Shown: positions 1 to 64,000, numbered from the stretch's first letter. The stretch is DNA of 64,000 nucleotides from Actinomycetota bacterium (GCA_020201525.1 JAIVGO010000095.1:7214-71213); one strand, 5' to 3'. Notes: generated by a model not told the origin, from the letters alone. Made by a program: numbers and translations.

Positions 1-196
1 GACCCGTAGACAGGCCGGCGGGGTTGGCGCGAACGACGAGTATCCGCCCGCTCGGTGCGTCGGCGTAGACCGCGTTGAACACATCGCCACCCTTGGATCC
101 CGCTTGGTACGGCGCCGTGTACGTCGCGGTAGCGGCGTGTGCCACCGAAGGCATCGCGACGGCCAGCGCCGCGAGCATCAGGAGCAACCGCTTCAT
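1..196 (-). CDS. Secreted hypothetical protein, N-terminal fragment (gene runs off the window start)
   Basis: Reverse strand reads MKRLLLMLAALAVAMPSVAHA... with a clear signal peptide. Its ATG overlaps the stop of the upstream amidohydrolase gene (TAATG coupling). Only about 65 codons are visible. Confidence 0.4.
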   Translation of the reverse strand, partial: MKRLLLMLAALAVAMPSVAHAATATYTAPYQAGSKGGDVFNAVYADAPSGRILVVRANPAGLSTG

Positions 197-1938
197 TACG
201 GTCCCCATGGCTGGTTTCTCCGCATCGTGAAAAGCTCACGCCTCGTGCGCGGTCCGATGATTTGGTTCGACGCGAGCGGCAAGGTCTCTTTCGGCGTCAT
301 CTGGTTCAGCACGTATTCGTCGCGCAGCAGTTGCACTTGGTCGCACGCGATCGCGTGGCCGCCACTGTTCTGTGCTTTGCGGTCGCCGAGGTGCGCGTCG
401 GCGTCGATGCCGTACACCGCCGCAGCGTTGCGACCGAAGATCGCGTTGCGGATGCTGAAGCGTGGGTCCGACGGAAGTTGTGTCGGGTCGTTCATGTCCC
501 CGTCGATCCCGTGAGGAAGTTGCGGGTACAGCGCCTTCATCTCGTCGCTGAACTGCATCGCGCGCAGGGCGATGATCTCCGAATGGGGTGAGCCGAACCA
601 CAAGCTGTCGGTGCCCCAGCAAATGCGTTTCGGACCGACGTAGATGATCAGCTTCGCCAGCAGATGCGCTGCCGCGTTCGCGTTACCCATAACGCTGCGC
701 CACGTGGAGCCGATCTCGGCGTACACGTTCGGCACGTTGCCGTCGGGGAAGCGCGTCGCGTCCCAGTTGTTCTCGCGCAAGCTCTTGATCAGCGAATTCA
801 CCGTACGGTCTGCGGAGTTGACGTTGTCGTCGCCCGGATACGCCGCCATCGTTTCGCCGTCGTAACCGGAGTGATAGACGATGAAGTTCACGTCGGGGTT
901 GCGGCTGGCAGCCGGACCGATATCGCGCGGTGAAGCGGCGCGCTGGTCGAAGCCCGGCAACGCAAAACCCTTGTGCGTCGCGATGTTGGCCGGCACCCAC
1001 GGATACTTCTGGTGGATGTCGCGCACCTTGTTGATGAAGCTTTGTCCGACCAGGGGGTCGTCGAAGAACCAGCCGGTCGAATAGGGAACGTCGCCCCATG
1101 CGGGGTACGTCTTCCATCCGCGAATGATGTCGCCGAAGTGCTGCGCGGTCTCCGGACTCGCGTAGTCGGCGGCCGTCGGCATCTGCGCGCGCGTCTCCAT
1201 GAGCTCGAACTCTTCTTGCATGAAGACGGGCTCTTTGCCGCCGAAGCTCGCAACGGTTCCGGCGGAACCGCGGTTCGGCATGACGAACGCGTGCAGCACC
1301 GTGCGGCCCCCTTGGCGGCCGATGTCTTGCGGATACCCGGCGAGGCGGTTCACTTCGTGCACAGTCCACGCCGCACGTGCCAGCGGAAGCGGTTGCGTGA
1401 GCTCCGGCGCCGACGGAACGGCCGAAAGTACCGTCATCGTCGTCGCGGAGTCGAGGAAGAGCTCCTTCAAATAGTGGAATCGCGAAAGGTTTTCGATGGG
1501 ATCGAGCTCGCCGGCGCCGCCACCCCGCAAGACGAAGTCCGACGAACCGGGCGTCGTTGACCCACCGGAACGCACGCCCGGCCGCGCGCCGGTGAGCGGA
1601 CCGGCCTGCGCCCAGATTCCCGCGAAGAACGCTTCGAACGCAGGATTCGTGACGCGCCACATCCCGTCGGATTCCACGTGATGGCTTTGCACGTCGAAGA
1701 TGAACTCCCCCGGCAAGTTATTGACCGACAGCATCGGATCGTTGCTCGTCCATTCGAGATCACACGCTGCCGTCGTATTCGTGTTGTGCGCGCCTGCGTA
1801 GCGGCCCCAGCGGTTCCCGTAGACCTGGTTGATCGCCCAGAAGCCGATGCTGTACGCCATCGCAGTGCGAACGAACTCACGACGCGACATGCCCATGCGG
1901 CGACGCCAGTGCTCGACGGCTTCGTTCTGAAGTGCCAT
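196..1938 (-). CDS. Tat-exported amidohydrolase-2 family metal-dependent hydrolase (TIM-barrel)
   Basis: Track ORF 196..2127(-). Twin-arginine motif SRREFVRTAMAYSIGFWA appears after the internal Met (MALQNEAVEHWRRRMGMSRREF), so the start is placed at 1938. C-terminal motifs ICWGTDSLWFGSPH and IRNAIFGRNAAAVYGID match the amidohydrolase-2 C-terminal signature. Confidence 0.6.
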   Translation of the reverse strand: MALQNEAVEHWRRRMGMSRREFVRTAMAYSIGFWAINQVYGNRWGRYAGAHNTNTTAACDLEWTSNDPMLSVNNLPGEFIFDVQSHHVESDGMWRVTNPAFEAFFAGIWAQAGPLTGARPGVRSGGSTTPGSSDFVLRGGGAGELDPIENLSRFHYLKELFLDSATTMTVLSAVPSAPELTQPLPLARAAWTVHEVNRLAGYPQDIGRQGGRTVLHAFVMPNRGSAGTVASFGGKEPVFMQEEFELMETRAQMPTAADYASPETAQHFGDIIRGWKTYPAWGDVPYSTGWFFDDPLVGQSFINKVRDIHQKYPWVPANIATHKGFALPGFDQRAASPRDIGPAASRNPDVNFIVYHSGYDGETMAAYPGDDNVNSADRTVNSLIKSLRENNWDATRFPDGNVPNVYAEIGSTWRSVMGNANAAAHLLAKLIIYVGPKRICWGTDSLWFGSPHSEIIALRAMQFSDEMKALYPQLPHGIDGDMNDPTQLPSDPRFSIRNAIFGRNAAAVYGIDADAHLGDRKAQNSGGHAIACDQVQLLRDEYVLNQMTPKETLPLASNQIIGPRTRRELFTMRRNQPWGP

Positions 1939-2157
1939 TACTTGCTTCTGCTTGTCCGTCGCTGGCTTGGGAATGAATTCGCCGTTCGAAGCCGGCATCA
2001 CGTCAACCGGCAGATCCTCCGGCAGATCAGGCCACGATCTCTTCCAGCGAATCATTCGCTTGCCTCCCCAGTGCGCTCCATCGGTGTCGGCGGAGCCACC
2101 TGTGACTCTTCGCTTACGGCAGGACATTTCCTGCCCGATGTTCGAATTCTTCCGGTG

Positions 2158-4380
2158 CTATGTAACCTCGAATGCCCCGCGCATGAACGGATGTATTCGG
2201 CAGAAGAACGTGTACATGCCGGTCTGAGTCGGCGTGAACTCCCATGAATACGTGCCCGCAGTCGAGCAACCTAAGCCGACGCATAAGATCGTCGAGTCGA
2301 AGTCGACCGGCGTTCCTTCAGCGGCGGGATAGGGATAGTTCGCGCTCGTTGGGCCGGTACACGGCTCCGGGCACGCGGTGATGGTGTGCCAGACCATTCC
2401 GCTCGTGTCGGGGTTGTAGAACGTGAGCTTCGTATTTACGGCGACCTGCGGGACACCGGCCACCTGCGCGATGTTCTGGTCTACTTGGCCGTAATTGAAC
2501 CCTTGCATCGTGATGGTCGTGCTGGCCAGCGGAACGCGCAAACTCGTCAACGATACGCACGATGACGCCATCGCGCAGTCGGCGTGGTTCTGGCGGGACG
2601 GCATGCTGCCGTGCGTCACGTTCCCACGCAAGCACAACACCGTCTTGCCCGCGTTCGGCTCGCCGGCGGGAACCGTGCCGGGCGTACAGCCGACGTCGAT
2701 GGCGTCCGGGAGACCGGACGGACGCGCCGTGAGATTCGGTCCTTCCTCCCACCCTGCGTCGACGATCGTGTTCGGATCGAAAGGATCGATGGCGTCCGGC
2801 TCGTAGCCGGGGTGGGTCCACGACATTACGATCGACATTTGGTCGTATGCGGAGCCGACGGCGGTGTCGTACACGCCGTTGAGTATCAACTTGTCGCCCG
2901 GTTGCACGAGAATCTTCCACGCATCCTTCGCGCGGCCGGTTCCCGCACTCCCACCGAGCTGCCCGGTCATCGACAGGTCCCACGACTTCGGCGGCGCGCC
3001 GGCGAGCTCCGGGTTGGAGTAGTCGGCGACCGGCGGATTGGACAGGGCCCCGCCGCCCCAGTACACGGCATCGGAGATGAGAATAGGCACCAGCTTGTTC
3101 CCCCGCTTGACGGCGACCTCGTCGCGGAGGCCGCCGGGATGCAAGTGGCCGCCCATGTTGACGAGCACGGCGCATTGCTTCGGGTGGCCGGGACTGATGT
3201 ACCCGAGCTCGGGACAATCCGCGAACGCGGGGTCGGTTGCGTGACCGATGATGCTCTGCGTCTCCTTCCCCTGTTGCAGCGTTGCTTGCGCGCCCGCGTG
3301 TTGCGAGGAGTCAAAGTGCGCACAGTTCTCGCGCGGAAACGTACACACAAGCTTGCCGGTACCAGCGTTTTGGCTGATCGAGACCGTCGTCAGCGGATTG
3401 GTCGGATCAGAAGGCCCGGTGAGCCCGTGGAACGCTCCGTCGTCGACGTGGCCCAATCCCCGCTGAGCGTTGAAGAGCGGGTTGAAGGGCGAGTAGACGT
3501 TCGTGCTGGCGGCGGAACCGTCCCAAGTCAGCTGTGATCCGCCGGCTCCGGCGTCCATCCAGATCGACTTCACGTCCCGTATACCGGTTTGCGTATGACC
3601 GAGCGCATCCTTCCATGTCAGGTTGTCCCCGGCGGTCTTCGCGATGTAATCGATGTCGTACGTGATGTAGACGGCTTGCGTCGTCGGGAGCGCATTGTGA
3701 ATCATGTAGAGCATCTCCCACGCGCTCATGCCTTGCATCGTCCAGCCGTACCCTTTGGGGAACTGCAGGATCGTTTGTTCTTCTCCCGTCGCGAAGAAAG
3801 GTCCAACAACACTGCTCGGACCGTTGACTCCGCCGAGCCAGGTCCCGTGGTGAAGGTGAAGCGTCTCCACCGGCGGAACCGATCCGTCGGCGGACTGCAA
3901 CCCGGGCTTCCACCGCAGCGTGTAGCCGTCGTACATCGGGTGCTCGAACGTCGTGACATTTATGAGCGAGTCGTTCATCCCGGGCCGCGCGATGATCGGT
4001 CCCATCGTGAACTTCAGCCGCCTGCACGCGGCGTAAAAATCCGGATCAGCCTGGATCGCGGCGGCGACCTGGTCGTAGGCACTCTCCGGATCGCATCTGC
4101 CGGACGTGTAAACGGACGACGGAAGGGTGCCGTCGAGCGCCCCTGTGAAGTCGAGCTCGTAGGTCGGGATGCAATTGAGACCGGCCTTGTCGTGGTATGT
4201 CTCGTCGGGGTTGCTGGGGTCGGGATCCTGGTTCGCGTTGCCGGGGATGGTGTTCGCGTCGAGGACGTGCGCGATCGGCGTGCAACGCTGGTCGGCCGAC
4301 GAGGTGAGGGTCGTACCGGCTGGGACTAGGAATCCGGCGATGAACATCGCCGCACACGCCGCGGACAATTTCCGTCGCAT
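2158..4380 (-). CDS. Large secreted copper protein, paralog A: C-terminal amicyanin-like cupredoxin (type-1 Cu) domain plus an unassigned His-cluster N-terminal domain
   Basis: Track ORF 2158..4713(-). Start placed at internal MRRKLSAACAAMFIAGFLVPAGT (signal peptide, GAGGAGG RBS upstream). C-terminus is ...HTITACPEPC...YTFFCRIHPFMRGAFEVT (His, Cys-x2-His-x2-Met as in amicyanin CTPHPFM). N-domain carries ETLHLHHGTW and GGHLHPGG motifs. Paralogous to the 5296..7122 gene. Confidence 0.7.
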   Translation of the reverse strand: MRRKLSAACAAMFIAGFLVPAGTTLTSSADQRCTPIAHVLDANTIPGNANQDPDPSNPDETYHDKAGLNCIPTYELDFTGALDGTLPSSVYTSGRCDPESAYDQVAAAIQADPDFYAACRRLKFTMGPIIARPGMNDSLINVTTFEHPMYDGYTLRWKPGLQSADGSVPPVETLHLHHGTWLGGVNGPSSVVGPFFATGEEQTILQFPKGYGWTMQGMSAWEMLYMIHNALPTTQAVYITYDIDYIAKTAGDNLTWKDALGHTQTGIRDVKSIWMDAGAGGSQLTWDGSAASTNVYSPFNPLFNAQRGLGHVDDGAFHGLTGPSDPTNPLTTVSISQNAGTGKLVCTFPRENCAHFDSSQHAGAQATLQQGKETQSIIGHATDPAFADCPELGYISPGHPKQCAVLVNMGGHLHPGGLRDEVAVKRGNKLVPILISDAVYWGGGALSNPPVADYSNPELAGAPPKSWDLSMTGQLGGSAGTGRAKDAWKILVQPGDKLILNGVYDTAVGSAYDQMSIVMSWTHPGYEPDAIDPFDPNTIVDAGWEEGPNLTARPSGLPDAIDVGCTPGTVPAGEPNAGKTVLCLRGNVTHGSMPSRQNHADCAMASSCVSLTSLRVPLASTTITMQGFNYGQVDQNIAQVAGVPQVAVNTKLTFYNPDTSGMVWHTITACPEPCTGPTSANYPYPAAEGTPVDFDSTILCVGLGCSTAGTYSWEFTPTQTGMYTFFCRIHPFMRGAFEVT

Positions 4381-4543
4381 ACGTACCTCCTCGCAAGGCC
4401 CGACGCGCCGGTCCCCTGCCGGACGCAATTTCCGACCAGACGGTAACATTTTTCGTGACAGATTGTCTAAGTCCTCCCCTTCCGCGTGATTTTTCTCACT
4501 TGTGGTGCTTGCTACGCGGGCGGATCGGTACCATCTACCCCGA

Positions 4544-5185
4544 ATGGCGAAACGGGCGGAGTACCTGGGACCGGAGCGGCGCCGGCCGCTCGTGCTCGAC
4601 GCCGCCCAGGCGATCTTCGCCGAAGGCGGCTTCACCGACGCCTCCATGGCGGCCATTGCCGAGCGCGCGGCCGTGTCCAAAGCCGTCCTATACGACTGCT
4701 TCCCCGGGGGCAAGCAAGAGATCTATTACGCACTCCTCGACCGCGGCGAGGAAGTCTTCATGCAACACATGATGGGCGTGCTCGATCACACGAACCGCCT
4801 TCCGCTCGAAGAAGCGTTGCGGGAAGGAATCGCCGCCTTTCTCGATTACGCGGAGCTGAATCCGAACGGATTCCGCATCATCTTCGGCGACGCCGGTACC
4901 TCCGATCCGGAAATCGCGCGCCGCACGGAGCGAACGAAAGAGCTCATGGTCGCGAAGATGGGCGAGCGAACGCGCCAGATCATGACCGAGGCCGGGGTCC
5001 CGATCACGCCGCTTGCCGACACATACAACCGTTCGATCGTCGCCGTCGCAGAAGAGATGGCGCGCTGGACCCTGCGTGATCCTACGATCCCAAAAGAAGC
5101 ACTCGTCGAGACCCTCGTCGCGTGGTTCATGAAAGGGTTCGAGAGCCTCATCCCCGGCGACTCGTGGAGGCGGCCGCTCCCGTAA
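4544..5185 (+). CDS. TetR family transcriptional regulator
   Basis: N-terminal HTH FAEGGFTDASMAAIAERAAVSKAVLYDCF is typical of TetR_N. Start taken at MAKRAEYLG. The gene is divergent from copper-protein A and directly upstream of copper-protein B. Confidence 0.75.
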   Translation: MAKRAEYLGPERRRPLVLDAAQAIFAEGGFTDASMAAIAERAAVSKAVLYDCFPGGKQEIYYALLDRGEEVFMQHMMGVLDHTNRLPLEEALREGIAAFLDYAELNPNGFRIIFGDAGTSDPEIARRTERTKELMVAKMGERTRQIMTEAGVPITPLADTYNRSIVAVAEEMARWTLRDPTIPKEALVETLVAWFMKGFESLIPGDSWRRPLP

Positions 5186-5295
5186 GGCGGAGTTGCCGGT
5201 TCTCCGCTTAGCGACATATTGACGTAAAACGACCGATCGGTCACTATGGGCGTACATTTCCGTTTGCCCGTGTTCGTCCTAACTTGGAGGACTCA

Positions 5296-7122
5296 ATGAA
5301 GCCACGGTTCCTTATCGCCCTGGCGGGGGCTGCGCTCGTGTTCACCATGCTCCCGGCGCATGCGAACGACCCGGTCTCGGACCTAACGAGCGCACCGAAT
5401 AGATATGTCCCGCAGCCGGCGGGGACGGCAACAACTCTGCGCTACGTATTCGGCCCGTACGTCGTTCCGCCGGGGGTCGACAAGAACCAGATCACCGTCG
5501 ATCTCCCGCTCACGACGGGCTTCATCACAAAAGTCTTCCCGAACCTGATCAATATTCGAACCGGGGAAGAGTTCCCCGAAACCGAGGCGCACATTCACCA
5601 CGCTCACTGGTTTCGGATCACAAACGACAGTCAGTACGAGGATTACGACTACGGCGCTCTCTCTTGGGTCTTTGGCACCGGCGAGGAGCGGACCGGCGGT
5701 AGCCTCCACGACCGCGAGTCCCCCACTGAGGGCTGGACGTACGGGATCTTCGTGGACGGCACCACCCCGAACGCGATCATCTTCATGCTCCACAACAAGA
5801 CCGCTTCAGCAATCTCCGGCTACATCACACTCGACGTTGAATTCACCTACGGAAACCGCCCGGACATCCTCGCCAACACCGGCAAGGACGTCCACCCTCT
5901 GCGCGGCGTCCTCACGGGCACGACGCAAGACGCGATCGCCGGCTTCACAAACGGCGCCCGCGCCTCCAACGGCGTCCTGATGCAGGACTACACAACCGAC
6001 TTCGCGGGCACGCTCATCGCGTCGGCCTCCCACATGCACCCGGGCGGGAAATGGGTCAACGTCGTCAATCTCGGGCCGAAGAACGCGAACGGCAGCTTCG
6101 TATGCGGCCAGGCCGACCTGGACAACGATGGTCTGCCCGGTGTCACGCTCTTTGTTTCGAGGAAGGTGGACCACGTGACGGCGGCGTGGCCGTATTCCGA
6201 GGACTACCAGATGGCCGGCACGCAAGGAGGTTTCCGCGCGCCCATCCACCTCGGAGACGTCATCAGGCAATACGGCGTGTACGACGTGAAGCGTACGGGC
6301 ACCGCGGGACTTCCGTCGGCTCTGTACAAGATCGATCCGCTCGACCCTTCGCCGACCGCGCCGACCTCCCTCAATTCACTCGATGGCCGGTCACACGCTT
6401 ACTACGAAGCGATGTCGTACACGGGCTTGTACAGCGACACGGAGCAATTGCCAACCGTGGGCGCCCAAGGCATCACGTCATCGCAGTGTGCCGTCGAGAA
6501 CTTCGAGCCCAAACTGGTGTCGTCGAACGGCTTCTCGTTCTCGTCGAACCCGCGCGAGACGCATATCACTCGCGAGTGCCCGCTCGGAGATGGGACGTGT
6601 GACGGCGGATGGGACCACCTCGACGACGTGTGCGGCGTGAAGAACAACGACGGGAGCGATGCCCCTGCGTGCGAGCCTGAACCTCACACGGTTTACAGCG
6701 ACGGCCCGATCGTCGACACCATCCACGTCGCCAACTTCAAGTACGTGTGGGGAGATCAAGGATTCGGCGCCCCGCTCAATATGCTGCCACGGGTAAAGCT
6801 CGGTACGTCACTTCGGCTCGTCAACGAAGACTTCGGGATCGCGGTGCGTCATACGTTCACTTCCTGCCCAAGTCCGTGCGACGGCACGTACGTCGCCAAC
6901 TATCCCGTTCCAGATGGGCTGTTCGACTCAGGGAAGCTCGGCAACTTCGACCCGGTGGACGGCGGCTTGTCGTGCGACAACTTCGATGAGGCCTGCGCCG
7001 GGAGCGATACGCTCCCGGTGTACGACATGCCGATCGACTCACGATTTACCGAGGGCACTACGTACACGTATTACTGCTCTATTCACCCATGGATGCGTGG
7101 GGCTTTCAAAGTCGTGGCGTAA
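5296..7122 (+). CDS. Large secreted copper protein, paralog B: C-terminal amicyanin-like cupredoxin domain plus a His-cluster N-terminal domain
   Basis: Track ORF 5284..7122. Signal peptide MKPRFLIALAGAALVFTMLPAHA, GGAGGA RBS. C-terminus RHTFTSCPSPC...YTYYCSIHPWMRGAFKVVA. N-domain motifs ETEAHIHHAHW, SHMHPGGKW, FMLHN...YITLDVEF are shared with paralog A. Confidence 0.7.
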   Translation: MKPRFLIALAGAALVFTMLPAHANDPVSDLTSAPNRYVPQPAGTATTLRYVFGPYVVPPGVDKNQITVDLPLTTGFITKVFPNLINIRTGEEFPETEAHIHHAHWFRITNDSQYEDYDYGALSWVFGTGEERTGGSLHDRESPTEGWTYGIFVDGTTPNAIIFMLHNKTASAISGYITLDVEFTYGNRPDILANTGKDVHPLRGVLTGTTQDAIAGFTNGARASNGVLMQDYTTDFAGTLIASASHMHPGGKWVNVVNLGPKNANGSFVCGQADLDNDGLPGVTLFVSRKVDHVTAAWPYSEDYQMAGTQGGFRAPIHLGDVIRQYGVYDVKRTGTAGLPSALYKIDPLDPSPTAPTSLNSLDGRSHAYYEAMSYTGLYSDTEQLPTVGAQGITSSQCAVENFEPKLVSSNGFSFSSNPRETHITRECPLGDGTCDGGWDHLDDVCGVKNNDGSDAPACEPEPHTVYSDGPIVDTIHVANFKYVWGDQGFGAPLNMLPRVKLGTSLRLVNEDFGIAVRHTFTSCPSPCDGTYVANYPVPDGLFDSGKLGNFDPVDGGLSCDNFDEACAGSDTLPVYDMPIDSRFTEGTTYTYYCSIHPWMRGAFKVVA

Positions 7123-7141
7123 TAGAGGGCGTCGTGTGCGT

Positions 7142-7167
7142 GAGGCCGCCCCTTCGGGGCGGCCTCA
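7142..7167. terminator. Bidirectional terminator hairpin (GAGGCCGCCCC-TTCG-GGGGCGGCCTC) between convergent genes
   Basis: Perfect 11-bp GC-rich stem with a TTCG tetraloop. It lies in the 64-nt gap between the stop of the 5296..7122(+) gene and the stop of the 7187..7663(-) gene. Confidence 0.5.
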
Positions 7168-7186
7168 ATCTTTCAGGCTTGCCTAA

Positions 7187-7663
7187 CTAAGTCGGGTTCG
7201 GAAGGAGCACGAGCGTTCCCGTCATCGCCGTCTTATGTGGCTCGCAATAGAACTGATACGTTCGGCCTGTTATCGCATAGCCGTCGTCCAGCCCGTAAAT
7301 CGGCGTGGGATTGCCGATGACTTTGAGAGGCGACCAGAACAGCGGGCAACGACCCGGAAGGTAGAAGTTCGATGCCGGATAGCACCACGGCGCCGATCCG
7401 TCCGGGCGAATATCACAAGCGTTACTTCCGTTGCTCGCGGTATGGCACGAAATGACGTTGTGCAACGCCAGAGCGTCGGCGTTGACGAAATTGAGCGGCT
7501 GGCCGGTCACGGCAACCATCGCGGGGGTCAGGAAACCGGTCGTCTGTCCGTCCGGTGCTGCGACGATCGTCGGGCCCGGTGAGGTATCGTCCGCCTGAGC
7601 CGGCGCGAATGTCAGCGCTGCCAAGGCGACACACCCCAGAATGGTCATCACTTTCTTTCGCAT
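7187..7663 (-). CDS. Small blue copper protein (plastocyanin/azurin-family cupredoxin) with signal peptide
   Basis: MRKKVMTILGCVALAALTFAPAQA signal. Candidate ligands: His in NFVNADALALHNV and C-x-P-H-x4-M in YQFYCEPHKTAMTG. About 158 aa. Last gene of the PQQ-propeller operon. Confidence 0.7.
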   Translation of the reverse strand: MRKKVMTILGCVALAALTFAPAQADDTSPGPTIVAAPDGQTTGFLTPAMVAVTGQPLNFVNADALALHNVISCHTASNGSNACDIRPDGSAPWCYPASNFYLPGRCPLFWSPLKVIGNPTPIYGLDDGYAITGRTYQFYCEPHKTAMTGTLVLLPNPT

Positions 7664-7693
7664 GGGCTGTACTCTCCCTCTCTTGATCGTTTG

Positions 7694-9367
7694 TTAAAGC
7701 CCAACCTTCATCGGACGAAAAGCGATCACGAAACCGTTTGGCATCGACGGGTACGGCTGTCCGTCGCCCGAGCCGATCGACGTGAGTCCGACGCCTACCG
7801 TCGCGTACACCGTGTTACGCGCCACCGTCACGCCGCCCCACGTGAATGTGGGATCGGCCCCGCTGTTCGCGCCGAGCTCCATCGGCCGGTGCAGCAGCGG
7901 CGCACCCGTGCCGGCGTCGTAGGCGTCGAGAAAACCCTTGAGGTCGGGCGTATAAACGATGCCGTTCGCAACCGTCGCCGGTGGCCCCCAATGCACGCCG
8001 TCGCCGATCGGCGTCGCCCACTTGATGGCCCCAGCGTCGCGATCGAGCGCCGTCATATACCCGACAAGTGAGTGCGGCACGTACAACGCCGTGCCGTCGT
8101 ACGCCGCGGATCCGACGATGCCGCCAACCGGCGACGGGACACCCATGACGGTGCTCCACACGTTCGGCATCTCACGAGCCCCCTCGGAATCCGCGGGACC
8201 GATGTAGTGCGCCGGATCCGGATCGAACACGTGATACACGCCGGACTTCTGACCGGCGCCGATCAATCGACGACCACCGCGGTCGGTGAAGATGTTGGGC
8301 TGCGAGCCGAAGTCGAGATCCAGGTGCTCGCAATCGAAGCCGAATGAGAAAATAAGCGGACTTCCAGACGTCGCGTCGCAGGTTCCGTTGAAGTCCGACG
8401 CAGCGTCAAGGTATTGCTCGGTGTCGCCGCGGTAATAGGCAAGCACTCGCCCGACGGCTGCATGGGACCGGTCGAGGTCGATCTTCAGCACGGCATTCGT
8501 GCGGTCGCTCTTGTGCTGATAATTGAACGGGTTTCCCGTGCCCACGTAGCCGACTTTGTTCGGGCCGTCGATTGAGATCGTCGACCAGACCGCTGCGCCG
8601 GCATCGCCGGTAGCGAACTGATCGTCCGGGATCGACCACTGGTGCTTGACCAGCGCGCCCGTGGATGCGTCGAGCAACACAGACGCCCCCCGAAATTGCA
8701 GCCGATCGTACGCGTCACCTTCCGCAAGCGTTCCCGACACGCCCGCCCACACCATCGGGGCGAGCGGTCCGGGTCCGTCGGAATCGAACACAATGGGGCT
8801 CGCAACCGCGTCCGAGCCCGGCTGGTTGTCCACGGTGTGGGTCCACACCTCGTGGCCGTCCGCTTCCGACAGCGCCACGACGTACGGGCTCCCAACCTGG
8901 GACACGTATGCGTACACCAAGCCGTTGGCAACAGCGAGCGACGAATAAACGCCGAACGGAAGGAAGTGAGACCACACGACGTCGCCGCCGTATGCGTTGA
9001 GTGCGAACACCCAACCCGGCTCCTGAAATCCCGTGCTCGTCGCGACGAAGACGCAGCCGTCGATCTCGATCGGGTAGCCGGTTATCTCGTTGCGACCGAT
9101 GAAGTTCGGATTGATCGCTTGAACCGCATCGTTGGCGGAGAACGTCCATGCCGGTGCCAGCAGCGGAACATTCGCTGGCGTCAACGTCGATTCGAGGGGT
9201 TGCGAATGCGACCCGGACAGATTCCCGCCGAACATCGGCCACTCGCCGCCGGGCTTCGCGTCCGGCACGCACGTCACTTGTGCGCGCGCCGGCGTTCCGG
9301 CGAGCGCGGCAAGAATCAGAAGCGCAGTCCCCAGCGTGCTCCGAATCCCTCTCGCCGGACGCACCAA
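7694..9367 (-). CDS. PQQ-like beta-propeller protein (quinoprotein dehydrogenase-like), secreted, paralog 1
   Basis: Signal peptide. N-terminal GGEWPMFGGNLSGSHSQPL...NVPLLAPAWTF matches the W-x-M-x-G-G-D...R-Y-S...NV..L..AW start of quinoprotein alcohol dehydrogenases. Repeated propeller-blade motifs. Only 4 nt separate it from the upstream paralog. Confidence 0.65.
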   Translation of the reverse strand: MVRPARGIRSTLGTALLILAALAGTPARAQVTCVPDAKPGGEWPMFGGNLSGSHSQPLESTLTPANVPLLAPAWTFSANDAVQAINPNFIGRNEITGYPIEIDGCVFVATSTGFQEPGWVFALNAYGGDVVWSHFLPFGVYSSLAVANGLVYAYVSQVGSPYVVALSEADGHEVWTHTVDNQPGSDAVASPIVFDSDGPGPLAPMVWAGVSGTLAEGDAYDRLQFRGASVLLDASTGALVKHQWSIPDDQFATGDAGAAVWSTISIDGPNKVGYVGTGNPFNYQHKSDRTNAVLKIDLDRSHAAVGRVLAYYRGDTEQYLDAASDFNGTCDATSGSPLIFSFGFDCEHLDLDFGSQPNIFTDRGGRRLIGAGQKSGVYHVFDPDPAHYIGPADSEGAREMPNVWSTVMGVPSPVGGIVGSAAYDGTALYVPHSLVGYMTALDRDAGAIKWATPIGDGVHWGPPATVANGIVYTPDLKGFLDAYDAGTGAPLLHRPMELGANSGADPTFTWGGVTVARNTVYATVGVGLTSIGSGDGQPYPSMPNGFVIAFRPMKVGL

Positions 9368-9371
9368 GGCA

Positions 9372-11090
9372 TCACCGCAACACGATCAAGGAGTCGGACT
9401 GGGCGATGTACAGCGAGTTGCGCGCGACGGCAAGACCCTGGCTCGATGCGCTGGTAGCGGCGGCGCCGACATCTTGCGACAGGATTCGCTTCCCGAGCAG
9501 CAAGCCATTGGACGCATTGACCATCGTGAGATTGCCTTGAGTGTCGAGCGCATACACAACGCCGTTCGCCGTCGTGACCGACTCAAAGTGGTCCGGGTCG
9601 GGATCCGGTAGCACCCAGCGGTAGCGTCCTTGATCGGCGGACAGCCCGACGAGCTGGCCGGGTTGCGTCGCGAACGTGTAAACCTGGTTCGCAATGCCCA
9701 ACGCCGCGTCCACCGCCGGCGAGGATGCATTGCACGCGGCGCACGGCGAGCCGACGAGCGCCGTCCACGCCTTCGACATGTCGTCCGCATTTACCGCGTG
9801 ATAGACGCCGGACTTCTGCAGATCGCCGACGAGGGTTCGCGTCTCGAACGTGGTTCCGTTCCCCACGCGAACCTTGAAGAGGCTCGGCGATGCGCCGAAG
9901 TCGAGGTCGAGCTGCAAGCACGGCACGCTCCAGATCACGACCACCTTGTCGCCGAGGTTGTCGCACGCCGGCTGCTGATCGAGGCCGGGGAAATACTGGT
10001 CGTTGTTTCCCTTGTAGGAACCGACGATCTTGCCCCAGCTCGCACGCGACGGATTGCCGTCGATCTTCAGCAGCGCGTTCGCATATCGTGGCTCGCCGCC
10101 GTTCGACTGGCTCTTCTTGTTCGCCGGGTTGCCGCCGCACGCATACAGGTAGTTCGTGTCGGGATCGAAGGCCGCCGTGCACCAGACCGACGCGCCTCGG
10201 TATCCCGCGGCCATTTCCGCGTCGCTGATTGTGTACTCGTGGACGAGTCGAGTGCCGCCCGTCGCTCCGGGCGCTGCGTTAAAGCACACCGACGGTAACG
10301 TGAACGTGGCGGGATCGCATGTCGGTGAAGCGTCCAGGATCGCGTAACCACCGCGCGCCGGAAGAGCCGTTCCCGGGTCCGGGATTGTGCCCTCGGACCC
10401 GTACCAGCCTTGGAAGATCTTGCCGTTGAAGTAGGTCGGGCTCGCGCCGATGCCGGAATCTGTCTGGCCGGCATCCACCACGGACTCCCACATCTCGGCG
10501 CCGGTGTTCTCGTCGAGCGCGGCGACGTAGGGTCCGGTCGCCGGTGCCGTCATGATTCCGTGCTCGTCGTACTTCGCCGGAGCACCCGGGCGCGTCACGC
10601 CGACGTACACGACGCCGTTCTCCACGGTCGGCGATCCGGTGATGATGTTGCTTCGAAGCGACAATGCGGCTCCTTGCAGCTGCGTCGCCCACACGACGCG
10701 CTGCTTGCCGGTACTCGCGCCGGTCGCCGGATTGGTGTCGGCGTTCAGCGCCATGACCCATCCCGTCGTCGTCGCGAGGAACACGCAGCCGTCGGCGACG
10801 ACTGGGGTGTTGTCGAAGCCGCCTCCGTTCAGAATCGGAGTTCCGTTCGACCGCTCGGCGTTGCCGGTGCGGAACACCCACGCCTTGCCGATATTGCCCG
10901 CCGTCGATGCGTTGATCTGGTGTTCGTCGGGCTGGAAGCGGTCCCCGGACAGCGAGCCGCCGGCGGAGCGCCACTCCCCTCCCTGGGATGACGCGTCCGC
11001 GCAGCCGGGTACAGTCACCGCCGCATGAGCCGGCAGAAGTGCCGCGAGCATGAGAATGCCTATCGCCAAGCACGCCAAGCGAGCCTTCAT
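9372..11090 (-). CDS. PQQ-like beta-propeller protein (quinoprotein dehydrogenase-like), secreted, paralog 2
   Basis: Track ORF 9372..11159(-). Start placed at MKARLACLAIGILMLAALLPAHA (signal peptide, GGGAGGAG RBS). GGEWRSAGGSLSGDRFQP...NIGKAWVF motif. Paralog of 7694..9367. Confidence 0.65.
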   Translation of the reverse strand: MKARLACLAIGILMLAALLPAHAAVTVPGCADASSQGGEWRSAGGSLSGDRFQPDEHQINASTAGNIGKAWVFRTGNAERSNGTPILNGGGFDNTPVVADGCVFLATTTGWVMALNADTNPATGASTGKQRVVWATQLQGAALSLRSNIITGSPTVENGVVYVGVTRPGAPAKYDEHGIMTAPATGPYVAALDENTGAEMWESVVDAGQTDSGIGASPTYFNGKIFQGWYGSEGTIPDPGTALPARGGYAILDASPTCDPATFTLPSVCFNAAPGATGGTRLVHEYTISDAEMAAGYRGASVWCTAAFDPDTNYLYACGGNPANKKSQSNGGEPRYANALLKIDGNPSRASWGKIVGSYKGNNDQYFPGLDQQPACDNLGDKVVVIWSVPCLQLDLDFGASPSLFKVRVGNGTTFETRTLVGDLQKSGVYHAVNADDMSKAWTALVGSPCAACNASSPAVDAALGIANQVYTFATQPGQLVGLSADQGRYRWVLPDPDPDHFESVTTANGVVYALDTQGNLTMVNASNGLLLGKRILSQDVGAAATSASSQGLAVARNSLYIAQSDSLIVLR

Positions 11091-11243
11091 GGGTGCTCCT
11101 CCCCTGAGCCGAGGGCGCCCGCTTCCCCCGAAAACCGGCGCGCCTCCGGACAATTCCAACCAAGTGGTCGGCTTTGTTCGCCGCGGGGCGGCTCATCTCC
11201 TGCCCCATCCGTCCGGTTTACCCCACATCAGGTGGCGCAAAGC

Positions 11244-11277
11244 AAGGACGGCGCCACGTCAGGCGGGCGCCGTCCTT
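11244..11277 (-). terminator. GC-rich hairpin (AAGGACGGCGCC-N10-GGCGCCGTCCTT) downstream of the methyltransferase gene
   Basis: Perfect 12-bp inverted repeat with a 10-nt loop, between the methyltransferase stop (11292) and the PQQ-propeller start. No U-tract, as is common in high-GC genomes. Confidence 0.35.
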
Positions 11278-11291
11278 CGCGGTGCGTGCTT

Positions 11292-12392
11292 CTATGAGTG
11301 CAGGCGGTAGAAGCGCAGGCCGGGGTGCTCGATCGGCAACACCTCGACGCTCTTGAAGCCGGCCTTGGTCGCGTAGTCGCGGAAGGTCCGCTCCCGGATC
11401 ACCGCTCCCGTGCCGGCCGACGGCGCGTCGGCAAGGCCCATCGGCAAGCACCACACCAAGCTGGCGCCGTACAGGAATCGCTCCATCTCATCCGCCGGAG
11501 CCGTAAAGCTGTCGGCCGTCTTCTCGTCGGCGATGATGACCGCACCACCGGGAGCGACGAGGCGCTTCACCGTCTGGAGGAACTCGACGGGGCGGCCGAG
11601 ATCGTGAACGGCCTCGAAGACCGTGACGACGTCGTACGTTCCGGTCAGCGAGGAATCCGACGCGTCGGCGACGTGGAACTCGACCCGGTCCGCCACGCCT
11701 TCCTCGGCGGCATTCTTGCGAGCGAGTGTCACCGAATACTCGTCGAGGTCGTACCCGTCGATTTGAACTTTCGGATAGCCCTTCGCAATTGCGATCGTCG
11801 GCCATCCGCCGCCGGAGGCGAGGTCCGCGATCCTCGCCGGTGGATCCGCTTGCAGCCGGTCGTGTACGTCGGGAATTTGCGGCAGCCACTCCTGCGCGAG
11901 CTGGCTCACATACCCAGGCTTGTAAAAGCCGGCTTGGACGTCGACGGCCTCCGGACCGTACTCCGCATACGGAACGCCTCTCCCGGTCCGAAACCCTTCG
12001 ACGAGGGGATCGACGACCCGGCCGACGACCGCGACCATCTGCGGGATGGGGCCGATGAATGCCGGAAACGTGCTATCGAGCAACGCGAGGGCGTGCTCCG
12101 CCGGCAACGTATACCGGCGCGCGTCCCCAGGAGCGGACTGGTCGTCCACCGTCAGGATCGCGGCGGCCGCTTGCTGCTCGAGCCACTCACGTGTGTACCG
12201 CTCGTCGATGGATGCTTCCTTCGCCAGCTCCGCCGCGGTCATGCCGCCTTTCTCCTGCAACGCCTCGTACAGACCGAGCTTCTGTCCGAAATACATCGTG
12301 AAGAGCTCGGTCGCGCCGAGACCCGCCATGAAGACGCGTCCTGCGAACTCCTCGATCTTCGCCTCGTCCAGCTGCATCTCTTCTGCCATGGC
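11292..12392 (-). CDS. Class I SAM-dependent O-methyltransferase (small-molecule OMT-like, with N-terminal winged-helix/dimerisation region)
   Basis: Track ORF 11292..12470(-). Start at MAEEMQLDEAKIEEFAG. Motif I DLASGGGWPTIAIAKGYP and the overall layout resemble plant/actinomycete-type O-methyltransferases. Confidence 0.6.
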   Translation of the reverse strand, partial: AMAEEMQLDEAKIEEFAGRVFMAGLGATELFTMYFGQKLGLYEALQEKGGMTAAELAKEASIDERYTREWLEQQAAAAILTVDDQSAPGDARRYTLPAEHALALLDSTFPAFIGPIPQMVAVVGRVVDPLVEGFRTGRGVPYAEYGPEAVDVQAGFYKPGYVSQLAQEWLPQIPDVHDRLQADPPARIADLASGGGWPTIAIAKGYPKVQIDGYDLDEYSVTLARKNAAEEGVADRVEFHVADASDSSLTGTYDVVTVFEAVHDLGRPVEFLQTVKRLVAPGGAVIIADEKTADSFTAPADEMERFLYGASLVWCLPMGLADAPSAGTGAVIRERTFRDYATKAGFKSVEVLPIEHPGLRFYRLHS

Positions 12393-12508
12393 TGCTCCTC
12401 CTTCGTCGGTGACATCGGTACGGCGCCAGGAACGGCAACGGTGCGCCAGGCTGAATCTGGCAGTAGACAAAGCCCCCGCCGTAGCGGGGGCCTTGTCGTG
12501 ACACCGCC

Positions 12509-12760
12509 TTAGATCTGGATCGTTTCGACTTGGATCGCCCGCGAGTGCTCACGCTCTTCGGGCCACAGGTATCCCAAGGCCTCTTCCGCGCTCGACGCCT
12601 CGACCGGGGTCCAGCTCGCGTGCTCCCCGAACGGACACGGGCAGTAGTACGTCGCGCCTTTGATCGCCGGGTTCAGCTTGTCCTTGACCTCTTCGTATGC
12701 CTTGAACCCCGCTTCGCACTCCTCCGGCCGGTGACGGTTGATGATCATGAACATTGCCAT
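12509..12760 (-). CDS. Small hypothetical protein with CPCP motif
   Basis: Track ORF 12509..12802(-). Start at MAMFMIINRH with a GGGAGGAAGG RBS. Contains YYCPCPFGEH. Lies between the STAND ATPase gene and the O-methyltransferase on the same strand. Confidence 0.4.
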   Translation of the reverse strand: MAMFMIINRHRPEECEAGFKAYEEVKDKLNPAIKGATYYCPCPFGEHASWTPVEASSAEEALGYLWPEEREHSRAIQVETIQI

Positions 12761-12831
12761 GACCTTCCTCCCTTTCTTTCGATCGGCTTCCCTGCCCCGC
12801 ATGCGCCAGATTGGGCCTGGCGACGCCAGAA

Positions 12832-15800
12832 CTAAAGAATCCAGAGGACCGGAGATTCGGGCGCGTAGCTACAGAAAGTTCCGGTCCGGATTGCCGAGCG
12901 GAGATGTCGCGCGAGCGCCGGATGCGCAGAGTCGACCCGCTTCAACGTGTCGCGGATGCGTTCGGTCACTGCTTTGCGCGCACGTTCGCCGGGGTCTCCC
13001 GTTGCACGAGCGCGTCCGCCGAGTCCGTACGCCAATGAAAGCTCGTGCGTCAATGCGTCAAGCTCTTCGCGGGCGCGCGCCGACCGGCCGGCGTCGTTGA
13101 AGGCTTCGGCTTCGTCGATCTCTTCCTGCAAATCGCCAATGCGAGCGCGATATGCCGCTCGTGCCTGCTCGTCGAGCACGGGGCCGGTCCCTCCGGGCCG
13201 TCTTGCTTCGAGTTCGCCGTGGTCCACGCCCGCCCGCACCGCGCCGAACGCTCCGTCCGATGACGCAACGAGGTCACCCGCGTGAATCTCCTTGTGCGGT
13301 GAGCCGAGCAGCAGGGCGATGTCGCGCAAACCCTTCGAATCCTTGAGGCGCACGGTCTCACCGGCGTAGCCGAGCGTCCAAAACTCGCCGTCGCGCACGA
13401 ACGTGTTTGGCTCGGCGCTCCGCACGTTCGGAAGGAGCGCTTCCGCGGCTTTCGCGTGCCACGTCAGACCGAGCGACCGGTACGTTTCGACGGCGTCGGT
13501 GAGCAACGCCTCGGCAGTATCGACATCGCTCGCGTCTCCGCGCGACAAGAGGACCGTTGCTCGGTCACGCTTTGTGTGCGCCGTCAAAACCGCGGCACCG
13601 GCGTCGCTGTGACGCTTCATCGCGTGATCAAAGTGCTTCGCAGCATCGTCCCAGCGGTGCAACAAGCCCGCAAGCACGCCGAGGTGCCGGGCCGCCGATC
13701 CGAAAAAGGCCGCCGCGATCCCGTCCACGGCCATGAGGTCTTCGTACGGCCGCAACTGCGCATACAACGACGCTGCGGTGTCTCCACTTTCGCCGACGAG
13801 CGCGCATGCCTCCGCGAGGTAGATCATCGACGACAACCATTCGGCATCTTTCGGGAGCTCGGAAAAATCGCTCGCGGCAAGCCGCTGCAGCTCGGCGCGC
13901 GCGTTCACGGCATCTCCGCTCAGCGCGCGCAGCCACGTCGTAGGAGCACTTAGTGACGGCCAGTTGACGATATCGGGAAGCTCGCTCAACATCTCGTCCC
14001 ACAAGCGCTGCGCGTCTTCCGGATGATCTGCCGTCGCCGCTATGGACAGCCGCAAGGTGCCGATAAGCAGTTGCGCATTGTGACTGTGTGCGCGCGCGCC
14101 GACGGCTTCTGCGTCGGTGGCATGGCGTCGCGCCTCGTCAATGTGCCCGGCCATCAAAGCGCGCATGCCGCGGAACAACGGGACATACCACTGATACAGC
14201 GGCTGACGAAGATTTTCCGCCGAGCGTTCATACAGGTCCACTTCGGCGTCGAAAGCGCCGACGTCGCCGAGCTCGAGCAGAGCTTCGATGCGGTGCCGGC
14301 GTCCCAACAGAAGCATCTCCGGGTCGCACAAGCAGATCGGACACGACACGATGGTGCATTCACCGTGGATTGACGTGGGCGAGTCGGTGAGCGAGATCAT
14401 CTCCGTCGCAGCTTGGAGCCGAGCCTCGACGTAGTCGGGGCCCGACATGGCATCACAGAAGCTGCCCAAAGCGTGCGCGAGCGCAGCCGAGTCACCGACG
14501 CGCCGCGCCATTTCGACGGCTTGCGTGCTCAAGGAAACACGAGCGTCGAGCGGCGCCCGGAAAGACGTCGCAACCGAGAGTCGTGCGAGAAGCCACGCGC
14601 GCAGCGCCGAATCCGCGGCCGGCAAGGCGCCGAGAGCGGCTTCCAGCAAAGCGATCTGCCGGTCGTCGAACATCGCGACCTCGAAACCGCCCAGGCCCGT
14701 CCCCAATCCGAGCGCGGCGTGTGCGAGCTCTTCAGGCCGGTTGCGGCGCACCGCCAGCTCCACGACGTCCTCATAGGTCTTTCTTGCTTGTGGTAAGTCG
14801 CCGGCCTTCGTCAATGCATCGGCAAGGCTCAGCATGACCGGACCCAGATCGTCGTCACCCGTCGCCGACATTCCGGTGACGGCGCGCGCGAAATGCTGTG
14901 CAGCTTCGTCGTACGCGAGGAGCTTCAGGGCGCGCGCGCCGGCGCGAACGGAATACGTCACGGCTTTTTTCCCGCCGGTATCTTCGGCGACGGCATTGAA
15001 GAAGTGGTGAGCGAGCGCGGTAAGGTGCGGATCGAGGTTCGACTCGAACATCTTTTCGATCGCTTCGCCCGCCAGCCGGTGCAACGCGGCGCGATGAGAC
15101 GTGCCGAGGCCCTCATACAACGCTTCCCGCACCAGGGCGTGTGCGAACTGATACCTGCGCGGCGAATCGGGAAGCGGCGACACGAGTCGCGCTTGGGTCG
15201 CCTCATCGAGCAGCTCGAGAGCGCGATCTCGATCGACGTCCCTCACGCGCGCGACCAAGTCCACGTCGAAGGATCCTCCGAGCACCGCCGCCACACCGAG
15301 GAGCTCGTTCGCGTGTTGCGACAGCCGCGCGAAGCGACGTTCGAGCACCTCTTTCACCCCTTGCGGAACCGTGAGCCCGGCGGTTGATCCCATCTGCTTC
15401 TGGGACTGGAGAAGCCGGGAAACTTCCTTGACGAAAAACGGATTACCGGCCGTTCGTTCGACAACGACTGCCGTCAGCTTCTCCTCGGGCACGGCCCCCG
15501 CGGTTTCGGTCATGAGCTTGGTCACTTCGTTCGCATCGAGGCCCGTGAGTGCGATGCGCTCTCTCGTCAGATCCGCAAGCATGCCGGTCAGGTCGTGAGC
15601 GGGCCCGACGTCGACGTCGCGATATGTGCCGAGCACGAAGACATGCGCCGTGCGCAACTCCGCGGATAGAAACCGAAGGAGAAGGAGCGACGAGCGGTCG
15701 GCCCAGTGAAGGTCGTCGAGCACGAGCATCAGCGGACGTTTCGCGCCGGCGACCCGAAGGACGGTGGAAACCGCGTCGAACATCCGGAAACGCGCTTGCT

Positions 15801-16188
15801 CCGGATCCGACGGAGGCTCGGCCGCGACTACCGGCATCTGCATGCGAAGGTCCGGCACCATCATCGCGACGTCGCTCAGGGCGACGCCGAGGTCTCGCGC
15901 GAGGGTGAAGCCGCGATCGGCCAGAAGCGCGCGAATGATTTGAATCCACGGCCAAAATGCCGGGGCGCCCTCGCCTTCCCAGCACGCTCCCCACAGCACC
16001 TGCGCGCCCCGATCCGACGCGATACGTCCGCATTCCTCGGCGAGCCTGCTCTTCCCTATTCCCGCTTCACCCGACAGCAGCACGAGGCGGCCGCGTCCGC
16101 CGAAGGCATCGTCGAGCCGTGACGAGAGCTCGGCGAGGTCACGTTCGCGGCCGACGAAGTCGCTGGGCGCCTGAGCCGACTGGTCCAT
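12832..16188 (-). CDS. STAND-class P-loop ATPase (AAA_16/NB-ARC-like) with long TPR-like helical region; putative MalT/AfsR-like regulator, C-terminal domain unassigned
   Basis: N-terminus FVGRERDLAELSSRLDDAFGGRGRLVLLSGEAGIGKSRLAEE (Walker A) then LMLVLDDLHWAD (Walker B). About 600 aa of helical repeats follow. No LuxR or SARP HTH was recognised. The C-terminal approximately 200 aa are conserved-looking but unassigned. Confidence 0.65.
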   Translation of the reverse strand: MDQSAQAPSDFVGRERDLAELSSRLDDAFGGRGRLVLLSGEAGIGKSRLAEECGRIASDRGAQVLWGACWEGEGAPAFWPWIQIIRALLADRGFTLARDLGVALSDVAMMVPDLRMQMPVVAAEPPSDPEQARFRMFDAVSTVLRVAGAKRPLMLVLDDLHWADRSSLLLLRFLSAELRTAHVFVLGTYRDVDVGPAHDLTGMLADLTRERIALTGLDANEVTKLMTETAGAVPEEKLTAVVVERTAGNPFFVKEVSRLLQSQKQMGSTAGLTVPQGVKEVLERRFARLSQHANELLGVAAVLGGSFDVDLVARVRDVDRDRALELLDEATQARLVSPLPDSPRRYQFAHALVREALYEGLGTSHRAALHRLAGEAIEKMFESNLDPHLTALAHHFFNAVAEDTGGKKAVTYSVRAGARALKLLAYDEAAQHFARAVTGMSATGDDDLGPVMLSLADALTKAGDLPQARKTYEDVVELAVRRNRPEELAHAALGLGTGLGGFEVAMFDDRQIALLEAALGALPAADSALRAWLLARLSVATSFRAPLDARVSLSTQAVEMARRVGDSAALAHALGSFCDAMSGPDYVEARLQAATEMISLTDSPTSIHGECTIVSCPICLCDPEMLLLGRRHRIEALLELGDVGAFDAEVDLYERSAENLRQPLYQWYVPLFRGMRALMAGHIDEARRHATDAEAVGARAHSHNAQLLIGTLRLSIAATADHPEDAQRLWDEMLSELPDIVNWPSLSAPTTWLRALSGDAVNARAELQRLAASDFSELPKDAEWLSSMIYLAEACALVGESGDTAASLYAQLRPYEDLMAVDGIAAAFFGSAARHLGVLAGLLHRWDDAAKHFDHAMKRHSDAGAAVLTAHTKRDRATVLLSRGDASDVDTAEALLTDAVETYRSLGLTWHAKAAEALLPNVRSAEPNTFVRDGEFWTLGYAGETVRLKDSKGLRDIALLLGSPHKEIHAGDLVASSDGAFGAVRAGVDHGELEARRPGGTGPVLDEQARAAYRARIGDLQEEIDEAEAFNDAGRSARAREELDALTHELSLAYGLGGRARATGDPGERARKAVTERIRDTLKRVDSAHPALARHLRSAIRTGTFCSYAPESPVLWIL

Positions 16189-16256
16189 GATCCCCCGGTT
16201 CCTTTCGGGCTACCGGCTCAGTCTATGCGACGAGGCCCGTTACATAGCCCCAACAG

Positions 16257-16288
16257 CAGGATGCCGCCCCCGAGGGAGCGGCATCCTG
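16257..16288 (-). terminator. GC-rich hairpin (CAGGATGCCGC-N10-GCGGCATCCTG) downstream of the small secreted-protein gene
   Basis: Perfect 11-bp stem with a 10-nt loop, located between the stop of 16305..16583(-) and the start of the STAND gene. Confidence 0.35.
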
Positions 16289-16304
16289 GTGTGGGTTGGT
16301 TTCG

Positions 16305-16583
16305 CTAGCCGGAAAAACAGCCCGGGGTGTGGTCCTCGTTCGCCGAGCCGTCGTCGTTGTAGGGGCCGCCGGAGTCGCTGGCGTCGATGCAGCTGTCGGT
16401 GGAATTGACGCCGACGTAGCCTCCGAAGACCGCCGGATTCCCGGAGTTTCCGTCCAGGACGACGGCGTAGCCGCCGTCGTTGCCGACGGTTCCCACCGGT
16501 GTGGTGACGTGCTCCGCGAATGCGGATCCTGCTGCCAAGACGAATGTTGCCGCGGCGACAAGCGCCATCAGCTTCCTCTTCAT
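16305..16583 (-). CDS. Small secreted Gly/Asp-rich hypothetical protein
   Basis: MKRKLMALVAAATFVLAAGSAFA signal peptide. GAGGGAGG RBS 4 nt upstream of the ATG. 92 aa. Confidence 0.5.
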   Translation of the reverse strand: MKRKLMALVAAATFVLAAGSAFAEHVTTPVGTVGNDGGYAVVLDGNSGNPAVFGGYVGVNSTDSCIDASDSGGPYNDDGSANEDHTPGCFSG

Positions 16584-16712
16584 CGTGCCTCCCTCGTCCG
16601 AGTGGGGACCTTAAGGCGCTTATACGACCAAAACACGCAAAGGCCCTCTTCGAGAGAAGGAAGCGAAAGGTGGCAGAAACGGAAGAAACGGGCGATCGAG
16701 CGACTTGCGTTG

Positions 16713-17132
16713 CTAATGGGTGAGATCGACGAGGCGTTCGGCGATGGCCTCGAGCATCGAGAGCGCAAATTTCGGGTCCTGCTCGAGCAGCTTGCGGAAG
16801 TCGTAACGGGCGATGGCCAGGCAGCGCACGTCGGTCTTGGCGCGAACGCGGGCCGTGCGTACCGCGCTCGGCGTCAGCAATGCCAGCTCGCCGAAAAACG
16901 ACCCGGGACCCAGCTCGATCTTCACGCCGGAGCGCTCGACCACAACGGTCCCCTCTTCGATGACGAAGAGGCCGGATCCCTCCATCTGCGGCTGCACCAT
17001 GACTTGCCCGGCGGGGACTTCTACCTCGTTTGCGATCTTGAGGATCCGCTGCAGGGATCGCGGCGGCAGCCCGGCAAGGAGATGAATCTCTCGCAGCTTG
17101 TCGCAGCGCTCCGCGACGGTGGGTTTGGCCAT
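16713..17132 (-). CDS. Stand-alone cyclic nucleotide-binding (cNMP/CAP effector) domain protein
   Basis: GSFFGELALL...RTARVRA core of a cNMP-binding domain. 139 aa with no HTH or other output domain. Confidence 0.7.
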   Translation of the reverse strand: MAKPTVAERCDKLREIHLLAGLPPRSLQRILKIANEVEVPAGQVMVQPQMEGSGLFVIEEGTVVVERSGVKIELGPGSFFGELALLTPSAVRTARVRAKTDVRCLAIARYDFRKLLEQDPKFALSMLEAIAERLVDLTH

Positions 17133-17216
17133 GAGGCTGCTCTTATATCACGCGTTCGGACCCGAAAGCCCAACGCCTGGTGATAATCTCGGCCGATATC
17201 GCGACGGGAGCGTTCC

Positions 17217-17639
17217 ATGCCGCAGACAGAAGAGATCGTGGACACACTGGCACAACTGACGTTGTTCGGAGACCTTTCGAAACCCCAACTCGAAGAAGTC
17301 GCCCACACGTTCGAAGAAGAGTCGTTCGGCGAAGGTCAGCGCATCCTTCGCCAAGGCTTTACCGGTGGCGGCTTCTACGTCATCCTCGAAGGCGAGGCAT
17401 CCGTGCGGATCGATGGTCAAGAAATCAACAAGATCTCGCGTGGGGACTTCTTCGGCGAGATCTCGATCATTCTCGGTGAACCGCCGTCGGCGGACGTCGT
17501 CGCTTTGGGACCGCTGCGGTGTCTCGTGCTGGCCGGACCCGACGTCAGAGACTTCCTGATCTCGCATCCGACGGCGATGTTCCGGATGTTGCAAACCGAA
17601 GCACGGCGCTTGCGGAATTCGAACCTGTGGCGAAGCTAG
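17217..17639 (+). CDS. Stand-alone cyclic nucleotide-binding domain protein
   Basis: GDFFGEISIIL...ADVVAL core of a cNMP-binding domain. 140 aa. Divergent from 16713..17132, and its 3' end overlaps the start of the flavoprotein gene. Confidence 0.7.
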   Translation: MPQTEEIVDTLAQLTLFGDLSKPQLEEVAHTFEEESFGEGQRILRQGFTGGGFYVILEGEASVRIDGQEINKISRGDFFGEISIILGEPPSADVVALGPLRCLVLAGPDVRDFLISHPTAMFRMLQTEARRLRNSNLWRS

Positions 17640-19126
17640 ACGCGAAGCCTTTTCCACCCGGCGCGTATCCCGTCGTCGTCATCGGCAGCGGCCCCGGCGC
17701 GCTGCAAACGAGCTACACGCTGCGCCGGCTCGGGATCGAGCATGCCGTCGTGTCCGAAGACGACGGGCCGGGCGGCATGTTCCGTCGCTTTCCGCTCTTT
17801 CAGCGACTGATCACATGGACGAAGCCATATGCGATTCGGGAGCGCGGAACGCGCGGCTACGAGTGGTACGACTGGAACAGCTTGATCGGCGAATCCGACG
17901 ACGAGCGAGCGATCGTTCCGGGCCTCATGGACGGCGTGTCGTACTTCCCCACGCGAGCCGAGATGGAACAGGGCCTCGTCACGTTTGCAGAGCGCGGCGG
18001 AATCACCGTTCGGTACGGGTGCACATGGGAATCGACGCGCCGCGACGGTGAGGAATTCGTCGTCACAACCACCGACGGGGAATTTCGCGCACAGGCCGTC
18101 GTCGTTGCCGTCGGCATGACCAAACCGTGGAAGCCTTCGATCGCCGGCTTGGACGAGGTCCCGCATTACGTCGACGTGCGGCCCGTCCGCGAGTACGCCG
18201 GCAAGCGCATATTCGTCATGGGCAAGCGCAATTCCGGATTCGAGATCGCCGATGCGTTGCTACCGTGGGCGCGCCAGATCGTCCTGGGTTCGCCGCGGCC
18301 GGCACGAATCTCAGTTCTTGCGAAGTCGACCGCGGCGGCGCGGGCGCGGTACTTGCAGCCGTACGAAGACCACGTTCTCGGCGGCGGCAACATCGTCCTC
18401 GATGCCGCAATCGAGCGCGTCGAGCGTACCGCCCCCGGGTACCGCGTGTTCGCGAAAGGCACGACGATGCCGGGTGATCTCGTGCTCGACGTCGACGAGG
18501 TCATTGCGGCAACCGGGTTCAGCACGCCGCTGCTCGACCTTCCAGCGCTTGGCGTCGGGACGTTTTATCAAGGTCGGTTGCCGTCGCAGACTCCGTTTTG
18601 GGAAAGCGCCACGCTTCCCGGAATCTACTTCGCCGGCTCGATCACGCAGGGAGCGATTGGTCTGAAGAAGTTCGGTATTCCGAGCAACTCCGCAGCCGTC
18701 CACGGATTCCGGTACAACGCCCGCACGCTGGCGATGCACCTCGCCGAAAAGCGGTTCGGCGTGCGCATCGACCGGCCGGTCGTCGACCCGAAGAACGTCG
18801 TGGCATACCTGCTCGACGAGGTGACGAAGGCACCGGAGCTTTGGAACCAGCAGTCCTACCTTGCCCGCGCTCTCAGTTTCAACGAGACGCGCGGCATCAC
18901 CGACGAAGGAATTGTGCCGCTCGCGCACTTCGTCGATGCGACCGGCCCCGATTCGGTCGCCGTCACCGTCGAAACGACGGCCGAAGGCGAAATCCGGCCG
19001 GCCGTCTATGTCCGCCGCGGCGGCCGTGTCGACGAGCACAGCCTCGCACCGCATCCGATGCACGATTTCGAAACAGCCGACCACGACGCGCAACTCTCAT
19101 CACTGCTCAAAGGGTTGCTCGATTGA
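17627..19126 (+). CDS. FAD/NAD(P)-binding oxidoreductase (flavin monooxygenase/pyridine-nucleotide-disulfide oxidoreductase-like)
   Basis: Track ORF 17519..19126. Rossmann motif VVVIGSGPGAL near the N-terminus and a second dinucleotide motif IFVMGKRNSGFE. Start is probably the GTG at 17627 (VAKLDAKPF), overlapping the cNMP gene end. The start is uncertain. Confidence 0.6.
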   Translation: MAKLDAKPFPPGAYPVVVIGSGPGALQTSYTLRRLGIEHAVVSEDDGPGGMFRRFPLFQRLITWTKPYAIRERGTRGYEWYDWNSLIGESDDERAIVPGLMDGVSYFPTRAEMEQGLVTFAERGGITVRYGCTWESTRRDGEEFVVTTTDGEFRAQAVVVAVGMTKPWKPSIAGLDEVPHYVDVRPVREYAGKRIFVMGKRNSGFEIADALLPWARQIVLGSPRPARISVLAKSTAAARARYLQPYEDHVLGGGNIVLDAAIERVERTAPGYRVFAKGTTMPGDLVLDVDEVIAATGFSTPLLDLPALGVGTFYQGRLPSQTPFWESATLPGIYFAGSITQGAIGLKKFGIPSNSAAVHGFRYNARTLAMHLAEKRFGVRIDRPVVDPKNVVAYLLDEVTKAPELWNQQSYLARALSFNETRGITDEGIVPLAHFVDATGPDSVAVTVETTAEGEIRPAVYVRRGGRVDEHSLAPHPMHDFETADHDAQLSSLLKGLLD

Positions 19127-19143
19127 AATGGAGGAGGCACCGC

Positions 19144-19572
19144 ATGGACTCACCGCCCGATGATGTGCTCCGGCAGATCTACGCCGATACGAAAACTATC
19201 GCCGTCGTCGGCGCGTCCGGCGACGACAGCAAACCCGGACACACGATCCCTCGCTACTTGCAGAGCCAAGGGTTTCGCATCATTCCGGTGAGCCCGAAAG
19301 GCGGCGAGCTCCTCGGCGAGCGCGTCTACATGTCGTTGAAGGAGATCGAAGAGCCGGTGGACGTCGTCGACGTCTTTCGTCCGTCCGACGAGACGCCCGG
19401 CATTGCGCGGGACGCGGTCGACCTCGGCGCGAAAGTGCTGTGGCTCCAAAGCGGAATCGAGTCCGACGAAGCGAAGGCGATCGCGACGGATGGCGGCTTG
19501 GTCGTCGTGATGGACCGCTGCATGGGCGCCACGCACGGTCAGCTCGGTCTCGGACCGGGTCCACACGGCTGA
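19144..19572 (+). CDS. CoA-binding domain protein (YccU/YneT-like)
   Basis: Real gene is the C-terminal part of track ORF 18598..19572. MDSPPDDVLRQIYADTKTIAVVGASGDDSKPGHTIPRYL matches the CoA_binding_2 fold. Confidence 0.65.
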   Translation: MDSPPDDVLRQIYADTKTIAVVGASGDDSKPGHTIPRYLQSQGFRIIPVSPKGGELLGERVYMSLKEIEEPVDVVDVFRPSDETPGIARDAVDLGAKVLWLQSGIESDEAKAIATDGGLVVVMDRCMGATHGQLGLGPGPHG

Positions 19573-19574
19573 TC

Positions 19575-20429
19575 ATGCGGAAATATGTCGCAGCTCTCGT
19601 TGCCGTAACCGCGCTCGCCACCGCAGCGTGCGCAAAGGAAAACTCTCTCGCGCTCGTCACAGGGGCATCGTCGAAAACACTCGCTGCGAAGACGGCACGC
19701 ATATCGGTTGTCGTGTCGGCCGGTGGCCTTCAAATGCCGGCGGGGAACATCAGCGCAGACGGCGCGTTCGATTTCACGGCGCGTCGCGGGTTGATGAGCA
19801 TCGATGCGTCCTCGCTCGGGCTGCCGGCCGGTGTCGGCAAGATCGAAACGAGGGTCATCGGCACGGTGATCTACATGAAGATCCCAACGCTCGCCGACCA
19901 GCTCCAAGGGAAGACCTGGCTAAAGCTCGATTTTCAAGCCGCCGGCAAGAAAGCCGGGGTCGACATCAGTAGCTTGCAACAGCTGCAAAGCAACGATCCA
20001 ACTGCGGCCTTGAATTTCCTACGCGGCGCGACGAGCATCGAGACCGTCGGCACCGCGCGGGTTCGTGGCGCGACGACGACGCACTACAGGGCGCGGGTTG
20101 ATTTAGTGAAAGCGGCCGGCAAAGTCACTGCGGATCAGAAAACGGCCCTGACGAACGCCGCCGCGATCCTCGGCGATCGGGCCATCCCGATGGATGTGTG
20201 GGTCGACAAGGCGGGGAGAATGCGGCGCCTCACCTACACAGTTGATTTTTCGAAGGTCCGGCTTCCCAAAAGCAGCGGCATTCCGCAGCGCAGCGGAACG
20301 CTGACGATGACGATGGAGCTCTATGACTTCGGAATCTCCGTGGACGTCGCCGCGCCGCCTGCGCCGGATGTCGCCGATTACGGCGCGCTGACGGGCGAAG
20401 GGTCCGGCATCGGGTCGATCACGAAGTAA
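19575..20429 (+). CDS. Hypothetical lipoprotein
   Basis: MRKYVAALVAVTALATAACAKE signal with a lipobox Cys. The start lies 2 nt after the upstream stop. Confidence 0.55.
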   Translation: MRKYVAALVAVTALATAACAKENSLALVTGASSKTLAAKTARISVVVSAGGLQMPAGNISADGAFDFTARRGLMSIDASSLGLPAGVGKIETRVIGTVIYMKIPTLADQLQGKTWLKLDFQAAGKKAGVDISSLQQLQSNDPTAALNFLRGATSIETVGTARVRGATTTHYRARVDLVKAAGKVTADQKTALTNAAAILGDRAIPMDVWVDKAGRMRRLTYTVDFSKVRLPKSSGIPQRSGTLTMTMELYDFGISVDVAAPPAPDVADYGALTGEGSGIGSITK

Positions 20430-20603
20430 TTTTCGGAAGGCTCAGACTCCGCCGGTCATTGCCCTGGACGGATCCGCGCGCGCGTGTCGGCTCCCGTCGC
20501 CCCGGCCTCGAGGCGTACTCATGCTCGTCTCCTTCCGGGGGTGCGCTCACCCAACTTTTTCCCCCACCCACCGGACTGGTAATCGGTTTTCCTCGAAGCA
20601 AGC

Positions 20604-21149
20604 GTGGGAAGCCCTCAGGTCGTGACGAAGCACATCAACGACGACGCGATCGCTCTGCTGGTGAACGATCACCGCGAGATCGAGAGCATGATTGATTCGA
20701 TCGAAAATGAGTTCGATACGCCCGAAGAACGGCGCGAGGCGCTCGACGAGCTTCTTGAGGAGGTAGGACGAAACGTTGCCGTCGAGGAGCTGATCCTGTA
20801 TCCCGCAATTGCACGTGCTGCCGGCGAGGACGCAGTCGATGCCGCGCTCGAACGCACCAGCTCGATCCGCGAGCTTCTCGCAGCAATCGAAGGGACGAGC
20901 GAAAACGGCGGCGACAACACTTTGCTCACGACGCTCATCGAAGAGGTGCGCGATCACTTCGAAGATGAAGAGTCCACGCTCTTCGCCATCGTCACGGAGC
21001 TGCTCGCGGAGAAAGACCTTGACCGGCTAGCCGTTGAGATCGCGGTCGCAAAGGAAACGGTAAGCCCGGAAGTGGATCTCGATCGCAGTCCGGTTCAGCG
21101 TCTACGAGACGCAATCGCCCGGCGATCGCAGACAACGACGGGCGATTAA
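20604..21149 (+). CDS. Hemerythrin-like (HHE cation-binding) domain protein
   Basis: HREIESMID, ELILYPA and HFEDEE motifs. Begins at a GTG per the ORF track. Confidence 0.5.
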   Translation: MGSPQVVTKHINDDAIALLVNDHREIESMIDSIENEFDTPEERREALDELLEEVGRNVAVEELILYPAIARAAGEDAVDAALERTSSIRELLAAIEGTSENGGDNTLLTTLIEEVRDHFEDEESTLFAIVTELLAEKDLDRLAVEIAVAKETVSPEVDLDRSPVQRLRDAIARRSQTTTGD

Positions 21150-21808
21150 GAGCGCCGGCGGGGCTTCTTCGGCGTCTTCACCGCGGCGACGGCGGGTGTG
21201 AGCGTTTCGACCGCTCGCCAGCAGTACCACGCGGCGACGGAGCGGTACGGACGAAAACGTTCACCAAAAGCGGCCAGCTCTTTCGGTTTGGGGAGGTCCG
21301 GGAGACCGTACGCGCGCGCATACCCTTTCCGGACGCCGTAATCATCGACCGGCCACACATCCAGCCTGCCGAGCTGAAACATCAAGAACATCTCCGCCGT
21401 CCAGCGGCCGATGCCGCGCACTGCGACGAGCCGCTCGATCACGTCTTCATCTTTCAGCCTGCCGATGCCACGAAGCGGAACGGTGCCGTCGGCGACTTTG
21501 GCGGCGAGGTCGCGAATCGACGCCGTCTTCGCGCGGCTGAGCCCGGCCCGGGTAAACACACCGTCGGGAGCCGCCGAGACGTGCTCCGGCGTCAAGCCGG
21601 CATCGAACTGCCCGACGAATCGCGCGTGGATTGCCGCTGCGGCCTTCCCGGCGAGCTGCTGGTACACGATCGATTCCACGAGCGCGGCGAAGTGATCGCC
21701 GCGACCCTTGCGCAGCGTGCACGGCCCGTGCCGTTGCACGAGACCGCGCATCACCCTGTCGGCTCCTCCGACGGCGTCGTCGCCTTCCTTGACGGTCCCG
21801 ATGAGCAT
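21146..21808 (-). CDS. HhH-GPD superfamily DNA glycosylase, AlkA-like (3-methyladenine DNA glycosylase II)
   Basis: Track ORF 21146..22021(-). Start placed at MLIGTVKEGDD. FAALVESIVYQQLAGKAAAAIHARF and VWPVDDYGVRKG (catalytic Asp loop) are AlkA hallmarks. Confidence 0.65.
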   Translation of the reverse strand: MLIGTVKEGDDAVGGADRVMRGLVQRHGPCTLRKGRGDHFAALVESIVYQQLAGKAAAAIHARFVGQFDAGLTPEHVSAAPDGVFTRAGLSRAKTASIRDLAAKVADGTVPLRGIGRLKDEDVIERLVAVRGIGRWTAEMFLMFQLGRLDVWPVDDYGVRKGYARAYGLPDLPKPKELAAFGERFRPYRSVAAWYCWRAVETLTPAVAAVKTPKKPRRRS

Positions 21809-21869
21809 CTCCTTGGTGCGAAAAGCCGAATTATCACAGACGGCAGAGACATTAGGATGAGCCGCAATC

Positions 21870-23180
21870 GTGGCCGACGACCCAATCGACGAGGAGGTTG
21901 CCGAAGGGCGCCCGGTTTCACTGCACGCCCGCTTCGGACGCAGGGTGCGGGCCGTGAGTATCGACCTGTCGCCGCTTCGCACCAGCCGCGACTTCCGGCT
22001 GCTGTGGTTCGGCGAGATCATTTCCGAAAGCGGTCACCAGATCACCGTGGTCGCAGTCTTCTATCAAGTGTTCCGGCTCACGCATTCGCCCGTCGCCGTC
22101 GGCCTCGTCGGGCTCGTCCAGCTCATTCCGCTGCTGATTGCGACGATCGGCGGCGGACCGCTCGTCGACCGCGTCGATCGGCGGATCCTGTTGCTCTGGA
22201 CGCAAATACTGTTCGCTATCACCTCCGGCATCCTGCTCTACGGCGCGGTGAACGGTCATCCACCGCTGGCGCTCATCTACATCGCGGTCACCGCCTCGGC
22301 GGCATGCGGCGGGCTCGCGTCTCCGACACGATCATCACTCGTCCCGAATCTCGTGCCGCGCGAGCAACTGGCGGCGGCGATCTCGCTCAACCAGCTCATG
22401 TGGAATGCCGCGATGGTGATCGGTCCGGCCATCGGCGGAATCGTCATCGCCAAGGCGGGGCTTACGTGGGCGTACTTCGTCGACGTCGTCACGTATGCGT
22501 TCACGATCGGCGCAGCCGTGCTCATGAGCCCGCAGCCGCCTCGCCGCGACGAGCAATCCGATCGCCCGAGCGGATGGCACGCGGTCGTCGAAGCCTTTTC
22601 TTTTCTCCAGGGGCGTCGTGTCCTGCAATCGACATTCATCGTCGATCTTGTCGCGATGGTCTTCGGAATGCCGCGTGCGCTCTTTCCGATCCTTGCAGTG
22701 ACACAATTCCACAAGGGTCCCGAGGTCGTCGGTGCGCTTTTTTCGGCGATCTCCGTCGGTGCCGTCGCCGGCGTCCTCACGTCCGGCTGGATGTCGCGCA
22801 TTGAGCACCAGGGTCGCGCCGTGCTGATCGCCGTCGGGGTGTGGGGAGCCGGCATCGCCGGGTTCGGGCTCACCGGACGGCAGCTCGTGCCGGCGCTGTT
22901 TCTCCTTGCCCTGGCCGGCGCCGCCGATGTGATCTCGGCCGTCTTTCGCGGCGTGATCTTGCAATCCAATGTGCCGGACGCACTTCGAGGACGCCTGTCT
23001 GCCGTCCACATCCTCGTCGTGACCGGCGGCCCTCGGCTCGGTGACATGGAAGCCGGAATCATGGCGCAGCTTTTCTCTCCGGCCGTATCGGTGGTATCCG
23101 GCGGTCTCATCTGCGTCGCCGGCGTCGTCATCCTCGCGCTCGGCGTCCCCGAGTTGCGGCGGTACCGCGCGGCACGGTGA
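21870..23180 (+). CDS. MFS transporter (EntS/MFS_3-like)
   Basis: 12 predicted TM segments and an MFS-like repeat architecture. GTG start. Confidence 0.7.
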   Translation: MADDPIDEEVAEGRPVSLHARFGRRVRAVSIDLSPLRTSRDFRLLWFGEIISESGHQITVVAVFYQVFRLTHSPVAVGLVGLVQLIPLLIATIGGGPLVDRVDRRILLLWTQILFAITSGILLYGAVNGHPPLALIYIAVTASAACGGLASPTRSSLVPNLVPREQLAAAISLNQLMWNAAMVIGPAIGGIVIAKAGLTWAYFVDVVTYAFTIGAAVLMSPQPPRRDEQSDRPSGWHAVVEAFSFLQGRRVLQSTFIVDLVAMVFGMPRALFPILAVTQFHKGPEVVGALFSAISVGAVAGVLTSGWMSRIEHQGRAVLIAVGVWGAGIAGFGLTGRQLVPALFLLALAGAADVISAVFRGVILQSNVPDALRGRLSAVHILVVTGGPRLGDMEAGIMAQLFSPAVSVVSGGLICVAGVVILALGVPELRRYRAAR

Positions 23181-23342
23181 TCCGGCAAACCGGGCGTGGC
23201 GAGCCTCCCAAAGCAGCACAAATGCCGCGACCTGAGAAATCTCCGTATCGGATCGGTGGACTGTTTCGTTTTGTGTGGTACGAGGCGACGACTGTGCTCG
23301 TTTTGTGTTGAAGACAACAAGCAATGCCGAAGGAGCAGTGGG

Positions 23343-24257
23343 ATGCGACTAACCCGGGGACGCCGAATCACCGTGGCGGCTGCAGCCGTCCTGATACTTG
23401 CCGTTGCAATTCCTGCGCTGAGTGCGACCGGAGCGGGCACGGTTTCGTTCGCGACGCCGCGCGTGCGCGGAGCCGTCCGCGGCAGCACGCCTGTGTCCTG
23501 GGCCTATCAGGCCGGTGACATAGTCAAGAGCACATCCCACGTGACGATCAGTGCGACGACAGGCTCGTCGTGGAAGGTCGTCGCACAAAACTTGTGGATT
23601 CAGGGTGGCGGCTTCTGGTGGGACACCACGAAGTGGACCGACGGCGTGTACGCCCTTCGTGTCGGGGTGGACGGCACATCGGTGCAGGGCTTCGTCTATC
23701 CGGTCTACGTCGATAACACGAACCCCGTCGTGCGCCTGACGAGCCCGGCCCACGACTTGAGCACCGGAACCGAAGCCCCACTCGCCATCGTTCAAGGCAA
23801 CCAAACGCTCGATGTGCGCGCAACCGACGCAACCTCGGGCGTGCGTCTCGTCCGTTGGATTCTGGATGGAAAAGAGATCGCGCGGGGATACCCGGTCAAA
23901 TACAACTTCAACTGGAAACCCGGTCAGCACATCTTGACGGCGTTCGCCACCGACATGGCCGGCAACACGTCCTCGGATTCAATGACGATCATCGCGATTC
24001 CCGATTCGACCATCACCACGGATCCACCGCCGAATCCGGGCGACATCGTCCCCGACGTCAACGACACGCCGTCCCCGTCGGTTCCCGGAGGAATCGAGCC
24101 ACCCGTGCTGCCGACGCCGGACGTCGGTGTGCCGACGCTGCCACCGGTCGACGTTCCTTCACCGGACCCGAGCGTCGTACCGGCGGTGCCGTCGCCGGAT
24201 GCATCGCCACCGCCGGTGGACGTCCCGTCGATTCCACCGACACCGCTGCCCGGCTGA
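23343..24257 (+). CDS. Secreted protein with Ig-like (Big) domain and Pro-rich C-terminal tail
   Basis: Track ORF 23196..24257. Start at MRLTRGRRITVAAAAVLILAVAIPALSA (signal peptide). Central beta-rich Ig-like region, then VPxP/PxP low-complexity tail. No LPXTG. Confidence 0.55.
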   Translation: MRLTRGRRITVAAAAVLILAVAIPALSATGAGTVSFATPRVRGAVRGSTPVSWAYQAGDIVKSTSHVTISATTGSSWKVVAQNLWIQGGGFWWDTTKWTDGVYALRVGVDGTSVQGFVYPVYVDNTNPVVRLTSPAHDLSTGTEAPLAIVQGNQTLDVRATDATSGVRLVRWILDGKEIARGYPVKYNFNWKPGQHILTAFATDMAGNTSSDSMTIIAIPDSTITTDPPPNPGDIVPDVNDTPSPSVPGGIEPPVLPTPDVGVPTLPPVDVPSPDPSVVPAVPSPDASPPPVDVPSIPPTPLPG

Positions 24258-24352
24258 CAAACGTTTCACCCGAACCGGCCCGTACCTGAAGCGCCCGGCT
24301 TTCCCCGGGCGCTTCTGCTTTTCTTGCTTCGACGCGCGGCGCCAAGGAGTGT

Positions 24353-25378
24353 TTGGTAGCCTCCATCACCGTGAGCTACAAACGGATTCTCGTCGGTACC
24401 GACGGCTCGGAAAGCGCATCGAAAGCGGTCGACCTTGCGGCCGGTCTCGCGGCCGCACTTTCCGCCGAGCTTCTCATCGTCCACGCCGGGTCGGACGAGT
24501 CCATCTTGGAGCCTGCAGTGAAATCGGCGAGCACTTTGGGCGTCAAGGTTACGAGCGAGTTTCGCGGCGGACACCCATCGGAAGTCCTCATCGATTTCGC
24601 CGACGAAAAAAATGTGGACTTGATCGTCGTCGGGGACAAAGGGCAAAGCAAAGGCAAGCGCGTTTTTCTCGGTGGTGTCCCCGATCAAGTGTCACAGCAC
24701 GCCGGATGCGACGTCCTCATTATGCGCACGACGTCGGAACAATCAGCCGAAGGCTACGAAAGAGTGCTGATCGCGACGGACGGATCTAAGACGGCCGACC
24801 GCGCCGCGCGTAAGGGCCTCGCGATCGCGGCGAGTCTGGGAGCCAAGGTCTCCCTGGTCCACGCGGGACACCCCAAAACCGGCCAGCTCCTATTGGAAGA
24901 CACCGCGAAGAATTTGGTGAGCGGCGCCCCGATCGAGGCCGAGCTCCATCCGGTCCAGGGCAATCCCGCCGAAGCGATCCTCGAGGTCGCGGAAAAGGAC
25001 CGGGCCGATCTGATCGTCGTCGGCAACAAGGGAATGACGGGGGCAAAGCGGCTGTTGCTGGGGTCCGTTCCCCTGGCGATCTCTCAATACTCGCCGTGCG
25101 ACGTGCTGATCGTGCGTACGACAACGGTGTTTGCCGCCGAGCTCGGCAAAGGTGAAGGCGCGATCATTACCGTCGACGACAAGCAGGTGGCGGCGTACCG
25201 AAAGGACGACGGATCCCTCGTCACGTTGTCGCCACGGTGCACACACATGGGATGCACGGTCGGGTGGAACGCATTCGACAAGACGTGGGATTGCCCGTGC
25301 CACGGGTCGCGATTCACCAGCGACGGTGACATGCACAACGGCCCGGCGACGAAGCCGCTGGACAAAGCCGACGTCTAG
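24353..25378 (+). CDS. Tandem universal stress protein (UspA) domains fused to a C-terminal high-potential-type Rieske [2Fe-2S] domain
   Basis: Two Usp-like halves (ILVGTDGSE...DLIVVGDKG and VLIATDGSK...DLIVVGNKG). C-terminus is CTHMGCTVGW...WDCPCHGSRF (bc1/b6f-type Rieske box with the extra Cys pair). TTG start per the track. Confidence 0.7.
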   Translation: MVASITVSYKRILVGTDGSESASKAVDLAAGLAAALSAELLIVHAGSDESILEPAVKSASTLGVKVTSEFRGGHPSEVLIDFADEKNVDLIVVGDKGQSKGKRVFLGGVPDQVSQHAGCDVLIMRTTSEQSAEGYERVLIATDGSKTADRAARKGLAIAASLGAKVSLVHAGHPKTGQLLLEDTAKNLVSGAPIEAELHPVQGNPAEAILEVAEKDRADLIVVGNKGMTGAKRLLLGSVPLAISQYSPCDVLIVRTTTVFAAELGKGEGAIITVDDKQVAAYRKDDGSLVTLSPRCTHMGCTVGWNAFDKTWDCPCHGSRFTSDGDMHNGPATKPLDKADV

Positions 25379-25854
25379 AACGGCTTCAGCACCATCATCC
25401 AGAGGATCACACCGAGCGATCCGAAACCGATCACGGCAAGCACGACGGGTATCGGCGATTGCAAGATATCTGCCAGCTCTTCCTCGCTCGCCATCGGAAC
25501 GCCCGACGCGCGCATCTGCATCTTTTCCTTCAAGCGGCGGTAGTACGGGCGTGCCATCGCGATCATCGCGACACTTGCGAACAGCAGCACGCCCAGGGAG
25601 ACCTTCGGCCACTTCTTGAAGGACCACCATTTGGGTTGCGGTCCGATCGCAGCCCACAGACCCGCGGCCGTCAGAACCCCGAGCGACACATAGAGCCAAA
25701 TCACGGTCGCACCGGACAGCTGGAGCAGCGCGGTGATCCGGTCGCGGTCGCGCTCCTTCCGCAGCTTCAAGCCGACGGAGACGGAAACCCCGTGCGCAAT
25801 CAAAAAGCCGAAAACGCCGACGAGGTGGGCGAAAACGAGCCAACTGTAGAACAT
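25375..25854 (-). CDS. Integral membrane protein (four TM helices, DUF2269-like)
   Basis: 159 aa, hydrophobic helices throughout. Overlaps the Usp-Rieske stop by 4 nt on the opposite strand. Confidence 0.5.
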   Translation of the reverse strand: MFYSWLVFAHLVGVFGFLIAHGVSVSVGLKLRKERDRDRITALLQLSGATVIWLYVSLGVLTAAGLWAAIGPQPKWWSFKKWPKVSLGVLLFASVAMIAMARPYYRRLKEKMQMRASGVPMASEEELADILQSPIPVVLAVIGFGSLGVILWMMVLKPF

Positions 25855-26080
25855 ACGGTGCTCTCCTTGGTCGCGTCAGCGCCGAAAGTGTAACGGTTCC
25901 GGCTCGTGTACGTCCGCACAGATATACGAAAGCCCACAACTACGACAAGAAGGAGACAAGCGCCGCTCGATCGTTCGAATTTATCTCTTTGCTTCTGCGT
26001 GTCGATGAGTACACTGGCTTGTGCGTGTCGGCGAGTACACGCGCATCGGGCGAACTGTTATCTATCGAAGGACAATCGGG

Positions 26081-27559
26081 TTGAGAAAGACTTTCTTTGC
26101 GTTCTTCTTCTCCCTTGCTCTGCTATCGGGAACACACAACGCATTCGCCGCGCCTTCCGTTTCGGTACCCGACGGCTACACGATCACCACCCAGCGACAG
26201 TTGGCACCGGGGCTCACCCACGTTCAGATGGCGAGCTTTTCGCCGCCCGAGCGGGTGAACATTGCGCTGCTCGCGCACGGCTCGAAGCTCGAATTGCGCA
26301 CGGTGCTCTCGAACGACGCGATCGCCGAGGACGGTCCGCGGCTCGAGCGAACCTCCTCGATGTGCCTGCGCATCCGGTGCGTCGTGGCCGTGAACGGCGA
26401 CTTCTACGCCGAAGCCGGACAACCGGTGGGGGGCCTCGTGAGCGGTGGTGAGCTGGTCCGCACGCCGAATAACTCGCATCACCAGCTTTTGATCCAGCCG
26501 GGCCAACCTCCCGTCGCCGAAACTGCGTTCCCGTGGAAAGGGACACTCGTCTCGACCGATCTGCAGGGCCTCTCGCTCGACGGCGTAAACGTCGACCGCG
26601 GAACCGGAAAGCTCGTCCTATACACACCTGCCTTCGGGCCGAGCACACGGACGAACGATTTTGGCGTGGAGCTCACGATCGACATCGTGCAACCCTCGGG
26701 GCCGCTGCGCCTCGGGCGAACGGCGCTCGTCCGCGTCACCGGCATCCGCGAGAATGCGGGCGACACGTCCATCCCGGCCGGGGGCGCGGTTCTCTCCGGC
26801 CACAACGAGCGCGCATACGATCTCATCGACCTCTGGCACCGGATACAGACGCAAGCCACGAGCGCGGAGGCACTGCTCCGGATCGAATCAACGCCGGAGC
26901 TTGCCGAAAGCGTCGGCGGAACGCCGATCCTCGTCCGCAACGGAAGCCGGTGGTTCGGCGACGAAAACCGTTCCTTCTATAAGGGACGCCACCCGCGCAC
27001 GATCGTCGGCTGGAACGACGCCGGCGACGTCTTTTTGGTGACGGTCGACGGCCGACAATCCGGTGACAGTGTGGGAATGACGCTGGGTGAAGCGGCGTCT
27101 TTCATGATCGGGCTCGGTGCAACCGACGCGCTCAATCTCGACGGCGGCGGATCGACGACGTTCGTTACGCGCGGCGCCGTCCTCAATCGGCCGAGCGACC
27201 GGATCGTCATTCGATCGGGGCACGAGCAAATCGTCCGCGAGGCTGGTGCCGGCGAACACGTGCTCGGCTACGTCGAGCGTCCCGTTTCCGTCGCACTCGC
27301 AATCGTTGCGCCCGGCGACCGGACGAGCGGGCTCGGCGATCCATTCGCGGCCGGACCCATCACGCTTCCGGACGTACGTACCGCAGTTCCGTCGTCACCG
27401 GCAGTCGCGCGGACCGCCGGCACCGCGCCGGCCGTCGTGTCACCGATGGGTGTAGAGCTGCCGGCGACGTCGCACGACGATGTGGCAGGCGCAATCGCAT
27501 TGATCGTCATTGCGCTGGCGGCAATCGTGGGACGGCGGCGGCTCGCACCGGCCGGCTGA
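26081..27559 (+). CDS. Phosphodiester glycosidase-family (DUF2233/NAGPA-like) secreted protein with C-terminal membrane anchor
   Basis: Track ORF 26021..27559. Start probably the TTG at 26081 (LRKTFFAFFFSLALLSGTHNAFA signal) with a GAAGGA RBS. ALNLDGGGSTTF motif typical of DUF2233. C-terminal AIALIVIALAAIVGRRR TM and stop-transfer. Confidence 0.6.
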   Translation: MRKTFFAFFFSLALLSGTHNAFAAPSVSVPDGYTITTQRQLAPGLTHVQMASFSPPERVNIALLAHGSKLELRTVLSNDAIAEDGPRLERTSSMCLRIRCVVAVNGDFYAEAGQPVGGLVSGGELVRTPNNSHHQLLIQPGQPPVAETAFPWKGTLVSTDLQGLSLDGVNVDRGTGKLVLYTPAFGPSTRTNDFGVELTIDIVQPSGPLRLGRTALVRVTGIRENAGDTSIPAGGAVLSGHNERAYDLIDLWHRIQTQATSAEALLRIESTPELAESVGGTPILVRNGSRWFGDENRSFYKGRHPRTIVGWNDAGDVFLVTVDGRQSGDSVGMTLGEAASFMIGLGATDALNLDGGGSTTFVTRGAVLNRPSDRIVIRSGHEQIVREAGAGEHVLGYVERPVSVALAIVAPGDRTSGLGDPFAAGPITLPDVRTAVPSSPAVARTAGTAPAVVSPMGVELPATSHDDVAGAIALIVIALAAIVGRRRLAPAG

Positions 27560-27565
27560 TCGGCG

Positions 27566-29005
27566 ATGCTGGAGCGGTTGCGCGCCCTGCGGCTCGAAGG
27601 TCACCGCAGCGTCATCCTGATTCGCCTCGGTCTGTTGCTGCTGGTTCTGTTCGCCGCGTCCCGCGCCGTCGCGCCGTCGACGTTCCCTGTGAAGTCCGGC
27701 GACCTCGTCGTCGACCTCGTTCCGTCGATTCCCGGCGGCAAGCTCGAATTGGAGCTCGGCCCATTCGGACGGTTGAGCTGGAACACTCATCACGCTCCGA
27801 TGAACATCGAGGCGACGTTCCGCCTCGGTCGAACCGTGCGGAACTTTCCGACGTCGGAAGACCTCGACGCACTGCGAAGCAAGCTCCTTTTGGCGAAGCT
27901 TCCGTGGGTCTTGCTCGCCGGCGCGGCAGCCGCGGCACTCCTCACACAGAATCCGTCCCGCGTTCGGTTCAAGGTCGCAGCGGCAGGCGCGGGGATATCG
28001 TCGCTCCTCGTTGCGATCACCGTGCTCGCGACCGCGCTGACGTTCAACGCCGACGCGCTGAAGCATCCTTCCTACCGTGGTCCGATCCAGGACGCACCGC
28101 GCGTCATCTCGCTGCTGCGCGAGGCGCAGGGCAACTTGGCCGGCGTGAAGCGCAACATCACGAAGGTGATCGCCGGATTGAGCCGGATCCACACCCAAAT
28201 CACAACGCCGGCGTCGGCGACGCCGCTCGCAACAACGCGAGTGCTCGTCATCTCCGACATTCACAACAACCCGGTCGGGCTTCTCATCGCCAAGGAGATG
28301 GCCGATCAATTCGGCGTCGATGCCGTCATCGATGCCGGGGATTTCACCGACCGAGGATCTGCCCCGGAAGCGGAGCTCTTCGCACGATTCGCTTCGCTGG
28401 GCGTGCCGCACATCGTGATCGGCGGTAACCACGAAGATCGCGCGGTGCTCGGTCGCATCAAGCGCATTCCCGGCGTGAGGCTGCTCGAATCCAGAACAAT
28501 GGACACCGCGCACATCAAGGACATCGTCGTACTCGGCGACACCGACCCGAATGCGTATTCGATCGACTCCAACCCCTACAACGAGGTGGCGCAGCGGGGG
28601 CTTCCCGCCAAGTGTGACCGGCTGAACGAGCGCTTTCTCGAGCTCCGTCCGGCAATCGTGATGGTGCATGATCCGCGCATGGGCGACTGCGTCGCCGATG
28701 ATGCGGAGGCGAATCAGCTGCCGCTCGTGTACGTGTGGGGTCACTTGCACCGGCAGTCGTACGCGGAACGTGGCAGTGTCGTGTCGTTGTCCCCCGGCAC
28801 CAGCGGAGCGAACGGCATCAAGACCGGCAAGGCGGCGCCGTACGGTTTCGTGATGCTCGACTTCGACGCCGAAACCGACGCACTTTCGTCCGTCTGCTTG
28901 TTTTCATTCGACGGGCCGAGCTTGCTGCGCGAGGCAACGTGTCACCTCACGCCGTCCGGACGGCAGCCGCCGCTCAGCGCTGTGCGCCGCAGCAATAGCC
29001 CCTAG
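27566..29005 (+). CDS. Membrane-anchored metallophosphoesterase (calcineurin-like)
   Basis: N-terminal TM helices. Motifs VISDIHNN, GDFTDRG, GGNHED and VWGHLH match MPP motifs I-V. Confidence 0.65.
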   Translation: MLERLRALRLEGHRSVILIRLGLLLLVLFAASRAVAPSTFPVKSGDLVVDLVPSIPGGKLELELGPFGRLSWNTHHAPMNIEATFRLGRTVRNFPTSEDLDALRSKLLLAKLPWVLLAGAAAAALLTQNPSRVRFKVAAAGAGISSLLVAITVLATALTFNADALKHPSYRGPIQDAPRVISLLREAQGNLAGVKRNITKVIAGLSRIHTQITTPASATPLATTRVLVISDIHNNPVGLLIAKEMADQFGVDAVIDAGDFTDRGSAPEAELFARFASLGVPHIVIGGNHEDRAVLGRIKRIPGVRLLESRTMDTAHIKDIVVLGDTDPNAYSIDSNPYNEVAQRGLPAKCDRLNERFLELRPAIVMVHDPRMGDCVADDAEANQLPLVYVWGHLHRQSYAERGSVVSLSPGTSGANGIKTGKAAPYGFVMLDFDAETDALSSVCLFSFDGPSLLREATCHLTPSGRQPPLSAVRRSNSP

Positions 29006-29089
29006 GTCATTTGCCCTATTGACCTGAGCTTGCTTGGAACCGTTTTCTTGGGAGCACTGATTGGGCGAGCTAACAGCGGGTTGAGGGAC

Positions 29090-29779
29090 ATGAAAGTCTG
29101 GGAAGACACCGCCGGCGGCGGTACGAATGGACTTCGTTCTTTTCGTGCTGCCCAGATCAAGACCGCGTCCCTTTATCTGAGCGTGATCGCAGCCGGCACC
29201 GCCGGTACGCTCGGCGCCGCTGAAGCGCTTCGTCACGGTGTCGGGGTTTGGGCCGGCCTCGTTGCAGGCGTGGCGCTGACGACTCTTGTCGGCCGCCGCG
29301 CGGCGCGGCCGGTGACGCATCACGTTGTCCGGCGCGACGGTGAGACCGCGCGCGCACTCCGGCGCCTCCCGCCGACCTTCGTCATCCTCGAAGAGATCGT
29401 GCTGCCGGCATCGAAGAAAACGATCGAGCACGTGATTGCCGGGACGACCGGTGTCTTTCTCGTGTCGGTTCGGACAGCGCGTCAAAACGTTCGCTTGGAA
29501 CAGGGAGATCTGTGGATCGATGGGTGGCGCCGCACCGACGCGGTCTCGCGGGCCCGGCGCCAAGCAGAGATTGTCGCCCGAGCGATCTCGCTGGATGTCG
29601 TCCCGGTGCTTTGCATCGAAGGAGCGAGCGCGAAGAGGCACTCCGTCGATGGTGTGAGGATCGTCTCGTCTCGTGCGCTCCGGCGCCTGCTGACCCGCGG
29701 GAAGTCGGTTCACACACCGGACGACATTCGCAGGATCGGCGACCTCGCGACCAGCAGGCTGGTGGCCGCGACCCGCTGA
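29090..29779 (+). CDS. NERD (nuclease-related domain) protein
   Basis: Track ORF 29030..29779. HVIAGTTGVFLVSVRTA core typical of NERD. Start placed at MKVWED. Confidence 0.5.
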   Translation: MKVWEDTAGGGTNGLRSFRAAQIKTASLYLSVIAAGTAGTLGAAEALRHGVGVWAGLVAGVALTTLVGRRAARPVTHHVVRRDGETARALRRLPPTFVILEEIVLPASKKTIEHVIAGTTGVFLVSVRTARQNVRLEQGDLWIDGWRRTDAVSRARRQAEIVARAISLDVVPVLCIEGASAKRHSVDGVRIVSSRALRRLLTRGKSVHTPDDIRRIGDLATSRLVAATR

Positions 29780-29782
29780 GGC

Positions 29783-32467
29783 TCAGCGCTGCGTCATGCG
29801 CGCCTGCAATGTCTCGCGAACGAGTGCGAGCAGCTGCTCGGGCGTGAACGGCTTTCCGATAAAGCGCACGCCTTCCCCCGCGTCGCCGGGATCGGAAATC
29901 GACTCGGCGTAGCCGGACATGCAAATTGCCGGCAAGTCGGGCCGCGCGCGGTGGAGATACGAGATCAGCTCGGGACCCGACATCTGCGGCATCACAACGT
30001 CGGTCAGGAGCAAGTCGATGGGCGGATCCGATTGCTCGGCGATGGAGATGGCCTCGGAGCCATTCGCGGCCGCCAAAACCCGGTAACCCTTGTCCGACAG
30101 CGTGAGCGAGACGAGCTCGAGCATCGACGCGTTGTCCTCTACGACGAGAACCGTCTCGCCGCTTCGGGCGAACTGCTCCCGCGGAGCGGGAGATTCGACG
30201 CCGGACGGCGACGCATGCTCACTGGCGGGAATGTGGATCGTGAACGTCGTGCCGCGACCCGGCACAGACCGAACGGTTATCGTCCCGCCGGACTGACGCA
30301 CGATCCCGTACACCGTTGCGAGGCCGAGCCCGGTCCCGAGACCTTTCGGCTTCGTCGTGAAGAACGGCTCGAAGGCGTGCGCGGCCACGTTGTCCTCCAT
30401 CCCGATTCCGGTATCGCTGACGCGGAGCCGCACGTGCTTTCCGGGGTTTACGCCGGGATTCATACGCGCGTCGAACTCGTCGAGCGTGTCGTTCGATGTT
30501 TCGATCGTGAGAGAGCCGCCCTCCGGCATTGCATCGCGCGCATTTACGGCGAGGTTCGTCAGCACCTGCTCGATTTGCGCAGGGTCGGCTTTGATGAGGG
30601 CCAAGTCCGGCGCGAGCGAAAACCGCAACTCGATCGTCTCGCGTACGCTGCGGCGCAGAAGCTCCTCGATGTCGCGGATAATCGCGTTCAAATCGACGAT
30701 GCGCGGCGTCACCGCTTCACGGCGGCTGAAAGTCAGGAGTTGCTTGGTCAGCGTGGCCGCGCGGTCCGCGGCTCGCTCAATTTGATCGAGATTTCGGACA
30801 AGTGATGCGCGAGCATCGTCCGGTAGGGCGGAAAGATGGCGGTCCATGTCTCCCTTCGTCAGGCCCGCAAAGCCCAGAATGATCCCGAGAATGTTGTTGA
30901 AGTCATGCGCGACGCCTCCCGCCAAGTGCCCGAGGCTCTCCAGCCGGCGCGAGTGGTTGAGCTGCATTTGCAGCTCTTCACGTTCTTGCTGCGCTCGGAC
31001 GCGCTCGGTGATGTCTCGCGTAACGTTGGAGAATCCTCGCAACGTTCCGTCGTCGTCGATAAGCGGCGTCATGACGACGTTGGCAAAGAAGCGTGATCCG
31101 TCTTTGCGCAACCGCCATCCTTCTTGCTCGGAACGCCCTTGCTTGACGGCAAGTTCGAGATTGGCTCGAGGGCGGCCGACCGCAACGTCTTCCGGCGTGT
31201 AGAAGCAGGAAAAGTGCCGGCCGACGACTTCCTCCGCGCGCCATCCTTTGATGTGCTGCGCGCCGGCGTTCCACGTGCGCACTCTGCCGTCGGTGGAGAG
31301 GGCGAAGATCGCGTAGTCGCTCACGCCTTCGATGAGCGCCGCGTTCGTGCGGGCGAGGTCTCGCACGCGATCCTCAAGGTTCCGCGTCAGTGCAAGGTTG
31401 TCGAGGAGAGTGAAAAGCTGCCGGGCGACGACGAACACAACAACGACAAGCATGTTCCAAAACAAGAACGGTTCGAGAGGCGTCGCCCGAGACCACGCCG
31501 CGGCCAAGATGATGACCAGTGCCACAGCGCCATACGGCAAGAGTGCACCGAGACGGCCCGGACGATGGTCGTCCTCCGTAATCTCAGCCGGCCGTCCAAG
31601 CGCGAGAACGGCGCCGAGCATCATGAGAAGGAATCCGATCTCCCACAGAGGGTCGATCAAGCTCCCCGATGCATACGTCTCATGCAGGTTCTGATAAATG
31701 AAGCCGCTATCGGCGAACGCCAGCAGGACGAGACCGGCGCCGATGAATCCGAGCGCGCTCCGATGACCGCGCGCGGCGCGAGCCGCGATGAACAGCACGA
31801 TCGACAGCAAGGCAACGTCCCCGATCGGGTACGCCACGCCAATGATCTTTTCCAGCCCGCTGCCGGCTCCTTCGCGATAGGTGGGTCCGAGCACCGTCCC
31901 CCAGCTCACGAACAGAAGTGATCCGACGATGATCAAGCCGTCGAACAATGTGCGCGCTTGCGACGTGATGCGACGGGGCACGGAAGGAAAAGCAAGCAGC
32001 CCCGCTACGGCGAGCGGTATGAGGCCGAGATACCCGAGATCGGCGAGCGAAGGGAACGGCACCTCGCGATCCAAGCCGAGCTCGTAGAACGACCAAATGG
32101 CTTCGCCGAGCGCCCACGACAGCGCCGCCGCTCCCAACAGGGTCCAGGCGCGGCGCGCACGACCTTGCGTCCGGCGGGCCACGAACCAGCAGGCGACTGC
32201 GGTCGAAAGGGGTACCGGGATCGCGACGAGATCGCTCCACCACTGGGTGGCGCGCTCCCCGCCGAATTGCCAATGGATCCACGAAACATCGACGGCGGCG
32301 AGAACGAGGGCAGCGATCGCCGCAATGATGAAGGGGCGCCGCGACGACGCCGGCACGGGCAACGCTGTGTCGGTCAAGGTCTCTCCCAATCCCCAATGAC
32401 AATGTAACGGGTGAAAGCTCGCGCGGCTAGTCATTGTGCGGCGGCGAACCGGCCGCCTCATGTTCAC
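29783..32467 (-). CDS. Hybrid sensor histidine kinase/response regulator (polytopic membrane N-domain, PAS, HisKA, HATPase_c, REC)
   Basis: H-box SRRLESLGHLAGGVAHDFNNIL, an ATPase G-box, and a C-terminal receiver VLVVEDNASMLE...LLLTDVVMPQMSG. N-terminal approximately 330 aa are multi-TM. Exact start (M1, M3 or M12) is uncertain. Confidence 0.75.
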   Translation of the reverse strand: MNMRRPVRRRTMTSRASFHPLHCHWGLGETLTDTALPVPASSRRPFIIAAIAALVLAAVDVSWIHWQFGGERATQWWSDLVAIPVPLSTAVACWFVARRTQGRARRAWTLLGAAALSWALGEAIWSFYELGLDREVPFPSLADLGYLGLIPLAVAGLLAFPSVPRRITSQARTLFDGLIIVGSLLFVSWGTVLGPTYREGAGSGLEKIIGVAYPIGDVALLSIVLFIAARAARGHRSALGFIGAGLVLLAFADSGFIYQNLHETYASGSLIDPLWEIGFLLMMLGAVLALGRPAEITEDDHRPGRLGALLPYGAVALVIILAAAWSRATPLEPFLFWNMLVVVVFVVARQLFTLLDNLALTRNLEDRVRDLARTNAALIEGVSDYAIFALSTDGRVRTWNAGAQHIKGWRAEEVVGRHFSCFYTPEDVAVGRPRANLELAVKQGRSEQEGWRLRKDGSRFFANVVMTPLIDDDGTLRGFSNVTRDITERVRAQQEREELQMQLNHSRRLESLGHLAGGVAHDFNNILGIILGFAGLTKGDMDRHLSALPDDARASLVRNLDQIERAADRAATLTKQLLTFSRREAVTPRIVDLNAIIRDIEELLRRSVRETIELRFSLAPDLALIKADPAQIEQVLTNLAVNARDAMPEGGSLTIETSNDTLDEFDARMNPGVNPGKHVRLRVSDTGIGMEDNVAAHAFEPFFTTKPKGLGTGLGLATVYGIVRQSGGTITVRSVPGRGTTFTIHIPASEHASPSGVESPAPREQFARSGETVLVVEDNASMLELVSLTLSDKGYRVLAAANGSEAISIAEQSDPPIDLLLTDVVMPQMSGPELISYLHRARPDLPAICMSGYAESISDPGDAGEGVRFIGKPFTPEQLLALVRETLQARMTQR

Positions 32468-32537
32468 GAGGCCATCGGGAAACCAAGGAGGTGAGCGGCC
32501 GCCCGCCCACCTCCTTGGTTTTCTTGTTTTTTGTCCT

Positions 32538-34733
32538 TTACCGCTTCTTGATACGCAGCGAAACGGTCGTCGTCCTCGTCAACGATCCGCTCGTGCCCGC
32601 GATCGTCAATGTCGACGTCGAGGGCTTGGACCCCGACGTGGTCGTGATCGTCAGCGTCGAGGATGCCGACGTTGGATTCGGTCCGAACGAATAGCTTGTC
32701 CCGGCCGGCAAGCCCGTCAGGGACAGCGTGACCGATCCGGCGAAACCATTCGTGCCGTTGACCGTGATGACGTACGTCGTCGAGCTTCCGGCAACGACCG
32801 TTTGACTGCCGGGCGACGCCGACAGGGTGAAGTCGGGCTGCGCAGTCGCATTGACGATCAGCGACACCGAGGTCGAATGCGTCAGCGATCCGCTCGTCCC
32901 GGTAATCGTCAGCGGGTATGTTCCCGCCGGCGTGCTCGCACTCGTGGCCACCGACAGCGTAGAAGCCGACGTCGCAGGGTTCGGGCTGAACGAACCGGAT
33001 GCGTTCGCCGGCAACCCGGACACCGACAGAGCGACGGAGCCGTTGAATCCGTTCTGCGGATTCACCGACACGTTGTACGAAGTCGATCCGCCCTGGGTCA
33101 CGGTTTGGGAGGACGGCGAGGCCGTCAGCGAGAAGTCCGGCGTCGTCTGCGTCGAACACGACGCAAACTTGAACGATCCGATCCGCGTGCTCCAGTTGAA
33201 CGAGCCGTCGGACTTCAAATACTCGCTCGTGAACCAGAACGTACAATCGTCGGTGGGATCGACGCTCATCGAGGCGTAGTCGCCCCAACGGTCGAGTGTG
33301 AAGTCTTGGGACCCACCGCCGTTGATCAGCGTGCCTTCGCCTTGACCCATCACCCCGAGAGGATCGGTGGTCACGTGCCCCGTGTAACGAATGCCCGGGT
33401 GCATGCTGCTGCTGGAAACGCTGTAGCCGAGCCCGACGTTTCCGCTGTGGTCCATCGCCGCGCTTCCCATCCAGCGATAGCTCGAATCCGGCGCGTACGT
33501 CCCTTGCTGGTACACGCTCGGCGCGGATCCCGGGCTCCGCAGCTCATACCAGCGAACGCCGACGGAGCTGCCGGCCGTCACACTGTGATTGACGACGAGT
33601 GATTCATGGTCGCCGAAGTTGCGATATGCCAAGCGGTACATGAGGCGGTCGCCGAGCGAGTCCAGCGACCCGCTGAAGGCGCCGCTCTGTGGAATGCACG
33701 CACCGCCGCCGCACGCTTCGCTGAAACCCGCGACGCCGATGGCGCTCGGGCCGGCGAACGTCGTGTTTGCCGGAGTCGCCCAATCAACGTGGAACTTCCA
33801 CAGGTTCAGCGTGTTTGCGGTTACGTTCAGGATGTAGTTCGGCGAGCCGGCGGGCGGTGCCGTCGAGCCGTCGATGTCCGACGGAAGAAGACCGCCGTAG
33901 GTCGACGAGGTCGTCTTGCATTGCTGCGTCGCCACGGCACCGATGAGCATCTTCGAGCGGTCGTACGCGCAGATCTCGCTCCCGAGGAACGACGTGCCGC
34001 TCGAGTTAAACAAGTTGAAGGTGATGTAGTAAGCGTCGGACCACACGCCGAGCTTCGGATAGTCGGGGAAATTCGAATAGCTGAATGCGTACCGGTAGTA
34101 CGTTCCCGTCGGGTCGCCGGTGGTCGAGACCGCGACACACTCCAAATACGGCGTCGTCGAAACGGAGAACTGCGTGATGATCCAGCGATCCGCCGACTTG
34201 TCGTACTTCACGGTTCCATCGCCGTCGTTGTTGCTCTGACACCCGCCGCCGAATCCGCTCCAAAGCGTCTTCGTGAGAGCCGGACCGTATATGAAGCTGC
34301 CCGTCTTGCTGAAAACGGCGAAGGATAGGTTCACGATCTGGACGTAGTGATTCGGCCCGACATCCCCGTCGGTGTCCGGCGGCGCGACGTTTACGCTGAC
34401 GTTGGGCTCGCCGACTCCATCGAAGTTCGTGCTCGTAGCCGGTGCCGACGCAGTTCCCTGGCTGGACTGCACCGCGGTGTCCGTTCCGTGACTGGCGACA
34501 AGAGGAAGGTGGCCTTTTTCCTTCTCCTTCTTTTCCTTCTTCCCGTCATCCGTCGCCGGCGCGATGTCGCGCAGCGCGGGCGAGGTGTCGTGATGCACGG
34601 CCGGGCCGGAATCGGTTTTCGGTTTCGCCGGCGCCGCCGACGGCGGGAGAGCCAGCAGCAAGCCGAGCGCGAGAATAGCCGCAATCCCAAAGCGCAATGG
34701 AGATCGGAGGCGAAAAGCAGAGAGCTGATGCAC
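32538..34733 (-). CDS. Secreted protein with large N-terminal beta-rich domain and two tandem C-terminal Ig-like repeats
   Basis: Signal peptide. RWGDYASMSVDP-type motif. Two approximately 100-aa repeats (PDFSLTASP.../PDFTLSASP...) at the C-terminus. Confidence 0.6.
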   Translation of the reverse strand: MHQLSAFRLRSPLRFGIAAILALGLLLALPPSAAPAKPKTDSGPAVHHDTSPALRDIAPATDDGKKEKKEKEKGHLPLVASHGTDTAVQSSQGTASAPATSTNFDGVGEPNVSVNVAPPDTDGDVGPNHYVQIVNLSFAVFSKTGSFIYGPALTKTLWSGFGGGCQSNNDGDGTVKYDKSADRWIITQFSVSTTPYLECVAVSTTGDPTGTYYRYAFSYSNFPDYPKLGVWSDAYYITFNLFNSSGTSFLGSEICAYDRSKMLIGAVATQQCKTTSSTYGGLLPSDIDGSTAPPAGSPNYILNVTANTLNLWKFHVDWATPANTTFAGPSAIGVAGFSEACGGGACIPQSGAFSGSLDSLGDRLMYRLAYRNFGDHESLVVNHSVTAGSSVGVRWYELRSPGSAPSVYQQGTYAPDSSYRWMGSAAMDHSGNVGLGYSVSSSSMHPGIRYTGHVTTDPLGVMGQGEGTLINGGGSQDFTLDRWGDYASMSVDPTDDCTFWFTSEYLKSDGSFNWSTRIGSFKFASCSTQTTPDFSLTASPSSQTVTQGGSTSYNVSVNPQNGFNGSVALSVSGLPANASGSFSPNPATSASTLSVATSASTPAGTYPLTITGTSGSLTHSTSVSLIVNATAQPDFTLSASPGSQTVVAGSSTTYVITVNGTNGFAGSVTLSLTGLPAGTSYSFGPNPTSASSTLTITTTSGSKPSTSTLTIAGTSGSLTRTTTVSLRIKKR
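32541..33140 (-). repeat. Tandem intragenic repeat (2 x approximately 300 nt) encoding Ig-like modules
   Basis: aa 532-632 and 633-731 of the 32538..34733 protein are roughly 60% identical. The similarity is also visible at DNA level in the opposite-strand ORFs. Confidence 0.6.
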
Positions 34734-34938
34734 GAGCGCACCCCCAAGGGCGTAGGGCGGAGCCGCTCGCCGGCCGGCAACCCCTGAAGCGGCCTGCGAG
34801 TAGCGGCCGGAAGATCACCGGCCAGACGTCACCATACGCAAGCGCCTATCGTGCGGCAATGGGACGAATCAGAAACGTGCGAATTTCCCTGCCCTCGGGC
34901 CCAAGCGATACTCGCGCAGAGCCACGTACAGTGGCCGA

Positions 34939-35907
34939 ATGCGTTTCCGCGTTGCAGCGACGGCCCTCGTGCTGGCCACGTCTGCCCTTGCATGCTCGGG
35001 CTCCAGCGAAACGACGGCCGGCAAGACGAGCTCCTCGGCTGTCGCCGCTTCCGAACCGTCTGCGCACCCACCGGCACGCGTCGTCAAGATCACCACGGAA
35101 CTCGGTGCGAACTTCATTGCGATCACCGACGACGCCGCCTGGGTGACGCAAACCGAGGCCGGCAAAGTCGCCCGAATCGACCCTGTATCCAACAAGATCG
35201 TCGCGCAAGTCACGGTCGGAACGTCGCCGGCGTCGATCGCCACCGGCTTCAACCGTCTCTGGATCGCAAACTCCGGCGAGACGTCGCTGAGCGTCGTTGA
35301 TCCGAAGAGCAATCGCGTCGTGAAAACCGTCGCGCTGAAGAGCCGGCCCGACAACGTGTCGGCGGGCCTCGGCTTCGTGTGGGTTGCCAGCTCCACCGCC
35401 GGCGCGATCTATCAAATCGCCCCCGCCACGTATGCGCTCGTGCGGACAATCGCAGTTGAGGGCACGGAAGACGTCGTTGCCGGGGATGAAGGGCTCTGGG
35501 CGATCGGGCCGGGAAAGAACAAGCTCACACAACTCGATCCGGAGACCGGCAACATCATGACGTCGATCGACGTGAAAGACGGCGCGCATTCGATCGCGCT
35601 CGGCTCGGGAGCGGTATGGACCGGAAGCGGACCGAACGGCAACGCAATCACCCGAATATCCGGCGCGGGTCCCAACAAGGCAATACCCGTAGAGGCCGGG
35701 GCCTTTCCCGACCGCATCGCGTTCTCTCCGGGCGCCGTATGGGTCGGCGAGTTCCGCCGATTCGCCGTCGTGAAGATCGACCCCGAGACAAACGCGATCG
35801 TCGACAAGATCACCGTCGGAAACGGTCCGGCCGTCGTGGCCGTGGGTTTCAGGTCCTTGTGGGTTGCCAACTACAACGAGAGCACGATCTGGCGGTTACC
35901 TCTCTGA
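34939..35907 (+). CDS. Lipoprotein with beta-propeller (YVTN/NHL-like) repeats
   Basis: ALVLATSALACSGS lipobox. Repeated ...WVA/WIAN...G.V..IDP..N.V blades. Confidence 0.55.
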   Translation: MRFRVAATALVLATSALACSGSSETTAGKTSSSAVAASEPSAHPPARVVKITTELGANFIAITDDAAWVTQTEAGKVARIDPVSNKIVAQVTVGTSPASIATGFNRLWIANSGETSLSVVDPKSNRVVKTVALKSRPDNVSAGLGFVWVASSTAGAIYQIAPATYALVRTIAVEGTEDVVAGDEGLWAIGPGKNKLTQLDPETGNIMTSIDVKDGAHSIALGSGAVWTGSGPNGNAITRISGAGPNKAIPVEAGAFPDRIAFSPGAVWVGEFRRFAVVKIDPETNAIVDKITVGNGPAVVAVGFRSLWVANYNESTIWRLPL

Positions 35908-35967
35908 TAGAAATCATGCTTTCGCCCTAGGCAGACGACGGCATGCAACGGTAGGCTGCTCGCACAC

Positions 35968-37944
35968 ATGAAATTGGGCGGTGTCTTTTCTATCGGGCGT
36001 GCGCGTCTGCTGCTTGCCATTTGCTTGATGCTCGCTTCGCTCGGAACGGCAACGGCGTCGTCGGCCCTCGGAACGCCGCCCGTCGCGACGATCAGCATTT
36101 CGGGCGCGCTGTCTGCAACGCAGAAAGTCGTCTTCGACAAAGACGTTCTCGGCGTATCGTCGGACAACACGCGCATTCGGTTCATGGACGATGCCACGCC
36201 GGTATCCGCGTCGATCCGGTGTTGGAACGGATCGAGCGCCGCGGTGGGGTGTACTTCGGGGCCGGTTCGCAGCGTTACGATCAAAACTGTCGCACCGTTG
36301 ATTGCCGGACAGTCGTACACGGTGATCGTGAATCCGGATGGCGTGACCCCGGTCGTCGATATGCAAGGCAACGCCGCAGCCGCGACCCTCCGGTCGTTTC
36401 GGGCGTCGGTCAACGAACAAGAGACAAGCGCAGGCGCGACCTATCTGTGGCGCCGTGTCAATGATTCCGCGGCGCTCGGCGGCAGCTACCGAACCGAACG
36501 CGACGCAGGAACGAGAGCCGTCTTTCGCTTCTCGGGGACCCAAGTTACGTGGTACACACGGCTCGGGCCCGCTGAAGGCCGCGCGGCCGTCGTCATCGAC
36601 GGCGTGTCCCGCGTGGTCAATAACTACCACTCGACGATCGTGATGCAGTACCGCCGCCTCTTCACCGGTTTGTCCGGCGGCGCGCACGTTCTGGTCGTGG
36701 TCGTTCGCGGCGAGAAAGGCTCGACGGCGGCAACCGGACAGTGGGTCGCGATCGACGCGATGCGACTCGGCTCAGGCCCGTTGCAAGAACCGGTGTACCA
36801 GTGGCGGCCGGTCTCGGCCGGCGGGGCGTCGGGTGGAGCGATCACCCGCACGTCGACCCCTGGGAGCCGCGTGCAATTTCCGTTCCGCGGCGCGGGAATC
36901 GACTGGTTCACCATCACCGGCCCGAGTGAAGGCCTCGTAAACATGTACATCGACGGCCGCTTGATCAAGACGGTCGACAACTATTCTGCATCGACTCACT
37001 ACGGGGTCCGACGCACGATCATCGGCATGTCAGACACCGTCCACACCCTTTCGCTGATCGTGATGGGGAAGCGAAACCGCGCGTCGAAAGCCAATTCGAT
37101 TGCGGTGGACCGGTGGGTCCTGCGGGCCGACACCGCCGCATTTCGAAAGCTCGCAACGTGGGTCGACCTGTACGACTACACATCCTCCACGGCGGAGTCC
37201 ACCATTCAGTCGCGCGTCGCCGACATGAAGGCGCGCGGCGTCCGGACGATCTTCCTCCAGACCGGACGCTACAACACAGCCGCATTCAGCAACCCGACTC
37301 AAGTCGCACAGTGGCTCACGCACGCACACGCGGCCGGGTTACGCGTCGTCGGCTGGTACTTGCCGGCCTACAGCGAGTATCTCAGCGGCGACATCGCGAA
37401 GACTGCGGTCATAGCGTCGTACGTCAGCCCGACGGGCCACCGCTTCGACGGGCTCGCAATCGATATCGAGTACCGGGCAAAGACTTCGAGCAAGACCGAA
37501 TTCTTCAACGGGATCACCTCGCAGCTTGCCGGCGTGCGGGGACGCGTGGGTCTCGTCTACCCCGTCGGCGCCATTACGTTTGCACCGCTCGACATGGATT
37601 TGTGGACGGCCGGATGGGACGGTTTTCCGTGGGCGTCGGTCGGCAAGTATGCGAACGCCGTCATGCCGATGGGCTATTGGTCGAACCGCGACTCACGTTG
37701 TTCGGGCGGGGACACTGCGTACTGCCCCTACCAATACACACTCACGAACATCCAGCGGTCGCGCAGTTACACGGGCTTACCGGTTCACGACATCGGCGGC
37801 GTGGGGCATCAAGTAACGGCGAGCGAAGTCTCCAAGTACGTGCAAGCCGAGAAAGCCGGACGCGCCTACGGCGGGAGCCTCTACGATTACGGCGTGACGG
37901 CCACGAGCTTCTGGGCCTACCTCGACGACCTCAACGCCCTGTAA
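35968..37944 (+). CDS. Secreted protein with C-terminal glycoside-hydrolase-like TIM-barrel (GHL/DUF4015-type) domain
   Basis: Signal peptide. C-terminal half (RGVRTIFLQTGRYN...GLRVVGWYLPAY...GLAIDIEY) resembles glycosyl-hydrolase-like families. Tentative. Confidence 0.45.
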   Translation: MKLGGVFSIGRARLLLAICLMLASLGTATASSALGTPPVATISISGALSATQKVVFDKDVLGVSSDNTRIRFMDDATPVSASIRCWNGSSAAVGCTSGPVRSVTIKTVAPLIAGQSYTVIVNPDGVTPVVDMQGNAAAATLRSFRASVNEQETSAGATYLWRRVNDSAALGGSYRTERDAGTRAVFRFSGTQVTWYTRLGPAEGRAAVVIDGVSRVVNNYHSTIVMQYRRLFTGLSGGAHVLVVVVRGEKGSTAATGQWVAIDAMRLGSGPLQEPVYQWRPVSAGGASGGAITRTSTPGSRVQFPFRGAGIDWFTITGPSEGLVNMYIDGRLIKTVDNYSASTHYGVRRTIIGMSDTVHTLSLIVMGKRNRASKANSIAVDRWVLRADTAAFRKLATWVDLYDYTSSTAESTIQSRVADMKARGVRTIFLQTGRYNTAAFSNPTQVAQWLTHAHAAGLRVVGWYLPAYSEYLSGDIAKTAVIASYVSPTGHRFDGLAIDIEYRAKTSSKTEFFNGITSQLAGVRGRVGLVYPVGAITFAPLDMDLWTAGWDGFPWASVGKYANAVMPMGYWSNRDSRCSGGDTAYCPYQYTLTNIQRSRSYTGLPVHDIGGVGHQVTASEVSKYVQAEKAGRAYGGSLYDYGVTATSFWAYLDDLNAL

Positions 37945-38054
37945 ACAAACGTACAGGTGCGGGCCTGTCATAAAGAGTGGTGCGAGCCTGTCACGGTCGA
38001 TGCGCGCCGGCGATTAGCATTTCCGGACAACGATCGATAACGGGGGGTAATGGG

Positions 38055-38849
38055 ATGACGGCGTCGCAACCGACGACGACGGAGGGACGCGCTCGCTGGG
38101 TCACACTGGCGACGCTCGGCTTTTTGTTTTCCGCAAGCGGGCTACTCCTGATCCTGCTCGCCGGATTGGCATTCGGCAGCTTGTCCGACGACGGACCATT
38201 CTTCGGGGTGTATACCGCAGTCTTTCTCGTCGGAGCGCTCTTGGTCTGGCGATTCGGAACGTGGGCGAAAGTCGTCGGCGCCATTCTCGCCTTTCTCGCC
38301 GGCGGCTCGCTGTTCTGGATTTCCTTCGGGCTGTTTCGCGTTTCGAGCATCTTCGACTTTCTTCCCGGCGTACTGGTCCTTCCAGGAGCAATCCTGGCAC
38401 TCGTCTGCTGCATCGCCGCCGTCGTTGCAACGAGGCGAAATCATCTCGTCACGACGCCGGACGGTGGAGAGCGAAAAGGAATCCGCGTCGCATTCACCAT
38501 CCTCACCACTGCCGTATTGCTCTCGGGCATCCTTACCATTGCCGGCCGCTCATCCGTCGGGGATGCCTCGGACGCCGTCGCCACGGTCAAGATGAAAAGC
38601 TTCGAATTCGCGCCGACGACGTATTCCGTCTCCGGAGGCGCAAAGCTACTCGTTCAAAACAAGGACCCCTTCGCCCACACATTTACGGTCGACGCTCTTG
38701 GGATCGACGAAGACCTCTCGCTCGGCAGCGAGAAGCTCATCACGATTCCCGCCCGCCCGGGAACCTACATCCTGTATTGCACGTACCACACGAGCGACAA
38801 AGACAAGCCCGCGAAGGACGACATGGCGGCGACGCTTACGGTTACGTAA
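38055..38849 (+). CDS. Polytopic membrane protein with C-terminal cupredoxin-like domain
   Basis: Track ORF 37977..38849. Start at MTASQPTTT. Four TM helices, then SFEFAPTTYSV...DPFAHTFTVDALG...YILYCTYHTSDKDKPAKDDMAATLTV (candidate His/Cys/His/Met ligands). Confidence 0.55.
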   Translation: MTASQPTTTEGRARWVTLATLGFLFSASGLLLILLAGLAFGSLSDDGPFFGVYTAVFLVGALLVWRFGTWAKVVGAILAFLAGGSLFWISFGLFRVSSIFDFLPGVLVLPGAILALVCCIAAVVATRRNHLVTTPDGGERKGIRVAFTILTTAVLLSGILTIAGRSSVGDASDAVATVKMKSFEFAPTTYSVSGGAKLLVQNKDPFAHTFTVDALGIDEDLSLGSEKLITIPARPGTYILYCTYHTSDKDKPAKDDMAATLTVT

Positions 38850-39053
38850 GCGCGCGGACGTTTTGCGTCACGCCCACTGGACCGAGACGTAGCAGTTGAG
38901 CGCGTCCTCCCACCATGCGATTGCACCGGGCGCCGTATACGGGATCTCTTGCTCCTCGTAATCGCTCCGCGCCGCGCCGAGCACGGCTCGTGGTACATGT
39001 CGTTGATCGCCCCGATGTGAGCGAGATGCCACGAGAAGCTGTACGGCATTGCC

Positions 39054-39749
39054 TTACTCGCGCCAGGCTCGATTCCCGTAGCGATCGAGGTGCGTGACAT
39101 CGCGTACCGGTTTGCGCGTCGTCGATCCGTACCGGCCGCGCGGCCAGCCGAGCGGCACGATGCAACACGGATTGACCGAAAGCGGGAGGTGCAAGATCGA
39201 CCGCGCCGCCGTCGTGCTCCACAGCGGCAACGTGATGAGGCTCGCGCCGAGACCCATGCCGCGCGCAGCGAGCAACAAGTTCTGCACGCTCGGATAGATC
39301 GAGCCGTAGTAACTCGACTCTGCAATGGGCGGCAACGGCACGAGGGGAAGCTTGTTGCCGCGCAAGCAGCACACGACGAGCACCGGAATGTCGGCGAAGT
39401 TTTCGACTTGCCATTCGACCGCACGCAAGACTTTTTCCATCTCGGGGCGCTTTCGCGTGGCGTACGCCCTTCCGAGACCGCCGTACAGCTTCCACGCGCG
39501 CGCGTATTGCGAACCGAGCTTCTCCTTCACCGCCCGGTCCTTGACGACGACGAACTCCCAGTTCTGGCCGTTGGAACCCGTCGGCGCTTTGAGCGCAAGC
39601 TCGATGCAACGCAACACGATGTCGTCATCGACCGGGTCCGGCAGCACGCGGCGAACCGCGCGCTGCGTCAGCATCGCCTCTTGGAGCGGCATGTCCAAGC
39701 CGGCCGCCACGTCGGCAAACGTGCGATCCTTGTTTTCTCCGGGCGTCAT
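39054..39749 (-). CDS. Nitroreductase family protein
   Basis: Track ORF 39054..39941(-). Start at MTPGENK. LTQRAVRRVLPDPVDDDIVLRCIELALKAPTGSNGQNWEFVVV is the nitroreductase N-terminal signature. Confidence 0.65.
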   Translation of the reverse strand: MTPGENKDRTFADVAAGLDMPLQEAMLTQRAVRRVLPDPVDDDIVLRCIELALKAPTGSNGQNWEFVVVKDRAVKEKLGSQYARAWKLYGGLGRAYATRKRPEMEKVLRAVEWQVENFADIPVLVVCCLRGNKLPLVPLPPIAESSYYGSIYPSVQNLLLAARGMGLGASLITLPLWSTTAARSILHLPLSVNPCCIVPLGWPRGRYGSTTRKPVRDVTHLDRYGNRAWRE

Positions 39750-39851
39750 CCCGGCCGAGCGTACGCGCTCACTGCATGGCTGGCCAAAATTGCGGGGTGC
39801 AGCCGTCCCAGCCTCGGTAGGGTTCGGCCTACCGCCGACGAAGGAGGGTCC

Positions 39852-40373
39852 ATGCTGAGCCCCGACCCGGTAGCCGAGGGGATTGCGTATCGCGACGCAC
39901 TCCTTGCACTCCTCGGAAACGACGATCCCGTTGCCGTTCAATCGGAGACGCCCGAACGCTTGCGCACGATCGTCAAGGATGCCGGCGACGCCTTACGGGT
40001 GCGCCCCGAACCGAAGGAGTGGTCCGTCCTCGAGCTCATCGCGCACATCGCCGATGCCGAGCTCGTGTGTGCCGGGCGGTACCGGTGGACGATCGCCCAC
40101 GACGAGCCACAGCTACTCGGATACGACCAGGACCGCTGGGTGGACCGTCTCCAAGCGAACGACGCGAACCCGGATGAGATCCTCGCGCTGCTCGAGGCGT
40201 TGCGCCGCGCGAACATCGCACTGTGGCAGCGCACGCCGGATGAAGAAAAGCAGCGCGCCGGGCTCCATTCGGAGCGTGGGCCCGAAACGTACGAGCAGCT
40301 CTTCCTCATGATGGCCGGACACGACCGCTTCCACCTCAACCAAATAGACGAGACGCTCGCCGCGCTGCGCTAG
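39852..40373 (+). CDS. DinB/YfiT-like (DinB_2) four-helix-bundle protein
   Basis: Real gene is the C-terminal 173 codons of track ORF 39090..40373. AAGGAGGG RBS. WSVLELIAHIADAE...AGHDRFHLNQI motifs. Confidence 0.6.
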   Translation: MLSPDPVAEGIAYRDALLALLGNDDPVAVQSETPERLRTIVKDAGDALRVRPEPKEWSVLELIAHIADAELVCAGRYRWTIAHDEPQLLGYDQDRWVDRLQANDANPDEILALLEALRRANIALWQRTPDEEKQRAGLHSERGPETYEQLFLMMAGHDRFHLNQIDETLAALR

Positions 40374-40430
40374 ACACCGGCCGGTGAAACGTGTTTAGGT
40401 TGCAGGAGCCCGGCGACGGAGGAGGCGCTC

Positions 40431-40673
40431 ATGGATGACAACAAGATCATCGAGACGATCAACAACCTCGCCAACGAGGAGCACACTCTGTTCTCCAAGA
40501 AATCCCGCGGCGAGGCGAGCGACGAAGAAAACGACCGCATCAAAAAGATCGAGGTCACGCTCGACCAGTGCTGGGATCTGCTCCACCAGCGGCGCGCACG
40601 CCGCTCGGCCGGGCTCGACCCCGATGAAGCGAAAGTGCGCGACGCCGAAACCGTCGAAGGCTACGTCGGCTAA
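40431..40673 (+). CDS. DUF2630 family protein
   Basis: MDDNKIIETINNLANEEHTLF...LDQCWDLLHQRRARR matches DUF2630. Confidence 0.6.
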   Translation: MDDNKIIETINNLANEEHTLFSKKSRGEASDEENDRIKKIEVTLDQCWDLLHQRRARRSAGLDPDEAKVRDAETVEGYVG

Positions 40674-40676
40674 TTT

Positions 40677-42482
40677 TTACAGCGTCGTCATCACCAACGA
40701 CGACGGATGATCGGCGTCGTGATACAGCGTGATCGTGCCCCCGGCGAGGTTTTGCTCTTGCGGTAGCGGCGCCGTCAAGTGCGGCGCGTCGGCCGATTGA
40801 ATCGACAGTCGCATTGAATGGCCCGGCGCGAACATTGCCGCGCTCGGGAAGATCTCGATCCAGACGTCGTAAATCGTTCCTGGCGTCAGGGTCTCTTGTG
40901 ACGCAAGAGTGAACGGATGATACGGCTGCGTGTATAGGCCCCCGACCTTGACGCTTTTCGCATCGTCGATCGCGCGCAACGACAGAACGTTCCACCCCGC
41001 GCTGATCTGCGACGCACGGCCGTTCGCGTCGACATCCTCGACGCGTGCAGTCAGGAATGCGTCTTTCACCGTCGTCGAAACGTAAAGATGCGCGGCCATC
41101 GGACCGCCGACGCGAAAGGCGGGATTCGCGATCTGATAATTGAGCCCGGTCGCGTCGTTGAACTCATTGTCGGTTTCGCACGGCGAGTACTGTCCGCTGC
41201 CTGCCGTCCATTGCACGGTGGACCGCGTGCACGCGCCGGATGCCGGAGACCACATCAGCGTGTCTGGCTGCTCCACCGCCGGGGACGTGCCGCTCAATCC
41301 GCCGGGCAACGCGCTCGCGGGACCGTGCAAGAAGAGCTGCTCCACATTCGTGCCGATCGGCCACGACTGCGCGGTACCGTAACCATTCTCGCCGAGCGTC
41401 CAGTACGTCACCGGCTGAATGTCGGTGTCGAGATTCGGATCGGCGATTCCGCGAACGTAGCGGTCCATCCATCGCAACTCGAGCTGATCGAGCGTGTACG
41501 GCATCCCGGCCGTCGGCAATCCTGGATTGATCGACGGCGTCGTGTGATACCAGGGCCCCATGAGCAGCTTGACCGGTGCCCCGTTCGCTTGAAGGTTCTG
41601 GAATAGCAACGGCTCGCCGCGCTGGAAGAGGTCGAACCATCCTCCGATGATGAACGTCGGAACATTCACGAGACCGATCTTTTCGATCGGCGAGCGCGTG
41701 CGGTATTCCGGGCTGTCGAATGCCCAGTCGGGATCGCCGCTGGTCGCTTTCAGGACCGTGTTCGCTTGGAAATCCGTCGCGCCTTGCGCGTGGTCGGCGT
41801 ACATCTGCCCTTCGTTCGTCGGGTCGTCGTAGTAGGTCGGCGGCAACAGGCCGAGTCCCGTGACGAGACCGAGCCAAGACGGAATGAAGCTCGTATTCAC
41901 CTGTCCCCCGGAGCCGGTGATGTCGCGGTATGCGTCGGCCATCGGCACGATCGGGAACATCGCTTTCACGGGATTGCTGCCGCCGCGCTCGACCAGACGC
42001 TCCGCAGTCATGAACTGGTTGATCGCCCCGTAGGACGTGCCGTGCAAACCGATGCCCTTGGAGGCGTCGTACCAGGGCTGCGCTTCGATCCAGTCGAGGA
42101 TGTCCATCGCATCGAGCTGCTCCGCATCGTCGAACGACTTCCAGTGACCTTCCGAAGACCCCGTCCCGCGTACTTCGACGATGACTTGGATGTAGCTGCG
42201 CTGCACGAGGTAGTTGCTGGCGAAGCTCAAGCCGTTCTTGTTGTAGGGCGTTTGCGTCAGCAAAACGGGGAACCGGCCGGTCAGGGCGACACCATCGGCG
42301 CCGGCGGGGAACAAGACGTTGGCCGAAAGCCGGACGTCGTCGCGCATCTTGATGCGCACATCCCGCTGCGTGTAGACACCCGGCGCGTCGGCCGGTCGAG
42401 CAGCCCAGCCGGATGTTGCGTGTCCCGTACCCGGGAGCAGGAAAAGCAGCGGTAGCAGCGCGACAAGAGCCAAGCGACGCAT
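40677..42482 (-). CDS. CocE/NonD family hydrolase (S15 X-Pro dipeptidyl-peptidase-like), secreted
   Basis: Track ORF 40677..42572(-). Start at MRRLALVALLPLLFLLPGTGHA. GTSYGAINQF nucleophile elbow. Confidence 0.65.
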   Translation of the reverse strand: MRRLALVALLPLLFLLPGTGHATSGWAARPADAPGVYTQRDVRIKMRDDVRLSANVLFPAGADGVALTGRFPVLLTQTPYNKNGLSFASNYLVQRSYIQVIVEVRGTGSSEGHWKSFDDAEQLDAMDILDWIEAQPWYDASKGIGLHGTSYGAINQFMTAERLVERGGSNPVKAMFPIVPMADAYRDITGSGGQVNTSFIPSWLGLVTGLGLLPPTYYDDPTNEGQMYADHAQGATDFQANTVLKATSGDPDWAFDSPEYRTRSPIEKIGLVNVPTFIIGGWFDLFQRGEPLLFQNLQANGAPVKLLMGPWYHTTPSINPGLPTAGMPYTLDQLELRWMDRYVRGIADPNLDTDIQPVTYWTLGENGYGTAQSWPIGTNVEQLFLHGPASALPGGLSGTSPAVEQPDTLMWSPASGACTRSTVQWTAGSGQYSPCETDNEFNDATGLNYQIANPAFRVGGPMAAHLYVSTTVKDAFLTARVEDVDANGRASQISAGWNVLSLRAIDDAKSVKVGGLYTQPYHPFTLASQETLTPGTIYDVWIEIFPSAAMFAPGHSMRLSIQSADAPHLTAPLPQEQNLAGGTITLYHDADHPSSLVMTTL

Positions 42483-42671
42483 GTGACCTCCGTGGATCGC
42501 CGAGGCCGAGGAATTCGCCGCCGCCGCCGCGATTCCTCTTTGTCTTGGTTTGCCCCGGTGCGGGCCGGTCAAACATCGGGACTTCTCTCAGGAAACTCCA
42601 AGGATCGGCACAGGCTGCTATCAGCCCAAGGTGCTTTTCTTGGCGAGAACCATCCGCCACAGGAGGTCACC

Positions 42672-44450
42672 GTGTTCTCGTTCACGTACATGGCGAAGGA
42701 GCTTCGTCGCCGGCTCGGACGCACGATTCTTACGGCGCTGGGCCTTGCCGCCGGCGTCGGTCTCGTCATCGGGATCATCGGGGTTTCCGAGGGGCTCGAC
42801 GAAGCCCAGGCGCAAGTCCTCGCGCCGCTCGGCTCGGTCGGCACCGACATACTCGTGACACGCGTCGCGGGATCGACGACGGCGCCGACCGCGACACCGA
42901 CGCCGACCCCCGCCGCAGATCAGCCCCAGCAATCATTCGGCCCCGGCGGCGGTGGATTCTTCGCCGGCCCGCCGGGCGCCGGCCGCGCGAACGCCGCCAA
43001 TCAGGCGGACACTACGGCGCTGCTGAACGAGAACAATAACGTCGTCACCGATTTGTCGAAGCTCGGCAAGCCCGGGGCGAAATTCACGCACGACTTCTTT
43101 CTGTCGGCGACGTTGCTGAGCTTCCCGCAAGAGGCCGTCGACCAGATCGCAGACATTCCCGGCGTTACGAAAGTGACCGGCGGCCTGACGCAGCTTGCAC
43201 AGCATCAAACCGGGACCGTGCCGCAGATCGTCGCTGAGATCACCACCGGCGGAAAGACCGTCACACAGACCGTGCGGCCCGACCCGATGACGGCCGAAGA
43301 ACGCGCCGCATTCGCAGCATGCGCACAGAAGAGCGGCGGCACGACGCAGACCGAGCCGGCGCCGAGCCCAGGTGCGGAGCCCCGTCGTGGCGGCACCTTC
43401 TTTTTCGGTCCCGGCGCAGCGGAAAAGTGTCTGCCCAAGCGCTTCCAGGAGTTTCGCGCAAGCTTCATCACGCCGATGGAAACGATTCGCCAAGTCGTGA
43501 ACCCGCCGTCGACCGACATCACGAACAAGAGCTACACCGCGGCCGGCATCGACCCCGCGAGCCCGACCGTCGGTCTCGTCACGCAAACTCAGCTTACTTC
43601 GGGGCATTGGCTGCGCTCGACGAACCCAAACGAGGTTCTCGCCAACGTCGCGTATGCGAACAAGAACTCACTGAAAGTCGGGTCGACGGTAGCGATCAAC
43701 GGCACGACTTATACCGTCGCCGGCCTCGTCAATCCGACGCTCACCGGCAACACGGCGGACCTGTACTTCCCGCTGACGTCGCTGCAGAAGCTCGCCGGCA
43801 AGACCGGCCGCGTGACGCAGGTGCTCGTGAAGGCAAAGGACTCCGCGTCGGTGGACGCGGTCGCGAAAGAGATCAAGAAGCTGCTGCCCGGCGCCGAGGT
43901 CGTCACGACGAAGTCGCTCGCCGACCAAGTGACGGGATCCCTCGCAGACGCGAAGAAAGTCGCGAGCCGGCTCGGCGGCGCGCTCGGCGTCATCGTGCTG
44001 ATCGCCGCGTTTGCGATCGCGATGCTGCTGACGCTCAGCTCGGTCGCGAAGCGCGTCCGCGAGATCGGCACGCTCCGCGCCATCGGCTGGTCGAAGGGAC
44101 GCGTCGTGAAGCAGATCCTCACAGAGACGATCGGCATCGGGCTGCTCGGCGGCGCCGCCGGCATCGTTCTCGGCCTCGCCGCCGCGTTTGCCGTCGGTGC
44201 GTTCTCCCCGTCGCTATCGGCATCGTCGAACGGCGTGCCCGGCTTCGCCAGCTCCACGCTGTCCGGCCTATTCGGGCAAACGCAAGCCGCGGCGCACACG
44301 TCGACGATCGCGCTGAAGGCGCCGGTACACATGACGACGCTCGCGATCGGCGTTGCCTTCGCTGTCGTCGGCGGCTTGCTCGCCGGCACCGTCGGAGGCT
44401 GGCGCGCGGCACGGCTTTCGCCGGCCGAAGCACTACGTAACCTCGGATAA
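42672..44450 (+). CDS. ABC transporter permease, FtsX/MacB-like with large extracytoplasmic domain
   Basis: Track ORF 42483..44450. AGGAGG RBS before GTG at 42672. N-terminal TM (RTILTALGLAAGVGLVIGIIGV), approximately 380-aa periplasmic region, then three C-terminal TM helices. Confidence 0.65.
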   Translation: MFSFTYMAKELRRRLGRTILTALGLAAGVGLVIGIIGVSEGLDEAQAQVLAPLGSVGTDILVTRVAGSTTAPTATPTPTPAADQPQQSFGPGGGGFFAGPPGAGRANAANQADTTALLNENNNVVTDLSKLGKPGAKFTHDFFLSATLLSFPQEAVDQIADIPGVTKVTGGLTQLAQHQTGTVPQIVAEITTGGKTVTQTVRPDPMTAEERAAFAACAQKSGGTTQTEPAPSPGAEPRRGGTFFFGPGAAEKCLPKRFQEFRASFITPMETIRQVVNPPSTDITNKSYTAAGIDPASPTVGLVTQTQLTSGHWLRSTNPNEVLANVAYANKNSLKVGSTVAINGTTYTVAGLVNPTLTGNTADLYFPLTSLQKLAGKTGRVTQVLVKAKDSASVDAVAKEIKKLLPGAEVVTTKSLADQVTGSLADAKKVASRLGGALGVIVLIAAFAIAMLLTLSSVAKRVREIGTLRAIGWSKGRVVKQILTETIGIGLLGGAAGIVLGLAAAFAVGAFSPSLSASSNGVPGFASSTLSGLFGQTQAAAHTSTIALKAPVHMTTLAIGVAFAVVGGLLAGTVGGWRAARLSPAEALRNLG

Positions 44451-44459
44451 AGGAGAGCC

Positions 44460-45209
44460 GTGACGACACTGACGAACGAGGAGATACCGCCGATGGAAAA
44501 CCCGTCGATCCAGAAACTGTACGAGTTGCAAGACGTGACGCGCGTGTTTCGCACCGGCGGCGGCGAAGTGCGTGCGATTTCGGACGTGAATCTCGAGATC
44601 TATCCGGGAGAGCTCATCTCGATCGAAGGGCCAAGCGGATCCGGGAAAACGACGCTGCTGCAAGTGCTGGGCGCGCTCGACAAAGCGACGTCGGGCACGG
44701 TGCGATTCGGGGAGACCGAGCTAACGGAGATCGACGACAAAGAGCTCACCGAGCTGCGCGCGCGCGACCTCGGCTTCGTGTTCCAAAGCTTCAACTTGAT
44801 ACCGACCCTCACCGCCGCCGAAAACGTGGAAGCCGCACTGGTGACGGTGGCGCACAGCAAGAAGGAGCGCCGTGCACGCGTCGACGAGCTACTCGAAGTG
44901 GTCGGTCTCAGCGAACGGCGCGATCACTTGCCGACGCGATTGTCCGGCGGCGAGCAGCAGCGCGTGGCAATCGCGCGAGCGCTGGCGAACGGACCACGGG
45001 TGATCCTCGCAGACGAGCCGACCGGCAACCTCGACAGCGAAACAGCACGCGAGGTCGTGTCGGTGCTGCGAAAGCTGTCCACGGAACGGGGCGTGACGGT
45101 CATCATCGTGACGCACGCCGAAGAAGTGGCGCGCATGACGGAGCGCCGCATCAGGATGCTAGACGGCCGGATGCTGAACGGAAATGGAGACCCGACATGG
45201 AATCAATGA
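44460..45209 (+). CDS. ABC transporter ATP-binding protein (MacB/LolD-type)
   Basis: Walker A GPSGSGKTTLL, signature LSGGEQQRVAIARAL, Walker B VILADEPTGNLD. Confidence 0.8.
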   Translation: MTTLTNEEIPPMENPSIQKLYELQDVTRVFRTGGGEVRAISDVNLEIYPGELISIEGPSGSGKTTLLQVLGALDKATSGTVRFGETELTEIDDKELTELRARDLGFVFQSFNLIPTLTAAENVEAALVTVAHSKKERRARVDELLEVVGLSERRDHLPTRLSGGEQQRVAIARALANGPRVILADEPTGNLDSETAREVVSVLRKLSTERGVTVIIVTHAEEVARMTERRIRMLDGRMLNGNGDPTWNQ

Positions 45210-46330
45210 CGACCCACACGGAAGAGTTTCCGGCGCCGACCGAAATCGCGGTCGCCGAGCCGCCGCCGGCGCCGGCCGGCAAAGGCACAGGAAAGAAATT
45301 CGTTGCGATCGCGCTCACCTCGGCGCTGCTCGGCGCCGGCGCAGGCGCGTCGGCCGGCCTCGCCGTGTCGCGCAACCGCAGCAGCGGCCTCAGCGTCGAA
45401 CGCGTCGCCGCTGCGGCGCAAAACACCGGCGGCGCAACCGGTGTCGCCGCCGTCGCACAGAAAGTCATCCCGAGCATCGTCCGCATTGATGTCACGGGGC
45501 CGTCGTCACCGTTCGGCGCTGCCTCATCCGGCACGGGCTCCGGCGTGATCTTCACGAGCGATGGATACATCATGACGAACAACCACGTCGTCGACGGCGA
45601 GCAATCGATCTCGGTGACACTATCGACCGGCGAGAAGCTCGCGGCCAAGCTCGTCGGCACCGCGTCGCCTGCGGACGACATCGCCGTCGTCAAAGTCGAC
45701 AAGACCGGGCTGCCGGCGGCCACGCTCGGATCGACCGGCGATCTCAGCGTCGGCGACATGGCGGTCGCGATCGGCTCGCCGTTCGGTTTGCAAGGGACCG
45801 TGACGGCCGGGGTGATCAGCGCCTTGCATCGCAACATCGATCTCGGTCAAGGAGAACATCTCACCGACGCGATTCAAACGGACGCTCCGATCAACCCCGG
45901 CAATTCCGGCGGCGTGCTGGCCGATGCGCGCGGCGAGGTCGTCGGCATCAATACGGCGATCCTCGGCGGCGGAAACGGCAACGTCGGCGTCGGTTTTGCG
46001 ATTCCGATCGACATCGCGAGACGCGACGCCGAGCAAATCATCGCGACCGGCCACGCCGAGCGCCCGTTCCTCGGCATCTCGGGTGAAAACATCCCGAGCG
46101 GCGGCGGCGCGCTGATTCAGGAAGTCGTGGCCGGTGGGCCGGCAAGCAAAGCCGGCCTGCGCGCAGGAGACATCGTGACACGGATCAACAGCACGAAGAT
46201 CACCTCGATGGACGACCTCATCGCTGCGCTCAGCACGCACCGGCCGGGAGACGCCGTGCGCATCACGTACGCGCGGGGCGGGAGCTCGCACACGGCAACG
46301 GCGACGCTCAGCGCCCGCGCGACCGGGTGA
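45197..46330 (+). CDS. htrA: HtrA/DegP-family trypsin-like serine protease with C-terminal PDZ domain
   Basis: TM anchor. Catalytic triad context TNNHVV, D, GNSGG. C-terminal PDZ. Overlaps the ABC ATPase stop by 13 nt. Confidence 0.75.
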   Translation: MESMTTHTEEFPAPTEIAVAEPPPAPAGKGTGKKFVAIALTSALLGAGAGASAGLAVSRNRSSGLSVERVAAAAQNTGGATGVAAVAQKVIPSIVRIDVTGPSSPFGAASSGTGSGVIFTSDGYIMTNNHVVDGEQSISVTLSTGEKLAAKLVGTASPADDIAVVKVDKTGLPAATLGSTGDLSVGDMAVAIGSPFGLQGTVTAGVISALHRNIDLGQGEHLTDAIQTDAPINPGNSGGVLADARGEVVGINTAILGGGNGNVGVGFAIPIDIARRDAEQIIATGHAERPFLGISGENIPSGGGALIQEVVAGGPASKAGLRAGDIVTRINSTKITSMDDLIAALSTHRPGDAVRITYARGGSSHTATATLSARATG

Positions 46331-46339
46331 TGGAGGTAC

Positions 46340-46370
46340 GCGCCCACCGGTAGCCGCAGCCGGTGGGCGC
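46340..46370 (+). terminator. GC-rich hairpin (GCGCCCACCGG-N9-CCGGTGGGCGC) after the htrA-like gene
   Basis: Perfect 11-bp stem with a 9-nt loop, 10 nt after the stop codon. Confidence 0.35.
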
Positions 46371-46471
46371 GCCTGTGACCAGGCATTTCCCGGGAGACAC
46401 ACAGCGCCCGCTCAGACACCTCCCAGCCCTTTCACAGGATCCGGGCCGATAATTGGGGCGGGAGGTGGACG

Positions 46472-47185
46472 ATGGCGGCGCAGCCCGACATGACCGGCGG
46501 TGAGACGACGCGAGTGCTGGTCGTCGACGACGAGCCGAACATCACCGATCTCGTCGCGACTGTGCTCCGCTACGAAGGATTCAACGTCGAAACTGCGTCA
46601 AATGGGCGGCAGGCGCTGAAGCAAGCGAACGTGTTTCGCCCGCATCTCGTCGTTCTCGACATCATGCTCCCCGACCTCGATGGCTTCGAGGTGCAGAAGC
46701 GCCTCAGCACCGACAAGCACCGGACGCCTGTCGTCTTCCTCACGGCGAAAGACGCGACGGAAGACAAGGTGCGCGGGCTCACGATGGGTGCCGACGATTA
46801 CGTCACGAAACCGTTCAGCCTCGACGAGCTCGTCGCGCGCGTTCGCGCGGTGCTGCGGCGCGCGCGCACCGAGGACACGACAAGCACGCTCGAGTTCGAA
46901 GATGTGACGCTCGACGAGGAGACGCACGAGGTAATGCGCGCCGGCCAGTCGATCGAGCTCACTCCCACCGAGTTCACGTTGATGCGGTACTTGATCCTCA
47001 ACGCGCGCCGCGTGGTGTCGAAGGCGCAGATTCTCGACCATGTCTGGCACTACGACTTCGGCGGCGAGGCGAACGTCGTCGAAACGTACATCAGCTACCT
47101 GCGGAAGAAGATCGATCGCTTCGATCCCCCCCTCATTCAGACCGTCCGCGGCGTCGGCTATAGCTTGCGGCTTCCGAAATCATGA
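46472..47185 (+). CDS. OmpR-family response regulator
   Basis: Receiver VLVVDDEPNITD...DIMLPDLDG plus a winged-helix trans_reg_C C-terminus. Confidence 0.8.
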   Translation: MAAQPDMTGGETTRVLVVDDEPNITDLVATVLRYEGFNVETASNGRQALKQANVFRPHLVVLDIMLPDLDGFEVQKRLSTDKHRTPVVFLTAKDATEDKVRGLTMGADDYVTKPFSLDELVARVRAVLRRARTEDTTSTLEFEDVTLDEETHEVMRAGQSIELTPTEFTLMRYLILNARRVVSKAQILDHVWHYDFGGEANVVETYISYLRKKIDRFDPPLIQTVRGVGYSLRLPKS

Positions 47186-48615
47186 CGAGCTTTTCGCTCC
47201 GGAGCCGGCTGTTGCTGGCGACGGTGACTCTGGTAGCGCTGGGATTGCTCATCGCCGACTTCGCCACGTTCGCGTTGCTTCGGTCGCAGCTCCTCGGGCG
47301 CGTCGACGAACAGCTTCGCGGATCGCGAGGCGTCGCGGCGCGGTTGCTCACCGGCCCCGAACAGTTCGGTGGTCTGGACTTCGGACGGCGGCCGTCGCAG
47401 GAATCTCCCCCGGTCACGGTCGTGGAGCTCCTCGACTCGTCGGGTCGCGTCGTTGCATCTCGATCGTTCGGCTTCGGCGACGTGGATATGCCGCAACTCC
47501 CCGGCGCACTGCCGGGATCGACCGGGAACGCCACTCCGGAGCGGATTTTTTCGGCCGGATCCGCCGGTCCGTTTCGGTATCGCGTGATCGCGACGGCCCT
47601 TTCCGACGGCGGCACGCTCGTCGTCGCGCAAACGCTCGGCGACGTCGATGCGACGTTGCGCAAGCTCGTACTCGTGGAGTCAATCGTGACGGCGCTGGTG
47701 CTTGCAGGTGTTGCCGGTATCGCGTTGTGGCTCGTCCGTCTGGGGCTGCGGCCGCTGACCGAGATGGAGGTCGCGGCCGACGATATCGCCCAAGGCAACC
47801 TTTCGCGTCGCGTCGACATCACCGACGAACACACCGAGGTCGGTCGTCTCGGGCGAGCGCTCAACGTCATGCTCGAGCGCATCGAAGCGGCCTTCGCCGA
47901 GCGACGCACATCGGAAGATCGACTCCGCCGTTTCGTCGCTGATGCGTCTCATGAGCTGCGCACGCCGCTGACTTCGATTCGTGGCTATGCAGAGCTTTTC
48001 CGGCACGGTGCCGACCGGCGACCGGAAGACTTGGAGAAATCGATGCGGCGCATCGAAGAAGAATCCGCGCGCATGGGAACGCTCGTCGACGAGCTGCTGC
48101 TGCTCGCGCGACTCGACCAAGGCCCGCAGCTCGAAAGGACACCCGTCGACATCACGACGCTCGCGCGCGACGCCGTCGAAGACGCGCGGGCCGTGCAGCC
48201 GGCCCGCCCGATCTCTTTCGAAGCGAACGGCCGCGCGATCATCGTAGAAGGCGACGAAGCGCGACTGCGCATGATCGCCGCCAATTTGCTGTCGAACGCG
48301 CTATCCCACACACCGCTCGAGACACCCGTCCGCGTCGCGGTGGCGACCGACGACTCCAACGCAGTCTTGGAAGTCGCCGACGAGGGACCCGGCCTCGACG
48401 GCGACGAAGCGGAGCATGTCTTCGATCGTTTCTTCCGCGTCGATGAGGCGCGTTCGCGGCACAACGGCGGGGTCGGCCTCGGCTTGGCAATCGTGGCCGC
48501 CGTCGCGAAGGCGCACGGCGGGGCGGTTCGGCTGGATTCCTCCCCCGGCGCCGGTGCGCGCTTCACCGTGCTTCTCCCGCTTGCGGCCGACGACCCCGCC
48601 GCCGCCGAGCAGTAA
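47182..48615 (+). CDS. Sensor histidine kinase (TM-HAMP-HisKA-HATPase_c)
   Basis: H-box ADASHELRTPLTSIRGYAE. ATGA start overlap with the RR gene. Confidence 0.8.
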   Translation: MTSFSLRSRLLLATVTLVALGLLIADFATFALLRSQLLGRVDEQLRGSRGVAARLLTGPEQFGGLDFGRRPSQESPPVTVVELLDSSGRVVASRSFGFGDVDMPQLPGALPGSTGNATPERIFSAGSAGPFRYRVIATALSDGGTLVVAQTLGDVDATLRKLVLVESIVTALVLAGVAGIALWLVRLGLRPLTEMEVAADDIAQGNLSRRVDITDEHTEVGRLGRALNVMLERIEAAFAERRTSEDRLRRFVADASHELRTPLTSIRGYAELFRHGADRRPEDLEKSMRRIEEESARMGTLVDELLLLARLDQGPQLERTPVDITTLARDAVEDARAVQPARPISFEANGRAIIVEGDEARLRMIAANLLSNALSHTPLETPVRVAVATDDSNAVLEVADEGPGLDGDEAEHVFDRFFRVDEARSRHNGGVGLGLAIVAAVAKAHGGAVRLDSSPGAGARFTVLLPLAADDPAAAEQ

Positions 48616-48718
48616 CACCACTCACAACCAACTCCCAGGCTCTTCCCAGCCCCGTCAGAGGTTCGCGGCGTTTCATACGCGTAGAGGCTGCAGTGGGCAG
48701 CCGCGAGGAGGCAGTTAC

Positions 48719-49021
48719 ATGCCACAGCGATTTGGTCCGAGAGACTTCCCCATGCCGACGCACCACGGCGGCTGGGGAGCCGACGTGTTTCACATCGTGC
48801 TGATGATGGCGCTATTGGCGGCGACCGTCGCGCTCGTCGTGTGGATCGTCAACACCGCGCGGAAGCCGGCGTTCGCGACGGCGGCCCCGGTAGCGTCGCG
48901 CAGCAGCGTGGATACGGCGTTGCACGAGGCCCGCATGCGGTACGTGCGCGGAGAGGTGACGCGCGAGCAGTTCCTGCAGATTGCCGGCGACCTCGCTGCG
49001 AGACCGCCGGCCGACGCGTAA
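48719..49021 (+). CDS. Small membrane protein with SHOCT domain
   Basis: C-terminal part of track ORF 48416..49021. GAGGAGG RBS. One TM (IVLMMALLAATVALVVWIV) then ALHEARMRYVRGEVTREQFLQIAGDL (SHOCT-like). Confidence 0.55.
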   Translation: MPQRFGPRDFPMPTHHGGWGADVFHIVLMMALLAATVALVVWIVNTARKPAFATAAPVASRSSVDTALHEARMRYVRGEVTREQFLQIAGDLAARPPADA

Positions 49022-49034
49022 GAAAGGAGCAGCC

Positions 49035-49505
49035 ATGCCGGCAAAGAAGGTTCTCATCGTCGCCAATCAAACGGCGGCGGGCGATCATCTCGTCGAGCTG
49101 GTACGCCACCGAATGGCCGAAGGCGACGTCGAGTTCACGCTCCTCGTCCCGGCGACACCGCCCAACCTTGGGCTGACATGGACGCACACCGAAGCCGAAG
49201 CCCTCGCCGTCTGGCGCATGGAAGAAGCGTTGAAGCGTTTGCGGGGTGCCGGTGCGCGCATCGACGGGATAGTTGGTGATGCCCGCCCGCTCGACGCGAT
49301 CGAGGATGCGGTGCTCAAGGGCGAGTACCACGAGATCATCCTGTCGACGCTGCCGGCGGGGATGTCGCGGTGGCTGAAGCAAGACTTGCCGGGCAAGGCG
49401 CAACGCCGGTTCGGTCTTCGCATCACGCACGCGGTAGACGAAAGTGCGGCTAGCGCCGAGGCGTTCCGCAGAGGCGAGCCTCCGCTGCACGCAACAGGAT
49501 CCTAG
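49035..49505 (+). CDS. Hypothetical protein (alpha/beta, Usp-like fold suspected)
   Basis: Track ORF 48981..49505. Start at MPAKKVLIVANQTAAGDHL with a GAAAGGAG RBS. Confidence 0.45.
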   Translation: MPAKKVLIVANQTAAGDHLVELVRHRMAEGDVEFTLLVPATPPNLGLTWTHTEAEALAVWRMEEALKRLRGAGARIDGIVGDARPLDAIEDAVLKGEYHEIILSTLPAGMSRWLKQDLPGKAQRRFGLRITHAVDESAASAEAFRRGEPPLHATGS

Positions 49506-49517
49506 GACCCCCGTGAG

Positions 49518-49545
49518 CCGGGCGCCGGTGACGAGCCGGCGCCCG
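49518..49545 (+). terminator. GC-rich hairpin (CCGGGCGCCGG-N7-CCGGCGCCCG)
   Basis: 10-11-bp stem, 13 nt after the stop of 49035..49505. Confidence 0.3.
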
Positions 49546-49579
49546 CTCGCGACATCCGGAACACCTCGCGTTCACACGT

Positions 49580-50140
49580 GTGTTTCGGGATCGAGCGCCC
49601 TCCGCTTGGAACGGTGCGCCGACCTTGGTTTTTGCCGATCGAGTGCGATCGTGTCCCATTCGGTCTTCTTTCCACGGCTCCCAGGTTTCTGTAGTAAAGG
49701 TTTCGATCCATCCTTTACGTTGCCACGACCGTGCCTACCGCCGGGACGCCGTCTTTCACGAGAACGCAGCCGCCGCGCTCAAGGGCCTGGCCGAGGGAGT
49801 CGCCGCGTGGGCAATCCCGTGGCCGTGCATCCATGAGTTCTTCGCCATCGTCACTCACCCACAGGTCTACGACCATCCGACCTCTATCGCCGGCGCCCTG
49901 GGACAGGTCGACGCGTGGCTCGGGTCACCGTCGCTCGTGCTCTTGTCGGAAACGGGTTCGTATTGGCTCAAGCTTCGAGGCCTTGCCGACAGGGGCAAGA
50001 TCGACGGACCGCGGATCCACGACGCGCGCGTAGCCGCTCTGTGCCTTCTGCACGGCGTTCGAGAACTGTGGACCGCCGACCGCGATTTCAGCAGGTTTCC
50101 ATCGCTTCCGACGCACAATCCCCTCACCCCAGGGTCCTGA
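49580..50140 (+). CDS. PIN-domain (VapC-like) toxin homolog with atypical/degenerate N-terminus; possible pseudogene
   Basis: C-terminus IHDARVAALCLLHGVRELWTADRDFSRFPSL is a classic VapC signature. The N-terminal Asp/Thr-Ser-Val motif (xLDTNVL) is not recognisable in-frame. No antitoxin-like ORF lies upstream. Confidence 0.4.
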   Translation: MFRDRAPSAWNGAPTLVFADRVRSCPIRSSFHGSQVSVVKVSIHPLRCHDRAYRRDAVFHENAAAALKGLAEGVAAWAIPWPCIHEFFAIVTHPQVYDHPTSIAGALGQVDAWLGSPSLVLLSETGSYWLKLRGLADRGKIDGPRIHDARVAALCLLHGVRELWTADRDFSRFPSLPTHNPLTPGS

Positions 50141-50178
50141 CCCAAAGGGCGAGCCGTCGTCCGGCTCGCCACACTGGC

Positions 50179-50724
50179 CTAGGTCGGCTCGAGATGGCGC
50201 TGTCGGTACGCGCGAACTTTCGTTCTGTTGCCGCAGACCTCCATCGAGCACCATCGCCGCGACCGGTTCTTGGACTGATCGTAGAACGCAACCCGGCACG
50301 TCTCTTCCGGACACACTTTCAAGCGTGTCCACGATCCTTCCGCCATCGCCGCGAAGGCGACGGCGAGGATCGCACCGATCGCACCGTCGACGCCACGCGC
50401 GACCGGCTTCAATCCCGATCCCCCGTCGACGTCGAACTTCAACGTCAGCTGCGCGCGCGTTGCGGCGCGGTTCACGGTTTCGACGGCCGTCTCATCGGCC
50501 GTAGCGCCGCCGTTCGCGAGGAGCATCGAACGCAGCGCCTCGCGCGTCTCGCGCGCATAGACGACGTCCGCAGCGTGCACTTGCTCGTCCTCGATCAGCT
50601 CGCGCTCGAGAAGCCACGCCTTCAAATCCGCAGGCGTCTGCAAATCCTCGCGCCCATCATCGACGTCGTGCGTGTTGACGAATTCCTGCACGAGCCGAAG
50701 AGGGCCCGGTGCGGGTTCACTCAC
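50179..50724 (-). CDS. CGNR zinc-finger (ABATE domain) protein
   Basis: Track ORF 50179..50976(-). Real start is GTG (VSEPAPGPLRLVQEFVNT) with an AGGAGG RBS. C-terminus CPEETCRVAFYDQSKNRSRRWCSMEVCGNRTKVRAYRQR. Confidence 0.7.
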   Translation of the reverse strand: MSEPAPGPLRLVQEFVNTHDVDDGREDLQTPADLKAWLLERELIEDEQVHAADVVYARETREALRSMLLANGGATADETAVETVNRAATRAQLTLKFDVDGGSGLKPVARGVDGAIGAILAVAFAAMAEGSWTRLKVCPEETCRVAFYDQSKNRSRRWCSMEVCGNRTKVRAYRQRHLEPT

Positions 50725-50969
50725 CGCGTGCCTCCTGCGAGCGGAACATCTCCGCAGATCGCAGCGCCGACAATGTCGTGTGCCGATCGAGCTGCGCGGA
50801 CGCCGGCCGCCACACGGAGCCCGGCGCGCACAAGCCGGACGCCGACGGCGCGCCGGACCGGATGGATCCGGTCCTGGGTCGCGAGCCGGACGCGTCGGTC
50901 GTCGGCGGCAGCCCTGCGCAGGGCATCCATATGCTCCCGTGCCCTGTCTTCCGCGAGAATCCAGTTCAT
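50721..50969 (-). CDS. Small hypothetical protein, translationally coupled (GTGA overlap) to the CGNR gene
   Basis: MNWILAEDRAREHMDALRRAA... with a GAGGAGG RBS. Its stop overlaps the CGNR GTG start. Confidence 0.4.
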   Translation of the reverse strand: MNWILAEDRAREHMDALRRAAADDRRVRLATQDRIHPVRRAVGVRLVRAGLRVAAGVRAARSAHDIVGAAICGDVPLAGGTR

Positions 50970-51002
50970 CCTGCACCTCCTCACCGGGATCGTCTAACCG
51001 CC

Positions 51003-51060
51003 CATAACCTTATACCGGTGTCGCTAACCAGTCAAGCGGTTTTACTAGTTTTTTTTTGGG
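51003..51060 (-). promoter_or_regulatory. Sigma-70-type promoter (TTGACT -35, TAAGGT/TATAAG -10) with upstream A-tract (UP-element-like), driving the small-ORF/CGNR operon
   Basis: Reverse strand reads CCCAAAAAAAAACTAGTAAAACCGCTTGACTGGTTAGCGACACCGGTATAAGGTTATGGG. It is an AT-rich island in otherwise GC-rich DNA, approximately 40 nt upstream of the RBS. Confidence 0.35.
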
Positions 51061-51152
51061 CCCAGCAAGCAGCGGATTTCTAACTCCCCTGGCGTTGAAG
51101 ACGGTGTCGGCCGACCTCTCGCCGAGGCGGGCTAGAAGTCTTGAGCCGAGCG

Positions 51153-51197
51153 ACCCAGTCCGTTTTTGGCCATCGCGGTAGCCAAAACGGACTGGGT
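51153..51197 (-). terminator. Hairpin (ACCCAGTCCGTTTTTGGC-N10-GCCAAAACGGACTGGGT) downstream of the glyoxalase gene
   Basis: Near-perfect 17-bp stem with a 10-nt loop, 22 nt beyond the stop of 51219..51665(-). Confidence 0.4.
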
Positions 51198-51218
51198 ATA
51201 TGTCCTTCGCGCGGGGCC

Positions 51219-51665
51219 TCAGATGCGCAGCGGCCGGACCGGTGCGATCATCGCCGTCGGATCCTCGCGCCAGAGCTCCGGCTGTACGTCGATGTAGAGC
51301 TCGATCTCGTTGCCGTCGGGATCGGTGATGTACAGGCTGTGCGTGACGGCGTGATCCGCCGTACCGACGACCTCCACGCCGGCGTCGGCCAACCGGCGCA
51401 ACGCATCACGCAGCTCATCGTCGGTTGTGCCAATCTTCAAGCCGAAGTGATACAGCCCGACACGCCGTCCGGCGGGGATCGGCGCGGCCTCGGGGCCGAC
51501 CTCGATCAGCAGCAGCTCGTGGTGGGTTCGGCCGGTGCCGAACACGGCGGCACCGCCGCCGAGCTCGCCGATCTCGTTCCATCCCAGCACGTCGCGATAA
51601 AAGTGCCGCGACCGCTCGAGATCGCGAACGTACAGGACCAAGTGACCGAGCTCTTTGACTTCCAT
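51219..51665 (-). CDS. VOC family protein (glyoxalase/bleomycin resistance/extradiol dioxygenase fold)
   Basis: MEVKELGHLVLYVRDLERSRHFYRDVLGW N-terminus, and tandem beta-alpha-beta-beta-beta modules. Confidence 0.7.
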   Translation of the reverse strand: MEVKELGHLVLYVRDLERSRHFYRDVLGWNEIGELGGGAAVFGTGRTHHELLLIEVGPEAAPIPAGRRVGLYHFGLKIGTTDDELRDALRRLADAGVEVVGTADHAVTHSLYITDPDGNEIELYIDVQPELWREDPTAMIAPVRPLRI

Positions 51666-51808
51666 CAACGTCTCCTCTTTCGGCCTCTGTCGTGTTCAAC
51701 GGTCCGCCCGAGGTGTGCATTCCCGCGCGGGAACGAGCAAAACGAAGCGACCCCTCCGAAGAAGGGTCGCTCGGTCTCGATGCCGGTCCGCCCCGGGCCG
51801 GCGTGTTG

Positions 51809-51976
51809 TTACGGCAGGCGGATGATGAGCCGCGGAGTATCCGCGGTCGTCGGATCCGGAACCATGCCGGGAAGAGACGCAAGTAGTGACTTCATCGCAG
51901 CGTCCCAATTCACGGTCTCGCCAGAGTCCAATCGACGCGCATCATCCTTCTGCGCGCGCTTCGGCTTGCGCCCCAT
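51809..51976 (-). CDS. Small basic hypothetical protein (55 aa)
   Basis: MGRKPKRAQKDDARRLDSGETVNWDAAMKSLLASLPGMVPDPTTADTPRLIIRLP. Strong GGAGGGAGG RBS. Downstream of the ABC-F gene on the same strand. Confidence 0.3.
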   Translation of the reverse strand: MGRKPKRAQKDDARRLDSGETVNWDAAMKSLLASLPGMVPDPTTADTPRLIIRLP

Positions 51977-52169
51977 CGTGTTCCTCCCTCCGCGCATCGT
52001 GGATGCGCGTCTCCTGCGTGCGACCGAAGCCCTCCCGGCTCGATCTGCCTTCGAGTGTACGAGCCACCTACAAGCATGTGAAGGAGTGCAAACGGGGGCG
52101 ATCCGACCCCACCGGACAACTCCGGCACGCAGCAGGCGTCGCGTTTCAGTCGGACGTGATAAAGCGAAA

Positions 52170-54071
52170 CTATCCGCGCTCGGTGAGCGCATCCCACTCG
52201 GCTTCGAGCCGGCCGATCCGCTCTTTGGCATCGCTGTACGCGCGCATAAATCCCGGCACGTCTCCCTCGCTCGTGTAGAACCCGGGGTCGGCCATGCGCT
52301 CCTCCATCGCGCGCATTTGGTCGTGCACCGTCTCGAGCTCGGCCTCGACGCGGCGAAGGGCGTTACGGTGGCGCGTGGTCGCTTGTCGTTCAGCGGCGCT
52401 CGCCCGACGTCGCTCTTTCGCCGCGGTCGTCGTCGTCGTGCGCGCCGCCGGTGCCGTCACCAGAACTTCCTCGCCGATCTTCTCGAGGTAGTCGTCGTAC
52501 GTACCGGGGAACGCCCGCACAACGCCGTCACGCACTTCCGCAATGACATCGGCGATCGACCGGATGAGGTGCCGGTCGTGCGTGATCAGAACGAGCGCGC
52601 CGTCGTAGTCCTCCAGGGCATCCTCCAGCGCATCGCGGCTCCAGATATCCAAATGGTTCGTCGGCTCGTCGAGACACAGGAAGTTCTTCTTCGACACGAG
52701 AATTTTTGCCATCGCGAGGCGCGACCGCTCGCCGCCGGACAGAACCGACACGCGCTTGTTGATGTCGTCGCCGGAAAACAGGAAGCGCCCAAGCAAATCG
52801 CGTGACTTCACGAACACGCCGGCGGCGACCGCCGACTCCAGCTCCTCGATCACGCGCTTCTGCGGATCGAGTGCTTCGATTTGGTGCTGAGCGAAGTAGC
52901 CGACGCTCACGTTGTGGCCGAGCCGGCGATCGCCGTCCTGCGGTTGCAAAGCGCCCGCGAGCAGCTTCAGCAGCGTCGACTTCCCGGCACCGTTCGGCCC
53001 AACGAGCGCGACCTTCTGCCCGCGCTCGATCGCGAAATCCAAGCTCGTGTACACGCGCTTGTCTCCGTATGAGAAGCCCACGTTCTCGAGCTCGATGACA
53101 ACACGGCCGGAACGGGGCGCCGGCGGAAACGCGACGTTCATCGCCCGGCGCCGAGTTTCCGGGACATCGACGGTTCCCAGCCTTTCGACAAGCTTGATCT
53201 TGCTCTGGACTTGGCTCGCCTTCGTCTTCTTGTACCGGAAGCGGTTGATGAACAGCTGGAGCTGATCGGTGCGCCGTTTCAAGTTCGCCGCCGCGGCTTC
53301 CGCCTGGAGCGCGCGCATCTCGCGCTGCGCGACGAATGCCTCGTAGTTGCCGGCGTAGGCGGCGAGCAGCCCGTCGTCGACTTCGACCACGCGATTCGCG
53401 AACCCGTTCATGAAGTCGCGGTCGTGCGAGATCAGCAGCACGGCACCTTCGAACTGCTTGAGAAACGCTTCCAACCAACGGACGGATTCGAGGTCCAAGT
53501 GGTTCGTCGGCTCATCCAGAAGCAACGCATCGGGCGCCGACACCAGGATTTTCGCGAGCGCCACTCGCATCATCCATCCGCCGCTGAGCGATTCGGTCGG
53601 CTTGTCGAGGTCGGCGTCGTCGAAGCCGAGCCCGGCGCAAATCTCGCGCGCTTCGGCCTCGACGGAATAGCCGCCCAGGGTTTCGAACCGCTCTTGCAGA
53701 TTGGCGTGCTCGCGGATGAGCGTGTCGCGCTCAGCCGGGTCGGTGACTTCCGCGAGCTCATTCGTCAACACGTCGAGCCGGTGCCCGACCTCGGCCATCG
53801 CCGGCGCCGCGCTCCGCACCTCGGCGATGATCGAACGGCCGCGCAGTTCGTCGGTTGCCTGTGGCAGGTATCCGAAGCGCGCGCCGCGCGTCACCGTGAT
53901 CGAACCGTCGTCTGGCTCCTGCAGCCCGATGATCATCTCGAACAGCGTCGTCTTTCCGGAGCCGTTCGGTCCGACGAGTGCGAGCCGGTCCCGCGCGCCG
54001 ATGCGCAGATCGGCGCCGCGAAACAGCTGCCGCGCGCCGAACCCTTTGCGAAGACTGGTGATAGTGATCAT
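52170..54071 (-). CDS. ABC-F family ATPase (two ABC domains, no TM; Uup/EttA-like)
   Basis: Two Walker A sites (GPNGSGKTTL, GPNGAGKSTLL), two LSGG signatures, an inter-domain linker and a C-terminal coiled-coil tail. Confidence 0.8.
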   Translation of the reverse strand: MITITSLRKGFGARQLFRGADLRIGARDRLALVGPNGSGKTTLFEMIIGLQEPDDGSITVTRGARFGYLPQATDELRGRSIIAEVRSAAPAMAEVGHRLDVLTNELAEVTDPAERDTLIREHANLQERFETLGGYSVEAEAREICAGLGFDDADLDKPTESLSGGWMMRVALAKILVSAPDALLLDEPTNHLDLESVRWLEAFLKQFEGAVLLISHDRDFMNGFANRVVEVDDGLLAAYAGNYEAFVAQREMRALQAEAAAANLKRRTDQLQLFINRFRYKKTKASQVQSKIKLVERLGTVDVPETRRRAMNVAFPPAPRSGRVVIELENVGFSYGDKRVYTSLDFAIERGQKVALVGPNGAGKSTLLKLLAGALQPQDGDRRLGHNVSVGYFAQHQIEALDPQKRVIEELESAVAAGVFVKSRDLLGRFLFSGDDINKRVSVLSGGERSRLAMAKILVSKKNFLCLDEPTNHLDIWSRDALEDALEDYDGALVLITHDRHLIRSIADVIAEVRDGVVRAFPGTYDDYLEKIGEEVLVTAPAARTTTTTAAKERRRASAAERQATTRHRNALRRVEAELETVHDQMRAMEERMADPGFYTSEGDVPGFMRAYSDAKERIGRLEAEWDALTERG

Positions 54072-54115
54072 GACGTGGACAGGCTACGGCTTCATCGCCG
54101 TGTTAGCCTCTCGTT

Positions 54116-55069
54116 ATGCCACGTCCGTTTCGGTTCGGTGCCGCGATCGACGCAGACGAAAGCGACCCGTCCGGGCGTGCCTGGCGCGATCGTGCCAAGC
54201 GCATCGAGGACCTCGGGTACGCGACGCTGCTCATTCCCGACCATTTCGTCACAACGTTCTCACCGGTGCCGGCGCTCGCGGCCGCGTGCGCAGCTACATC
54301 GACGCTGCGCGTCGGGACGATGGTCTTCGACAACGACTTCCGGTATCCGGCGCTGCTCGCGAAGGATTCCGCGACGCTCGACGTCGTGAGCGACGGACGG
54401 TTCGAGGTCGGAATCGGTGCCGGCTGGCACGAGCCCGAATACGTCGCCGCAGGCATTCCGTTCGAGCCGGCAGCCGTGCGCGTCGCGAAGCTGGCGGAGT
54501 CGGTCGCGATTCTCAAAGGGCTGTGGTCCGGGGAATCGTTCTCGTTCAAGGGATCGCATTACACGATCACGAACATGACGGGACTTCCGCGCCCCCTGCA
54601 GCAACCGCACCCGCCGGTCATGGTGGGAGGAGGCGGAAAGCAACTGCTGCGCTTCGCGGCGCGCGAAGCGAACATCATCAGCTTCGCCGCGCACCTGCGG
54701 CCGGGCGGCGTCGAGGTGCGCAGCCTGACGGCGGACGGCGTCGCCGAGCGCATCGAGTGGATCCGCGAAGCCGCGGGCTCCCGCTTCGGCGAGATCGAGC
54801 TCATGAACTACTACTCGATGCCGGCGGTGCTGACGCGAGACCGCGACGCCGGCGCCGACCAGATTCTGGCCGGCATACAGGGACGCTTCGGCGCAGAGGG
54901 GATGACGCGCGAGGATGTTTTCGCTTCGCCGCACTACTTGGTCGGCGACACGCAGCAGATGATCGACACGCTGCTTGAGCGGCGCGAGCGTTTCGGCTCC
55001 TCCTACATCTGCTTTACCGACAACGTTGAGCAATACAAAGACGTCGTTTCCGCTCTCGACGGACGATAG
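54116..55069 (+). CDS. LLM-class F420-dependent oxidoreductase (luciferase-like monooxygenase family)
   Basis: RFGAAIDADE...LGYATLLIPDHF...RVGTMVF...FEVGIGAGW pattern of the TIGR03621-type F420-dependent LLM. Confidence 0.7.
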   Translation: MPRPFRFGAAIDADESDPSGRAWRDRAKRIEDLGYATLLIPDHFVTTFSPVPALAAACAATSTLRVGTMVFDNDFRYPALLAKDSATLDVVSDGRFEVGIGAGWHEPEYVAAGIPFEPAAVRVAKLAESVAILKGLWSGESFSFKGSHYTITNMTGLPRPLQQPHPPVMVGGGGKQLLRFAAREANIISFAAHLRPGGVEVRSLTADGVAERIEWIREAAGSRFGEIELMNYYSMPAVLTRDRDAGADQILAGIQGRFGAEGMTREDVFASPHYLVGDTQQMIDTLLERRERFGSSYICFTDNVEQYKDVVSALDGR

Positions 55070-55130
55070 ATGTTCGGTTGATCCCGCGTCGGGGTACAAA
55101 GCATTCGTTACGTCCTGACAGGAGGGGATC

Positions 55131-55583
55131 ATGCCGCAAAGCGCGCTTACGTTGCTTCAGGAAGATCACGACAAGATGAAGAAAATCATGAGCGATATCG
55201 ACTCGACGACCGAACGAGGGCTCAAGACGCGCGAGGAGCTCTTCACGACGATGAAAGAAGCTCTCAATGTTCACGAGCGCGTCGAGGAGGAGATCTTCTA
55301 CCCGGCACTGCGCGAGCACAAGAAGGCCAAAGAGATCGTGATGGAAGGCTACGAGGAGCACCGCGCAGTCGACATGCTTCTCGGCGAGCTCGAAAGCGTT
55401 CCATTCGACGACGAATCCTGGAGCGCTAAGTTCACCGTCATCAAGGAGAACATCGAGCACCACATCAAAGAAGAAGAAAACGAGATGTTCGACAAGGCGC
55501 GACAGATCTTCGACCGCGCGGAGCTGCAGGAGCTCGGCGGCGCGATGGCCGCGCGCAAGGAAAAGGCGCAGGCGACCTACTGA
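55131..55583 (+). CDS. Hemerythrin-like domain protein
   Basis: H/E-rich four-helix motifs LLQEDHDKM, HERVEEEIFYPAL, EHRAVDMLL, IEHHIKEEENEMF. Confidence 0.65.
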   Translation: MPQSALTLLQEDHDKMKKIMSDIDSTTERGLKTREELFTTMKEALNVHERVEEEIFYPALREHKKAKEIVMEGYEEHRAVDMLLGELESVPFDDESWSAKFTVIKENIEHHIKEEENEMFDKARQIFDRAELQELGGAMAARKEKAQATY

Positions 55584-56812
55584 CGTTCGAGAAGCGAAAG
55601 CACCTCGACGTGATGTGTGAACGGATAGAAGTCGTACGGTCGCGCGAACGTTAAGCCGTACCCCGTTTGGCACAGCCGGCGGACGTCCCGCGCCCACGTC
55701 GTCGGGTCGCACGACACATAGACGATCCGTGCGGGCGAGTTCTCGCTGATGAGGCCCGCGACTTCTTTCGTCAGCCCTGCGCGAGGCGGGTCGACGACGA
55801 GGACGTCGGCCGGCAAGAAGTGTCTCGCCGACCGCGCATCGCCCCGGTGAAACGTCAGCGTGCCGGCGCCGAGACGGCGGGCATCCGCCTCCCCGCGCCG
55901 GACCGCGTCGGCGTTGATTTCGACGGCGATCACCTCCTTGAAAGAACCCGCGAGGTGCAACCCCAAGACGCCGGCGCCTGCGTATAGGTCGATCGCGCGC
56001 TCCCCTGTTCCTGCCAGCTCGGCCGCTTCGCGGTAGAGCCCACGCGCTGCGAGCGGATTCACTTGTGAGAAGCTCTGGACGGCCACCGTTGCGTGCACGC
56101 CGAAGTCTTCGATCAACCGCTCGGCGCCGTTCAGCAACCGCGTGCGGCCGCGAAAACGTCCGATCGGATCGGGCTCGGCCCAGATCACGCCGGCCACTCC
56201 TCCGTCTTCGAGCGCGCGAGCGATGCGATCGGTGTTCGCCTTTCGCTCGCCGATCAACCCGGCGAGCACGCCTTTGGCGTGCAGGCTCGCGCGCAAGACG
56301 ACTTCCTCGATGCCGTGCAAGCTGCGTTCCGCGCAGATCGCGAACGCTTGCGCGATCGGCTCCGCGACGAGCGGATCGCTCACGAGACGCACGAGGCGGT
56401 CCGAATCCTGCGCGCGCGCAGCCAGTCCGCCGCCCGGTGCCGCTGCGTATTGCGCGGCCGTGCGATACGCGAGCGATCGCGGCGACGGGTGAATCTGCTC
56501 GATTTTCGCGTCAACCTTGCCGATGCGCGCGAGGGCTTCTTCGACGAGCGATTGCTTGACCGGCAGCTGCTCGTCGTATTCCAACGGGAGGTCGGCGCCG
56601 GGCGGCAGCGCGATGTCGACTCGGTGAGGATGCGGATCCAAGATCTCGATTGCATGTGCGCGGAGCACGCCCGATTTCACCGCGGGGCGCGCGCTCACGC
56701 GCTCGCCCGGGAGCGCGCCGCGCACCAGGACGACGCCGCCCGGCGTGCGCGCCAGGCCGAGCCCGCCGGCCACGATGCGCTCGATCTCCAGCTCGACCGT
56801 GCCCTGTTTCAT
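55577..56812 (-). CDS. Class I SAM-dependent RNA methyltransferase, RlmD/RumA-like (TRAM + MTase)
   Basis: N-terminal TRAM-like beta barrel. [25 protein letters not shown] and FPFTHHVE motifs of the (uracil-5)-methyltransferase family. Confidence 0.7.
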
Positions 56813-56870
56813 CGGCTCAAACCGTAGCCGACGCTCGCGCCGGTGCCTTTGATCCCTGAACTGCGCTGGA

Positions 56871-57836
56871 TTAGCCCGAGTACGGCATCAGTGCGTTCGC
56901 GGGGATCGTGCCGAGACGGCCCGACTGGTAATCCTCGAACGCCTTGACGAGCTCGTCTCGCGTGGTCATCACGAAGGGGCCGTACGCGGCGACCGGTTCT
57001 CCGATCGGCTGCCCGCCGAGGATGAGCACTTCCATGTTCGGCGAGCGCGACTCTTGCGATTCGCCGGCGCGCACCGTGATTTGGTCGCCCGGTCCGAACA
57101 CCGCGAGCTGTCCGTACTGCGCCGGGCGCATTTCGGTACCGACGGCTCCTTCGCCGGCGAGCACATACACGAGCGCGTTGAAATCCCTCGCCCACGGCAG
57201 CACGAGCTGCGCGCCCGGTGACAGCGTTGCGTGTACGACCGCGATCGGCGTGTGCGTCGAGCCCGGACCTTTGTATCCGGCAACGTCGCCGGCGATCACG
57301 CGGACGAGCGAACCGCCGTCGGACGACGACAGCAGGCTTACCTGCTCGCCTTCGAGCGACTGGTATCGCGGCGGCACGAACTTATCGCGCGACGGCAAGT
57401 TCACCCACAGCTGAATACCGTGAAAGAGGCCCCCGCTGATAACAAGCTGCTCCGGCGGCGTCTCAATGTGCAGGATTCCCGCGCCGGCGGTCATCCACTG
57501 TGTCGCGCCATCGGTAATGACGCCGCCGCCGCCGTGCGAATCTTGGTGCTGAAACGTGCCGTCGATCATGTACGTGACGGTTTCGAAACCGCGGTGCGGG
57601 TGCCACGGCGTGCCCTTCGGCTCGCCGGGCGCGTATTCGACCTCGCCCATCTGGTCCATGTGCACGAACGGATCCAGATCCGCGAGCGTCACGCCGGCGA
57701 ATGCTCGGCGCACGGGAAAGCCTTCGCCTTCGAACCCGCTCGGCGCGATCGTGAGCGAGCGAACGGGGCGATCAACGGCATCCGGTTCGACAGGAATGCG
57801 CGGCAGCGTCAGCGTGTCTCGAGTAACAGCGGGCAT
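56871..57836 (-). CDS. Pirin family protein (bicupin)
   Basis: HPHRGFETVTYMIDG metal-binding motif and bicupin length. Confidence 0.8.
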   Translation of the reverse strand: MPAVTRDTLTLPRIPVEPDAVDRPVRSLTIAPSGFEGEGFPVRRAFAGVTLADLDPFVHMDQMGEVEYAPGEPKGTPWHPHRGFETVTYMIDGTFQHQDSHGGGGVITDGATQWMTAGAGILHIETPPEQLVISGGLFHGIQLWVNLPSRDKFVPPRYQSLEGEQVSLLSSSDGGSLVRVIAGDVAGYKGPGSTHTPIAVVHATLSPGAQLVLPWARDFNALVYVLAGEGAVGTEMRPAQYGQLAVFGPGDQITVRAGESQESRSPNMEVLILGGQPIGEPVAAYGPFVMTTRDELVKAFEDYQSGRLGTIPANALMPYSG

Positions 57837-57914
57837 CTGGGGCCTCCATCCTTTTGCAAAAACGCAAAACGTGGCAACGCCGGCGGCGGCCCTCGTATTC
57901 CGCGATTTTCTGCG

Positions 57915-58475
57915 CTACGGCCGGCGGCCGAGGAACGCGACGAGCTTGTCTTCCGGTGACGCGTTCTCGGGCACTTCGACCTCCGGCGCGAAGAAGCCGT
58001 CGTCGCCGCGCGGCGCGTCGCCGTACACCTTCTTCAGACCGTCGAGCATCGCCGTCGCAAGCATGGGTTCGATCCCGTAGTCCTGACCGGTTGCCTTCGC
58101 GACATCCCATCCGTGCACGACGGCTTCCATCAGCGCAATGCGGAGCGCGCCGGTAGCCGGCATCTCGCCGAAAACGTGGACCTGCCTCTCGAGTGCGCCG
58201 TCCGCGCTCCATCCCTCGACGGCCAGCTTGCGAGCGTTCTCGAAAGCCACGCCGGGATCGTCGCCGGCCAAGTCCGGCGGCGTCTGGTGCGGGTCGTTCT
58301 TCTCGCCTGCGAGCGCGCGCTCAAACAGGTACACGCCCCCGATCAAATGGTTGATCAGCTCGCGCAAGCTCCATCCCTCACACGGCGTATCGGCGGCAAG
58401 CTGTTCTGCCTGCACGCCGGCAACGATGCGTCCCGTATTCTCGAGCGCGTTGAAGTAAAACGGCCTCAAGTCCAT
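57915..58475 (-). CDS. TIGR03086-like protein (DinB/mycothiol-dependent maleylpyruvate isomerase N-terminal-type domain)
   Basis: PCEGWSLRELINHLIGG...AVVHGWDVAKATG motifs. Confidence 0.55.
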   Translation of the reverse strand: MDLRPFYFNALENTGRIVAGVQAEQLAADTPCEGWSLRELINHLIGGVYLFERALAGEKNDPHQTPPDLAGDDPGVAFENARKLAVEGWSADGALERQVHVFGEMPATGALRIALMEAVVHGWDVAKATGQDYGIEPMLATAMLDGLKKVYGDAPRGDDGFFAPEVEVPENASPEDKLVAFLGRRP

Positions 58476-58576
58476 GTGCCTCTCCTCAATCGCTTCCGCA
58501 CGTCGCGGGACGGCAACCCTAGCGCGAGGTCTGATATCTGGCCATCCGCCGAAAATGACTGGTTATACCGCTTGTT

Positions 58577-59896
58577 TCATTTTGGGTGTTTTGAAAGCGG
58601 GCCAACCATGTCAGGACCGAACCTGCCGATCTCGGTGCGGCGCATGATGGGCAGCGTCTCGATGTACCCCGGCGTCGGTGCAGGTGGCGGCTCCGCATGT
58701 TGCACGTACTCGGCGAGCTCCGCGAGGTCCTTTGCAGCGTCGAGCGGAAGTGGGATGCGCAGCCCGTCGGGGAATCGCGCCTCGGTCCATAGCAAGAACG
58801 CATTGGCCGGGTCCCAGGCGAACTCCGGGATGATCCATCCGTCGTCACCGTTGTGCGTCAGTCGCCGAACGGCTTTGGTTTCGAGGTTCATCTCGTACAG
58901 GTCGGTCGCCTCTTGCGCGAACGGCTGTAGGAACCCGGCCTCAAACAGCGGGAGGATGAGCAAGTAATCCTCTTCGGTCGAGAGACCCGCCGCTTCCGAC
59001 AGCACGGTGAACGTGTTGAAGAAGCCCGGATGGTCGCGCGTCGACATGAAGATGACGCTCTTCATGTCCGGCGTGAACAGCGCTTGCTCGTCCCACGCCG
59101 AGCCGTTCGTCAACCGCGTCACATCGCACGGGCCGGGAACGCCGTTCGCGTCGAATGTGAGCTTGCAATAGAAAAGCTCGAGGTTCATCGCCGTCCCGAA
59201 CGACTCCGTGTAGAGGAAACCGCTGCCGTCCGGTGCCCACCACTGCGTCTCGTAGTAGTGGCCGTTTGCCGGACGCACGACCGTCGTGTCCTCGAGACGA
59301 GGCGGGTTTACGCCGTCGTCGACGAACCGCGCGACGCGCACGTCCCAATGCCCCCGGCCGTCGTTCGTGACGAAGTTCCAATTGAGGTGGGCCCACACGA
59401 GGTGTTTACCGTCGGGAGACCAGTACGCGTGGTAATCGTCTTCGCCCTCCCCGGAGCCGTGCGCGGCGTCGAGTCCGGTCAGCTGCGTCACGCTGGTTCC
59501 ATCCGGCTTCATGACGTACAGCGCGGATCCGAGGCCGCCGAATCCCGGCGAGCCGATGCGGAACACGCGGTTCGCCCACGAGTGAAAGAGGATCCAGTCG
59601 CCTTGCGGCTCGACCGCGGGGACGCCGTTCGGCGCGGCCGGCGCTTGGGATGTGCACGTGAGGCACGTTGTATTGGCGCCGCCCACGTCGTCGGAGATGT
59701 AGATCTGCTGCCCTTGTCCTTGGCCGAAGTCCTTCGCAAACACGACTCTGCCGTCGGGCATGAACACGGGCGCTTGGCCGAACGCGTACTGGTTGTGCGA
59801 GACGGTGAACGGGTCGCTCGAGTAGTCGGCTGCGCGCCCGGTCCCCGGCGCGAGAAGCGCGAGCGGCAGGACGGCGGCGATCAGGATGCGCTTCAT
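58577..59896 (-). CDS. Secreted TolB-like beta-propeller (WD40-like) protein
   Basis: Track ORF 58577..60184(-). Start at MKRILIAAVLPLALLAPGTGRA (signal peptide). SPDGKHLVW/APDGSGFLY blade motifs. Confidence 0.55.
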   Translation of the reverse strand: MKRILIAAVLPLALLAPGTGRAADYSSDPFTVSHNQYAFGQAPVFMPDGRVVFAKDFGQGQGQQIYISDDVGGANTTCLTCTSQAPAAPNGVPAVEPQGDWILFHSWANRVFRIGSPGFGGLGSALYVMKPDGTSVTQLTGLDAAHGSGEGEDDYHAYWSPDGKHLVWAHLNWNFVTNDGRGHWDVRVARFVDDGVNPPRLEDTTVVRPANGHYYETQWWAPDGSGFLYTESFGTAMNLELFYCKLTFDANGVPGPCDVTRLTNGSAWDEQALFTPDMKSVIFMSTRDHPGFFNTFTVLSEAAGLSTEEDYLLILPLFEAGFLQPFAQEATDLYEMNLETKAVRRLTHNGDDGWIIPEFAWDPANAFLLWTEARFPDGLRIPLPLDAAKDLAELAEYVQHAEPPPAPTPGYIETLPIMRRTEIGRFGPDMVGPLSKHPK

Positions 59897-60035
59897 GTGA
59901 GCTCTCCCCGGCGAAGACGTCACCGTAGGAATACGCGCCCGCCCTGCTCGATCCCTGCCTCGGCCGGTCTGGAGGATTTCTGCCCGGCAAGGGCGAATAG
60001 AATGAGACCCCGGAACTGAGCGAGAGGATTCAGGA

Positions 60036-62366
60036 ATGCGATCGATTCTTTCGGCCTGCGCGGTTGCCGCCGTGGCCGTGACCACTCTTTTCATAGCCGG
60101 CCCGGCGAATGCGGGCACGGCGCCGATGCGCTTCTCGCACGCCGTGGTCGTCGACCAGCAGCGCTCCGGTTTCGAGCCGGACATCGCCGTCGACGGAGAA
60201 GACCGTATCTATACGAGCGTCCCGAACGGCAGCTCCACCACGACGTCGTGGGTCTGGCGTTCGGTCGACCACGGCGACACGTTCCAGCTCGTCCCCGGCA
60301 ACGTGGCCGGCCGCACGACGACCTGTCTGCAAGGCGGCGGAGACACCGAGCTGCAGGTGGATGCCAAGGGCAACCTCTATCTCAGTGATCTCCAGAATCT
60401 CACAAACTTGACGAACAGCGTCAGCACCGACCACGGCGCAACGTTCCTGTCGAGCTGCGCCGGCGCGCCTAACACGCCGGTCGATCGCATGTGGTATGCG
60501 ATTCAAGGCTCGCTCGGCGACCCGAAGTTCCGCATTTACGAGGAGTACGACGCAGTTGCATCCGGCCTCGACATGACCGACCCTGCCGATCCGAAGATCG
60601 GAAACCAGCTCGTCGAGATCGTCAGCACCGACGGCGTCAACTTCGTTCCGGTCGTGAACGCGAACCCGGGACCGGCGTGCCTCGGCGGCGGCGCGATCAA
60701 TTGCGTCACGAACAACGAAGGCCTTCCCGGCAATCAAGTCATTGCGAAGAACGGGGACATTCTCATCGCGCACACCGGCCGCACGGTAAACGGTTCCGAG
60801 CGCGTGGTCGTCTCGCGCGGGAAGATGAGTGGCGATTTCCCGGCGATTACGGCCACCTGGACGGACGTGGAGCTCAATGCAAAGGCGTGTCCGCAATTCG
60901 ACGCCACGACCGAGAACCTCGGCAAGACAGAGATTTGCGACGCGGTTCAGTTCCCGACGATCGCGCAAGACACCGCCGGCAACTTCTATGTCGCGTTCAG
61001 CTCACGGACGAAGAAGGTCGAGACGGTCGATGGCGCTCCGACGCTCGTCCAAAGCGGACCGTACACAACGTACGTTGCGACGTCGCACGACGGAGATCAC
61101 TGGAGTGAGCCGGTCAAGGTCAGCGCCGGGGGCTCGAACGCGTTCTCGTGGATCACCGCAGGCGCGCCGGGGCGCGCGGCGGTTGCGTGGTATCACGCCG
61201 ACATCGAGCACGGCGACCCGCCGACAGGTGACGGCGTGAACGGTGTTCTCGCGAGCTTGAACGACGCGGACCCGCACGGGTACCTCTTCGACGATCTGCA
61301 AGATGCCGAGTTCGACGTTCAGGTTGCATACAGCCTCGACGCATTGTCGGCGGACCCAACGTGGAACGTGCAGACCATCACGGAACACCCCATCAAGCAC
61401 GGTCCGATCTGTACGCGAGGAACCACCTGCTCGGTGACACAGGGCGATCGCAGCCTCGGGGACTTTCTCATGGTTTCGCACGACTCGAGCGGCGCGCTGA
61501 TCTTTTCGTTCGTCGACGACACGTCGGGCTACTACTCGACCGGCCCGACCGGCATCATTGCGAACAGCGGCCCGACTGTGATCGTGCGCCAGATCGGCGG
61601 CCCCTCGTTGCTCGGCGGCACGATCGGAACGCGTGCGCCGGTTTTTGCCGGCTTGCTGGATTCATTGCAGACGGGCGCCGTGACCGACCGGAGTGGAGAC
61701 GCCGCTTTCAACGGCGTGACGCTTACATCCGATGCGGGAGCGAACCTCGACATCGTCGGCACCGATGTTCAAACCGGTGTTGACGGCATCGACATTCACA
61801 TCAAGGTGGCCGACGCGTCGTCGCTGCTCGTCTCCCCCACCGCCGGCGGAACGACCGGACTGTGGTTTGTTCGTTTCACGACGTACGACCGGGGCAACCC
61901 AGGCAACGGTCACATCTACTACGCCGGCGCCGAGTCGATTTTGGGAGGCGCGCCGCGCTTCTTCGCCGGCGAGCCGAAGCACGTTCGGTACATCACGTAC
62001 TACGACAGCTCAACGCCGATCGAAGGAAGCGTCGAGGGTAATGCCATCACGTTGCACGTCCCGTATTCGATGATCGGTGATCACAAAGTCGGCACGCGGC
62101 TGTTCTCGGTCACGGCATTCAGCGCTACGGCGGCAGGAACACTCGCGAATGTGCCCAACGCGTTGTTCAACCAAGTGGACGCTACGGCGCCGTTCAACTA
62201 CGACATCCGCGGAACGAATATGCCGGTGTTCCACGCGAAGCCCACACAGGTGAAGGGCGCGCGTCACTCATTGCCATCGACCGGCGTCGACGAACAGTTT
62301 GCATCGGTGATGGGCGCGGTGTTGCTCGCCGGCGCGTACGCGATTCGCCGCAGGCTCGTTCGTTAG
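60036..62366 (+). CDS. BNR/Asp-box repeat surface protein with C-terminal LPXTG sortase anchor
   Basis: Signal peptide. Asp-box-like STDHGATF and SHDGDHWS. C-terminus LPSTGVDEQFASVMGAVLLAGAYAIRRRLVR (LPXTG + TM + basic tail). Confidence 0.65.
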   Translation: MRSILSACAVAAVAVTTLFIAGPANAGTAPMRFSHAVVVDQQRSGFEPDIAVDGEDRIYTSVPNGSSTTTSWVWRSVDHGDTFQLVPGNVAGRTTTCLQGGGDTELQVDAKGNLYLSDLQNLTNLTNSVSTDHGATFLSSCAGAPNTPVDRMWYAIQGSLGDPKFRIYEEYDAVASGLDMTDPADPKIGNQLVEIVSTDGVNFVPVVNANPGPACLGGGAINCVTNNEGLPGNQVIAKNGDILIAHTGRTVNGSERVVVSRGKMSGDFPAITATWTDVELNAKACPQFDATTENLGKTEICDAVQFPTIAQDTAGNFYVAFSSRTKKVETVDGAPTLVQSGPYTTYVATSHDGDHWSEPVKVSAGGSNAFSWITAGAPGRAAVAWYHADIEHGDPPTGDGVNGVLASLNDADPHGYLFDDLQDAEFDVQVAYSLDALSADPTWNVQTITEHPIKHGPICTRGTTCSVTQGDRSLGDFLMVSHDSSGALIFSFVDDTSGYYSTGPTGIIANSGPTVIVRQIGGPSLLGGTIGTRAPVFAGLLDSLQTGAVTDRSGDAAFNGVTLTSDAGANLDIVGTDVQTGVDGIDIHIKVADASSLLVSPTAGGTTGLWFVRFTTYDRGNPGNGHIYYAGAESILGGAPRFFAGEPKHVRYITYYDSSTPIEGSVEGNAITLHVPYSMIGDHKVGTRLFSVTAFSATAAGTLANVPNALFNQVDATAPFNYDIRGTNMPVFHAKPTQVKGARHSLPSTGVDEQFASVMGAVLLAGAYAIRRRLVR

Positions 62367-62704
62367 TCGGGGGTGCTCGTCGGGCCTGCCGCCGGAGGCG
62401 CGATGCCGGGCGGGTGGCTCGTCTGCGAGCGGCGGTGCCATTGAAATAGGTCGGGGGTGAATACGTCGCCGGCTTCGTTCTTGACGCCGCCGTCCGCCAA
62501 TTCTTCGGCGATCCGCCCGTACCACTGCGCTTCGTATTTGAACCCGCCTTCGCGCCACTCGCGCTTATACGGCTCGGCGTCGGTCGATCTTTCGAAGCGC
62601 ACGGTGATGTCGCCGCGGTTTCCGTACGTCGTGTTGCCGGAACGATGCCAGCTCACGAGCCAGAGGCCTGGGCCGTTTTCCTGCGCGGGTAGCGGAGCGT
62701 CCAC
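62363..62704 (-). CDS. Hypothetical protein (low confidence)
   Basis: Conserved-looking core FKYEAQWYGRIAEELADGG inside the 400-nt gap between flanking genes. Only a GTG start is available, with a poorly spaced RBS. Confidence 0.25.
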   Translation of the reverse strand: MDAPLPAQENGPGLWLVSWHRSGNTTYGNRGDITVRFERSTDAEPYKREWREGGFKYEAQWYGRIAEELADGGVKNEAGDVFTPDLFQWHRRSQTSHPPGIAPPAAGPTSTPD

Positions 62705-62765
62705 GCCTCCAACCCTACGCTCTATAATCGGCGCCGATCGGTTTTCGAGAGTGGGAAAATCTTCT

Positions 62766-63917
62766 GTGAATACTTCGGGGCGCGAGGTTCTCGGGTTGCC
62801 GCCGGATGCGCGCGGCGTTCTGCCGTCGCAGCATCTCGCTCGTGCCGTTGAGGAGCGCATCATCGAAGTCGGCGACAACCTGCACGTGCCTCCCTCGAAC
62901 ATTCAGCCGGCGTCGATCGATCTCCGTCTGGGCGAAACCGCGTATCGCATCAGGTCTTCCTTTCTGCCGGACAACCGGCCCGTGGAAGAGAAGCTCAAGG
63001 AGTTCGTCATCGACGAGATCGACTTGCGCCGCGAGGGCGCGGTTTTGGAGACGAAGCGGCCGTATCTCATTCCGTTGCTCGAGCACCTGAACTTGCCGCA
63101 GGACGTGCGCGGCAAAGCGAACCCAAAGTCGTCGACCGGGCGGCTCGATGTGTTCACGCGCGTCATCAGCGACCACGGTGGACGCTTCGACGAGATCGAA
63201 GCGGGATACACGGGTCGACTCTGGCTCGAGGTGGTGCCGCTCTCCTTCACGGTGCGCGTCGCGCAGTTTCTTGCGCTGAATCAGCTGCGGCTATCGCTTG
63301 GAAATGCGTCTTTGACCGATGAGGAGATTCGTTCTCGGCACGAGTCCGAACCGCTGCTCTTCCGCGACGGCGTGCCCGTGTCCGACTTGGTCGTCGACCG
63401 CGGCCTGTTCCTCGGCCTCGACTTGCGTGGAGACGCTTCGGGGCGGGTCGGCTACCGGGCCCGCGACTACGCGCCGGTGCTGGAGATGGCGTCCGTCGGG
63501 AATGCGGATCCTGACGTGTACTGGGAGCCGGTGCGCAAGGAAGAAGGCGACCGCATCGTTTTGGCGCCGGAGCACTTCTATCTGTTGCTGTCGGAGGAGA
63601 GCGTTCGCATTCCTCCGGGCCTCGCCGCCGAGATGACCGCGTACGATCCGACGAGCGGCGAGCTTCGCACGCACTATGCGGGTTTCTTCGACCCGGGGTT
63701 CGGATATTCGCCGGACGCATCTTTCTCCGGGTCCCGCGCCGCCCTGGAGGTGCGCGCGCACGACGTGCCGTTCATGATCGAGCACGGCCAGCGCGTGTGC
63801 CGCTTGACGTTCGAGCGTATGGTCGAGCCGCCTCTTGTGCTGTACGGGCAGGGAATCGGCAGCTCATACCAGCAGCAGATGGATACGCTCAGCAAACACT
63901 TCCGCCGACGGGTCTAG
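62766..63917 (+). CDS. dcd: 2'-deoxycytidine 5'-triphosphate deaminase, long (approximately 380 aa) form
   Basis: Track ORF 62457..63917. GTG start at VNTSGREVLG. PASIDLRLGETAYRIRSS is the dCTP deaminase/dUTPase-fold signature. Length fits the long DCD family. Confidence 0.6.
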   Translation: MNTSGREVLGLPPDARGVLPSQHLARAVEERIIEVGDNLHVPPSNIQPASIDLRLGETAYRIRSSFLPDNRPVEEKLKEFVIDEIDLRREGAVLETKRPYLIPLLEHLNLPQDVRGKANPKSSTGRLDVFTRVISDHGGRFDEIEAGYTGRLWLEVVPLSFTVRVAQFLALNQLRLSLGNASLTDEEIRSRHESEPLLFRDGVPVSDLVVDRGLFLGLDLRGDASGRVGYRARDYAPVLEMASVGNADPDVYWEPVRKEEGDRIVLAPEHFYLLLSEESVRIPPGLAAEMTAYDPTSGELRTHYAGFFDPGFGYSPDASFSGSRAALEVRAHDVPFMIEHGQRVCRLTFERMVEPPLVLYGQGIGSSYQQQMDTLSKHFRRRV

Positions 63918-64000
63918 GCCCCGCTCACCGCTTCCGCCGAAGCGCTTATCTGAGAATTCCGGTCGACTGGCCGACCTCGATCAAGTGCCCGTCGGGGTCG

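Follow-up and report, generated by a model that had tools for sequence, protein, structure and literature searches.

Which of the genes at the left end of the window, by which we mean the whole 64,000-nucleotide stretch of DNA analysed here, form a conserved unit, and what might that unit do outside the cytoplasm? Inspection of the window located every gene named in a preliminary description, with order and strand as given there (Table 1). Gene X, the amidohydrolase gene and CuA diverge from TetR and CuB, and the latter pair converges with the genes for the cupredoxin, propeller 1 and propeller 2. This order was found again in uncultured Actinomycetota, at protein identities of 31-74%, so the arrangement goes beyond chance; in the neighbourhood comparison that had been suggested as a check, the core is conserved. 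We surveyed genes within 10 kb in 83 loci containing a related Cu-protein gene. Propeller genes adjoin the Cu-family gene in 27 of them and an amidohydrolase gene does so in nine (9/83), while in L085 and L086 the cluster genes lie on a single strand, operon-like. All core proteins bear predicted export signals, of the Sec type in the copper proteins, the propellers and X, and of the Tat type in the amidohydrolase. As far as sequence can tell, the proposal of a co-localised secreted copper-based oxidation module was well founded, with a core conserved in other genomes.

Table 1. Genes and sequence elements of the cluster and its neighbours; positions are counted from the first nucleotide of the window.
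Feature	Position	Strand	Description
Gene X, 5' part (65 codons)	1..196	-	Secreted protein with predicted Sec signal; runs off the left edge of the window
Amidohydrolase, 619 aa	196..2055	-	Amidohydro_2 family (Pfam PF04909, 37.6 bits against a cutoff of 26.4); Tat-type signal
CuA, 740 aa	2158..4380	-	Sec signal, N-terminal extension, PHM/DBH-like two-copper domain, C-terminal type-1 cupredoxin
Candidate TetR operator, TCCGACCAGACGGTAACAT	4431..4449		In the CuA/TetR divergent promoter region
TetR-family regulator, 213 aa	4544..5185	+	Pfam TetR_N, E 5e-11
CuB, 608 aa	5296..7122	+	Sec signal, PHM/DBH-like two-copper domain, C-terminal amicyanin-like type-1 copper domain
Inverted repeat, perfect, 12 bp	7141..7167		Between the convergent CuB and cupredoxin genes
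Small secreted type-1 cupredoxin, 158 aa	7187..7663	-	Pfam Copper-bind, 22.9 bits against a cutoff of 21.2
Propeller 1, 556 aa	7694..9364	-	PQQ-like, eight-bladed; Pfam PQQ and PQQ_2; Sec signal
Propeller 2, 572 aa	9372..11090	-	PQQ-like, eight-bladed; Sec signal; GGAGGAG RBS before the ATG at 11090
Hairpin	11244..11277		12-bp perfect stem, 10-nt loop, GC-rich; directly after the methyltransferase stop codon
SAM methyltransferase	11292..12389	-	Cytoplasmic; Pfam Rv2258c-like winged HTH and methyltransferase domains
83-aa protein	12509..12760	-	CPCPFGEH motif; no family match
STAND regulator, 1118 aa	12832..16188	-	AAA_16 (E 1e-29), TPR, C-terminal module of ~190 aa (12835-13452)

The two proteins previously labelled only as Cu proteins are paralogues. 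They look like bacterial relatives of PHM (peptidylglycine alpha-hydroxylating monooxygenase) and DBH (dopamine beta-hydroxylase), which make hormones in animals; in each, a two-copper fold of the PHM/DBH kind seems to be joined to a type-1 copper domain, a relationship that had been overlooked. Neither CuA nor CuB has a Pfam match. The Pfam profiles Cu2_monooxygen (PF01082) and Cu2_monoox_C (PF03712) matched none of 48 family members at E <= 10, and the sole related Pfam signal among these 48 was a weak SURNod19 match in two members (E 0.2). In a Foldseek search with a Cu-protein structure model (pLDDT 88), the best 13 matches were all DBH or PHM, with E values from 1.6e-7 to 1e-5. The model shows the PHM fold, with two beta-sandwich (jelly-roll) domains in succession, and the putative CuH and CuM ligands sit on strands of its first and second domains, as they do in PHM. 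Predicted ligands are H176, H178, H179, H229 / H413, H415, M516 in CuA, with a type-1 site of H666, C728, H731 and M734, and H99, H101, H102, H166 / H246, H248, M373 in CuB, with a type-1 site of H519, C594, H597 and M600. Alignment A1 (48 homologues including CuA, identity down to 27%) covers 11 ligand columns. All the CuB ligands are invariant in these 48 sequences except H519, which is kept wherever its alignment column is present. By this alignment, the predicted CuH set, His-His...His (H101, H102, H166), and the predicted CuM set, His-x-His...Met (H246, H248, M373), are of the PHM type. The spacing from the His pair to the third His in CuB is 64 residues, equal to that in PHM (H107/H108 to H172). 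The C-terminal domain aligns to amicyanin, C-x2-H-x2-M loop included, and it combines the His, Cys, His and Met set of type-1 sites with a cupredoxin fold. The family is rare, with only 103 clusters at 50% identity among 1.84 billion representatives.

Propellers 1 and 2 are also paralogous, with a mutual identity of 30%, and profile comparisons identify them as homologues of PQQ alcohol dehydrogenases. The propeller family profile (A3) matched the quinohemoprotein alcohol dehydrogenases 1yiq and 1kv9 with an hmmsearch E value of 1e-33, and hhalign of the family with a quinohemoprotein alcohol dehydrogenase gave a probability of 99.85%. The PQQ-stacking Trp (W303), the metal-binding Asn of the GN/GTGN motif (N321) and the Lys of the KNG/KSG motif (K426) are invariant or nearly so in A3 and align to ADH IIB positions. 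PQQ alcohol dehydrogenases have a vicinal Cys-Cys and a metal-binding Glu; both are absent from the propellers, where non-conserved residues align with them and A3 has no invariant Cys or Glu at those places. Around the catalytic Asp, where there is a Cys-containing insertion of ~25 residues, the alignment is ambiguous. Against the NCBIfam model TIGR03075, the two propellers scored 58.5 and 73.3 bits, below its cutoff of 480. A tetrathionate hydrolase was among the matches of A3, and certain PQQ-like propellers are not redox enzymes. The name 'PQQ operon' used earlier holds in that PQQ-like beta-propeller proteins are present, but not for cofactor synthesis, as none of the biosynthesis genes pqqA-E was found within the 64-kb window.

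The small cupredoxin has predicted copper ligands in ALHNV (His) and FYCEPHKTAM (Cys, His, Met), along with four additional Cys, and orthologues in L001, L002 and L085. The inverted repeat that separates its gene from CuB is likely a bidirectional terminator. Elsewhere the small-cupredoxin domain occurs fused to propellers; propeller-cupredoxin fusions were found in L054, L055, L061, L066, L086 and L087. In 15 independent Thermoleophilia MAG loci, a single uninterrupted ORF runs from a cupredoxin through a complete propeller and the PHM-like part to a second cupredoxin. Near these fused genes, neither an amidohydrolase gene nor any other conserved neighbour was found.

The non-coupled two-copper monooxygenases of the textbooks, PHM and DBH, have been regarded as eukaryotic and driven by ascorbate. 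A review table of 2020 places both among eukaryotic copper proteins only (PMC7435645). With moderate confidence, we read the locus as encoding an extracytoplasmic copper monooxygenase that receives electrons from quinoprotein-like dehydrogenases through blue-copper carriers. The propellers would oxidise a substrate, perhaps the alcohol produced by the monooxygenase. The electrons would then reach CuH one by one, relayed by the free cupredoxin and by the type-1 domain of the fusion (a direction that we assume), and O2 would be activated at CuM for hydroxylation of a C-H bond. If blue-copper carriers feed CuH in this way, the blue-copper domains would fill the role that ascorbate has in animals. 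A stronger version, which we put forward only tentatively and regard as somewhat unlikely, is that this would be the first prokaryotic non-coupled two-copper (PHM/DBH-type) monooxygenase system, and a self-sufficient one, with the overall reaction RH + O2 -> R=O + H2O and no soluble reductant. The quinoprotein-like domain would in that case oxidise the hydroxylated product or a co-substrate, and the two electrons would return via the two blue-copper domains; in Thermoleophilia, the entire chain would lie in one secreted polypeptide.

The same fusions and neighbourhoods fit equally well with a dehydrogenase-oxidase chain that involves no hydroxylation. In such a secreted 'quinoprotein oxidase', the propellers would be the sole substrate-converting enzymes, the cupredoxins would deliver their electrons to the PHM-like two-copper site, and this site would do no more than reduce O2 to H2O2 or water. 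The fused Thermoleophilia proteins, lacking a conserved partner, are what a self-contained oxidase would look like, and PHM when uncoupled does release H2O2. We nevertheless consider this reading unlikely, since the CuM set (His-x-His...Met), which PHM uses for C-H activation of its substrate, is invariant. In addition, the cluster has a pair of diverged Cu paralogues, with the amidohydrolase tied to one member of the pair, which suggests chemistry on particular substrates and not a general sink for electrons.

The amidohydrolase is 100% identical to P0121 and belongs to a family of at least 1012 homologues; no PDB relative was found by sequence. Its PF04909 match covers profile positions 143-289 only, in the C-terminal half. 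The N-terminus consists of a conserved N-region of ~55 aa, SRREFVRT and the hydrophobic stretch AMAYSIGFWAI, followed by AGA, a likely signal cleavage site. These features were recognised as a Tat signal by inspection. In 36 homologues, R58, F61, V62 and R63 of the twin-arginine motif SRREFVRT are invariant, as are D121, Q123, H125, H126, H194, H361, H395 and D483. H361, H395 and D483 are the putative metal ligands, and the first-strand motif is Q-x-H-H, not H-x-H. The ATG of gene X overlaps the amidohydrolase stop codon (TAATG, 196-200), confirming the coupling into a further signal-peptide protein that had been reported. Gene X, which is complete in L084, has a full length of ~181-185 aa and no Pfam match, and its orthologues (35-48% identity) lie downstream of the amidohydrolase gene in L001, L002 and L085. 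In the proposed monooxygenase system, CuA, the Tat-exported amidohydrolase and X could make up a second sub-module in which the hydrolase might process the oxidised product.

A more specific role for this sub-module is offered by analogy with PAM. PHM acts on peptidyl-glycine, hydroxylating the carbon next to the amide nitrogen; CuA could likewise hydroxylate a carbon beside an amide nitrogen, with the amidohydrolase acting as PAL to split the carbinolamide and the propellers and cupredoxins giving the electrons. Such a two-step dealkylation would agree with the directly adjoining, co-oriented CuA-like and amidohydrolase genes in the window, L054, L055, L061, L076 and L086. It would also agree with the very strong conservation of the amidohydrolase (53-76% identity across classes), which suggests one defined small substrate. 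However, PAL is an NHL propeller to which the amidohydrolase is not homologous, and neither a precursor peptide nor a peptide-related gene was found in the cluster. The Cu-family consensus moreover has GG two residues before HxH, in place of the carboxylate-binding Arg of PHM. We therefore regard the PAM-like scheme as improbable.

The preliminary description had placed the cluster under both TetR and STAND regulators, and the TetR half of this is supported: among the nearest relatives, orthologues with 52-74% identity adjoin the cluster in five of the 83 loci (L001, L002, L007, L008 and L010), and in L086 a TetR gene lies at the operon end. An xACC-N4/5-GGTA dyad is kept in the TetR-divergent intergenic regions of the same five loci, and the candidate operator dyad occurs once in the window, against 0.02 occurrences expected. 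By binding the 4431-4449 dyad, the TetR protein may repress the promoters on both sides.

The STAND half of the proposal fared otherwise, as did the extension of the cluster to the methyltransferase and the CPCP mini-protein. Each of these three genes was found in none of the 83 loci within 10 kb of the Cu-protein gene. The hairpin between the methyltransferase gene and propeller 2 marks the boundary between this neighbouring unit and the conserved core. A metagenome scan gave a single distant relative of the 83-aa protein (L088), encoded again between a methyltransferase and a STAND-like gene; copper, propeller and amidohydrolase genes were not found nearby. Unlike the secreted core, the methyltransferase and the STAND protein have no export signal in their translations. 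The trio is a separate neighbouring unit outside the conserved module, and STAND control of the redox genes is unlikely given its absence from the 83 loci, the intervening hairpin and its own grouping in L088. One module spanning 1-16188, in which O-methylation and the mini-protein would join the oxidation of aromatic or lignin-derived compounds under joint TetR/STAND control, is very unlikely on the same grounds. What speaks for it is that the genes are physically adjacent and on the same strand as the propeller operon, that Amidohydro_2 includes aromatic-acid decarboxylases and hydratases, and that DBH hydroxylates a benzylic carbon. The conserved unit is window 1-11090, and the cluster had been drawn too large; we see about an even chance that this unit encodes the extracytoplasmic copper monooxygenase system.

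The C-terminus of the STAND protein had been said to match no recognised DNA-binding domain. This is correct for Pfam, where no family was found at E <= 1 except spurious coiled-coil matches, and Trans_reg_C was not among the families recovered. The structure model of the C-terminal module is most like OmpR/PhoB-type winged-helix DNA-binding domains, with an inserted helical hairpin, and the module may be of this type. Elsewhere, this module occurs alone or fused to receiver, FHA or cyclase domains.

A locus with no redox system at all, in which the Cu proteins would be PNGase-F-like and act on glycans, the propellers would bind or hydrolyse and the co-localisation would be meaningless, is hardly credible. 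What is invariant is the PHM-like pattern of His and Met, the Cu proteins carry an entire type-1 site in fusion, and cupredoxin genes are repeatedly fused, which is hard to account for without electron transfer.

The Cu proteins represent a rare prokaryotic family in which the predicted PHM/DBH fold and ligands come with a built-in blue-copper donor. If the monooxygenase reading is true, they would offer a natural, genetically tractable system for the electron route to CuH and across to CuM. They would also mean that the abundant uncultured Actinomycetota of soil, and Thermoplasmatota, secrete a new oxidative activity. The large unannotated amidohydrolase family and the quinoprotein-like propellers partnered by cupredoxins would each gain a first functional context.

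Among known systems, the STAND regulators MalT/LAL and AfsR/SARP, the latter with an OmpR-like winged helix, differ from the protein described here, whose winged-helix-like module is C-terminal, is interrupted by a long helical hairpin and has no Pfam match to Trans_reg_C or GerE. Like ACMSD, LigI, LigJ and LigW of Amidohydro_2 (PF04909), the amidohydrolase has two His and an Asp conserved on the strands where they are expected. In contrast to these enzymes, it is ~600 aa long and predicted to be Tat-exported, has a long conserved N-region and Q-x-H-H for the usual H-x-H, and is always accompanied by Cu and propeller genes. Type II quinohemoprotein alcohol dehydrogenases (1yiq, 1kv9, 1kb0) combine a PQQ propeller and a cytochrome c domain in one fused protein. 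The propellers of the cluster are likewise eight-bladed and coupled, by fusion or neighbourhood, to a one-electron carrier domain, and they keep the PQQ- or metal-contacting Trp, Asn and Lys. However, a cupredoxin takes the place of haem c as carrier, neither the Cys-Cys pair nor the metal-binding Glu is present, the catalytic Asp is uncertain, and the scores fall far under the TIGR03075 cutoff.

The small type-1 domain with its short C-x2-H-x2-M loop recalls amicyanin in the amicyanin/methylamine dehydrogenase pair, a dedicated electron partner of a catalytic subunit, a role that is putative in the Cu proteins. Its fusion to the catalytic part resembles copper nitrite reductases with a tethered cupredoxin (6hbe, 9cck). 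The catalytic partner here, however, is neither a TTQ dehydrogenase nor a type-2 copper nitrite reductase but a two-copper domain of the PHM kind. With PHM, DBH and tyramine beta-monooxygenase, the Cu family shares the fold and the ligand pattern. It differs from them in being prokaryotic, in matching none of their Pfam models, in lacking a DOMON domain and in having a long insertion in the second domain. To their architecture it adds a fused amicyanin-like type-1 domain, joined in certain lineages by a propeller and another cupredoxin, and its electron donor is presumably a protein rather than ascorbate.

CuA and CuB, the two secreted copper proteins with a C-terminal type-1 cupredoxin domain, are paralogues and belong to a small, orphan family, for which the N-terminal 361 residues, used in an exhaustive phmmer search, retrieved only 103 cluster representatives among 1.84 billion. 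The family is spread over uncultured Actinomycetota (unclassified classes, Thermoleophilia and Acidimicrobiia), Thermoplasmatota and one Halobacteriales MAG. None of the members found belongs to a cultured organism, and their public annotations read 'hypothetical protein', 'plastocyanin' or 'cupredoxin domain-containing protein'. An alignment of 48 sequences, with identities as low as 27%, shows these metal-type residues to be conserved: H99, H101, H102, H166, H246, H248, M373, H519, C594, H597 and M600 (CuB numbering). The first seven, H99 to M373, form the PHM pattern HH...H / HxH...M, with the same HH-to-H spacing as in PHM. The AlphaFold model of CuB built on this alignment (pLDDT 88) retrieved DBH and twelve PHM entries as its top Foldseek matches (probability 1.00), and we infer the geometry of the copper ligands from the sequence pattern and strand position only. 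By sequence, the family lies outside Pfam Cu2_monooxygen, with no match in any of the 48 members even at E <= 10 and no Pfam link to it for the 10 weak matches from the exhaustive search. A sequence search of the PDB with CuB aligned the cupredoxin tail only.

Every gene named in the preliminary description was found, in the order stated there. The domain calls are backed by Pfam and NCBIfam, neither of which matched CuA, CuB, the mini-protein or X, the small secreted protein encoded behind the amidohydrolase. That description had joined all these genes into one extended redox cluster spanning 196-16188, a proposal that holds for the core but not for the methyltransferase, mini-protein and STAND ATPase. 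We used all eleven window proteins as queries against 83 loci with CuB relatives (79 GTDB species representatives and four metagenome contigs). Within 10 kb of the CuB relative, propeller genes were present in 27 loci, the amidohydrolase in nine and TetR in five, and the methyltransferase, mini-protein and STAND ATPase in none of the 83. The only relative of the mini-protein that a metagenome scan found, a distant one (26% identity) on contig L088, has a methyltransferase (33% identity) on one side and a STAND-like gene on the other; the three genes span 3653-7232, with no copper genes nearby. This co-occurrence on an unrelated contig suggests that 11292-16188 is a module of its own. Given also the hairpin that follows the methyltransferase stop codon, the conserved module is 1-11090 and 11292-16188 is a separate neighbour.

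Features of the copper cluster, its neighbour and a possible second copper locus in the window
Feature	Position	Strand	Remarks
X	start inside TAATG at 196-200		continues past window edge; secreted; divergent from TetR
Amidohydrolase	196-2055	-	divergent from TetR
CuA	2158-4380	-	divergent from TetR
Candidate TetR operator	4431-4449		TCCGACCAGACGGTAACAT; 51 nt from CuA start codon
TetR	4544-5185	+	
CuB	5296-7122	+	behind TetR, convergent with cupredoxin
Small cupredoxin	7187-7663	-	
PQQ-like propeller	7694-9364	-	
PQQ-like propeller	9372-11090	-	
Hairpin	11244-11277		perfect, 12 bp; after methyltransferase stop codon
Methyltransferase	11292-12389	-	
Mini-protein	12509-12760	-	83-aa CPCPFGEH protein
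STAND ATPase	12832-16188	-	
Large ORF	32538-34733	-	little or no Pfam signal
Beta-propeller-like protein	34939-35907	+	322 aa
Large ORF	35968-37944	+	little or no Pfam signal
Cupredoxin_1 protein	37977-38849	+	290 aa

The arrangement in the window is kept in its four nearest relatives (L001, L002, L008 and L010), at identities of 56-71% for the amidohydrolase, 52-74% for TetR, 37-58% for CuB and 33-59% for the propellers, and the same gene set was recovered with the amidohydrolase as the starting query. In a Thermoleophilaceae MAG, the genes for a Cu protein, the amidohydrolase, two propellers, a 165-aa protein and TetR form, in this order, a single co-directional operon. The window matches contig JBHELV010000002.1 of the MAG GCA_046262895.1 at 99.97% identity. 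On that contig, X (~181-185 aa) is the last gene of the CuA operon and is followed by a convergent gene; X orthologues were found behind the amidohydrolase in three other loci. This GenBank contig (L084) differs from window positions 1-12055 by four mismatches in 12,055 nt, one of them substituting Thr in the window for Pro at residue 23 of X. An exact-sequence look-up of the STAND ATPase returned no entry, for which such mismatches may be the reason. In the two closest relatives, L001 (563-2361) and L002 (345-2118), the cluster is flanked by a DrrA-like ABC transporter pair (ABC_tran and ABC2_membrane), which is absent beside it in the window's contig. In L001, the closest relative, a DM13-domain protein (16337-16891) adjoins the cluster. 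Animal DM13 domains occur together with DOMON domains, and DOMON is also found in DBH-type proteins.

Fifteen loci, each from a different Thermoleophilia MAG, encode cupredoxin, propeller and PHM-like protein in one stop-free ORF of 1159-1525 codons. The predicted polypeptide comprises, in this order, a signal peptide with a cupredoxin carrying the type-1 motif, a propeller of full length (profile positions 6-483, E ~1e-130 to 1e-160), a Lys/Arg-rich linker and the PHM-like part, which is complete and includes a cupredoxin of its own (profile positions 31-559, E ~1e-190). Acidimicrobiia, Frankiaceae, Solirubrobacterales and Thermoleophilaceae loci instead carry a C-terminal cupredoxin on the propeller. 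Because three genes of the window form one polypeptide elsewhere, the fusions are strong evidence that propeller, cupredoxin and PHM-like protein act together and exchange electrons. The linkers between propeller and PHM-like part are of low complexity (L022, 7778-11599, and the 14 similar loci); a Lys/Arg-rich stretch resembling them sits within the PHM-like insertion, which is disordered in the CuB model.

A propeller profile of 21 sequences matched type II quinohemoprotein alcohol dehydrogenases (E 1e-33) and aligned with residues 8-368 of ADH IIB (hhalign probability 99.85%). The propellers retain the PQQ-stacking Trp, the GTGN Asn and the KNG Lys (here KSG), lack the vicinal Cys-Cys and the Glu that binds the metal in the alcohol dehydrogenases, and score far below curated family cutoffs; the alignment of the catalytic Asp is ambiguous owing to an insertion. 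No pqq biosynthesis genes were detected within the window. The cupredoxin fusions imply that the propellers carry a redox cofactor. We rejected the idea that the propeller is a copper enzyme like thiocyanate dehydrogenase, as it has no invariant His or Cys. Locus L085 has two small cupredoxin paralogues in tandem; one of them (13258-13695) has CTLVPGM for C-x2-H-x-M and, without the C-terminal His ligand, may not bind type-1 copper.

The amidohydrolase family is large (at least 1012 homologues, 53-76% identity across classes) and had no solved relative in a sequence search of the PDB. An invariant twin-arginine motif lies behind a conserved N-region of ~55 residues, the first strand reads Q-x-H-H and not the usual H-x-H, and H361, H395 and D483 are invariant. 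The copper proteins carry Sec signals and the amidohydrolase a Tat signal, a split that fits loading of the latter with a non-copper metal in the cytoplasm, by analogy with known Tat-exported metalloproteins. No neighbour of the fused Thermoleophilia genes was conserved in more than 5 of the 15 loci, and the amidohydrolase is therefore part of a second sub-module built on CuA-type proteins.

Comparison of orthologous TetR-divergent intergenic regions revealed a motif with invariant C..ACC-N4/5-GGTA common to six loci. Its one occurrence in the window (0.02 expected by chance) is a dyad and a plausible TetR operator. A search of the TetR intergenic regions for inverted repeats with a 6-nt seed returned none. 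A sigma-70 scan, uninformative in GC-rich DNA (window GC ~64%), gave no promoters, and terminators were at chance level. The C-terminal ~190 residues of the STAND ATPase (12835-13452) have no Pfam match, in agreement with the preliminary description, which had recognised no DNA-binding domain there; they resemble a winged helix of the OmpR/PhoB type into which a helical hairpin is inserted. This widespread, unannotated domain has at least 368 homologues, many of which stand alone (170-240 aa); in others it is joined to receiver, FHA, adenylate cyclase or TPR domains, a pattern typical of an output domain. With moderate confidence, we interpret the domain as a DNA-binding module of divergent winged-helix type that contains an insertion. 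Its targets are likely the ATPase's own neighbours and not the copper cluster.

Elsewhere in the window, 32538-38849 may be a second secreted copper locus; its proteins were not matched by the Cu, amidohydrolase or propeller profiles. In an unusual fusion at 24353-25378, universal stress protein domains are followed by a Rieske [2Fe-2S] domain at the C-terminus. A 776-aa ORF (60036-62366) is rich in GC at third codon positions and matches no Pfam family.

The best-supported picture of the copper cluster is a secreted electron-transfer chain. Electrons would enter at the quinoprotein-like propeller and pass through a blue-copper carrier, free or fused, and the type-1 copper domain of CuA or CuB to the electron-accepting site CuH; at CuM, O2 would be activated and a substrate hydroxylated. 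The product of the CuA branch would go on to the amidohydrolase and X for processing. Fold, ligand set, fusions, conservation and export signals are established here; electron direction, hydroxylation, cofactor, substrate and the part played by the hydrolase are inferences. Alternatively, and this is the main rival, the PHM-like site could be a mere O2-reducing sink for dehydrogenases. For the CuA/amidohydrolase pair, a PAM-like scheme of hydroxylation followed by cleavage is possible. The aromatic or lignin-derived substrates suggested in the preliminary description are neither favoured nor contradicted by the findings on the core.

Full-text literature searches, which also covered MtN19, turned up no account of a PHM-like family in prokaryotes, of fusions between quinoproteins and cupredoxins or of the cluster, and neither the Angelarchaeales blue-copper paper nor a 2026 PQQ preprint covers the system. 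A table in a 2020 review (PMC7435645) places PHM and DBH under eukaryotic copper proteins only. Compared with PHM and DBH, the CuA/CuB family presents the non-coupled two-copper monooxygenase fold with its own built-in protein electron donors.
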